43,125 bases of DNA from a bacterium (GCA_037137535.1 JBAXKC010000024.1:1-43125); one strand, 5' to 3'; positions 1-43,125 are shown, numbered from the stretch's first letter. Translations and numbers: made by a program. The notes: generated by a model not told the origin, from the sequence alone.

Positions 1-270
1 AGAAACTCGTGGAGTACTAAGTTCTAATCGTTAGGAAAAACGGGGGCAGGTCATTGTTGATAAAAATGATTATTGAATTCATAATATTAGTAGACCTCTA
101 TTTTGAGTTTTTAACACGCTCTAATAGAGGTCTAGCCTATTTTTACATTTATTTTAAATTTTCAGTATCAGTCATTAAGCACTTGAAATGAGATTTACAT
201 ATAAATGTTGCATTTGATGCTTAGACGAATTGCTGCATAAATTTAACTTTTCTGACAGCTTCTTTATTTT

Positions 271-744
271 TTAACAAGCTATTATTTTACCTACTGCTTT
301 AACAACAATTGCTATTTTCTTATTATTGAATAAATAATTACAGATTGTTTCATTCTTTAGAGAAAAACCTAAAAATGGCTTACCAGTGACATATCCTTGA
401 AATTATTTTAAGCCTGATAAAACTTTTAATATTTTATTTTTGTCTTTTTGAGTTTCTGTATATAAAGATAAGGCATAATCATCCTTAACCTTTGTAATTC
501 CAACTCCATTTAAGTTGAATTTTTCATATAATTCACTAGATGTTGACTCTGCCCCTTGCATTAATATAGAAGGTATAGCCTTTTTAAACTCTCTAACGTC
601 CTTAATTTCTATATTGTTTTCACCCTTAAAATTAACTTTATCAACATTAAGGATATTATTTCTATTTAAAGATGATTTAACTATGTTATTAGACTTTATT
701 TCATTATAGTGATTAAAACTTGAAGCTTTTTGTATATTTAACAT
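271..744 (-). pseudogene. Leader-bearing hypothetical protein, probably interrupted by an in-frame TAA (ORF 403..744, frame open to 271)
   Basis: 113-aa ORF with Asn/Ser-rich leader and VNFKG; after the TAA at 403-405 the frame runs 43 more sense codons (FQGYVTGK...VVKAVGKIIAC) to TAA 271-273. Confidence 0.5.
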
Positions 745-2147
745 TATATTTACCTTTACATAATAGAATCCGCTGGTTGCGGAGCTTGTATAACAATTAT
801 TTAATCCTCAATCTATAGAAGAAGTTTATGAGAAGATGGTTAAGGTTTGGGGCTAAGTTTTTTTTTCATTGATAAATGCTCTTTTGAAAGTGTTTTAGCT
901 TTGTCTGCCGAAGTATTTGTTTTTGATGATTTATTTAGAATATAGAATAATCCACCAATTATTCCGACTATCCCTATAAAAATAGCGGCTGGTTTTGTGT
1001 TATTAAATGATTTAGTATTAATTGAATCAGAGGTTTTCTCTTCTATTACAGGCTTAACTTCTTGTTTTAATATATCTAGTAAGTCAGCAATATCAGTAAT
1101 TTTTACTATGGTTTTATCCGTATCATTCCTCATTATTTGTTTAATTAATTTTTTAAAACTTTTGCAGGTGGCTATACAATTTGAGAAATATTCTGTTTTA
1201 TCTTTATCATTTATTATTGATTTCTTTAAAAATTGCAACCTCTTGATTGTAGAAACATAATTGTCTCTTAAATCAGCAACATTAACATTTTGTTCGTTAT
1301 GAATTAATTTTCTTAATTTGATTTTTAAAAGTTCAGCTTCAAGGACATCATCAGTTGGATTTGATAATACTTTAGCTGATATTTCTTCATGTTTTAGTGC
1401 TTTATTTATAATTTTTTCAACTGAAACTTTTATTCGATTCAAGTCTTTAGGCGTTTTTTCAGGTACACGTTTAGAATCGCCAGCATGCTCTCTTTCATTA
1501 TAAAGGAAACCCCAAAACTCTGATGAATTCATATTGTTTTTTTTAAAATAAAAGTCTTTATTTTGTATATCTATGCTAATTTCATCTAAAGATGTCTTTT
1601 TAAGTTCTCTATAGAAATCAGCTTGTTTTAAATGATGCTCCAAAGATTTTTGCTGTAAATATTCTTTAAAAAGATTTTTTGCCGAAGTTTTATTAGTTTT
1701 TTGAGATAAATCTATAAGATAATCATATAAAGTACGATGCTCAAAGTTTGCTACATTAGAATTATTATAAGCAATGGGATTATCACCTCTGTTATAATTA
1801 AAAAACTTAGCAAATCTATGCACTTTCGTAAAGTTTGACGTTGGTTTTTCTTGTTCAAGATATTCAAAATCAATTAAATTAACTTCATTATCTTTTGTTA
1901 GAAAGTTGCCATCTTGAAGATCATAATGAATCAAGCCTTTACGATCAAGTTCAAAGCATCTTTTTAGCATTTTATTTAATTGATTAACATTTAATGGATT
2001 AGAACTTATATTTGAATGTTTTCCAGGTGCTAATGTAGAAATCAAATATTCTTTGCCATCAAGATTAAATCTGCTAACTAATTTCTGGCTATTTCCAAGA
2101 TCAATATTTTCTATCATCATAAGTTTCTTGGCTTCTTCTCCAAATCC

Positions 2148-3346
2148 CAGGGCTGTTCAATTTAAAAAGTAAAAATGTGTCAAAATTCTACTGAGGAAAA
2201 AAACAACTCGGAGAAATTAAATGTTGCTAGATTTTTTAAATCAAATACCTGATGCTAGAAGAAATCAAGCCAAGCAGTATGAACTTAGATTTATCATTTT
2301 CTTTTCAATACTCGCTATTTTAAGTGGTGCCGCTTCTTATCGAGAAATAGAAAGCTTTTTTGAGATTCATTTTGGAAAATTAAAGAGTAGATTTAAGTTA
2401 AAATGGAAGAAAAGACCTGCATATACAACAATAAGAAATATCTTGCAGGGAATTAATAAAAATGAGCTTGAAAAACATTTAGAAATTACACAAAAAAGAT
2501 TAAAAGTATTGAAACTTCTTTAAATACAAGGGTTATTGCAATAGATGGAAAGATGTTAAGACATAGTTTTGATAATTTCCAAGATAAAAAAGCTTTAAAT
2601 ATACTTTATGCCTTTACTTGCGAAAGCAAACTGGTAATTGCACATATGGACGTCTGTCAAAAAACAAGTGAAATACATGCTGCAACAGAATTAATAATGG
2701 AATTAGCTTTAAATAATTGTATATTTACCCTCGATGCTATGCATTGTCAGATAGAAACTCTTAAAGCAATAAAAAAAACGGAAATGATGCTGTAATACAG
2801 ATAAAAAATAATCAGAAAAACTCTTTTAATCAATTAAAAGAAACAATAGAAAAATCTAAAGCCATATCGGTTCATAAGGATAAGCAAGAGAGAAAAAGAA
2901 ATCGTATTGAATACAGAAATACTGAAGTATTTTTAACTCCTACATCAGTGATGAAAGAAGATAATCTGTTTGAGTATGTCAGATGTTTCGTTAAAGTTAA
3001 TCGTAAAACAGAGATTCTTGATACAAAAGAAAAAACATGGAAAACAAGGCAAGAAGATTCTTATTACGTTTCAACAGTAGCTTATGAAGCAAGTACAATG
3101 GCTAAAATAATTAGAGGTCATTGGAGTATAGAAAATTCAAATAATTATGTAAGAGATGTAGTTTTAAAAGAAGATTATTCAAGTATAAGAATAAATCCTG
3201 GAATAATAAGTCGATTACGTAGCTTTGCTTTGAACATTTTAAGAGCAAATAAAGTAGCTAATATTAAAAGCACTATTTTCAAAAACTCAATGGATTTTAA
3301 TCGACTAATGAGCTTGAAATGGATTTAATAGAATTGAACAGCCCTG
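2148..3346 (+). mobile_element. ISAs1-family insertion sequence, 1199 bp
   Basis: Perfect 15-bp IRs CAGGGCTGTTCAATT (2148-2162, 3332-3346); 10-bp direct repeat CTCCAAATCC (2138-2147, 3347-3356); ISAs1-type transposase inside. Confidence 0.95.
2221..3328 (+). pseudogene. ISAs1-family transposase with two frameshifts
   Basis: Motifs IPDARR, IAIDGK, TLDAMHCQ, RGHWSIEN, RDVVLKED spread over three frames; one added A in each of A5 (2471-2475) and A8 (2771-2778) gives one 369-aa ORF. Confidence 0.9.
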
Positions 3347-3804
3347 CTCCAAATCCGCTTAAGTGATTAATTTTGTCTTTTTTTTCTATTTTTATAACAA
3401 CAGGTTTTAATTCGTTATTAATTGTTATTTCTGACATGTAACAAATTCCATTACAGCCGTGCCCGATTTCTTTCAGTTCTTTATTTTCAATTTTATTTGC
3501 CAGTTGTCTTGCCTGCTTTTCATCAATATGCTTGCCATCACTAACAATAAATTGGGATTGTTTTTGGAAATGATCAGGAATACTATTAGCTTTGAAGGAT
3601 AACTTCTTTATCTGCTTATCTTGTAGTTTATTAGATGATATAGATGTATTTATAATTTTAGTGTTAGCAATTGATAGCACTTTGAAATCCTATTGTGAAA
3701 TACAAAACCATTATGTTTATACAATTAAAGGTAAATAAAATAAACATATTTTTTTAAATTGTAACTGAAAATAAAGGTATTATCTTATTTAATTGTAAAT
3801 AACA

Positions 3805-3839
3805 AAAAGCTAAAGTCTGAAAACTGGCTTTAGCTTTTT
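3805..3839. terminator. Intrinsic terminator downstream of tRNA-Pro
   Basis: AAAAAGCTAAAGTC...GGCTTTAGCTTTTT hairpin with A/T tails. Confidence 0.7.
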
Positions 3840-3849
3840 ATTTAAAGAA

Positions 3850-3923
3850 TCGGAACGACAGGATTTGAACCTGCGGCCCCTACCACCCCAAGGTAGTGCG
3901 CTACCAAGCTGCGCTACGTCCCG
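3850..3923 (-). tRNA. tRNA-Pro(GGG), CCA not encoded
   Basis: CGGGACGTAGCGCAGCTTGGTAGCGC...CTACC-TTGGGGT-GGTAG...GGTTCAAATCC...GTTCCGA cloverleaf. Confidence 0.97.
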
Positions 3924-4018
3924 ATAATAAAAATAGATTATTATAAATAATCTATTTTTGCAATATGATAAAGTAGAAACTTGACCTTGTTATTATTGCT
4001 TTTAATAGGATCGAATTA

Positions 4019-5203
4019 ATGGAAAATCTTAAATACTGGGTAGCATTTTCTAAAATCACATATACTCATTCAAATTTTGTTAAAAAATTATGGGAGAATT
4101 TTGGATGTATAAAACAGGCATGGAATGCTCCTACTTCTGAATTGGTATCAATTGCAGGAATGAGGTCAAAGACAATAGAAGGTTTTCTTGAAAAAAGAAA
4201 AAATATTGATCCTGATAGGCTTTTAGATAAAGTTTTAGATGATGATGTCAAAGTTATTACATTAGAAGATAAAAATTATCCTTTCCTTTTAAAGCAAATT
4301 GATAATATGCCCTTCATTTTATATATGAAAGGTAGTCTTGAGTTTTGTAATCTTGAAAAAACTCTTGCGGTGGTTGGAAGTAGAAAATGCAGCAATGAAA
4401 TATCTTCTGTTCTCGGAGGGCTGATTGCTCAGCTTCAAGGTACAGATATAACAATTGTAAGCGGATTAGCATTAGGTGTAGATTCCATTGCTCACCAACA
4501 GGCTCTGAAGAATAACCTTAAAACAATTGCTGTTCTCGGCTCGGGGTTTGATGAGTTATATCCTAAACAAAACAAAAAACTTTTTGAAGACATAATCAAA
4601 GCTAACGGTGCTGTATTAAGTGAATATTACCCTGATACAAGACCAGATAAAAAAACTTTCCCTTTGCGTAACAGAATTGTAAGTGGTCTTTCAAAAGGCT
4701 GTCTTGTTGCCGAAGCGGGTGATCGAAGCGGTGCATTGATAACAGCACGTCTTGCTTTAGAGCATAACAGAGAACTTATGTGTATTCCGGGTGCTTTATA
4801 TAATCCTAATACTTATGGAACGCATAAATTACTTAAAGAGGGTGCAGGTCTTGTTACTTGTGCAACTGATATACTCGATTATCTCAGTTTAGAAAGCAAG
4901 ATGGTAATTAGAAATCAACTGCAAATATCTTTTTCTCCGTCAATAGAAACCAAAACTTTTTCAAACACTCCTAAACCAAAGGATAATAAGGAAAAAGAAC
5001 AACCTGTTGAAAATAAAAACATAGAACTTCTTGACAATGAGAGGAAAGTATACGAAATTATTAAATTAGAACCTAAGCAATTTGATGAAATAATTAAAGA
5101 ATCAAATTTTTCAGCAGGTGAGCTTATGTGCCTTTTGACAACAATGGAATTAAAAGGCATAATAAATCAGTTACCCGGTCAAAAGTTCGTAAGTGCAATA
5201 TAG
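4019..5203 (+). CDS. dprA: DNA-processing protein DprA
   Basis: AVVGSR, IVSGLALGVD, FPLRNRIVSGLS, EAGDRSGALITA, C-terminal winged helix; adjacent to topA. Confidence 0.96.
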   Translation: MENLKYWVAFSKITYTHSNFVKKLWENFGCIKQAWNAPTSELVSIAGMRSKTIEGFLEKRKNIDPDRLLDKVLDDDVKVITLEDKNYPFLLKQIDNMPFILYMKGSLEFCNLEKTLAVVGSRKCSNEISSVLGGLIAQLQGTDITIVSGLALGVDSIAHQQALKNNLKTIAVLGSGFDELYPKQNKKLFEDIIKANGAVLSEYYPDTRPDKKTFPLRNRIVSGLSKGCLVAEAGDRSGALITARLALEHNRELMCIPGALYNPNTYGTHKLLKEGAGLVTCATDILDYLSLESKMVIRNQLQISFSPSIETKTFSNTPKPKDNKEKEQPVENKNIELLDNERKVYEIIKLEPKQFDEIIKESNFSAGELMCLLTTMELKGIINQLPGQKFVSAI

Positions 5204-5221
5204 ATTTGGATTAAGTTCGAA

Positions 5222-7687
5222 ATGGCTAAATCATCAGAAGAAAAAATAGAAGATAACGAGAAAAAAGTTAAGGCTAAAGCCGTAACCAAAACTAAAGCTG
5301 CTGCAAAACCAAAAGCTAAAGCGGTAACTAAGGCTGAACCAAAAACTAAAGCAACTTCTAAATCAAAAACTAAAGTGGCTGAAGTTGCAGAAATTAAAAC
5401 GGTTGAAGAAACAAAAAAGAAGCCTGCTGCAAAAAGTAAAGCTAAAATGCCTTCAAAAGATCAAAAATGTTTAGTAATAGTTGAGTCTCCTGCAAAGGCA
5501 AAAACTATTAAAAAAATTCTTGGCGAAAACTTTCAGATTAAAGCATCGGTCGGTCATATTAGGGATTTACCCGCAAAAGGCATAGGGGTAAATATAAAAA
5601 ATAATTTTGAGCCTGTTTATGAAGTTATGGCTGATAAGAAAAAGATTGCCGATGAATTAAACGCACTTGCAAAAGACTCTGATTTAATCTATCTGGCACC
5701 CGATCCTGACCGTGAGGGAGAAGCTATAGCATGGCATATCGCATCAATTTTAGATGTGCCTAGTGAGTCTATGCAAAGAATTGAGTTTAATGAAATTACA
5801 AAAACAGCTATCCTTGAAGCTATTAAAAAGCCTAGAGATATTGATATAAACAGAGTTAATGCTCAACAGGCAAGAAGAGTTCTTGACAGATTAGTCGGAT
5901 ATAAAATCAGTCCGCTTTTATGGCAAAAAGTAGGAAAAGGTTTATCGGCCGGTCGTGTTCAGAGTGTTGCGGTCAGACTTATTTGTGAAAGAGAAGCTGA
6001 AATAGATGCTTTTATTACAGAAGAGTACTGGACTATTCATGCGGATTTTGCAAAAGCAAAATCTCAAAACTCTTTTAGAGGCGAATTAACAAAATATAAA
6101 AATGAAAAAATTGAAGTTACAGGAGTAGAGCAGGCTGATAAAATTGTAAATACTCTTACACAAGAGGGTGTTGATTTTAAAATTGCTAAGGTATCAACAA
6201 GAGATACTCAAAGAAAACCTCAACCTCCTTTTATAACCAGTTCTTTACAGAGAGAAGCAAGCAACAAGCTTGGATATGCCGTTAAAAAGACTATGCAGGT
6301 TGCTCAAAAACTCTATGAAGGTATTGACATAGCTAATGGCGAAATTGTCGGTCTTATTACCTATATGAGAACTGATAGCACCCGTATTTCTGCGGAAGCT
6401 CAAGATGCTGCAAAAGCCTATATCATTAATCACTACGGTAAAAATTATTATCCGTCCACACCAAGGGTATATGCTAAAAAAGGTAAGAATACACAGGATG
6501 CACACGAAGCAATTCGTCCTACTTATGTGGAAAAATCTCCTGAATCAGTAAAAAAATACTTAACTTCTGAGCAATACAGGCTCTATAAGTTAATTTGGGA
6601 TAGATTTGTAGCCAGTCAGATGGAAAGTGCAACCGTAAAAACAGTAGCAGCTGAAATCACAGCTGAAGACTATACTTTCAGAGCAAGCAGCAGCAAAATT
6701 ACTTTTGACGGATTCCTTATCGTATATGACGATAGAGAAGAAGAAGAAAAAACCTCCCCTATTCCAGATTTAGAAAAGGGTGATACGGTTAAACTAAAAG
6801 CTATAGATCCAAAACAACATTTTACACAACCACCGCCAAGATACTCAGAAGCAAGTCTTGTAAAGGCTCTTGAGGAACTTGGAATTGGAAGACCGAGTAC
6901 CTATGCACCAACAATCGGTACTATTCAAGATAGAGGCTATGTAATTAAAGCTGAAAAGTCTTTAGCGCCTACCCAGCTTGGTAAAACCGTTAATGATGTA
7001 ATGGTTAAGCACTTTACGGACATTGTTGATGTTCATTTTACAGCAGGAATGGAAACAAAGCTCGATGATATCGCTGAAAACGGAACACAATGGCAAAATG
7101 TAATTGGTGAATTTTATCAACCTTTCAATGAAACGCTTAAAAAAGCTAAAACTGAAATGGAAAAAGTAGAAATTTTAACCGAGCATGTCTGTACCGAGTG
7201 CGGAAAGCAAATGGCGTTAAAAACAAGCCGATTTGGAAAACAATTCTTAGGTTGTTCAGGTTATCCCGACTGTAAGTCCATAATGCCGCTAACAAAAGAT
7301 AATAAGCCTGTTCCTGAGGACAGACCTGCTGAAGAAAACTGCGATAAATGCGGTTCTTCAATGGTTATCAAATATGGACCATACGGTGATTATTTATCAT
7401 GTACAAACGAAGAGTGTAAAACTAAAAAGAGCTTTACTCAAAAAACAGGCGTAACTTGTCCTGCTCAAGACTGTAAAGGTGAACTTGTACAAAGAAAATC
7501 ACGATACGGCAAAGTATTTTATGGCTGTAATCAATATCCGACTTGTACTTTTGCCCTTTGGAACGAACCTGCTGGAGAAAATTGCCCAGAATGTTCACAA
7601 CCGCTTGTTAAAAAGTTCTTGAAAAAAGGAAATAAAATAGCTTGCTCTAATAAAGAGTGTAAATACGAGCGTCCTTTGGAGGGATAG
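5222..7687 (+). CDS. topA: DNA topoisomerase I with Lys/Ala-rich N-terminal extension
   Basis: LVIVESPAKAKTI, DPDREGEAIAWH, SAGRVQS, ITYMRTDS, four C-terminal Cys4 zinc ribbons. Confidence 0.98.
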   Translation: MAKSSEEKIEDNEKKVKAKAVTKTKAAAKPKAKAVTKAEPKTKATSKSKTKVAEVAEIKTVEETKKKPAAKSKAKMPSKDQKCLVIVESPAKAKTIKKILGENFQIKASVGHIRDLPAKGIGVNIKNNFEPVYEVMADKKKIADELNALAKDSDLIYLAPDPDREGEAIAWHIASILDVPSESMQRIEFNEITKTAILEAIKKPRDIDINRVNAQQARRVLDRLVGYKISPLLWQKVGKGLSAGRVQSVAVRLICEREAEIDAFITEEYWTIHADFAKAKSQNSFRGELTKYKNEKIEVTGVEQADKIVNTLTQEGVDFKIAKVSTRDTQRKPQPPFITSSLQREASNKLGYAVKKTMQVAQKLYEGIDIANGEIVGLITYMRTDSTRISAEAQDAAKAYIINHYGKNYYPSTPRVYAKKGKNTQDAHEAIRPTYVEKSPESVKKYLTSEQYRLYKLIWDRFVASQMESATVKTVAAEITAEDYTFRASSSKITFDGFLIVYDDREEEEKTSPIPDLEKGDTVKLKAIDPKQHFTQPPPRYSEASLVKALEELGIGRPSTYAPTIGTIQDRGYVIKAEKSLAPTQLGKTVNDVMVKHFTDIVDVHFTAGMETKLDDIAENGTQWQNVIGEFYQPFNETLKKAKTEMEKVEILTEHVCTECGKQMALKTSRFGKQFLGCSGYPDCKSIMPLTKDNKPVPEDRPAEENCDKCGSSMVIKYGPYGDYLSCTNEECKTKKSFTQKTGVTCPAQDCKGELVQRKSRYGKVFYGCNQYPTCTFALWNEPAGENCPECSQPLVKKFLKKGNKIACSNKECKYERPLEG

Positions 7688-7695
7688 AAAATTTA

Positions 7696-8541
7696 ATGTT
7701 GAAACTTGGAATTATAGGTTACCCTTTATCTCACTCACTTTCACCGATTATGCATATGAGCGCATTAAAAGAGTTGGGAATAAAAGGCAACTATGAAATC
7801 CTTGAAACACCTCCTGAAAATTTACTTGAAAGAGTAAAAGAACTTAAAACGTCTGGTTATAATGGTTTTAACGTAACAATACCGCTAAAAGTCTATATAA
7901 CACCTTTATTAGTAAGCGTTGATGATGCGGCTAATGTTGTTGGTGCGGTTAATACGGTTTATATTGATGAGCGCAAGGACATGCATGGTTATAATACTGA
8001 TGTTTATGGCTTTGTTCATGGCATTCCTGAAGAGCTGAGATCATCCTTGAAGAATAAAAAAGCGGCAGTAATCGGAGCAGGCGGTGCAGCAAGAGCTGTT
8101 GTCGCAGGTCTTGCAGGCTTAGGCATGGATTCAATTGATATTTACGCTAGAGATGAAAAAAAAGCATTAAAAATAAAAGAAGTTTTAACCGATAATTTTA
8201 AAGAAATAAAAGTTAAAATTCTTAGTTACAATGAAAATTGTGACCTCAGTCAAAGTTCAATAGTTGTTAACACTACTCCTATCGGTATGTTTGGAGAATA
8301 TGAAAATTTATCTCCCATAAGCAATATGGCGATTGATTCTATACCCTCGCATGGATTAGTTTATGATTTAATATACAGACCTAGAGAAACTAAACTCTTA
8401 AAACAGGCAAATAAAAGAGGTTTAGCGACTGTTGACGGATCAGAAATGTTAGTATTGCAAGGAGCTAAAGCGTTAACCATATGGACAGGAAAAAAAGCAC
8501 CGATAGAGATAATGAGAACAACTCTTTTGAAGAATTTATAA
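7696..8541 (+). CDS. aroE: Shikimate dehydrogenase
   Basis: HSLSPIMH, GFNVTIPLK, GAVNT, GYNTD, GAGGAARA. Confidence 0.97.
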   Translation: MLKLGIIGYPLSHSLSPIMHMSALKELGIKGNYEILETPPENLLERVKELKTSGYNGFNVTIPLKVYITPLLVSVDDAANVVGAVNTVYIDERKDMHGYNTDVYGFVHGIPEELRSSLKNKKAAVIGAGGAARAVVAGLAGLGMDSIDIYARDEKKALKIKEVLTDNFKEIKVKILSYNENCDLSQSSIVVNTTPIGMFGEYENLSPISNMAIDSIPSHGLVYDLIYRPRETKLLKQANKRGLATVDGSEMLVLQGAKALTIWTGKKAPIEIMRTTLLKNL

Positions 8542-9710
8542 AAGGTAGTGACGTAAGAGAAAAAGCTGATTTAAAAGCAGTCGGCGTTTTGTCTTTCGGG
8601 CATTTATTCAGCGATGTTTATGGCGGATTTATAAATCCAATCATGCCTTTAATTGCCCTTAAACTTAGTATCCCATTGGGGTTTGTCGGTCTTATGTATA
8701 CTATTTCAAGTTTATCGGCTTCTTTAATGCAACCGTTTTTTGGTTATTTATCGGATATGTTAACAAAAAGATTTTTCGTCTTTTGGGGGATTATTCTTTC
8801 AGCAGTATTCATGAGTTTGACAGGATACGTTACTCACATGTGGATGTTGGGCTTGGTTTTGTTTTTTGGCAGTATGGGTGTAGGTTTTTATCATCCGCAG
8901 GCTACTGCGCTTGTAGGTAGCTTTAGCGGAAAAGAAATAAATAATTACATGGGTGTTTTTACCGCTTGCGGAACTGTCGGTTATGCATTCGGACCATTAA
9001 TATCAGCTTCTTTGGTTGGGGCTTTTGGCTTAAAATCAACGATTGCGGCTCTTTTCCCCGGAATTATAATTGCTTTACTTATTTATAAATTCTTGCCTAA
9101 AATTCCTGTTTATTCAAACTATCCGAGCTTAAAAGATGTTTTTAAAACTATATCGAACTTAAAAGGAATTATTCTAAATCTTTCTTTTATTGCAATAGTC
9201 AGAGCACTCGCAATAATGTCATTTACTGTTTATATGCCGTTTTTGTGGAAAGCACATGATTATTCAATTGTAAAAATCGGTTTAATTATAAGTTTATTTT
9301 CTTTATTCGGCGGTTTTTCATCATATTGGGGCGGTGTTCTTGCTAATAAAATAGGAAGAAAAGCCGTTTTAGCATTATCTTTATTACCTGCCGTTCCTGC
9401 TTTATACGGTTCGTTATTTTTCCTTAAGACAATGCCTGTATTATCCTTTGCATTATTTGTAGTTTCAGGATTTTTTATGATGTCCTCAACTTCTGTAAAT
9501 ATTGTTATAGTCCAAACAGCTGCTCCAAAGAATATGGGGATGGTTTCAGGAATTATTGGCGGATTTTGCTGGGGAATTGTTGGCTTGTTGCTAACTCCGA
9601 TAGGTTTTTTATGTTCAAAATATGGAATTTCTCATGTATTGTCAATAATTGCTTTTATGCCAATATTAGGAGCAATTAGCTCTATGTTTATATCAAAAAA
9701 ATATGCTTAA
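8481..9710 (+). CDS. MFS transporter, Fsr-like (start uncertain)
   Basis: About 12 hydrophobic segments; GHLFSD, QPFFGYLSD, FYHPQA. Confidence 0.88.
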   Translation: MDRKKSTDRDNENNSFEEFIKGSDVREKADLKAVGVLSFGHLFSDVYGGFINPIMPLIALKLSIPLGFVGLMYTISSLSASLMQPFFGYLSDMLTKRFFVFWGIILSAVFMSLTGYVTHMWMLGLVLFFGSMGVGFYHPQATALVGSFSGKEINNYMGVFTACGTVGYAFGPLISASLVGAFGLKSTIAALFPGIIIALLIYKFLPKIPVYSNYPSLKDVFKTISNLKGIILNLSFIAIVRALAIMSFTVYMPFLWKAHDYSIVKIGLIISLFSLFGGFSSYWGGVLANKIGRKAVLALSLLPAVPALYGSLFFLKTMPVLSFALFVVSGFFMMSSTSVNIVIVQTAAPKNMGMVSGIIGGFCWGIVGLLLTPIGFLCSKYGISHVLSIIAFMPILGAISSMFISKKYA

Positions 9711-9787
9711 TCTTTATTATAATCATGGCAATTTTTATTGAGTTTCACTTTTTATTAATATATTAATACTTAATATGAGAGAACTTA

Positions 9788-10909
9788 ATGGCAACTAATG
9801 GAGTAAATATAGTCCCTAATAGTTTAACTTTCACTCCTCCGACAATTGTGAAAAAACCTGTTGTGTTGCCGCAAACTACTGTAATTCCTCAAAAAAAGCC
9901 TATTACAGAACAGCAAAAACCAATATTGCCTGCTCAACCAAAATTAGATAGCTTTTCTTCAACGCAGATAAAAGAAAATAATTCAAATAAAAATCTTTTT
10001 GCTATGGGCACTGCTGCCCTTGGTGCTGTAATTCTTTGTGGTATAGGTCTTTTAGCTTTTAAAGGTAGAGGAGTAGAAAAAGCTAATCTGATTGAAGAAG
10101 TTCAAGTTCTTTCAGCCGAAGCAACAGAATTAAAAAATGAAATGCTAAAAATATATGATGATGCTGTTAAGTTCCTTAACCTTGAGCATAAACCAGAGAT
10201 TAATTTTGTAAGTGAAATAGGCAGAGAAAAAAATACAGCTGCTGAATATGTACATGCAAGCAGAAAAATCAATCTTAATGTTGAATTCCCACATGATTTA
10301 CATTATGTAATTGTAAAACCTATAAATTCTTCTGCTATTGATGATAAAGTTGAAATTGTTATGTGCGATAAAATTAATGCCAATAAGATAATAAATGATA
10401 AAGCCCGATATATGAAAAAATATGAGATAGACTCTAATTTATTTGAACTAGAAGTGCATAAGTTAAATGAGGAAGAAATTAAGGCATATACAACTCAAAG
10501 TCTTCTCCATGAACTAAGACATGCCAAGCAATCTGAACTAATTCACAAAACACATAATTTGAATGAGATAATTGGGTTAGAGCATGCCTATTCTCAAAGA
10601 TTAGGTGAAAATAGAACTATAGCTCAATTAGAACAAGAATTTAGTACATGGAAACATGTATCTGTTGATAATAATTTATCAATCAAAGATAAAAAACTTG
10701 CAGATAAATTTTTTAATGATTACAGTAAAAATTCTAAGGATAAAGTAACTTATTATAAAGATGAACTTGAACTAGATGCACACCAATTTGAAGCCTCTGA
10801 AAAATGTATTGATTTTATTTTTAAAAAGTTTAATAATTTGTCAGATACTTTTAAAAAAATATTAAAAGTTAATACGGATGAGTTTATTATTAAATATAAT
10901 GAAGCTTAA
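9788..10909 (+). CDS. Membrane-anchored zinc metallopeptidase-like protein
   Basis: Pro/Gln-rich N-terminus, one TM helix, HELRHAKQ (HEXXH), downstream YYKDELELDA. Confidence 0.65.
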   Translation: MATNGVNIVPNSLTFTPPTIVKKPVVLPQTTVIPQKKPITEQQKPILPAQPKLDSFSSTQIKENNSNKNLFAMGTAALGAVILCGIGLLAFKGRGVEKANLIEEVQVLSAEATELKNEMLKIYDDAVKFLNLEHKPEINFVSEIGREKNTAAEYVHASRKINLNVEFPHDLHYVIVKPINSSAIDDKVEIVMCDKINANKIINDKARYMKKYEIDSNLFELEVHKLNEEEIKAYTTQSLLHELRHAKQSELIHKTHNLNEIIGLEHAYSQRLGENRTIAQLEQEFSTWKHVSVDNNLSIKDKKLADKFFNDYSKNSKDKVTYYKDELELDAHQFEASEKCIDFIFKKFNNLSDTFKKILKVNTDEFIIKYNEA

Positions 10910-10920
10910 ATAACTAACAA

Positions 10921-10952
10921 AAAAGACATAACTCCCGCAAGTTATGTCTTTT
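10921..10952. terminator. Bidirectional intrinsic terminator
   Basis: AAAAGACATAACT-cccgca-AGTTATGTCTTTT between convergent genes. Confidence 0.85.
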
Positions 10953-10989
10953 GCTTAAGTTTTATTTTCAAATAAGGCTAATAGTAAAA

Positions 10990-11253
10990 TTAACTGTTAA
11001 TATTCAGAGAATTCCCATAAGGGGTTGCCAGTGCATTTTTATATACTTGTGTTTGAGACTCAACACCAGAAATTTGTTGTTGAATATTGTCATGCCATGA
11101 AAAATTTGATTCTGTTAATGATGTGTCGATAAAACTCCAAAGATTTGTGATTGCATCTTGAACAAACGGATTTGCACCTTGTGTAGCTGACCCATTTTTT
11201 ATTGGGGAAACTCCACCATTGATTTTATTAATATTCGCGGGACTATTAACCAT
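10990..11253 (-). CDS. Small hypothetical protein (87 aa)
   Basis: AGGAG RBS, sigma28-like promoter upstream, terminator downstream. Confidence 0.75.
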   Translation of the reverse strand: MVNSPANINKINGGVSPIKNGSATQGANPFVQDAITNLWSFIDTSLTESNFSWHDNIQQQISGVESQTQVYKNALATPYGNSLNINS

Positions 11254-11288
11254 TTCTTTCTCTCCTGTGCGACGAACCTACAATTATT

Positions 11289-11316
11289 TTTTCGACAATC
11301 TACATAAAAAACTTTA
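11289..11316 (-). promoter_or_regulatory. Sigma28 (FliA/SigD)-like promoter
   Basis: TAAAGTTT...GTCGAAAA (TAAA-N16-GTCGAAAA) versus consensus TAAA-N15-GCCGATAA. Confidence 0.55.
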
Positions 11317-11675
11317 ATGATTTGAATCAAAATAACAAAAAACTTTACAATCTTTAATACTCATATCTGAAACTTTATTAAAGTAGATATTTTGAAAAAG
11401 CTTGATTAGAAAGAACTTCAGCGAAATTTAAACTATTCATATAAGGATATAAATAATAAATAAGTAAAAGAATTTTCATGTTACATGTCAATTTTTTTTA
11501 TGTCTGTTTTTCAAGCATACATGAGAAACAAGTCCAAAATAGAGTGTTAGTAATTAAAATTTAATAACGTAATTCAGCATCTTATGTCTAAAAGTTTAAG
11601 AATGCTGATTTTTATTTTAAACATAATTTTAAATGTTGGAAACTACAGAAAATATATGTCTAAAGGTAAAAAATC

Positions 11676-12137
11676 ATGAAAATAATTCAATACAGAAGCA
11701 GAAATATAGGAAAAACTTCATCTGAAGATTACTGTAGTCAAAATATGGATTTATCAATTAAAAATCCATGGATAAGCATAAATCCGAATTATAAAACGAT
11801 AAACACAGATAAAGCTAAAGATAATGCCGATTTAATGTCTAAAGCCTATCAGGACATTATCAAAATAAGAAAAGAAAATCCAGTTCTGATTTATGGCAAA
11901 TTAAAAATGATAAATATTGAAAATAAAAATATTTTTGCTTATACGAGGACTCTTGCCGATAAAAAAATGCTTGTTCTTCTTAATATATCTGAAGAAAAAA
12001 TAATTTTTAATGTTCCTGATGAAATTAATATGAAAGATAGTATAAAATTGCTTTGTAATTTAGAGATTGAAGAGAACGACAATTCTAAAATTACTTTAAA
12101 TCCTTATGAAGCTAGAATCTACGAATTAAACAATTAA
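11676..12137 (+). pseudogene. C-terminal fragment of a GH13 alpha-glucosidase/oligo-1,6-glucosidase
   Basis: NPWISINPNYKTIN, YQDIIKIRKENPVLIYG, IFAYTR, LNPYEARIY; catalytic barrel absent. Confidence 0.75.
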
Positions 12138-12146
12138 AATAGCATT

Positions 12147-12971
12147 TTATAATTCATGTGATAAACTTTCTTTTGCTAAAATAATTTTTTTTCTTGCAAT
12201 TCCACCTGCATAACCGCCAATTTCGCCATTTTGCCTTAAAACTCTATGGCAGGGAATTAAATAATGTATAGGATTTTGCCCAATTGCACTTCCTACCGCT
12301 CTTGATGCTTTATGGCTTTCTACTATGTCGGCAATATCTTTATAGGATAAAATAAAACCTTTGGGGATTTTTAATAATGTTTGCCAGATTTTTAGCTGAA
12401 ACTTTGTTCCTATTAGATAAAGTTTTAATTGAGTTTTTTCATTATTGGAATAAAAAATCTGTTTTATAATTTTTTCTGTTTTAGTTTCATTTCTTTCAAA
12501 ATTGGCATTTATCCATTTATTTTTAAATTTATTAATATAATTATCTGATTCGGTGAGAAATTTTAATTCAATAATACCTTTGTCACAAATAGCTATGAAT
12601 GCTTTGCCAAAAGGTGTTTCATTTATTCCATAAACAATATTTAAGTTTTCTCCAATATTTTTAAAACTTTTAGAGTTTATTGTTTCAAAAGTTACATCTA
12701 AATCATTCATTCGGCTTGAAGCGGCGATACTAACTTTAGAATAATTATCAAGAATGCTTTTAGATTTGCATAAAACATTTTTAGCGTGTTTTGATGTAGT
12801 ATATTCAAAGAATTTGTTAGGGCTTATCCCTATCTGTCTTATAAATAAGTCATTAACAGAAAATTCGTACTCCCCTATATAATCAGCAATATCTTTTAAT
12901 GACGGATGATTTTTATAATTATTTTCAAGATAAATTATTGCTTTTTCTATTAATTCGTAATCGTTACTCAT
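12147..12971 (-). CDS. Methylated-DNA--protein-cysteine methyltransferase with N-terminal AraC-like HTH (Ada/Ogt family)
   Basis: GTKFQLKIW, SRAVGSAIGQNPI, IPCHRV active site. Confidence 0.93.
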   Translation of the reverse strand: MSNDYELIEKAIIYLENNYKNHPSLKDIADYIGEYEFSVNDLFIRQIGISPNKFFEYTTSKHAKNVLCKSKSILDNYSKVSIAASSRMNDLDVTFETINSKSFKNIGENLNIVYGINETPFGKAFIAICDKGIIELKFLTESDNYINKFKNKWINANFERNETKTEKIIKQIFYSNNEKTQLKLYLIGTKFQLKIWQTLLKIPKGFILSYKDIADIVESHKASRAVGSAIGQNPIHYLIPCHRVLRQNGEIGGYAGGIARKKIILAKESLSHEL

Positions 12972-13100
12972 TATATATAGTGCCTATTATTTAATTAGAA
13001 TATAGTTATAAAAGGTTAATCAAAAATAATATATTGAAGCTAACAAAGATAAGTATTTTTCATAATGAAAAATCTGTAAAAATAAATTATTATAAAATCA

Positions 13101-13146
13101 CTGAGGGATCTTGGGATAAACATTAAGACCCCTCAGACTTTTTTTA
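13101..13146. terminator. Terminator-like hairpin
   Basis: CTGAGGGATCTT...AAGACCCCTCAG followed by a T tract on the + strand. Confidence 0.5.
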
Positions 13147-13156
13147 TACATAAAAA

Positions 13157-13393
13157 TTAATCAATAGTAATCTTTAATTTAAGAGCCTTTATTATAGCCA
13201 CAGCATCATCAAAATATAAATCTGTATCATTCTCTAAAATATCTCGCAGTTGCTCTTTGCTCATTCCTGTCTTTTTTAAGATTTCAGCTGTCTTGCCCTG
13301 TTTATTTACAATTGCTTTTAATGAAGCTAAAAATGGTGCAATATCATCATTTTCCGTAATTAGGTTCAGGTTCTTATTTAAATCTTTAATCAT
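13157..13393 (-). CDS. XRE-type HTH protein, addiction-module antidote (HI1420-like)
   Basis: FLASLKAIV...KTGMSKEQLRDIL...FDDAVAIIKALKLKI pattern. Confidence 0.6.
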   Translation of the reverse strand: MIKDLNKNLNLITENDDIAPFLASLKAIVNKQGKTAEILKKTGMSKEQLRDILENDTDLYFDDAVAIIKALKLKITID

Positions 13394-13511
13394 TGATTTT
13401 TTCCTTTAATGTTTAACTGTTTAGTCTAAGTTTAATACTTTATTGCTAAAATTATAAGCTAAACCATAAAATAGATTTAGCTTAATTTTACATTTTTTTT
13501 ATTAGACCATT

Positions 13512-14078
13512 TTAATCAGGTAATTTAATATCTTTACCGGTAGTTACTTCAAAATTAATTCTATCATTTCTAGCTTGTAGATTTTTTTGTGCTTGAATTG
13601 CAATACCCTGTAAATCTCCAGACATAGTTTTTGTCACTGCATAAACGACTGCACTAGAAATAAAAGGTATAGCTATCAATCCAGCATTAATTAACGGTGA
13701 AGTTTTTTGTGGTTTCACTTCATCAAAAAAATGTTCACTATGTTTACTTGCTTCTATTGCTATTTTAGAAATAATTGCAATAGTTGATCCAAAAATAAAG
13801 CCAGATCCAGCAGCCATAAAACTTGCTATGTTGCCAAATTTATTAATAGAGTTTTTTGCATTTTTTTCTAAGTCTTTTTCGATTTGAGGATTATTTTTTA
13901 AAAAAATAAGGTCTTTCTTTTGTTCTTGCATTTCTAGTTTCATCGCTTCAGCATCTACAAAAGTGTTGTTATGGATATTTGTTATATCTCTTGTTTGATA
14001 GTCATCAAATGAACTAGGATATCTATTAAAAGTACTAAATGAATTATAGGAATAAGGATATCTGTTATAATAAGACAC
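13512..14078 (-). CDS. Hypothetical membrane protein (2 TM)
   Basis: GTG start with GGAGG RBS; Tyr/Ser/Asn-rich N-terminus; two hydrophobic helices. Confidence 0.75.
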   Translation of the reverse strand: MSYYNRYPYSYNSFSTFNRYPSSFDDYQTRDITNIHNNTFVDAEAMKLEMQEQKKDLIFLKNNPQIEKDLEKNAKNSINKFGNIASFMAAGSGFIFGSTIAIISKIAIEASKHSEHFFDEVKPQKTSPLINAGLIAIPFISSAVVYAVTKTMSGDLQGIAIQAQKNLQARNDRINFEVTTGKDIKLPD

Positions 14079-14210
14079 CAGCTGCCTCCAATAATAAAAT
14101 AAATAAACTCTTATTTGTAATTATCTTAGCAATAAATAAAGTTATAAAACATAAACATTAATATTATTGTTACATTAACTTATGCTATTAAAAAATAAAA
14201 CAATAAACTA

Positions 14211-15095
14211 TTAATCGCTATAAACATTCTTCCCATCAATCGAATACATTTTCTTTCGCTCAAGAACAATAGCTTCAATTTGCTCAAGAAAATCCTGCTT
14301 ATTTTCATTTTTAATCATATTTAACATGTAATTTAAATAATCAACAAATTCTTCCGTAGAGTTTTTGACGTTTTTACTGTTTTCAAAGAGCATATCTTCT
14401 GCTAATTCGGGATTTGTGGAGGCAATTCTTGTCATATCCCTAAAACCGCTTGCGGCTAAGGTCATTGCGAGCTGTGAAACTTCTTTGTCGGGATAATTTT
14501 GCACAAGTCCAAACAGTGTCTGACTTATTAAAAGCGGCATGTGACTTATTAAAGAAACAGCTTTATCATGGACATGTGCCTCTGTTATTATCGGAATAGC
14601 TCCCATTTTTTCTATTATTGAAATGAGCAGGTCTAAATCTTCCTGTTTTGTAGTTTTTTGAGGAGTTAATACCCATTTTGCTCCGTTATATAAATGTTCG
14701 GGGGCATGCTCAAAGCCTTTGTTTTCAGTTCCTGCCATAGGATGACCGCCTATGAAATTTATTTTCTTAGGCAAGGCTTCGACAAAGTCGTTTATCGCTC
14801 CTTTAATGCTTGCAGCATCGGTAATAATGCAATTTGGGTTTACTATTTCCGATAAATCCTCAATAGTAGAATTAATTTTACTTATAGGAGTGCAAACAAA
14901 AACAATATCAGCTGATTTTAATATATTCAAATCAGTTGAGCAATTATCAGTAATTCCTGAATTTATTACTTTATCAATAGTTTCCTTACTTCTTGAGACC
15001 CCGAGCAGAGAAAAGCCTTGGCTTTTCAGCGATTTTAAAATAGAACCGCCGATTAAACCAAGACCTATTACTCCGATTGTTAATTTCTTATCCAT
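14211..15095 (-). CDS. tyrA: Prephenate/arogenate dehydrogenase
   Basis: GLGLIGGS, DAASIK, GGHPMAGTE, HDKAVSLISHMP, SGFRDMTRIA. Confidence 0.96.
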   Translation of the reverse strand: MDKKLTIGVIGLGLIGGSILKSLKSQGFSLLGVSRSKETIDKVINSGITDNCSTDLNILKSADIVFVCTPISKINSTIEDLSEIVNPNCIITDAASIKGAINDFVEALPKKINFIGGHPMAGTENKGFEHAPEHLYNGAKWVLTPQKTTKQEDLDLLISIIEKMGAIPIITEAHVHDKAVSLISHMPLLISQTLFGLVQNYPDKEVSQLAMTLAASGFRDMTRIASTNPELAEDMLFENSKNVKNSTEEFVDYLNYMLNMIKNENKQDFLEQIEAIVLERKKMYSIDGKNVYSD

Positions 15096-15096
15096 A

Positions 15097-16119
15097 CTAG
15101 ACAGGTACTGTAAGTCTTTCAGTAAGGAAAGTAATTTCTTTCATTAAGGAATCGAATTGCTCCAAGGTTAGACTTTGTGCGCCATCTGATGAAGCGTTAT
15201 CAGGGTCATTGTGAACTTCAATCATTAATCCGTCAGCACCTGAAACAAGAGCTGCTTTTGACATAGGATTAATTAAATATCTTCTTCCTGTTCCATGGCT
15301 CGGGTCAACGATTACAGGTAAGTGTGAGTATTTTTTGATTACAGGAATTGAAGCCAAATCAAGCATATTTCTTGTATAAGTTGAATCAAAGCCTTTAACT
15401 CCTCTTTCACAAAGAATTACGTTTAAATTTCCTGCGTACATAATATGTTCAGCCGCTAATAAAAATTCTCTTATTGTTGCAGAAGGTCCTCTTTTAAGCA
15501 TTACAGGCTTTCCGCATTGACCGACAGCTTTTAAAAGCTTGAAGTTTTGCATATTTCTTGCACCAATTTGAACAATATCAGCATAATTAGCAACAAGCTC
15601 AACGTCCATACTGTCCATAACTTCGGTTATAACAAGAAGTCCTGTTTCTTTTCTTGCTTCTGCAAGGTATTTAAGTCCTGTTTCTTCTAAACCTTGGAAA
15701 TCATAAGGGCTTGTTCTCGGTTTGAAAGCTCCGCCTCTTAAAATTGTTGCGCCTGAAGCTTTTACAGCTCTCGCAACGGTTAAAAGGTCTTCAGGATTTT
15801 CTTCTACGCTACAAGGACCAGCCATTACAACAGCTGAACCGCCACCGATTTTAACGCCATTTGCAAATTCAATAACGGTATCGTTTGACTGTCCTTCTCT
15901 ACTGGCAAGTTTAAAAGGTTCTTGAACGAGTTTAACTTCTCTTACCCCATCCATTGAAGCAATAGATTGTGGTTGAATTAATCTTTTATCACCAATAGCA
16001 GCAATAACGGCCATTACTTCACCGCTATTAAGAATGGTTTTAAAACCAAGGTTTTCCATTCTGCTAATTACTTTATCAATCTGTTCTTGGGATGCCTTAG
16101 GCTCCATTACAATAATCAT
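15097..16119 (-). CDS. aroF: DAHP synthase type I-beta with N-terminal ACT-like domain
   Basis: [42 protein letters not shown]. Confidence 0.97.
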
Positions 16120-16202
16120 TTTTTAAGCGCCTCCTGCTTTTTATTTTTGTGTATCTTTAATTTTCTATTAAATTGAAAAAAAATTCCAGTAAAAAAACTA
16201 TT

Positions 16203-18005
16203 TTATTTAGTTTCTTGTATTTTTATGGGACTAAATGCACGAGTAGTAAGAGCATTTTTGTATTCATCGGTAAAATGAGCATAATCAAATATCATAATAC
16301 CGTTTGCTCCGTTACTTCTTGCAGTAACAAACTGTTTTAGTAAATCTGCTGGAGTTTCAGCATTAAATGGTTGGAATAACCCCGGGTAAATCTTTACATT
16401 TGCAGGCACTTTTTGTTTCATTTCAGACATATAATTGCGTATAAGATCTGTATCTCCACCTAAAACAAGCGGAGTAAAAGCATCTACAAGACCATTTGCC
16501 GCCCAGACATCCCAGTTTTGCAATTTTTTAATGTTTGCCTCGTAAGCATTAGGGAATACCACCGCTGTAACCATTACATTATGCTGTTTAATTACTGCAC
16601 TGGCTTTAGTCACGAATTCTGTAACTTTATTTTGCCTGTAATTTACCCATTTTTCCCAACATTTTTCTGTTCTTGATAGAAGTGCTGGGTCAACTCCATA
16701 CATTTTTTTGAATTCTCTTCTTGCATATTGAGAATAGCCCCATGTTGAGCCGAGATAATTAGGGAAAGTATCGGCTAAACTTGCAGGGTATCTGATATAG
16801 TCAAGATTAATTCCATCAACTTTATAATTTGTGCTTATTTCGTCTATTAATTCTAACAAGAATTTCTGAACACAAGGATTTGCAGGGTCAAGAAAATAGC
16901 TTGAATTTTCCAACTCTGATTTTGACGGGGAATTGTCAAGATAGGCTCTCCTTTGAATATTCGCCCAATCAGGATGGACAGAAATAATATTTTTATATTT
17001 TTCTGTTTTTGGCTCAGAACCGACATTAAAGGTTTCAAACCATACATGTACTTTCAATCCTCTTTTATGAGCTTCCTCTACCCAAACAGCAAGAGGGTCA
17101 AAGCCTTTAAATGCTTGCATTTGATTTGTTACCGAATATTTATCCATTGTTTTACTCGGGAAAATTGTGTATCCATGATAATAAGTTTCAAGAAAAACAT
17201 TTTTTATCCCCGAATTTTTTATTCTTTCAAGGGTATTAGTTATACTTTCAGGAGTTTTTTCAGTTGGTCTTACCCATATACCGTTAAACTCATCAGCAAT
17301 ATATGGTACTGCCCCGTAAAACGATTTATTAGAGGCTTCAATGCTCATTTTAGATAATTTATAAACATTATCATAATTTTGCTGATTAAATTGTTTTTTT
17401 GCCTTGCTAATATCCGTTTTAGCCGTTTTTAGGTAATTCATACTCATAATATAGTTGGGAGTATGTTTTTCATTACTCTTGAATAAGCTATATACTTCTT
17501 TTTTAGCATCATTATATTTTGTTTGAGCTTTGTAGATATAGCTTTCAGGTGTTATATCACTTTCAACTTCATTTTTATCAAAGTTAATTGTTACTTTTGC
17601 CCCTTCAATAAGATTTTTCAAAATCCATTGCTTAGCTTTACCGTTTCCGCTTATTACATAACCGTCTTTTGGTATTGTTGAATCAGCCCCGCTTGTTTTC
17701 ACGACTCTGTTATTTTGTATAATGGCTTCTAATCCATATTCATTAGTGCCTGTTCTTTCGCCGTAAGATCTTGTATAGATTAAAAGCTGGTTTGATCCTC
17801 TAAAACCGGGATAATAAGCTCCTCGTTGGTTTGATTCCGCATTAGGATTCAAGCCGCTTATAGGAAAAGAAGATTTAAAAAATAAAACTGATGCTTTTTC
17901 AGTTGCTTTTGGTGTTTGTTCATTAATAGGCGTTAAATTTTCAGAATAAACAGGATGAGAAAATATTAATAAACTTACAATCGCTGAATATAAAATCTTT
18001 TTCAT
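16203..18005 (-). CDS. Secreted glycoside hydrolase family 10-like (GHL10/YddW) protein
   Basis: Signal peptide; GIWVRP, AHKRGLKVHVW, FLDPANP, DGINLDYIRYP. Confidence 0.88.
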   Translation of the reverse strand: MKKILYSAIVSLLIFSHPVYSENLTPINEQTPKATEKASVLFFKSSFPISGLNPNAESNQRGAYYPGFRGSNQLLIYTRSYGERTGTNEYGLEAIIQNNRVVKTSGADSTIPKDGYVISGNGKAKQWILKNLIEGAKVTINFDKNEVESDITPESYIYKAQTKYNDAKKEVYSLFKSNEKHTPNYIMSMNYLKTAKTDISKAKKQFNQQNYDNVYKLSKMSIEASNKSFYGAVPYIADEFNGIWVRPTEKTPESITNTLERIKNSGIKNVFLETYYHGYTIFPSKTMDKYSVTNQMQAFKGFDPLAVWVEEAHKRGLKVHVWFETFNVGSEPKTEKYKNIISVHPDWANIQRRAYLDNSPSKSELENSSYFLDPANPCVQKFLLELIDEISTNYKVDGINLDYIRYPASLADTFPNYLGSTWGYSQYARREFKKMYGVDPALLSRTEKCWEKWVNYRQNKVTEFVTKASAVIKQHNVMVTAVVFPNAYEANIKKLQNWDVWAANGLVDAFTPLVLGGDTDLIRNYMSEMKQKVPANVKIYPGLFQPFNAETPADLLKQFVTARSNGANGIMIFDYAHFTDEYKNALTTRAFSPIKIQETK

Positions 18006-18020
18006 CTATTACTATCCTTT

Positions 18021-18821
18021 TTATTTGCTGTTCTTAAGTTCTTGAATTGTAGTATCTATTGCAGAGTGAATTAGTCCGTTTGTTGCAATAATATTTTTTA
18101 CTTTAAAGTCATAGTTTTCAACTGCAAAATTTGATACTTTTCCGCCTGATTCTCTTACGATACAAATTCCAGCCGCAACGTCCCATGGGGAAAGTCCCAT
18201 TTCCCAAAATCCGTCTAACCTTCCACAAGCAACATAACATAGATCAAGAGCCGCTGAACCAGGTCTTCTTACAGCTTGAGCTTCATATATGAATTTTGTG
18301 AAATATTTTAAATTTTCTTCAATCATTGCTTTATTAGTACCCGGAAAACCTGTGGCTAATAATGCTTTTCTTATGGAGTCTACTGAGGTAACTTGAATTT
18401 TATCATTATTTAGATATGCGCCTTTATCTTTGATAGCCCAGAACATTTCTTTTTTAAAGGCATCGTAAACAACACCTATGCAAGGCTCTCCCTTATAAAG
18501 CAGGCCAATAGAAACTGCAAAATGCGGGAAATTATGAGCATAATTTGTTGTGCCGTCAATAGGGTCAATTACCCATACATAATCACTTGTGCTATCACCG
18601 CTTAATCCTGATTCTTCGGCTAGAAATTCATGCTCGGGGAAATTTGATTTGATAATTGATAATATTTTTTCTTCAGCTGCCTTGTCAGCATTGGTTACAA
18701 GGTCAAATTCACTACTTTTAAAAAGTATTTCTTTTGCTTTTCCAAAAAAGTCAAGTTGTATCTTCCCTGCTTCAATTGCCGCTTCTTTAGCAATGCTAAT
18801 TAACTTTTCATTATCAATCAT
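18021..18821 (-). CDS. suhB: Inositol monophosphatase family protein
   Basis: WVIDPIDGTTNY, RRPGSAALDLCYVACGR, PWDVAAG. Confidence 0.95.
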   Translation of the reverse strand: MIDNEKLISIAKEAAIEAGKIQLDFFGKAKEILFKSSEFDLVTNADKAAEEKILSIIKSNFPEHEFLAEESGLSGDSTSDYVWVIDPIDGTTNYAHNFPHFAVSIGLLYKGEPCIGVVYDAFKKEMFWAIKDKGAYLNNDKIQVTSVDSIRKALLATGFPGTNKAMIEENLKYFTKFIYEAQAVRRPGSAALDLCYVACGRLDGFWEMGLSPWDVAAGICIVRESGGKVSNFAVENYDFKVKNIIATNGLIHSAIDTTIQELKNSK

Positions 18822-18930
18822 ATTTAATCTCCCGATAAAAGCACTTGATTATAATTCGTAAATTTTATGATATTATGCTTACTATTTAGAATCATTTTTA
18901 CATAAAAATAATACACGGAGAAGTGCTAAA

Positions 18931-19290
18931 ATGTTTGAATTAAAAGTTGAAGGACACTTTGCGTCAGCGCATAGATTGCTAAATTATCAAGGCAAATGTG
19001 AAAACCCGCATGGTCATAATTGGAAAGTCGAAATCTATGCTAGAGGCGAAAACTTAGATAACTCAAATATTTTAATTGATTTTAAAATTTTGAAAAAAGA
19101 ATTGAATCTTGTCTTGGAAGAGCTTGATCATATTGATTTGAACGAACACGAACCGTTTATAGGTCAAAGCCCAAGCAGTGAGTATATTTCAAAATATATT
19201 TATAACGAATTAAAAAAGAGAATTCCTCAGCTTTATAAAGTTTCCGTATGGGAAACTGAAAGAGCAAGAGCTAGTTATTGGGAAGAATAA
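18931..19290 (+). CDS. queD: 6-carboxytetrahydropterin synthase (PTPS/COG0720)
   Basis: FASAHRL, CENPHGHNW, LDHIDLNE, VWETE. Confidence 0.93.
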   Translation: MFELKVEGHFASAHRLLNYQGKCENPHGHNWKVEIYARGENLDNSNILIDFKILKKELNLVLEELDHIDLNEHEPFIGQSPSSEYISKYIYNELKKRIPQLYKVSVWETERARASYWEE

Positions 19291-19374
19291 TATATTTTAG
19301 CTCTTCTATAAATGTATTGTAATTATCGCTAAAAAATTATAAAATATTCTTATGATGTTTTATAAGGAATGTTC

Positions 19375-19881
19375 ATGTCGATAGCATATATCGGATTAGG
19401 CTCAAATATAGGTGATAGGCTGGGATATATTCAACAATCCTGCAAAATGCTCAATGATATTGAGGGAATACAGGTAGTTGAATGTTCAAGCTTTTATGAA
19501 ACTGAGCCTTTTGGATATAAAGAACAAGAATGGTTCGTTAATGCTATTGTGATTGTTAAGACAGAATTATCTGCTGAAAATTTGCTGGATGTTTGTGCCG
19601 ATATTGAAAAAAGACTCGGAAGAGACAGGCAAAAACAAAAAATACAATGGGGACCAAGAACTGTCGATTTGGATATACTTTTCTTTGATGATAAGATTAT
19701 CTCAACAAGTTTCTTGCAAGTTCCACATCCAAGAGTTCATTTAAGAGCTTATGCTTTAGTTCCTTTGCTTGAGATAGCGGCTAACTATGTGCATCCTGTT
19801 CTTAAAAAAACAATAGAAAAATTGCATGATGACCTTGAAAACCCTGAAGAAGTTTATTTATACGGCACAAGAAGAATATGA
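19375..19881 (+). CDS. folK: 6-hydroxymethyl-dihydropterin pyrophosphokinase
   Basis: YIGLGSNIG, YETEP, WGPRTVDLDIL, VPHPR; ATG 19375 follows AAGGA. Confidence 0.96.
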   Translation: MSIAYIGLGSNIGDRLGYIQQSCKMLNDIEGIQVVECSSFYETEPFGYKEQEWFVNAIVIVKTELSAENLLDVCADIEKRLGRDRQKQKIQWGPRTVDLDILFFDDKIISTSFLQVPHPRVHLRAYALVPLLEIAANYVHPVLKKTIEKLHDDLENPEEVYLYGTRRI

Positions 19882-20687
19882 AATCTAAAATAAATCAAAA
19901 AATAATTGAAAATAAAAATAAACCAAGTTTGATACCATTTGTCGTTTCGGGCTTTCCAAGTCTTGAAGTAACAAAACAACTTTTAAAAGAATTTTCAAAT
20001 AATGACAAAATATCAGCGATAGAAGTCGGTATTCCTTTTTCGGATCCGCTTGCAGATGGTCCAGTAATTGCTAAGGCAGCTAAAGAAGCTATTGCAAACG
20101 GCACAAATCTTTCAAGTATTTTTGAAATGCTTAAAGAGGTAAAAGAGGACGTTTCTACTCCAATAATTTTATTTTCTTATGTAAATCCTATTGTGAGAAT
20201 GGGGATTGATACATTTTTTAAAAAAGCTGAAGAGTCTGGAGTTTCAGGGCTTATAATACCTGATTTACCTGTTGAAGAAGCTGATGCTTTTCTTGAATAT
20301 TGCAATAAAACAAATATTGACTTGATTATGCTTGTTGCGCCAACTTCTGACAATCAAAGAATTAACAAAATCGTTGAAGTTTCAAAAGGTTTTATCTATC
20401 TTGTTTCCTCAACGGGCGTAACCGGTGTTAGAGAAGGATTTTCTGATATGTTATCGGGCTTGATTAAAGAAATAAGATCAAAAACTGATGTTCCTGTCTG
20501 TGTTGGTTTTGGTGTATCTAAAGCAATACACATCAACGAATTAAAAAATATGGATGTTAACGGTGCAATTGTAGGAAGTGCCATTGTAAAATTAATTGAT
20601 GAAAACAAGCACACACCCGACTTAATCCCTGTAAAACTAAATGAGTATATTGATTCACTATTTTCAGCAAACGGAATAAAAGCATGA
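19878..20687 (+). CDS. trpA: Tryptophan synthase alpha subunit
   Basis: EVGIPFSDPLADGPVI, IIPDLP, GFIYLVSSTGVTG, VGFGV, IVGSA. Confidence 0.97.
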   Translation: MKSKINQKIIENKNKPSLIPFVVSGFPSLEVTKQLLKEFSNNDKISAIEVGIPFSDPLADGPVIAKAAKEAIANGTNLSSIFEMLKEVKEDVSTPIILFSYVNPIVRMGIDTFFKKAEESGVSGLIIPDLPVEEADAFLEYCNKTNIDLIMLVAPTSDNQRINKIVEVSKGFIYLVSSTGVTGVREGFSDMLSGLIKEIRSKTDVPVCVGFGVSKAIHINELKNMDVNGAIVGSAIVKLIDENKHTPDLIPVKLNEYIDSLFSANGIKA

Positions 20688-21910
20688 CTTCAATTGCTAT
20701 AATTGGCGGTGGTCCTGCTGGTTTTATGGCGGCAATTTCTGCTGCTGAAAATGCTGAAAATAAAAATATTAAAATAGTTATTTTTGAAAAGAATGAACCT
20801 CTTAAAACCATTTTATGCACAGGAAATGGAAGATGTAACATAACAAATAATATAGTGAATTATAGAGAATTGGCTTCAAATTATCCTCGAGGAGAGAAGT
20901 TTTTATATTCAGTTTTTAGTCGTTTTGCGGTTACTGAAACTATCGAGTGGTTTAAAAATAATGGAGTAAGACTTTACACTCAAGATGACAATAGAATGTT
21001 TCCAACTACTGATAAAGCGGAAACAATAAGAGATATGCTCTTACAGAAAGTAAAAAGTATGAATATTAAAGTATATTCTGATGAAAATGTTATCAATATT
21101 GAAAAAGTTAATGATATTTTTAAAATAACTACTGATAATAGCTCATACTCTTTTGACAAATTAATTATGTCGACAGGTGGAAGCACTAAAAATAATTATG
21201 CTTATAATCTTGCTGAAAAATTGGGCATTAAGTCTACCGAAAGAAAACCGTCTTTAGTTGGTTTGAAAATTCGAGAAAATTATCTGACAAAATTATCAGG
21301 TGTAAGTGTTTCAAGTTGTATAATAAATTTATTATTTAATAATAAAAAAGTATCAAAAGTTGAGGGTGATTTTATAATTACTCACAAAGGCATTTCTGGT
21401 CCTGTGATTTTTAAAGCCTCTGCTGCTGCTGCGTTTTTAAATTATAATGCCCAATATCCATTGATTTTAGAAATAAATTTTGCACCTACTTATAATTATG
21501 AAACCTTAAATGAAGAACTTTTAGAAAAATTTGATTCGCAAAAAAACACATCAATTTCAAATTTATTAAAAACCTATTTACCAAAATCGTTAGCCGTTGA
21601 ATTATTAAATATGGATGCGATTGAACCTGAAAAAAAATCTGGTGACATAACTAAACTTGAACGTAAAGCCATTCTTGATTTTATTTTAAATTTCAAATTA
21701 ACCGCAATTGCTACTTTTCCCGAAGGTGAAATGGTAACAGCAGGTGGTGTGGACTTAAAACAAATTAATTCCAAAACTTTAGCCGCAAAATCAGATGAAA
21801 ATATTTTCTTCTGTGGTGAAATTCTTGATATTGATGGATATACAGGCGGATTTAATCTTCAACAATGCTGGTCAACAGGCTATATTGCTGGATTATCAGC
21901 TGTAATTTAA
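20684..21910 (+). CDS. HI0933/YhiN-family flavoprotein
   Basis: GGGPAG, TGNGRCNITN, THKGISGP, VTAGGV, GEILDIDGYTGGFNLQ. Confidence 0.95.
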   Translation: MTSIAIIGGGPAGFMAAISAAENAENKNIKIVIFEKNEPLKTILCTGNGRCNITNNIVNYRELASNYPRGEKFLYSVFSRFAVTETIEWFKNNGVRLYTQDDNRMFPTTDKAETIRDMLLQKVKSMNIKVYSDENVINIEKVNDIFKITTDNSSYSFDKLIMSTGGSTKNNYAYNLAEKLGIKSTERKPSLVGLKIRENYLTKLSGVSVSSCIINLLFNNKKVSKVEGDFIITHKGISGPVIFKASAAAAFLNYNAQYPLILEINFAPTYNYETLNEELLEKFDSQKNTSISNLLKTYLPKSLAVELLNMDAIEPEKKSGDITKLERKAILDFILNFKLTAIATFPEGEMVTAGGVDLKQINSKTLAAKSDENIFFCGEILDIDGYTGGFNLQQCWSTGYIAGLSAVI

Positions 21911-23454
21911 GCGATACTTATTACTATTTTCTTATACTCTTCAAATAAGTATTCTATTTCCTTCATTAAAGGTAAAGTTTGAGCTTCAAAATAATTTTGA
22001 GCTTTTGAATAATCTTTGTTTTTAATTGCATCAATGATAACTCTTCCAGTTTGGTGAATTTTCTGATGAGGCAAATCAATTTTTGCAAAAATCACTTTTT
22101 CTTCTACAGATGGTTTATAGTTAAAGTACCATTTGCCGAACTTGCAAAGTGTGTGATCTAAAGCTATGTCAATATTATAATTTTTTGCATTAACGGCAGA
22201 TTGAAGCTTTTTAACCCAATTTCTATGATCATCAAGCCTTAAATTAAGAAAATATATTTTTTCCATTTTTTCAAGAGAAGAAGACATATTTATTAAAGTT
22301 GCTGATAAATTTTGAACATCTATTTGCTCATTTAAAATTGCTGAAGATTGTTGACTTATTAAGGCAAGCTGATCAGATACAGAACTTACCGACACACTTA
22401 TTATTTGTAATACAGTACTGATTTCTTGAGTTTTCAATGATGTACTATTAAAATCTTCTGTTACATGTTTAATAATTGCATCCATTTTATCTATTTGATC
22501 ATTTATTGATATAAGATTTGAATTTAAATCTTGAAATTGTATTTCACTATCTTGTAAAGATTTTAGTGTTATAGATGAGGCTAATATTGTGGAATTGACA
22601 ACCTTTTGAATGTTAATTACTTCATTTTTCACTGTCTCTGTTGAGCTACCTGTTTTTTCAGATAAGCTTTTAATTTCTTCAGCAACTACCATAAATCCTT
22701 TTCCATGCTCTCCTGCTCTAGCTGCTTCAATTCCGGCATTTAAAGACAAGAGACTAGTTTTTGAAGCTATACTGCGAATTGTTTCTAAAACATCTCCTAT
22801 GGAATTAGAACCATGTTTAAGTTTAATCATTTGATCCTCAAGTGTAAGAGAAACTTCTTTAAGTTTTACAAAACTTCCCATTACATTTTGAGCCTGAGCT
22901 TTACTTAAATTAGTACATTTAATTATATTTTCCGCAATTTGTCTTAATTCATCGCATTTTTTTACATCTTCTTTTGCTATCATTGCAGATTCATGAACGG
23001 AAGCAGTAATCTCTTCAACGCTATTCAATACATTTTCCTGTTGATCACAAGATCTATCAATGGATTCTTTAATTGACTCGCAGCTTAAAATTATTGCAGA
23101 GGATTTCTTTTTTAAAATTATTCCCTGCTCAAGAATTGAGAATATTTTTTCAACCAATCCTAAAATTAATTCATGAGATTTATGAAACAAGAATTCAATA
23201 ACCTCACCTAATTGTCCTAAATCTTTATTATTAAAGGTAATATCGAAAGGTTTATGTAATATTTTAACCTCTTCCAGTTCATGAATTGAATTAGAATATA
23301 TTTTTTTATTCAAATAATTCATTAAACCAATATAAAACATACTACTTATAGCCATAAAACATAAAAGTGTAAATAATGAAACTTTCATGACGATAAATAT
23401 TGCCAATGATGTCTGAATGACTATAAAAGCCAAAATCATAAAACGATTTTTCAT
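21907..23454 (-). CDS. Methyl-accepting chemotaxis protein with C-terminal CZB domain
   Basis: LLSLNAGIEAARAGEHGKGFMVVAEEI hairpin tip; DHRNW, HTLCKFGKWY, PHQKIH. Confidence 0.93.
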   Translation of the reverse strand: MKNRFMILAFIVIQTSLAIFIVMKVSLFTLLCFMAISSMFYIGLMNYLNKKIYSNSIHELEEVKILHKPFDITFNNKDLGQLGEVIEFLFHKSHELILGLVEKIFSILEQGIILKKKSSAIILSCESIKESIDRSCDQQENVLNSVEEITASVHESAMIAKEDVKKCDELRQIAENIIKCTNLSKAQAQNVMGSFVKLKEVSLTLEDQMIKLKHGSNSIGDVLETIRSIASKTSLLSLNAGIEAARAGEHGKGFMVVAEEIKSLSEKTGSSTETVKNEVINIQKVVNSTILASSITLKSLQDSEIQFQDLNSNLISINDQIDKMDAIIKHVTEDFNSTSLKTQEISTVLQIISVSVSSVSDQLALISQQSSAILNEQIDVQNLSATLINMSSSLEKMEKIYFLNLRLDDHRNWVKKLQSAVNAKNYNIDIALDHTLCKFGKWYFNYKPSVEEKVIFAKIDLPHQKIHQTGRVIIDAIKNKDYSKAQNYFEAQTLPLMKEIEYLFEEYKKIVISIA

Positions 23455-23559
23455 ATTCTATTATTTAACCCAAGATTAACTGAACTTACTATACTCATAG
23501 TATAATAATAAAATATCTTATAATATACTCTTTTAGAGTGAAAAAAAACAAACTAAAAA

Positions 23560-23958
23560 TCAATATTTAAAAGTAGCACTTTTACAGGCTAAATTATGTA
23601 TTTTCATAAGAGAAGAACCGGGTATTATCGGAGTAAATTGCACCATATTTCTTGAACTCTGGTGCTCAATAAGTGAGTTATTAGAGTTATATCTGACCAT
23701 TTCTGTTATTGAAATTAAATTTCTATAACACTCAGAAACGTTATGTGTGTATATATATTTTGTTTTATTTTTCGGTTTTTTATACTCAAGTTTTGTCCAA
23801 TAATCAATATAATTGGCATCTTTTTCAATACTTTCAAGGTCAATATACCATTTTTCTGTTTTTGTTTCGTCAATTTTAGCCCAATAGGTTTCAGATAAAA
23901 CCCTATATTGAGTTAAAATACAAATTAAAAGAGAAAAACTATAAAGTATTTTTTTCAT
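23560..23958 (-). CDS. Secreted small protein, surface-adhesin E-like
   Basis: Signal peptide; WYIDLESI, YWTK, PIIPGS...LAC pattern. Confidence 0.65.
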   Translation of the reverse strand: MKKILYSFSLLICILTQYRVLSETYWAKIDETKTEKWYIDLESIEKDANYIDYWTKLEYKKPKNKTKYIYTHNVSECYRNLISITEMVRYNSNNSLIEHQSSRNMVQFTPIIPGSSLMKIHNLACKSATFKY

Positions 23959-24214
23959 TTATACCAATCCAACTTAATTTTTGATAATTGAATTTTTAAA
24001 ATACACTACTCGAGCGATTTGCTTCTTTTCTTAAGAATTATTTTGTTTTAACAAATCTAGGAGTAATAGAAGAAGCCCTATGCTGTCAGATCTGTAAAGT
24101 TTTTGTTTTTGCTGACTTTTTATTTTTTAAAAAATAAAAAGTTAGTTGATTGCTTTAGACATCGAAATTTTCTTGTGATAAAAGAATTAAGTCAGTATAG
24201 CAAAAAGTTTAGCA

Positions 24215-24649
24215 TTACGTTTTATCGATTATTTTGTTAGGTTCGCATAAATCTAATATTCTTTTTGCAAAATATATTGAATTCATCATGCCATGACTGC
24301 CTATTGCCATAGTAGCGACAGGTACGCCTTTAGGCATCTGACAAATAGAAAGTAAAGCATCAAATCCGTTTAAAGCTCCCACATCTCTAGGAACCCCGAT
24401 GACTGGAAGTTTAACTTTTGCGGCAATAACACCGGGTAGTGCTGCTGAAAGTCCTGCTACACCTATGATTATTTTGGTTTCACCCTCTTTTTGAATAAGT
24501 TCTAAATATTCCAAAAGTTCTTCAAGATTTCTATGAGCGGAATAAATTTTAAATTCATAGTCAATACCAATTGACTCTGCAAGTGTTAAGGCTGGTTTTA
24601 CAAACTCTTCATCACTTTCAGAACCGGCAATTATAACTAATTGTTTCAT
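24215..24649 (-). CDS. purE: N5-CAIR mutase / AIR carboxylase
   Basis: GSESD, SAHR, LPVIGVP, QMPKGVPVAT; ATG 24649 follows GGAG. Confidence 0.95.
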   Translation of the reverse strand: MKQLVIIAGSESDEEFVKPALTLAESIGIDYEFKIYSAHRNLEELLEYLELIQKEGETKIIIGVAGLSAALPGVIAAKVKLPVIGVPRDVGALNGFDALLSICQMPKGVPVATMAIGSHGMMNSIYFAKRILDLCEPNKIIDKT

Positions 24650-24650
24650 T

Positions 24651-25883
24651 TTATTCTCCAATATCGGATCTATAGTATTTATCTTCATATTCTAGTAATT
24701 CTGCTGCTGTATAGACCTCACCAGCAGGGCTTTTGCCTGATGCACATATTGATAAGACTCTTCCACCATTAGATACAAGGTTTCCTTCTTGTTCTTTAAC
24801 TCCTGCGTAGAATACTTCAACATTATATTTAGTTTTTAATTCTTCAGCATTTTTAATTAAACTTCCTTTTTTATGTTTAATTGGATATCCTTCTGCTGCT
24901 ATAACCAAACAGAAAGAAATGCCGTCATTCCAGTTTAAAATTGCTTCATCAAGTCTTTTATTGACGCAAAGACTAAATAACTCAAGTAAGTCAAAATTCA
25001 TATGCATCATAATAGCCTGTGTTTCAGGATCACCAAAACGCATATTATATTCTAAAACTCTGACACCTTGATCAGTAAGCATTATACCTGAATACACAAT
25101 ACCATGAAAATCAGCATTTTCAGCTCTTAAAGCCTTGCTTAGAGTGTTCGAATATTCTTTAAGGCTTTGCTGATGTTGTTTACTCATATTAACAGGGCAG
25201 TATGCACCCATTCCTCCTGTATTAGGCCCGCTATTGTTATCAAAAAGCCTTTTGTAATCTCTTGCAGGAATTAATGGAAGAAGTGTTCTTCCATCCCATA
25301 ATGAAATAAGTGAAACTTCATCTCCTTCTAAAAATTCTTCAATTACTATTTTTTTAGAAGATTCCCCAAACATTCCCGAAAGATACTCAGAAAGAATCAT
25401 CCATGCTTCTTCTTGAGAATTTGCAATATAAACACCTTTTCCCGAGGCTAATCCGTCTGCTTTTATAACATATGGAGCATTAAACTCTTGAAGAACATCA
25501 TCAGCCTGTGAAATATCCGTGATAAGCTTATATCTTGCTGTTGGAATATTATTTCTGACCATAAAATCTTTAGCAAATGATTTTGAACCTTCAAGATTTG
25601 CCCATTTTTTATTTGCACCGATACAATTAATTCCCACTTCTTCGAATTTATCGACAAAACCGCCTACAAGAGGAGCTTCAGGACCAATTATAACCATATT
25701 GATGTCGTTTTCAAGCACTTTTTTTACTAAATCATCAATATTTTCAGCGGTTAAAACTGTTCCAAGTTTTTTAAACCCATCATTGCAGTCATACAAAAAA
25801 AGTTTGTTGAGCATAGGGGATTGTTTTATTTTCCATGCAAGTGCATGTTCTCTTGCTCCACCACCATATAAAAGTACTCTCAT
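24651..25883 (-). CDS. purD: Phosphoribosylamine--glycine ligase
   Basis: GGGAREHAL, LEGSKSFAK, KADGLASGKGV, GPNTGGMGAY, RFGDPE. Confidence 0.97.
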   Translation of the reverse strand: MRVLLYGGGAREHALAWKIKQSPMLNKLFLYDCNDGFKKLGTVLTAENIDDLVKKVLENDINMVIIGPEAPLVGGFVDKFEEVGINCIGANKKWANLEGSKSFAKDFMVRNNIPTARYKLITDISQADDVLQEFNAPYVIKADGLASGKGVYIANSQEEAWMILSEYLSGMFGESSKKIVIEEFLEGDEVSLISLWDGRTLLPLIPARDYKRLFDNNSGPNTGGMGAYCPVNMSKQHQQSLKEYSNTLSKALRAENADFHGIVYSGIMLTDQGVRVLEYNMRFGDPETQAIMMHMNFDLLELFSLCVNKRLDEAILNWNDGISFCLVIAAEGYPIKHKKGSLIKNAEELKTKYNVEVFYAGVKEQEGNLVSNGGRVLSICASGKSPAGEVYTAAELLEYEDKYYRSDIGE

Positions 25884-26446
25884 TGTATTTCTCCTTCACA
25901 AAAAAGTTTATCGGGACATAATTCTGTATCAAATAACAAATGTTCTATTACATGGGGATATAAAATATGTTCAATCTTGTGTATTTTTATTTCCATCTCT
26001 GATAATAGCATATCTTTTTTTATTCTAACAGCACGTTGAGCAATTATTTCCCCTGCATCAACTTCTTCATTGACATAATGAACAGTTACTCCTGTACGTT
26101 CATTATCGGAGTTATAAGCCCTTTCAATAGACTTAGTTCCTTTAAATTCAGGCAATAAAGATGGATGTATGTTTATTATTTTTCTGTCAGCAAGAGCTTG
26201 AGCAGATAAAATCCTCATATATCCTGCCAGAACAATTAAATCAAAGTCATTTTTATTGAGAAAATCAACAGTTTTCTCAAAAGGAACAAAATAATTTTTT
26301 ATGTTATTTTGTTTTGCTCTTTGTAGAAAAAAACTGTCTTTTTTGTCAGAAACTGCTGTGAATTCAATATCTAAATCTTTAAAATAATCTATTATCGCTT
26401 GAAAATTACTTCCATTACCTGAGCCAAACACGGCTACTTTCTTCAT
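25880..26446 (-). CDS. purN: Phosphoribosylglycinamide formyltransferase
   Basis: SGNGSNFQAI, LAGYMRIL, INIHPSLLP, TGVTVHYV. Confidence 0.96.
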   Translation of the reverse strand: MKKVAVFGSGNGSNFQAIIDYFKDLDIEFTAVSDKKDSFFLQRAKQNNIKNYFVPFEKTVDFLNKNDFDLIVLAGYMRILSAQALADRKIINIHPSLLPEFKGTKSIERAYNSDNERTGVTVHYVNEEVDAGEIIAQRAVRIKKDMLLSEMEIKIHKIEHILYPHVIEHLLFDTELCPDKLFCEGEIQ

Positions 26447-27374
26447 TTTTAACAATTCTCCCGAATTCAAACGGAGCATATTTTTCACATATTTTAAATA
26501 TGGTGTCTTTATTTTTTTCTTCTGCTATTATGCACATTCCAACTCCCATGTTAAATACTTTATAAGCCTCTTCTTGGGATATAAGTTTTAATAGGGCTTT
26601 AAACAGCTTAGTTTGAGGAATATTTTTCTTTAAAACCTCTGCTTGTAATCCATCAGGAATAACTCTGCATAAATTTCCCTCAATTCCGCCACCTGTAATG
26701 TGTGCAACTGTTTTCACAAGACCTTTCTCAACAAGTTCTGCTATTTCATTTACAAATATATGAGTAGGTTTTAAACTTTCTTTAAATAGCTCTTCACTTA
26801 ATAAACCATCATTATAAAGTTTTCGGACTAATGAAAATCCGTTAGAGTGCGGTCCACTTGAGCATAAGCCTATAACAATATCATTTTCACAAACATTCTC
26901 TTTATTAAGCAGATCAGTTTTTTTAACCGCACCAACAGCAAATCCTGCAACGTCAAAATGATTTTCTTTAACTAAATCTCCAAGTTCTGCGGTTTCTCCG
27001 CCAAGTAAAAGACAATCAAACTGTTTTAGTTTCTGTTTTAATGAATTAACGAAATCGGCTAATAATTCCACTTCAATTTTATTAGCGGCAATATAGTCAA
27101 GAAAGAAAAGAGGTTTTGCCCCTAAACAAATAAGGTCATTTAAGTTCATTGCTATTAAATCTTGAGCTATTGAATCCGTCATTCCGTTTTCAAGGAGGGG
27201 AATTATTTTAGTTCCCACTCCATCACAGCAAGCAGCAAGGTAATAATCTTTGAAAACAGGATGTTCATATAAACCTGCAAACATTCCTATATTTTTATTG
27301 GAAACAGATTTAGCGATTAGCTCTGTAAGCATATCAGCTTTTACTAAATCAACTCCTGATGATTTATAATCCAC
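26415..27374 (-). CDS. purM: AIR synthetase
   Basis: YKSSGVD, DGVGTK, PLFFLDY, GGETAE, HSNGFSL, HITGGG; GTG 27374 follows AAAGGA. Confidence 0.96.
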   Translation of the reverse strand: MDYKSSGVDLVKADMLTELIAKSVSNKNIGMFAGLYEHPVFKDYYLAACCDGVGTKIIPLLENGMTDSIAQDLIAMNLNDLICLGAKPLFFLDYIAANKIEVELLADFVNSLKQKLKQFDCLLLGGETAELGDLVKENHFDVAGFAVGAVKKTDLLNKENVCENDIVIGLCSSGPHSNGFSLVRKLYNDGLLSEELFKESLKPTHIFVNEIAELVEKGLVKTVAHITGGGIEGNLCRVIPDGLQAEVLKKNIPQTKLFKALLKLISQEEAYKVFNMGVGMCIIAEEKNKDTIFKICEKYAPFEFGRIVKNEESSRVWLR

Positions 27375-28728
27375 ATGAATTCCTTTCAAAACAGTTGTAA
27401 CACCAGCCGCTCTGACCAAAATATTGTTTTAATCCTTGCAAATGAATAAATTCGACACTATCAGCACCTATAAAATCAGCAATCTGTTGTTCTTTTGAAT
27501 ATTTTTCAGCTATAAGCTGTTCTTTATCAGGAATATCCACTCCCCATCCGCAAGTATTAACTATCATAGGAGAAGCAATTTTAAAATGGATTTCTTTAGC
27601 TCCTGCTTCTCTTATCATTTTCACAAGAATTTTTGAAGTTGTTCCCCTTACCAGAGAATCATCAACAAGTATTATTCTTTGATTTTCAATGACGGATTTT
27701 ATCGGAATAAGTTTTTGACGTACGCTTTTTTCTCTGTCTTTCTGTCTGGGCTGAATAAAAGTCCTGCCCACCCAATGATTTCTCAATAAACCTATTTGTA
27801 AAGGTATTCCAGATTCTTGAGAATAACCTATTGATGAGGCTAAACCGGAATCCATAACAGGAACGACAATATCTGCATTAGTCTTATTTTGTTTTGCTAA
27901 GGTTTTTCCAAGTTCTACCCTTGAGAGATAAACGTTTCTTCCAAATACGTTTGAATCAGGGCGAGAAAAATAAATATGTTCAAAAACGCATTGTTTTGTT
28001 TCAATTTTTTCGTGAAATCTTTCGATTCTATACCCGTTTTTGCTTACTTCAACAGCTTGCCCTGCCTGTATTTCAAAAACTTTATTAATTGTCAGATTTT
28101 GAAAAGCACTATCTTCAGAAGCTAAAAATATACCTTCCTTTGCTTCACATAAGAAAAGAGGTCTGTATCCAAGCGGATCTCTATATGCAAAGACTCTTTC
28201 TGGCAACGCGACAAGAATTGACCAAGCTCCACCACTGAAATTTTGCTGTAAAATTTTGCCGACTTCTACTAAGTCCCACGTTGAAGGAGCAGAACAAAGC
28301 TCTTTAATTACTTTTTTGATAATCATTTCGGTATCAGAGGAAGTTGTAAAAACTTCTCCGTTAAGCTCTAATTCTTTCATCATGCTAACGGCTTTACCGA
28401 TGTTTCCGTTATGAGAAATAGCAACAGTTTCATTTAGAAAATTCAACAAATATGGTTGTGCATGAAGTTTATCCGAATTTCCTTGAGTAGAATACCTTAC
28501 ATGCCCTATACCAAAATATCCCGATATTTCATCAATCAGTTCACCTCTAAGAGCAGTTGAAACAAGCCCCTGCTCTTTGTATAGAGAAAGGACGGAATCT
28601 CCACAGCAAACACCTGCGCTTTCCTGACCTCTATGCTGAAGCATGAAAAGACCTTCTTTTATATATGGAGCAATCGGATTATTATAAGCGTATCCGCCAA
28701 ATATACCGCACTCTTCACCTATTTTCAT
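27364..28728 (-). CDS. purF: Amidophosphoribosyltransferase (propeptide, Fe-S type)
   Basis: EECGIFG, LQHRGQESAG, GHVRYST, VDDSLVRGTT, CYNC. Confidence 0.97.
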   Translation of the reverse strand: MKIGEECGIFGGYAYNNPIAPYIKEGLFMLQHRGQESAGVCCGDSVLSLYKEQGLVSTALRGELIDEISGYFGIGHVRYSTQGNSDKLHAQPYLLNFLNETVAISHNGNIGKAVSMMKELELNGEVFTTSSDTEMIIKKVIKELCSAPSTWDLVEVGKILQQNFSGGAWSILVALPERVFAYRDPLGYRPLFLCEAKEGIFLASEDSAFQNLTINKVFEIQAGQAVEVSKNGYRIERFHEKIETKQCVFEHIYFSRPDSNVFGRNVYLSRVELGKTLAKQNKTNADIVVPVMDSGLASSIGYSQESGIPLQIGLLRNHWVGRTFIQPRQKDREKSVRQKLIPIKSVIENQRIILVDDSLVRGTTSKILVKMIREAGAKEIHFKIASPMIVNTCGWGVDIPDKEQLIAEKYSKEQQIADFIGADSVEFIHLQGLKQYFGQSGWCYNCFERNSCGL

Positions 28729-30890
28729 CTTTCCATCTCCGATTGAATTAAAAGATTAAAACTATCTATAAGTTCGTCTATATTAAAATTAAAACCGTTG
28801 AATTTAATTAATGACCCTTTGCAAAGACCTATTTTTTTATAAGGAATATTACTTGAGCAAAGTAAGCTTTCAATTTCAGTATCTTTTCGAGTAGAAACTA
28901 AATATCTTCCTGTTATTTCTCCGAACATTGAAGCTAATAAGTCATTAGAATGTGGGAATTCTCCTTCGAATCCAATATTTTCCGTTGCTAAAGATTTAAA
29001 TAATGCTCCAAAAATACCAAAATAAGAAACACTTCTACATCCGCCAAGCAGTTCTTTTTTATGGGAATTATCAATAAATTCTCGTAATTTGAATTCTAAT
29101 TCAACGTCAGTTTTATCAACTTTTCCACCAATAAAATCAAACAATATTTTTTGATATAACGAACCGCCTAATGAGGAATTTTCATCAAGCTGTTTGCCTA
29201 TGACATAAACTGATTCACCTGATTTAAAGTGGCTTCGTATTATATTTTTATAATTATTAATATATCCGATAGCTCCAATTGTAGCTGTTGGGTAGACTCT
29301 ATCGGTTTCTGTTTCATTATAAAAAGAAACATTGCCCGATGCTACAGGGATATTTGTTTCCTTACAGGCTTGAGCCAAGCCGTCAATTGATTTTACAAAC
29401 TGATAAGCTGCTTCGTTTTTTTCGGGATTTCCATAATTCATGCAGTCAGTAATCCCTAATGGATTAAACCCATCAGCTGTGAGATTTCTAAATGATTTCC
29501 AAGCTGCGTTTCTTGTTCCTTCATAAGGATCTAAAAAAGCTTGTAAAGGTAAAGAATCTATTGTTACTCCAATAACTCCGCCTTCTTCATAAGCCCATAT
29601 TCCTGAAGAGCTTGAAACCCCAGGTTTTAAAACTGTTCTTGTTCCTACCATATGGTCATATTTTGAATAAATCCACTCTTTTGAAACAAAATTAGGATTT
29701 GCTACAATTTTATAAATTGCTTTTTTAATATCATATTCGGTATTGAGTTTTTTATTTGCGTATTCATCAATATAAAGCGGCTTTTCTTCATTTAAATCGT
29801 AGAAAATACCTTCTGTAAGTAATTTAGGAGGAACGCATGCCTGTAATTTACTGTTAAAAAATAATCTATATTCTTGTTCTTCAATTGTTTCACCGATTAC
29901 AGAGGAAGGAATCCCATATTTATTACAAATATCAAGAACTTCTTGTACTCCGCTATCCTCAACAACAAATAACATACGCTCTTGCGACTCTGAAAGCATA
30001 ATTTCCCAAGGTTGCATTTCATCTTCACGAACATGCACTCTATCAAGATAAAGATTTATTCCGCAATTGCCTTTGTCTGCCATTTCAGCGCTGGAAGATA
30101 ATAAACCTGCCGCTCCTAAGTCCTGACAGGCTAAAACGTTTTTTATCTTTACTATTTCAAGTGTGGCCTCAATTACCAGTTTTTTCATAAAAGGATCACC
30201 GATTTGAACAGAGGGTCTATCTTCACCAGACCTGCCTGAAAGCTCTTTTGATGCGAAAGAAGCTCCATGAATACCATCTCTTCCTGTTTCAGCACCCATT
30301 AGAATAACTTTATTATTAGGTATAGCTTTTGCTGATTGGATTTTATCTTCTTCGACAATCCCAACCGCCATAACATTTACCAGAGGATTAGCTTTATAGT
30401 TATCATCAAAAAGAACTTCTCCTGCTACTGTTGGAACGCCAATAGCATTTCCATATCCTGAAATACCGCTTACAACGCCTTCAAAGATATGCTTAGAATA
30501 ATTATCATTAAGTGGGCCGAATTTTAAAGAATCTAATAACGCAATCGGTCTTGCTCCTATTGCTAAGATATCTCTGACAATGCCTCCAATACCAGTTGCT
30601 GCACCTTGATAAGGTTCTACAGCCGAGGGATGATTATGTGATTCAGCCTTAAAAACTACCACATGCTTTCCAATCTTAATTCCGCCTGCATTTTCTCCAG
30701 CTGAAACAGCTCCACCTAAAGGTAAACGGCTTAAATACTTTTTAGAATGTTTATATCCGCAATGCTCAGACCACATTGCAGAAAAAAGATATGTTTCTAA
30801 TTCATTAGGATAACGTCCGAGTCTTTCGACTATTTCTTTAAACTCATTGTCTTTAATATTTAAAGCTTTATATAATTCAATTGTTTTCAT
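28725..30890 (-). CDS. purL: FGAM synthase subunit PurL (small type)
   Basis: MWSEHCGYK, ESHNHPSAVEPYQGAATG, QDLGAAGL, SESQERM, GNVSFYN. Confidence 0.97.
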   Translation of the reverse strand: MKTIELYKALNIKDNEFKEIVERLGRYPNELETYLFSAMWSEHCGYKHSKKYLSRLPLGGAVSAGENAGGIKIGKHVVVFKAESHNHPSAVEPYQGAATGIGGIVRDILAIGARPIALLDSLKFGPLNDNYSKHIFEGVVSGISGYGNAIGVPTVAGEVLFDDNYKANPLVNVMAVGIVEEDKIQSAKAIPNNKVILMGAETGRDGIHGASFASKELSGRSGEDRPSVQIGDPFMKKLVIEATLEIVKIKNVLACQDLGAAGLLSSSAEMADKGNCGINLYLDRVHVREDEMQPWEIMLSESQERMLFVVEDSGVQEVLDICNKYGIPSSVIGETIEEQEYRLFFNSKLQACVPPKLLTEGIFYDLNEEKPLYIDEYANKKLNTEYDIKKAIYKIVANPNFVSKEWIYSKYDHMVGTRTVLKPGVSSSSGIWAYEEGGVIGVTIDSLPLQAFLDPYEGTRNAAWKSFRNLTADGFNPLGITDCMNYGNPEKNEAAYQFVKSIDGLAQACKETNIPVASGNVSFYNETETDRVYPTATIGAIGYINNYKNIIRSHFKSGESVYVIGKQLDENSSLGGSLYQKILFDFIGGKVDKTDVELEFKLREFIDNSHKKELLGGCRSVSYFGIFGALFKSLATENIGFEGEFPHSNDLLASMFGEITGRYLVSTRKDTEIESLLCSSNIPYKKIGLCKGSLIKFNGFNFNIDELIDSFNLLIQSEMER

Positions 30891-31527
30891 TTGCTAAAGC
30901 CTCAATAAACTTAAAAAACTTTTTACCGTCAATATTGCCAATCTCTTCAAATACTGCTCTTTCAGGGTGTGGCATCATTCCAATTACTTTATTTTTTCGG
31001 TCAATTATCCCTGCAATGTCATTTATAGAGCCGTTAATGTTATTTTTATATTCAAGAAAAATCATTTGATTCTGCTCTAATTTTTCAAGTGTTGCTTCAT
31101 CAGCAATATAGCGACCTTCTCCATGAGCAATTGGCAATTTAATTTTAATGTAGTCCTCTGTTTCGTGATGAAAAGTCAGCTCGATATCTTTACATATAAA
31201 GCATGACGTAAGGTTCAGCCCTAATGCACCGGGTAAAATTCCCGATTCACATAAAATCTGAAAGCCGTTACATATTCCGATTACTATTCCTCTTTTTTCA
31301 TCAATGTACTTTTTTATAGAATTCATAATCGGGCTGAATTTTGCTAATCTGCCTGCTGAAATGTAATCTCCGTAGGAAAATCCACCCGGTAAGAAAATAA
31401 CATCATAATTACTTACAGAGGTTTCATCGTGCCAGATAAACTCAGCATTCCAGCCGACTTTTTCACACGCTCTTAATGTATCGTTATCGCAATTTGTTCC
31501 AGGGAAAACAACTATACCTGCTTTCAT
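30877..31527 (-). CDS. purQ: FGAM synthase glutaminase subunit
   Basis: FPGTNC, PGGFSYGDY, GICNGFQIL, MMPHPER. Confidence 0.97.
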   Translation of the reverse strand: MKAGIVVFPGTNCDNDTLRACEKVGWNAEFIWHDETSVSNYDVIFLPGGFSYGDYISAGRLAKFSPIMNSIKKYIDEKRGIVIGICNGFQILCESGILPGALGLNLTSCFICKDIELTFHHETEDYIKIKLPIAHGEGRYIADEATLEKLEQNQMIFLEYKNNINGSINDIAGIIDRKNKVIGMMPHPERAVFEEIGNIDGKKFFKFIEALANENN

Positions 31528-31781
31528 TGCTTTTCAAACCTCGCTACTTCGTATTTTTCGAGAACAGGGTTTGAAAGAATTTCATTACAAATTTTATCGA
31601 GTTTTTCTTTAGCTTCAATTTCAGAATCGCTTTCTATAACGACTTCATAATATTTACCTGCTTTTACGCTTGCATTATGGTCAATATCTGTGCGTTTTAT
31701 AATATTTTCAGCCGCAATGCCTTGAGGATCTTTGACTCCGTGTTTCAGTCTTACAATTACTTCAGCTCTAAACTTCATCAT
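31524..31781 (-). CDS. purS: FGAM synthase subunit PurS
   Basis: LKHGVKDPQG, GKYYE, LSNPVLE; between purC and purQ. Confidence 0.93.
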   Translation of the reverse strand: MMKFRAEVIVRLKHGVKDPQGIAAENIIKRTDIDHNASVKAGKYYEVVIESDSEIEAKEKLDKICNEILSNPVLEKYEVARFEKQ

Positions 31782-32481
31782 AAACTCCTAAAATTTGTGC
31801 TAATTCTTTATAAGAAGAAAGTAAATCACCTTTTTCTTCTCTATACACATCTTTATCAAGTGATTCAGTTGTTCCCTTTTTCCAAAATCTACATGTATCA
31901 GGGGATATTTCATCTGCTAATATAATCTCTCCGTTCTTATTTTTGCCGAATTCCAACTTAAAATCAACGAGAGTTATATTTTTCTCACATAAATAAAAAG
32001 ACATTATTGAATTTATCCTAAGTGCTGCTGATTCAATAATGTCCAGTTCTTCATCCGTTATTTCATATTTGTATTTTATTTGCGATTTGTAGATAAGCGG
32101 ATCTTTAAGGTTGTCATCCTTCAAGTAAAACTCACACAGCGGCAAATTAAACCTTTCACCTTTCTCAAACCCCAATCGTTTACAAATAGATCCCGCCGCA
32201 TAATTCCTAATAACAACTTCAACAGGAATAATGTTAACTTTTTGCGCTTTAAAAGACTTTTCGTCAATAAAATCTAAAAGATGCGTTTTAATACCTTCGC
32301 TTTCAAGTAATCTAAAAAAATATCGTGTAAACAATAAATTTACACGACCTTTTTCATTTATAATATCTTTTTTTTCACCATTGAAAGCGGTGGTATCATC
32401 TTTAAACCAGACAATTACTTCATTACTGTCATTTGATTCATAAATCTTCTTAGCTTTGCCTTCATAAATAAGATTCATCAT
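31768..32481 (-). CDS. purC: SAICAR synthetase
   Basis: YEGKAK, FKDDTTAFNG, PVEVVIRN, LVDFKLEFG, ADEISPDTCRFW. Confidence 0.97.
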   Translation of the reverse strand: MMNLIYEGKAKKIYESNDSNEVIVWFKDDTTAFNGEKKDIINEKGRVNLLFTRYFFRLLESEGIKTHLLDFIDEKSFKAQKVNIIPVEVVIRNYAAGSICKRLGFEKGERFNLPLCEFYLKDDNLKDPLIYKSQIKYKYEITDEELDIIESAALRINSIMSFYLCEKNITLVDFKLEFGKNKNGEIILADEISPDTCRFWKKGTTESLDKDVYREEKGDLLSSYKELAQILGVYDEV

Positions 32482-32543
32482 TTCTTCCTCTTAATTTTTA
32501 AGCACATGGAAGAAGGGTAATTACAAATATATCTTGCAATTTC

Positions 32544-32613
32544 CTCCTATAGTAGGCAGTTTAAGGCTTGCCTGTAGAGACTTCCGCTCCGTATCAGCGG
32601 AATTATATAGAAG
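32544..32613 (-). ncRNA. Purine (guanine-type) riboswitch aptamer
   Basis: P1 CUUCUAUA/UAUAGGAG, P2 UCCGCU/AGCGGA with loop GAUACGG, J2/3 AGUCUCUAC, P3 AGGCA(A)G/CUGCCU with loop CCUUAAA, discriminator C; directly upstream of the pur operon. Confidence 0.93.
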
Positions 32614-32635
32614 CTAGTGTTTCTTTTACAATTTA

Positions 32636-32664
32636 AAATTATCAGACAAAATTGTTTTAGTCAA
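32636..32664 (-). promoter_or_regulatory. Sigma70-type promoter of the pur operon
   Basis: TTGACT-N17-TAATTT with TGn extension, just upstream of the riboswitch. Confidence 0.6.
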
Positions 32665-32683
32665 CTGTGATTTTTTCGTTAAA

Positions 32684-33577
32684 TTATTTTGTCTTTAGTG
32701 GAATCACCTGCTGTACTTGCTTTTTCATGTCATTTAAGTTTCTCATGATTGTATCAATATCTTGTTGCTTGAAGTTATATAACGAATTATTGATAAGATC
32801 TAATTTTATAAGATCTTTTTGTCTTTTTGATATTTCATTTATTACTTTTTCTCTCATTTCTTTTGATGGGGTTAATTTATCTACAAGTTTATTAAGTGCT
32901 ATATCCGCAGTGATACCAACTAAAACACCACCTATCATTGCTAAAATTTGCGGTTTAACTCCTTTTTCTTTTATTTTTGAAATAAAAGGAGTCACAATGG
33001 TAGAAGCTACAAACATTGGTACTATAGGTCCTATTAGAATATTTTTTCCTAAATCTTTTATTTTATCTAAGCCTGTTTTCTTTTCTTCTGTAATCATGTC
33101 CGTAGTATCAATTGCCCCCATAGGTACGTCTAAAGTGGAGAAATTGACTCCTGAATACGAATAAGCCTTTTTAATTCCGCCAATCCCTGTATCTATAACT
33201 TTAAAATATTCTAGTATCTTATCTTTTTCAGCAGCCTCTTTTTTCTTTACAGGTATCTGCTTATCAAGAAATTCTTTGAGGAAAACTCCCGGTGTTACTG
33301 TTAATAGTGATGAAAAAACACCTATCGCATAATTTTTAATGTTTTCATTAATTTTACAGTTTTTATAAAAATCTTTTGCTTTAATTGCAGTCACAGTTTT
33401 GTTTGAGATTACAGAACACCCGATAATGGCAGAAATACAAACAGTATCTTGAATTATGGCATTTGCTTTTGAATTATCATCTGCTTGATAAGAATTTTTA
33501 ACAGCATCATATCCTGCTAAGTTGACTGCTATAGCAGGAGTTATTATATTAGAAAAGTTTTTGCTGTTTATTTGCAT
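32684..33577 (-). CDS. Hypothetical membrane protein
   Basis: 297-aa ORF, MQINS start, several hydrophobic helices, GGCGG RBS. Confidence 0.75.
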   Translation of the reverse strand: MQINSKNFSNIITPAIAVNLAGYDAVKNSYQADDNSKANAIIQDTVCISAIIGCSVISNKTVTAIKAKDFYKNCKINENIKNYAIGVFSSLLTVTPGVFLKEFLDKQIPVKKKEAAEKDKILEYFKVIDTGIGGIKKAYSYSGVNFSTLDVPMGAIDTTDMITEEKKTGLDKIKDLGKNILIGPIVPMFVASTIVTPFISKIKEKGVKPQILAMIGGVLVGITADIALNKLVDKLTPSKEMREKVINEISKRQKDLIKLDLINNSLYNFKQQDIDTIMRNLNDMKKQVQQVIPLKTK

Positions 33578-33902
33578 ATTACCGCCAATAAATTGACTGT
33601 TTATATAAAATATAAGTTTCTACAAATATAAAATTTGCTTAAATAGTAAAATAAAATTTTATAAAATTAAAATTCTTTACAAAAGTTAAATATATAAAAA
33701 ATCATTGTAGTTAAATAAGAGGTAAAATATCTATTAGAAAAAGAGTTTAGCTAAATCACATGTAAATAAATTTTCTTGAATGATTTTATAATACTTGCTT
33801 TTAGAAAATTGATTAATGTAGAATTGTTGTACTATTGTAATGAGAAAAATTATTTTTATTAAGATATAGTTAGGAATTAGAAAAAGAAGGAATTTCTTAC
33901 AA

Positions 33903-34697
33903 ATGAAAATTGTTGTATTTGCAAAACAGGTTCCTGACACTTCAGAAATCAAATGGACAGAAAATAACACCATGGTTAGAGATGGCGTTCAAAGTATAAT
34001 GAATCCGTTTGACGAGTATGCAGTGGAAACCGCAATCAGATTAAAAGAAGCTAATCCAGGTTCAACCATTACCGTTATAACAATGGGACCTCCACAAGCT
34101 AAGGAAGTTTTAAAAAGAGCTATTGCTATGGGTGCTGACGATGCTATTCTTGTTACCGACAAGAAGTTTGCTGGTGCTGATACTCAAGCAACCAGCAGAA
34201 CACTTGCTCAAGCTGTTAAAACTCAAGTTGGCGAATTTGATCTTATTATTTGCGGACAATATGCTATCGATGGCGATACCGCTCAAACTGGACCAAGTAT
34301 TGCTGAGCATTTAGGTCTTCCACAAATTACTTACGTTAAAGAAGTTGAAGCTACTGCTGATGCAACAGTTATCGGAAAAAGAGAAACTGAAGAAGGTTAT
34401 CAGAGAGTTGAAATGCAACTTCCAGGCGTTATTTGTATGTTGAAATGTGACTATGAGCCAAGACTACCGTCTATTAAAGGAATGATGAAAGTTAAAAAGG
34501 CTGTTATTCCTGAAGTTACTCTTGAAGGACTTGGGCTTGATCCATCACAGGTTGGAATTAAAGGTTCACCTACTTATGTATCAAAAGCATTCAGACCTGC
34601 TCAAAGAGAAGCCGGTGAAACCATTAATATTGAAGATTCAAGAGAAGCGGCAAGAGTTCTTCTTGAAAAACTTAAAAATGATAAAGTTCTTGTATAA
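33903..34697 (+). CDS. etfB: Electron transfer flavoprotein beta subunit (FixA family)
   Basis: KQVPDT, NPFDEYAVE, GADTQAT, DGDTAQTGP, GSPTYV. Confidence 0.96.
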   Translation: MKIVVFAKQVPDTSEIKWTENNTMVRDGVQSIMNPFDEYAVETAIRLKEANPGSTITVITMGPPQAKEVLKRAIAMGADDAILVTDKKFAGADTQATSRTLAQAVKTQVGEFDLIICGQYAIDGDTAQTGPSIAEHLGLPQITYVKEVEATADATVIGKRETEEGYQRVEMQLPGVICMLKCDYEPRLPSIKGMMKVKKAVIPEVTLEGLGLDPSQVGIKGSPTYVSKAFRPAQREAGETINIEDSREAARVLLEKLKNDKVLV

Positions 34698-34714
34698 GCG
34701 GGAGTATATTAATA

Positions 34715-35749
34715 ATGACAGTAGATCTTTCTCAATATAAAGGAATATGGGTAATCGCAGAAAAAAACAGCGAAAATAAATTAGCCGGTGTTACCCTTGA
34801 ACTTCTCGGTGCTGCAAGAGAGCTTTCAGCTCAATTAGACGGTGAAGAAGTTGCAGCATTACTCATGGCAGGAAATGAAGATGTTAATCCTTTAATCCAA
34901 CAGCTTTCAGAAGCTGGTGCTAATAAAGTATATGTAATTCAAAATGAAGCTCTTGCTTCATACACAACAGATATGTATGTTAATGCGGCTTATGAAGCAA
35001 TAACAACTAAAAAGCCTTCAATAGTTCTTGTTGGTGCTACGACTACAGGAAGAGATATAGCTCCAAGACTTTCTTCAAGATTAGATACAGGCTTAACCGC
35101 TGATTGTACCGAACTTGGAATTAATGAAAAAGGGCTTCTTGCTGCTACAAGACCAACATTTGGCGGAAACTTAATGGCTACAATTCTTTGTGGTAAAACT
35201 AGACCTCAAATGGCTAGCGTAAGACCTAAAGTAATGGTAAAACGTGAAGCTGATTCATCAAATGTTGCTGAAGTTGAAACTTTGAACGTTAGTATTGATG
35301 CTTCTGCTGCAAGAACAAAATTGTTAGAATTAATTCCTATTCTTTCAAATGCTTGTGGAAGAATTGATGAAGCTGAAATTATTGTTTCAGGCGGAAGAGG
35401 AATGAAAAACGCTGAAAACTTCAAAATGCTTGAAGAGTTAGCGGAAGTTTTAGGCGCTGCAGTTGGTGCAAGTCGTGCTGCTGTTGATGCTGGCTGGAGA
35501 TCGCATTGTGATCAAGTTGGTCAAACAGGTAAAACAGTTACTCCTAAACTTTATATCGCTTGCGGTATTTCAGGTGCTATTCAGCATTTAGCAGGTATGA
35601 ATGCTTCTGATGTTATTGTTGCTATCAACAAAGATGCTGAAGCTCCTATTTTCGGTGTTGCTACTTATGGTATTGTTGGTGATGTATTTGAAATAATCCC
35701 TGCTCTTACTGAAGCAATTAAAAATGAAAAATTAACCTGCTGCGTATAA
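34715..35749 (+). CDS. etfA: Electron transfer flavoprotein alpha subunit (FixB family)
   Basis: [35 protein letters not shown]. Confidence 0.96.
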
Positions 35750-35773
35750 GATATCAGCATTAATTTTTAATAA

Positions 35774-35813
35774 AACATTCAAAAAGACCCTTATGGGGTC
35801 TTTTTTGAATGTT
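35774..35813. terminator. Bidirectional intrinsic terminator
   Basis: AACATTCAAAAAGACCC-ttatg-GGGTCTTTTTTGAATGTT between convergent genes. Confidence 0.88.
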
Positions 35814-35829
35814 AGAAATGATATAAGAA

Positions 35830-37443
35830 TTACGCTTTGAATATTAATATATTCCCTTTTGCCTTTAATTCTTGTCCTTTTTTTGCGTAATTATCTTTTA
35901 ACGATAGAAACTCTTGTTTAGCATCTTTCATATATACAACATTAGTATCAGGATCAACTAAGGAGCGGTACTCACTAATTTTTTTATCATTAAATTTATA
36001 CTCACTATTTGCAATATCTCTTCCAGTTTGCAGATAAGCTAAAAATGTACCTATATCACAAAATTTATGAGGTATTTTATGAACATTAAATTTCAGTTCT
36101 CGACCATCTTCAGCTAGTATTTCACCTTTTTTACATTTATCAATTAATGTAGGTTGTAAAGTTAAGGAAAAGTCAGATTTGCCATCTTCTGCTTTAAATG
36201 AATCAGGATTTTTGATTATTTCTTTTTTAATCCATTTAAGCATATCAGGAGATATTATATACATACCTGTGCAAGCAAGATATTCATCCTCTCCAATTTT
36301 TGCAAAATCCGCTTTAGGGCTATATTTGCCTGGTTTTTCCAAGAAAGATTCAACCTCTTCCTCTTCATTGATTTTTACAATACCATGCTTATCAAGTCTG
36401 TCTCCATGTATGGACATACCTAAAACCATTATACCTGATTGTTTCTTATCAAAATCTTTTACAAACTTTTTTAGATCAACATCCCAAACTTCGTCAGCAG
36501 AACAAATTAATAATGGTCTGTTTGTAGGAATTTCTCCACTTAATAATCCTTTAAAAACACAGCTTAAATTACCCATTGGAGTAGCTTCTGAAAAATTAAC
36601 CGCCTTTTTAGTACCACTTAATATACCTGCCTCATTTAAATTATCAAGTACATTATAAACTAACGGTTCTCCATTTGGAGATGGAGTCACAGGCTTAGGA
36701 AGCCCCCCTTCAGCAAGTGCTTCTGCTAAACAGCTTAATCTTGATCCTTCTCCAGCCGCAGGAATAAATACATTCATATCTTTTAAATAACTTGTATCAC
36801 TTTCATTAATTTTATTGGTATTTACATAACTATTTATAGTGTTCTCTACTAGATGCCCTTGAGTTGAAACGGCATTACTTGAATAAAGTTGACCTTTAAA
36901 AGATATTTTTTCTTTTTTCTGATTTTCTGCCGGCATCTCTACTGACAGTTTATCTCCAATTTTAAAGGAAGAATCACTTGTCATTAAAGCATTAATTCCA
37001 TTTTCAAGAGTTACTTGAGCAGAGAGCCCAGACTTTCCGGTTGTAAACTTTACTTTTATATCCATATCGCTAGACTTAGTTGCTTTTAAAATAATATTTC
37101 CATTTTTGTCTTTAATTTCAACTTTTTCTAAATTATCATTATTTTTTTTAGTATATTCATAAAGTTCTGTAATTTTAGCTCTTGCAGGGATATCAAAGTT
37201 TTTACGATTTGTATTAAAAACATCATTTATAACTGTATTATGTTTTTGTTCATCAATATCAGAATTAGCTTTGAAACTAATATTAAACAATTTCGCTGAT
37301 TTAATAGCATTTGACTGTTGCATTGATAATGATTTTAAATCAGATTGTCTTTCGGAAATATCTGAAGGTGTTTTTGCTTTTTCTGCATTCTTATTTAATT
37401 CTACATTTCCTTTAAACGTAATATTTAAACGATTTATATTCAT
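35830..37443 (-). CDS. Sugar-phosphate nucleotidyltransferase domain protein with ~220-aa N-terminal extension
   Basis: IPAAGEGSRL...LPKP, HGIV, FLEKP, TGMYI, DIGT; leader motifs ITFKG, ISFKA, ISFKG. Confidence 0.85.
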   Translation of the reverse strand: MNINRLNITFKGNVELNKNAEKAKTPSDISERQSDLKSLSMQQSNAIKSAKLFNISFKANSDIDEQKHNTVINDVFNTNRKNFDIPARAKITELYEYTKKNNDNLEKVEIKDKNGNIILKATKSSDMDIKVKFTTGKSGLSAQVTLENGINALMTSDSSFKIGDKLSVEMPAENQKKEKISFKGQLYSSNAVSTQGHLVENTINSYVNTNKINESDTSYLKDMNVFIPAAGEGSRLSCLAEALAEGGLPKPVTPSPNGEPLVYNVLDNLNEAGILSGTKKAVNFSEATPMGNLSCVFKGLLSGEIPTNRPLLICSADEVWDVDLKKFVKDFDKKQSGIMVLGMSIHGDRLDKHGIVKINEEEEVESFLEKPGKYSPKADFAKIGEDEYLACTGMYIISPDMLKWIKKEIIKNPDSFKAEDGKSDFSLTLQPTLIDKCKKGEILAEDGRELKFNVHKIPHKFCDIGTFLAYLQTGRDIANSEYKFNDKKISEYRSLVDPDTNVVYMKDAKQEFLSLKDNYAKKGQELKAKGNILIFKA

Positions 37444-37465
37444 TTTTTAATAGTCCTTATCTAAA

Positions 37466-38260
37466 TTATTTTTTCAATAATAAGTCTGTATAATTTTTAA
37501 TTGAAGGGTATTTTTCAGCTAAAAACTCTAAATGTGCAGGATATTTTATAAAATTATGTCCTGAATTAATCATATTATCTAAAGCCTTTTCTGGAGTTTC
37601 TCCTAGCTTTTCTACTTCAAGTAAAAACATCATAGTCCCTGTTCTATCTTTTCCATGATAACAATGACCGTACATTTTACCATTTAACTTTTCATATATA
37701 GCAAAAAACTCGTTAACTTGCTCTTTACTAGGAGGTTTTTTCTCATTTAAAGGAATATGATGATAAGTCATTCCTTTTTCTTTTGCACATTGTATTAATT
37801 TTTCTGGTGGAGCTTCATGATAAAAACTTACAATATCAGTTACACCTTTTTGTTTTAGTCGTTTAATATCATATTCACAAGTAACTAAACCACCTCTTAA
37901 TACATTCTCACTAGTTGTCCTGTAATTTTTTAATTTTGTTTCTACAAAATCAAAAATCCCTTTTACTACCGGATTATTGAGTAATTTACTTTCTTTAATC
38001 TGACCGATTGTGTTTACATCTCTTTTTACATAATATCTGCGTATATTTATAGGACTATATGGAAATTCAAGATTTAATTTAGCAAGACCTGATTTTATTG
38101 ATTTAATATTTAAATTTGGCTTTCCAGAAAATGCAGTAATATTTTGACTATTAGTATTACTTTGATTTACCGGTGACATTGAATAATCTCTCGTTATCTG
38201 TCTGTTATTTTGAGTTTTAGTTAGTTTAATTGCTTGATTATAATTATTAACATTTATCAT
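37466..38260 (-). CDS. Dual-specificity/tyrosine phosphatase with N-terminal extension
   Basis: HCYHGKDRTG (CX5R), LRGG, HHIPL. Confidence 0.88.
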   Translation of the reverse strand: MINVNNYNQAIKLTKTQNNRQITRDYSMSPVNQSNTNSQNITAFSGKPNLNIKSIKSGLAKLNLEFPYSPINIRRYYVKRDVNTIGQIKESKLLNNPVVKGIFDFVETKLKNYRTTSENVLRGGLVTCEYDIKRLKQKGVTDIVSFYHEAPPEKLIQCAKEKGMTYHHIPLNEKKPPSKEQVNEFFAIYEKLNGKMYGHCYHGKDRTGTMMFLLEVEKLGETPEKALDNMINSGHNFIKYPAHLEFLAEKYPSIKNYTDLLLKK

Positions 38261-38274
38261 TCTATTTTATTCCT

Positions 38275-39336
38275 TTAATAATCTATGGTTGATGATTTAA
38301 CAATATTTATTTCTTCTTCAGGAGTTATTTTAACTAGACTTGATCTTTCTATAATTCCGCCTTTTCCTTTTTCAGGTTCAATACCAATTCCGTGACTGCT
38401 TATAAGAATGGGCTTAGATGGCTTAGTCGGATTATTGTCTATAATAGTGTAATTTTTTATTGAACCATTATCTTTTTTTAGAATATTATTAATTAATATT
38501 TCACTATTTTTTAATTCGTCCATTACTTTTTCAGCTCTTGTAAATCTACCGTTTTCAATTCTGCCCATAAGCCTTTTCATTGCAGTATGTGGGTCGATTC
38601 GGACATAAATAAGCTCAATATCATAACCTTTATTACTTAATTTATCGATAATATTTGTTAAATCAGCTTTATTACAGCCTGTTGGACAACAAATATTTGT
38701 TCCTTTTTCTGATTCTTCGTCAATTATTTCATTTAATAAATCGCTACCTTTTGAGCCTAGTAAGGCACTGCCATATCTTTTAGCTTTTTCTGATATTACA
38801 ATATCTTCCGGTAAATTTGCTTTAGCTACATCTTGATCAATTAACAGACAATTAGTTTTTTCAATAATTTCTTCTACTATTGTGGATTTACCAGCAGTTG
38901 AACAACCAGTAATAACATAGGCTTTATGCTCATGCTTTGGATTCTTTAAATCTAATGATAACTCTTCCATTTTTTTATAAATTATTTGATCTTTGAAATG
39001 CAGTACTTTTTCTTTTAATATATCCTTTTGTAATTCAAATAAAAGCTCTGCTTCTCCTCTTTCCTCTGTAGTGATATTACTTAATATCTCTAAATGATCT
39101 GAAATTGTTTTTTTATTCTCATGAGTTAAATATTTATTATGGTCATATTGATCATGAGACTTAAACTGAATTAGATTTTGAGAAATTAAAGCATTTCTTA
39201 ACTGTAATGAAGAAACGTTACTGGGTTGAAAATGAGGTTTTTCTTCACACCTCTGTGTTGTATTATTAACTGTTGATTTTGTTGTTAAAAGTTTCATTTT
39301 ATTTGAAGACGAAATAACATGATTTAACGAAATCAT
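38275..39336 (-). CDS. Zeta-toxin-family P-loop kinase with N-terminal extension
   Basis: GCSTAGKST Walker A, IDQDVAK, GYDIELIYV...AMKRLMGR. Confidence 0.78.
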   Translation of the reverse strand: MISLNHVISSSNKMKLLTTKSTVNNTTQRCEEKPHFQPSNVSSLQLRNALISQNLIQFKSHDQYDHNKYLTHENKKTISDHLEILSNITTEERGEAELLFELQKDILKEKVLHFKDQIIYKKMEELSLDLKNPKHEHKAYVITGCSTAGKSTIVEEIIEKTNCLLIDQDVAKANLPEDIVISEKAKRYGSALLGSKGSDLLNEIIDEESEKGTNICCPTGCNKADLTNIIDKLSNKGYDIELIYVRIDPHTAMKRLMGRIENGRFTRAEKVMDELKNSEILINNILKKDNGSIKNYTIIDNNPTKPSKPILISSHGIGIEPEKGKGGIIERSSLVKITPEEEINIVKSSTIDY

Positions 39337-39460
39337 TAGTGATCACCTATTTTACTTTTCTTTTATACTTAAACGATTTTTTATATATTAACAAAAACAA
39401 AATGAATTATAAAGTTGCTTCATATTTGAATTCTGTTTTTAATTAACTTTAAGAATGCTT

Positions 39461-40747
39461 TTATTTTATAAATTCTTCTGTAGCTTTATCAGCAGTAATA
39501 GATAAATTTGTGCATAAAACACCACCAATAATTCTAGCCATAGCTTTTTTAGATGACTCATTGTCAAGAATTATAGGTTTATTTCCATATTTTAATTCTG
39601 TATATTCTTCATCTGAGTTTAATGATATTTTTTTATAAAAAGAATTATCGTTTTGTTCTGTAAATTTATTATCTATATTTCCCTTAGTAACTGATATAGA
39701 ATTATTCTCCATTTTAAAATAAATAGGATTTCCAATATGCACTGCACCATGAGCAACTGCGCCTTTAGTCTTTTCGCAACATATTCCGACTGGAATAACT
39801 TTTACTCTTGGCAGCTTTGTTAATGATTTAATTATGACTTTACTGATACCATAATTAAATTTTTCTTCATTTGTTAAATTAAGAAAACGTCTACCACCTT
39901 CAGGTGCAATAAAAATATGATTACCATTAGTAAAATTATCAATAACTGTACCCATTTTCAAGGTGTTATTTTCAGAAGAAGGATACGCTTTAGATACTAT
40001 TGGAACAAAGCCACCTTTATCATACATTTTCTTTAATTTTTCAGGAAAGACGTCATATTCTCTATTGGTTACAATACATTGAGGCTTGGGAAAATTAATA
40101 CCATTTTCTGAATTGTCATTATTTGCTTTATATTCACCGTATAAATGGTTGATAAATCCGTAAAACATTGCCAAATCACAGGGAGGATCAGGATGATTAA
40201 AGATAAAAACAGCAGGTTCTTTTGAATTAACTAACTCTTTAAATTGAGTTGACTCAATATTGATTTTCATATCAATACCTTTACTGAATAGCTTATAAGG
40301 TTTTGATACTTCTTCTAATTCAATAGATTCTAATGCTTTATTGAATTTTTTAGCAATATCAGGACTTGCTTTAATACGACCTTCTTGAACATTATTTATT
40401 ACTGTTTCTTCCATTTTTGCAGTTTCACTATCAAGTGATTTAGGTATTGTTAAAACTTGATTATTAATAAAATTATCGCTATTTGAAATATTATTAAGCT
40501 CAGGTTGAACAATACTTGAATTAGGCAAAATATTATCTCTCAGGTGTTTTATTAAACCTTCATTAGATTTTGTTCTCATACTAATAAATTCATCATTTTG
40601 ATTTTGTCTTGCATAGCTAGAAGCTGTTTTTCCAAAATAAGCTAAAGGATTATCATCAAGAGTTCCTTCAGTTCTTATATGTCCTTGAAAATTTATTATG
40701 CTTTTATTTGGATAAATAGAATTTTTATCCAACAAACTAATATTCAT
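39461..40747 (-). CDS. Lysophospholipid acyltransferase (PlsC-like) domain protein with N-terminal extension
   Basis: FIFNHPDPPCD, IFIAPEGGR, VIPVGI, VHIGNPI. Confidence 0.75.
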   Translation of the reverse strand: MNISLLDKNSIYPNKSIINFQGHIRTEGTLDDNPLAYFGKTASSYARQNQNDEFISMRTKSNEGLIKHLRDNILPNSSIVQPELNNISNSDNFINNQVLTIPKSLDSETAKMEETVINNVQEGRIKASPDIAKKFNKALESIELEEVSKPYKLFSKGIDMKINIESTQFKELVNSKEPAVFIFNHPDPPCDLAMFYGFINHLYGEYKANNDNSENGINFPKPQCIVTNREYDVFPEKLKKMYDKGGFVPIVSKAYPSSENNTLKMGTVIDNFTNGNHIFIAPEGGRRFLNLTNEEKFNYGISKVIIKSLTKLPRVKVIPVGICCEKTKGAVAHGAVHIGNPIYFKMENNSISVTKGNIDNKFTEQNDNSFYKKISLNSDEEYTELKYGNKPIILDNESSKKAMARIIGGVLCTNLSITADKATEEFIK

Positions 40748-40933
40748 TTTTACATCCTTATTACTAAACGAAATTTATATACAAATATAAATACAAAGAT
40801 AAATTTGAATTGCTCAAATAAAAGATTTTTTTAACATAATTTAATAAAAAAGTTTTAGTTAGATAAATTATGTAGCAACTATGCTAGTAAAATTTATTTA
40901 CACAACTATCTTAAGTAAATTACAGTAAAATAA

Positions 40934-40962
40934 TAAAAGAGCAGATACAATTGATCGGCTCT
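40934..40962 (-). terminator. Intrinsic terminator
   Basis: AGAGCCGAT...ATCTGCTCT-TTT on the minus strand after the 167-aa gene. Confidence 0.55.
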
Positions 40963-41010
40963 CTGTAAACTTAACAGATAAAGAAACTTTTTCTTGTTTT
41001 ATAATATGAT

Positions 41011-41514
41011 TTACTTCTTAAAAACTTTACCTGCTTTTGCTTTGTTTTGCTCAATTAATTCTTGAGCAATTCTTAAAGTTTGTTCATCCATTCTTTTTGA
41101 TCCAATAATTGTTGTTAAGGCTGTTACATTTTGAAAAGCAATTGCTGCTGCTCCTGCAACTCCATGCACAACTGTAGCAAGAAGAGGGCCTGTTACAGCC
41201 GCAAGTTCAGCTCCTGTTTTAGTTCCTTCAAGAGTATGTTTTAGGATAGTTTTTTTATTTTTTACTTGAGTTCCAATTGAGCTTAAAAAACCTACTAGTC
41301 CACCGGTTACAGCTCCAGCAGGTATTTCATATAATGCTGTATCACGAAGTGCTTGCGCAACAGGGCTGGTAATAAGCAGTTGTTCAACTTTAGGCGCAGC
41401 ATCAGGAAGAACTACTTTTATTGCATTTGCTGTTATTTTTGGCGTAGTACAAGCAAGCATTGCTGTTGCACTTGCTGCCATAAAGGTGTTTTTAGCTACT
41501 GTAAAATTATTCAT
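41011..41514 (-). CDS. Ala/Gly-rich hypothetical membrane protein
   Basis: AAGGA RBS; glycine-zipper-like GAVTGGLVG and hydrophobic helices. Confidence 0.75.
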   Translation of the reverse strand: MNNFTVAKNTFMAASATAMLACTTPKITANAIKVVLPDAAPKVEQLLITSPVAQALRDTALYEIPAGAVTGGLVGFLSSIGTQVKNKKTILKHTLEGTKTGAELAAVTGPLLATVVHGVAGAAAIAFQNVTALTTIIGSKRMDEQTLRIAQELIEQNKAKAGKVFKK

Positions 41515-41656
41515 TTTTTGTTCCTTTTATATCCTTTTATTGTTATAAAACATGTAAAAACTATTCATGCCTTAGTTTAAGTAAATTAAAATATTTTGTT
41601 ACATTTTTATTAATATATTAATAGTTTCTCTAGTTTGAACAAAAAAAAGGCACAAA

Positions 41657-41680
41657 AAAAGAAGGATTTAACCTTCTTTT
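41657..41680. terminator. Intrinsic terminator
   Basis: AAAAGAAGG-atttaa-CCTTCTTTT downstream of the 88-aa gene. Confidence 0.65.
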
Positions 41681-41703
41681 AGGTATTATATTTATTTGAT
41701 TTA

Positions 41704-41970
41704 TTATCCAATAAGGTTTAAACCTGCTTCTATCGGTTGTTCTGTTGTTGTTTCATTCATCGCATTGAACATTGCAGATGCTCTATCTTTAATAAAACTG
41801 AAGAAGGACTGACCATCAACTAAGTCGTTTTTTCTTACATCTTCTGTTTCTTTTAAAAACATATCGCTATTTGCTTTACTTGAAAAAGCTAACATTTCTA
41901 CTGATGGTCTTTGATTTCCTTTAAAAGCAATTGGTTGTGTATTGAAGTTATTTATTTTATTTATATTCAT
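41704..41970 (-). CDS. Small leader-bearing hypothetical protein (88 aa)
   Basis: GAGG RBS; MNINKI...IAFKG; terminator downstream. Confidence 0.8.
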   Translation of the reverse strand: MNINKINNFNTQPIAFKGNQRPSVEMLAFSSKANSDMFLKETEDVRKNDLVDGQSFFSFIKDRASAMFNAMNETTTEQPIEAGLNLIG

Positions 41971-42014
41971 TATTTTCTTAGCCTCTTATTTATTTTGTGT
42001 GGAATTAATTTATT

Positions 42015-42128
42015 AGTGTTTTATCTACACTTTTATATTACCACACTAAAGTGTCGTGTCTACACTTTTTAATAAATAATTTATATCGTATAAGTTTGTT
42101 AAGATTATGTTAGTGTCTAAATGACACT
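42015..42128. promoter_or_regulatory. Three palindromic operator-like sites AGTGT-N7-ACACT
   Basis: Exact copies at 42015-42031, 42050-42066, 42112-42128. Confidence 0.7.
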
Positions 42129-42461
42129 TATTGCCTTGTTTTTGGCTGAAATACATGTATTTATTGAGTTTCAAACTTAACTTAATAGTTCTTAACAATA
42201 TACTTTGTTTTGTTATTTATTATTTGCATTAATCTCTGAATTCTCTATACCATCACTATTTCAGGCTTTGTCTAGTCTTATTTTATAAGATTTCTCTATT
42301 TCATTATAAAAAATGTCGAGTAAGCCTTTTTAATAATATAGTTCTATGGAGCTAGTCAAAAATAAAATATTTAGTTCTCAAGACACGTAAAATCCTACTT
42401 GATAAAAGATATACTAAATAAATATTAAATAGTTTATGTGTGTATGATAGGAGTAAAAAGG

Positions 42462-42968
42462 ATGGTATCTGGAATTGGAGTGATTAACCATAATCCATTT
42501 GGAAATAGCAAAGTACAAGAAAAAAAACAAATTGACCCGCAAATTCTTTCATTTCTTGAAAAATTAGGAGTAGATACTAGTAAATTAACAGGTGATCCAG
42601 TAAAAGATTCTGCAATAATTCAGCCTGCAATGCAAAAAGCAGAACAATCAGGTCTAATAGGCGCATCTGATAATGATAAAATTAATAAAGGCCATCATGG
42701 CAAGCCACCAGAAGAAATGCAGCAATTATTCAGCTTTATGGGAGAGATAGGTCTTTCTCCAACAGGCTCAATTGAAAGTGATATGACTGCAATTTCAGCT
42801 AAACTATCTACAATGAGTTCGCAAGCTACAACTGATCAAGAAAAAGCCAATGTAGCAAGCTTACAGGCTAATTATCAAACTATTTTAAGCCAAATTAACT
42901 CAGTACCGTTTAGTGCCGAACAAAATCAAGCATCATTGTTAAATAAACATTTTATGTTATCTAAATAA
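42462..42968 (+). CDS. Hypothetical protein with internal repeat
   Basis: ATG 42462 follows AGGAG; two TG-x4-D-x3-I segments. Confidence 0.75.
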   Translation: MVSGIGVINHNPFGNSKVQEKKQIDPQILSFLEKLGVDTSKLTGDPVKDSAIIQPAMQKAEQSGLIGASDNDKINKGHHGKPPEEMQQLFSFMGEIGLSPTGSIESDMTAISAKLSTMSSQATTDQEKANVASLQANYQTILSQINSVPFSAEQNQASLLNKHFMLSK

Positions 42969-42981
42969 AAATAATTTATAG

Positions 42982-43009
42982 ATTCCCCCTATTATTTAGC
43001 AGGGGGAAT
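42982..43009. terminator. Terminator-like hairpin
   Basis: ATTCCCCCT-N10-AGGGGGAAT right after the stop codon. Confidence 0.65.
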
Positions 43010-43125
43010 GTAATGTATAGAAAACTAATTACTTATATTTATAGTAGTTAATGCATTATTTTTATTAGAATGAATCCATAAATAATTTTGTGTAAACCTC
43101 CGAGAAAATGTATAGTAGAAACGGA

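Follow-up and report, generated by a model that had tools for sequence, protein, structure and literature searches.

Non-flagellar proteins can leave the cell via the flagellar export apparatus, as the Cia and Fed proteins of Campylobacter and YplA of Yersinia do; to our knowledge, such substrates have no conserved sequence motif in common. Other effector repertoires carry N-terminal markers, such as the MIX and FIX motifs of type VI effectors and the leaders of PVC/eCIS cargo. Early flagellar substrates have a two-part signal, described for Salmonella FlgD as 2-SIAV-5 together with 36-FLTLL-40, a gate recognition motif docking on FlhB-C (PMC8983047, eLife 2022); the same source gives a distance from the N-terminal signal to the gate motif of at least 19 residues, with an optimum of about 24 (PMC8983047). 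For Gastranaerophilales, "partial flagellar gene sets" have been interpreted as incomplete flagella or non-motility (PMC5877343), and two flhA genes are listed in one genome (PMC3787301).

The DNA analysed here, referred to as the window, is the whole stretch of 43,125 nucleotides from an uncultured gut-type Melainabacterium (GCA_037137535.1 JBAXKC010000024.1:1-43125). A sequence-only reading had pointed out a Phe-centred motif in the leaders of unrelated proteins of the window, and all nine motif instances quoted there are present, in seven ORFs of the minus strand. The first belongs to an orphan of 113 aa with a polar leader (403..744; VNFKG, aa 37-41, nt 622-636), which is picked by the classifier described below and matched no Pfam family. 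The second, LSFKA (aa 27-31, nt 3588-3602), lies in the N-terminal piece (3297..3680, 127 aa) of a gene split in two by a decayed ISAs1-like insertion element on the plus strand (2148..3346); this element has perfect 15-nt terminal inverted repeats (2148-2162 and 3332-3346), a flanking direct repeat and a transposase broken up into three ORFs with DDE_Tnp_1_assoc and DDE_Tnp_1 matches. The C-terminal piece of the gene (840..2120, minus strand, 426 aa) adjoins the element, contains the motifs HYDLQDGNF and LIDFEY and ends in a hydrophobic segment; neither piece matched a Pfam family, and it is from motifs spotted by eye that the split gene appears kinase-like. Three further instances, ITFKG, ISFKA and ISFKG at aa 8, 55 and 180 (nt 37408-37422, 37267-37281 and 36892-36906), fall in a nucleotidyltransferase (35830..37443, 537 aa; NTP_transferase match, E 2.2e-14). 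The other tagged proteins are a dual-specificity phosphatase of the PTP-NADK / DSP-PTPase families (37466..38260, 264 aa) with the variant motif ITAFSG (aa 41-46, nt 38123-38140), a Zeta-toxin-like P-loop kinase (38275..39336, 353 aa; Zeta_toxin match, E 5.9e-16) with IQFKS (aa 56-60, nt 39157-39171), a protein of 428 aa (39461..40747) with INFQG (aa 18-22, nt 40682-40696) and a weak acyltransferase match (E 0.0098, under the Pfam cut-off), and a protein of 88 aa (41704..41970), one of four paralogues, with IAFKG (aa 14-18, nt 41917-41931). For the last, the AlphaFold 2 model has low confidence (pLDDT 57.6) and shows residues 1-23 as coil.

The marked proteins were said to be non-homologous and devoid of Sec signals, and they are; no Sec-type core was found on inspection of the seven, and many of the marked proteins are enzymes of kinds often met with in effectors. 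The housekeeping genes in the window were said to have no such leader, which agrees with what was found: four of them hold the pentapeptide (18021-18821, 16203-18005, 28725-30890 and 9788-10909), inside or beside folded or membrane parts and with no polar leader. Also as stated, the window contains no genes for a secretion machine.

As read from the sequences, the tag is a short linear motif consisting of a hydrophobic residue, Ser/Ala/Asn, Phe, Lys (or Gln/Arg/Thr/Ser) and Gly/Ala, and it sits in a predicted disordered leader with many Asn, Ser, Thr and Lys residues, often opening with M-(I/L)-N. The genome-wide counts rest on a crude call of 2,614 ORFs, in which the start is the first ATG/GTG/TTG. 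The FKG tripeptide shows no overall excess in the genome (191 seen, 191 expected); counted in bins of 20 residues, the motif reaches a density of 0.23-0.34 per 1,000 residues in the first three and stays at or below 0.14 in all later ones. The claim that the motif is commoner at N-termini than composition predicts was confirmed by 500 within-leader shuffles, in which [ILV][SANTG]FK[GAS] was matched 9.37±2.93 times in residues 2-61 (maximum 18), compared with 44 matches seen; ten control patterns, permuted or substituted, gave 4-16 matches. A broad classifier, [ILVM][SANTGP]F[KRQTSN][GA] within 90 residues with a polar stretch required ahead of it, picks 73 of the 2,614 ORFs (about 2.8%), whereas the reversed pattern picks 5. 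The motif starts between residues 3 and 86 of these 73 ORFs (median 31; before residue 20 in 24 of them), and copies are also found between domains and near the C-terminus of some proteins. This loose position, together with the internal and C-terminal copies, is an observation that counts against type III export. D-x-F, said to follow often, does so in 8/73 cases vs 5.2±2.1 in shuffles, a count reached by 129 of 1,000 shuffles, and this part of the earlier description is not supported. Upstream of the tagged genes, no common promoter word was revealed (best 7-mer, P 1.7e-4 over 137 tests).

The motif is conserved while its flanks drift. In a nine-sequence alignment of the 41704..41970 family, F16, G18 and L84 are the sole invariant columns, of which F16 and G18 belong to the motif, and the leaders upstream of it vary from 2 to about 40 residues across the nine homologues. 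A homologue with 43% identity to the nucleotidyltransferase has all three of its motif sites, and a paralogue has two of them; homologues in two further families retain two copies. Paralogue C4_66152 of the 39461..40747 protein bears LSFSA, and the phosphatase has one paralogue with a Sec-type signal and one with INFTG/VAFTA leaders. Codon use within the motif is that of the genome (GGA 0.39 vs 0.37; AAA 0.85 vs 0.86), and an in-frame start codon within five codons after the motif is found in 4/73 cases vs 14.5% at random positions; thus, the motif is neither a word in the DNA nor a ribosome-binding site that was misread, and selection acts on it at the amino-acid level.

It is very improbable that the motif has no function and results from AT-rich composition, over-extended ORF starts or one leader copied by recombination. 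The genome does have 31% G+C, with leaders rich in Asn, Ile and Lys, and the ORF starts are simply the first possible ones, but the shuffles and ten permuted controls stay below the observed count, the reversed pattern is rare, start codons seldom follow the motif, diverged homologues keep the motif unchanged although their leaders differ, and genomes of similar G+C content, G020 (34%) and G015 (33%), do not have the tag. The shuffles, the reversed control, the invariant F and G columns and the codon and start-codon tests largely refute a motif without function.

The tag marks an accessory, patchily distributed and clustered set of genes without Sec signals. Outside the window, 43 of the 75 regex-positive proteins have no Pfam family, and the tagged proteins in which a domain was recognised are additional copies of housekeeping enzymes (guanylate kinase, FtsH, Ski2-like helicase and LOG). 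An N-terminal hydrophobic segment, defined by a 15-residue window with a Kyte-Doolittle mean of at least 1.8 within the first 40 residues, is present in 1/73 tagged ORFs vs 505/2,541 others, a difference that the polar filter makes partly circular. Three families, PPIC rotamase, 5'-nucleotidase and DSP phosphatase, include a sister paralogue in which a Sec-type signal takes the place of the tag. The cargo includes ATP-needing domains (kinases, an AAA+ protease, a helicase); these would idle in the periplasm or medium, which speaks against export.

Two explanations without export bear on these features. The position of the three conserved copies in the nucleotidyltransferase, at boundaries between segments, and the small last residue of the motif (Gly/Ala/Ser), as at many cleavage sites, would suit a processing or turnover signal, at which a dedicated protease removes leaders, cuts multi-domain precursors or targets proteins for degradation; this is quite improbable, since in many proteins the motif begins at residue 3-8, where cutting would remove almost nothing, and a candidate protease beside tagged genes was not found. 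A cytoplasmic recruitment tag, which would dock enzymes on an internal hub (a scaffold such as a ring formed by the stand-alone FlhA-C protein) and so concentrate or regulate them inside the cell, is rather unlikely. Such docking would be in keeping with ATP- or nucleotide-dependent cargo (guanylate kinase, AAA+/M41 protease, helicase, Zeta-like kinase, nucleotidyltransferase), with motif copies between domains and near C-termini, like those of recruitment peptides, and with the stand-alone FlhA-C protein itself, which is conserved in 41/41 genomes of the order and encoded outside any type III operon. However, Sec export of the untagged sister paralogues in three families suggests a role outside the cytoplasm, export and flagellar loci have more tagged neighbours than expected, and no compartment shell gene was found in the genome (BMC shell, PF00936: 0 matches at E<=0.01; the genome is rated 100% complete). 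An encapsulation peptide of a microcompartment was rejected on the same absence.

The search for flagellar/T3SS genes elsewhere in the genome revealed two full flagellar-type type III export sets, both outside the window, with tagged genes 3-4 times commoner than expected beside such loci. Counting from a list of flagellar/T3SS loci drawn up by hand by the analyst, 7 of the 62 genes within 3 kb are tagged vs 1.72 expected (P 0.0014), and 8 of the 88 within 5 kb vs 2.44 expected (P 0.0026); for the second set alone, the enrichment is weak (2/15 tagged vs 0.42 expected, P 0.063). Of the two, flagellin-less relatives have only the second set, which includes a rod but lacks a full-length FliG. In a cell with two membranes, an apparatus with a rod alone offers no evident exit, which weighs against type III export. 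The same pentapeptide occurs in N-terminal parts of true type III substrates of this genome, namely the hook protein FlgE (VGFKG), a rod protein of the second set (VAFKA) and a FlgC-like protein (VSFNG, VTFNG). None of the tagged proteins matched Flg_bb_rod (PF00460) at E<=0.1; the eight matches of the genome are all rod, hook or hook-associated genes.

Among other machines, type IV secretion was rejected, as the VirB4-family ATPase (PF03135) has 0 matches in the genome, and so was a contractile injection (PVC/eCIS) or type VI route: VipB/TssC was not found in the genome, and Phage_sheath_1 is sporadic (4/61 genomes of the class) and missing from the tag-positive G030. Tad, type IV pilus and type II-like clusters are present in the genome, and relatives without the tag possess type III sets, both of which would agree with an export tag served by an ABC/type I exporter, Tad/type IV filament systems, vesicles or another machine. 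Such a route is unlikely, as the neighbourhood enrichment points to flagellar loci and we know of no polar N-terminal tag without a hydrophobic core used by the ABC/type I, Tad/type IV filament or vesicle routes.

The tag is restricted to some lineages of Vampirovibrionia. In relatives sampled at 400 kb (215 kb for G015) and scored as motif vs reversed control, the counts are 7 vs 0 of 403 ORFs for G030 (f2), 3 vs 0 of 340 for G001 (f3; 13 vs 2 unfiltered), 1 vs 0 of 357 for G004 (f6), 0 vs 0 of 322 for G017 (f10), 1 vs 1 of 366 for G020 (f8) and 1 vs 0 of 168 for G015 (f9), compared with 73 vs 5 of 2,614 in the genome itself. Family f2 has no flagellin (0/10) and no FliG_C (0/10), yet it retains the second set and the tag. 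The second set stands alone in f2, f7 and f8. Among the lineages sampled, the stand-alone FlhA-C protein and the C13_4327 N-domain, an extra domain on a FliG-like protein, occur together only in the three tag-positive ones; this phyletic match comprises seven non-independent genomes. The tag is missing from relatives that possess flagella and both export sets; its presence is therefore not explained by a type III apparatus alone. The second set is also found in f6, f10 and probably f8, with no tag in their samples, which is a point against type III export.

The tag looks like an undescribed sorting or export tag. We tentatively suggest that it is an address for Sec-independent sorting, carried in the leaders of about 70 proteins that are otherwise unrelated, with flagellar-type type III export as the most likely route (probability roughly 0.42). 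The best candidate exporter would be the second set, and recognition might be performed by lineage-specific cytoplasmic parts, the stand-alone FlhA-C-domain protein and the helical N-domain of the FliG-like protein of the second set, with Phe as the putative anchor residue of a short strand. A broader proposal, rather doubtful at present, is that gut and related Melainabacteria run a flagellum-derived exporter with a rod and without rotor, hook or filament, which would handle about 70 substrates per genome, enzymes and orphan proteins rather than structural parts, each addressed by a conserved Phe-Lys-Gly strand motif. That motif would be read by a lineage-specific cytoplasmic receptor, for which the DUF4177-like/FlhA-C protein and the helical domain of a truncated FliG are the alternatives. 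If true, a flagellum would have become a secretion machine a second time, independently of the injectisome, and for the first time with a sequence-readable signal.

Compared with the known parts of the early flagellar signal, the tag resembles a signal that is unchaperoned, disordered, N-terminal and free of a Sec core, with a short Phe-centred element; small hydrophobic residues right after Met occur in tagged leaders too (I/L at position 2, 0.32 vs 0.17 in other ORFs; Ile at position 3, 0.23 vs 0.11), and FlgE and the second-set rod proteins hold its pentapeptide. Unlike that signal, the Phe element here is a conserved pentapeptide ending in Gly, lies 3 to 86 residues from the N-terminus, out of step with the spacing rule, and occurs on about 70 non-flagellar proteins, repeatedly within one protein in some cases. 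The second element, F-x-x-x-hydrophobic (F...[ILVMF]) within 35 residues after the motif, shows no excess (19/73 vs 18.5±3.1 in shuffles); the departure from the spacing rule and from the second element tells against type III export. Of the lineage-specific secretion signal proposed earlier, a real, selected and lineage-restricted motif stands, but it does not fit the well-mapped flagellar signal because its position varies, the second element is missing and D-x-F is not significant. The Gastranaerophilales partial sets likewise contain fliF, fliH, flhA, fliI, fliPQR, flhB and rod genes without flagellin, whereas here there is a separate, conserved paralogous system beside a full flagellum; the passages of PMC5877343 and PMC3787301 on these genes draw no link to a tagged protein repertoire. 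A double-glycine (C39 peptidase) leader has some 15-25 residues before a Gly-Gly/Ala/Ser cleavage motif and goes with a C39 peptidase exporter; the tag differs from it in that Lys, not Gly, precedes its final small residue. Cia, Fed and YplA are similar in being enzymes and virulence-type proteins without Sec signals, there dependent on the flagellar type III gate, but the candidate apparatus here is without hook, filament and rotor, and export is putative. The tag differs in sequence from the MIX/FIX motifs and PVC/eCIS leaders, and here TssC was not found and the sheath gene is sporadic; the likeness is that many toxin or enzyme domains with no relation to each other share a short N-terminal signature, which, as in those systems, lets a repertoire be listed from sequence alone.

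The genome that carries the window (G000; 2.95 Mb in 81 contigs, G+C 31%, the window being contig C24) yielded 2,614 ORFs, called via a codon-usage score, and all nine motif instances quoted in the sequence-only reading were found in the window translations (9/9). The motif is a functional tag, a polar N-terminal leader with a pentapeptide of the hydrophobic-small/polar-Phe-Lys-Gly type, in its broad form [ILVM][SANTGP]F[KRQTSN][GA] within 90 residues of the start. The FKG tripeptide overall is as frequent as expected (191 observed vs 191 expected), and the pentapeptide is concentrated within the first 60 residues of ORFs. The pattern [ILV][SANTG]FK[GAS] was counted 44 times in residues 2-61 vs 9.4 ± 2.9 (maximum 18) in 500 shuffles, which bears out an N-terminal enrichment beyond composition; ten permuted or substituted control patterns gave 4-16 occurrences. 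The broad motif with a polar upstream stretch marks 73 ORFs of this genome, vs five for the reversed pattern (the motif read backwards in the same pipeline). The D-x-F that had been noticed after the motif proved not to be enriched among the tagged ORFs, and no enrichment of an F-x-x-x-hydrophobic second element was found in the tagged leaders. Codon choice within the motif matches that of the genome, and the motif is not followed by start codons; the tag is therefore a protein-level feature, and a DNA word or a ribosome-binding site read in frame is ruled out by these controls. No promoter word common to the 58 tagged genes with an intergenic region stood out, the number of tests being allowed for, and the regions upstream of the six flagellin genes showed no sigma-28-like box.

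Of the mechanisms considered for the tag, Sec-independent sorting of the proteins that carry it has the strongest backing, probably via a rotor-less second flagellar-type export set (set 2) or an accessory receptor tied to that set; we put the probability of this reading at roughly 0.4. The literature searched, with PMC3787301 and PMC5877343 among it, gave no account of a motif of this kind.

A comparison of paralogues places the motif core in Phe and the final Gly/Ala, the fourth position being loose (K, Q, R, T, S, N). The family of the window nucleotidyltransferase (35830-37443, reverse strand, 537 aa; ITFKG, ISFKA, ISFKG) is patchy, being present in 4/41 genomes of the order, and a word-based search with this protein returned one homologue. 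All three sites are kept in a homologue 43% identical to the window copy (INFKG, ISFRG, VSFTG), two are kept in the own-genome paralogue, and in homologues from two other families of the order, two sites persist behind a conserved A-x-G-M-R-S-A-V-L-x-K-S-L stretch. A profile search among 1.84 billion representatives with the family of the 88-aa window protein (41704-41970, reverse strand; IAFKG) revealed eight proteins. The six short matches all contain hydrophobic-x-F-K/Q-G (6/6), their upstream leaders having 2 to ~40 residues and differing in composition; the long matches P0003 and P0009 are without the motif and look spurious. F16, G18 and L84 are the sole invariant columns of the nine-sequence alignment of this family, and the AF2 model, which is weak (pLDDT 57.6), presents the leader as coil. 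That the motif is a processing site is one of the main alternatives to sorting through set 2.

A Pfam family is absent in 43 of the 75 regex-positive proteins outside the window. Domains among the remaining ones include two nucleotidyltransferases, a DSP phosphatase, a Zeta-like kinase, a guanylate kinase, a LOG-like protein, soluble FtsH-like AAA+/M41, PPIC rotamase, 5'-nucleotidases, amylase-like, a Ski2-like helicase and a pentapeptide-repeat protein. Each of these domain-bearing types has an untagged housekeeping paralogue, and the rotamase, 5'-nucleotidase and DSP phosphatase also have a sister paralogue with a Sec-type signal. Adjacent pairs of tagged genes are more numerous than in shuffles (9 vs 2.0 ± 1.4). 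By its profile, the tagged set is an accessory, fast-moving repertoire. Another main alternative is a cytoplasmic recruitment tag; in that case too, with no protein leaving the cytoplasm, the presence of one five-residue motif in almost 3% of the proteome would indicate an unknown sorting or control system.

Several tagged loci have features of their own. In the soluble FtsH-like proteins (AAA and M41 peptidase; L017:4656-6389, that is C1 110540-112276; C1:263779-266403; C64:2173-3807), the membrane anchor is lost and the tag stands in its place; one of these genes immediately precedes fliJ-fliK-flgD-flgE. Five tandem paralogues of 111-115 aa (C25:29118-30881) all open with MQLTT...YQK...QVAFSGNIG, in which the tag appears in a Ser variant. 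Two paralogous proteins of ~625 aa with tag-like NTFTG and KAFTG leaders and hydrophobic segments (C15:21174-25063) adjoin genes of the flgK/flgL type and an ORF whose N-terminus, judged by eye, is FliS-like. In the window, both ends are sites of tagged genes and the middle is housekeeping (dprA, topA, shikimate and aromatic amino-acid genes, a purine operon, folate genes and ETF). At one end, a tagged kinase-like gene is split into a 127-aa N-terminal (3297-3680) and a 426-aa C-terminal piece (840-2120) by a decayed ISAs1-like element (2148-3346) with 15-nt perfect inverted repeats and a transposase in three ORFs. The 153-aa ORF at 11676-12137, which matches just the last ~50 positions of an alpha-amylase catalytic domain and the C-terminal domain, is probably a gene remnant. 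The window topoisomerase I shares 69-73% identity with its counterparts in MAGs labelled Melainabacteria or Candidatus Caenarcanum, and homologues of another protein of the genome are labelled Gastranaerophilales or Melainabacteria.

The sequence-only reading had advised a look for flagellar, T3SS and T4SS genes; the genome does contain two flagellar-type type III sets, and VirB4 was not found in it. TssC and a BMC shell gene were not found there either, and for want of these marker genes, a microcompartment and routes through type IV or type VI secretion were set aside for the tag. The genome has one sheath gene, and sheath genes occur in 4/61 genomes of the class and not in the tag-positive G030; since the gene is so sporadic, a contractile injection system was rejected as the reader of the tag. 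The three secretins of the genome are parts of Tad, type IV pilus and type II-like clusters.

Set 1 encodes a complete flagellum, with flgBC-fliEFGHI on C36, fliPQR-flhBA on C3, fliJK-flgDE on C1, rings, hook-associated genes and FlgM/N on C15, and six flagellins. Set 2 is paralogous to it and spread over three contigs. C13 carries fliI, flhA, fliH, the gene of a 313-aa protein, fliF, fliE, a lytic transglycosylase gene and four rod-type genes, namely flgC, flgB and two FlgF/G-like genes (L070:63-10372); C7 carries a FliN-like gene, fliO, fliP, fliQ and fliR (L031:3420-7461; C7 21484-25525), and C21 carries flhB beside a sigma factor gene (L071:11279-12349). FliG is encoded by a single copy, a second full-length fliG being absent, and set 2 looks like a conserved rod-only apparatus, not a decaying flagellum. 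A 314-aa TPR protein is encoded between set-2 fliR and a tagged nucleotidyltransferase (L031:1728-2669; C7 19789-20733); in injectisome systems, TPR proteins act as chaperones.

The fliG slot of set 2 is occupied by the gene of the all-helical 313-aa protein, C13_4327 (L070:4330-5268; C13 4327-5268). Its fold model (pLDDT 84.9) has a helical bundle in residues 1-165, which turned up solely in the own genome and families f2 and f3, and a Foldseek search with the model revealed no match at E ≤ 0.001. Comparison of residues 169-313 with FliG chains (VIA-align) gave Z 6.0-6.8, weak values of the size that noise produces among helical proteins. Because of the gene position, a FliG_N match in one homologue and these weak Z rows, the protein is read as FliG-like, its C-terminal half resembling the FliG N/M domains only weakly. 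Four other proteins of the genome correspond to the FlhA C-terminal domain (FHIPEP 321-655) without the FlhA membrane part (L222:182-1672 on C34; C2:107681-109057; C27:25204-26991; C60:3193-4608), and no description of such stand-alone FlhA-C proteins was found in the literature searched. The C27 protein joins a bundle of the C13_4327 N-domain type to an FlhA-C domain with a membrane anchor. The C34-type protein, encoded outside any type III operon, has a conserved N-terminal domain of ~60 residues, which presumably resembles DUF4177, and is present in 41/41 genomes of the order with 35-52% identity.

FlhA-family genes occur in 51/61 genomes of the class. Flagellin and FliG_C were found together in the own genome, f3, f5, f6, f10 and f11, and neither was found in f2 (0/10), f8 (0/9), f4 and f9; f7 has no flagellin (0/9) and one weak FliG_C match, in G049. 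FlhA is thus present without flagellin or FliG_C in f2 (10/10), f8 (9/9) and, except for the G049 match, f7 (9/9), so these three families retain one FlhA, with neither filament nor rotor. The f2 FlhA adjoins a homologue of C13_4327, and just two rod-type proteins each were found in three f2 genomes. Published work describes 'partial' flagellar sets in the order, taken as motility loss (PMC5877343), and an early paper lists two flhA genes for one genome (PMC3787301).

In 400-kb samples of relatives, passed through the own-genome ORF pipeline, counts of motif vs reversed control were 7 vs 0 (403 ORFs) in G030 (f2, same order), 3 vs 0, or 13 vs 2 unfiltered (340 ORFs), in G001 (f3), 1 vs 0 (357 ORFs) in G004 (f6), 0 vs 0 (322 ORFs) in G017 (f10), 1 vs 1 (366 ORFs) in G020 (f8) and 1 vs 0 (168 ORFs in 215 kb) in G015 (f9). 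Composition is not the cause of the tag, since the tag-negative G020 and G015 have a G+C of 33-34%. The tag-positive lineages have stand-alone FlhA-C (four proteins in the own genome; f2 10/10; f3 2/2 genomes) and the C13_4327 N-domain (f2 10/10, f3 2/2), f6 showing weak C-terminal matches only (3/8). The tag occurs together with both features, a pattern over seven related genomes that does not constitute a statistical test; FlhA-C-only matches also occur in two f7 genomes, outside the tag sampling. A degenerate DNA pattern for [IVM][SA]FKG was dropped as a measure of the tag in the 61 genomes; its excess over the reversed pattern in f6 was out-of-frame or non-coding, and 0/30 loci (G004, G041) were leaders.

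Tagged genes are found near flagellar/T3SS loci more often than expected, within 3 kb (7/62 vs 1.72), 5 kb (8/88 vs 2.44) and 10 kb (10/164 vs 4.56). For set 2 alone, the excess of tagged neighbours is weak (2/15 vs 0.42 expected; P 0.063), and ORFs around 34 FlhA-C-type and nucleotidyltransferase loci gave numbers too few to judge (motif 2/145, reversed 1/145). Some lineages with both export sets lack the tag, and a different export route is a further main alternative to set 2.

As for likeness to flagellar substrates, the pentapeptide occurs in the N-terminal parts of FlgE and two set-2 rod proteins, and the tagged leaders had no match to Flg_bb_rod. Ile/Leu are enriched at positions 2-3 of the tagged leaders, which brings to mind the hydrophobic signal at the N-terminus of early flagellar substrates (PMC8983047). 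The leaders lack that signal's second element and its spacing, and this, like the missing Flg_bb_rod match and the tagless lineages with both export sets, counts against sorting through set 2. Should the tag be an export signal, 'partial flagellar gene sets', so far taken as decay, would gain a purpose. To our knowledge, type III substrate signals are not conserved, and substrates have never been listable from sequence alone; with such a signal, the secreted or delivered proteins of a whole uncultured gut and environmental lineage would become listable from sequence, and set 2 would represent a second natural case of a flagellum turned exporter.
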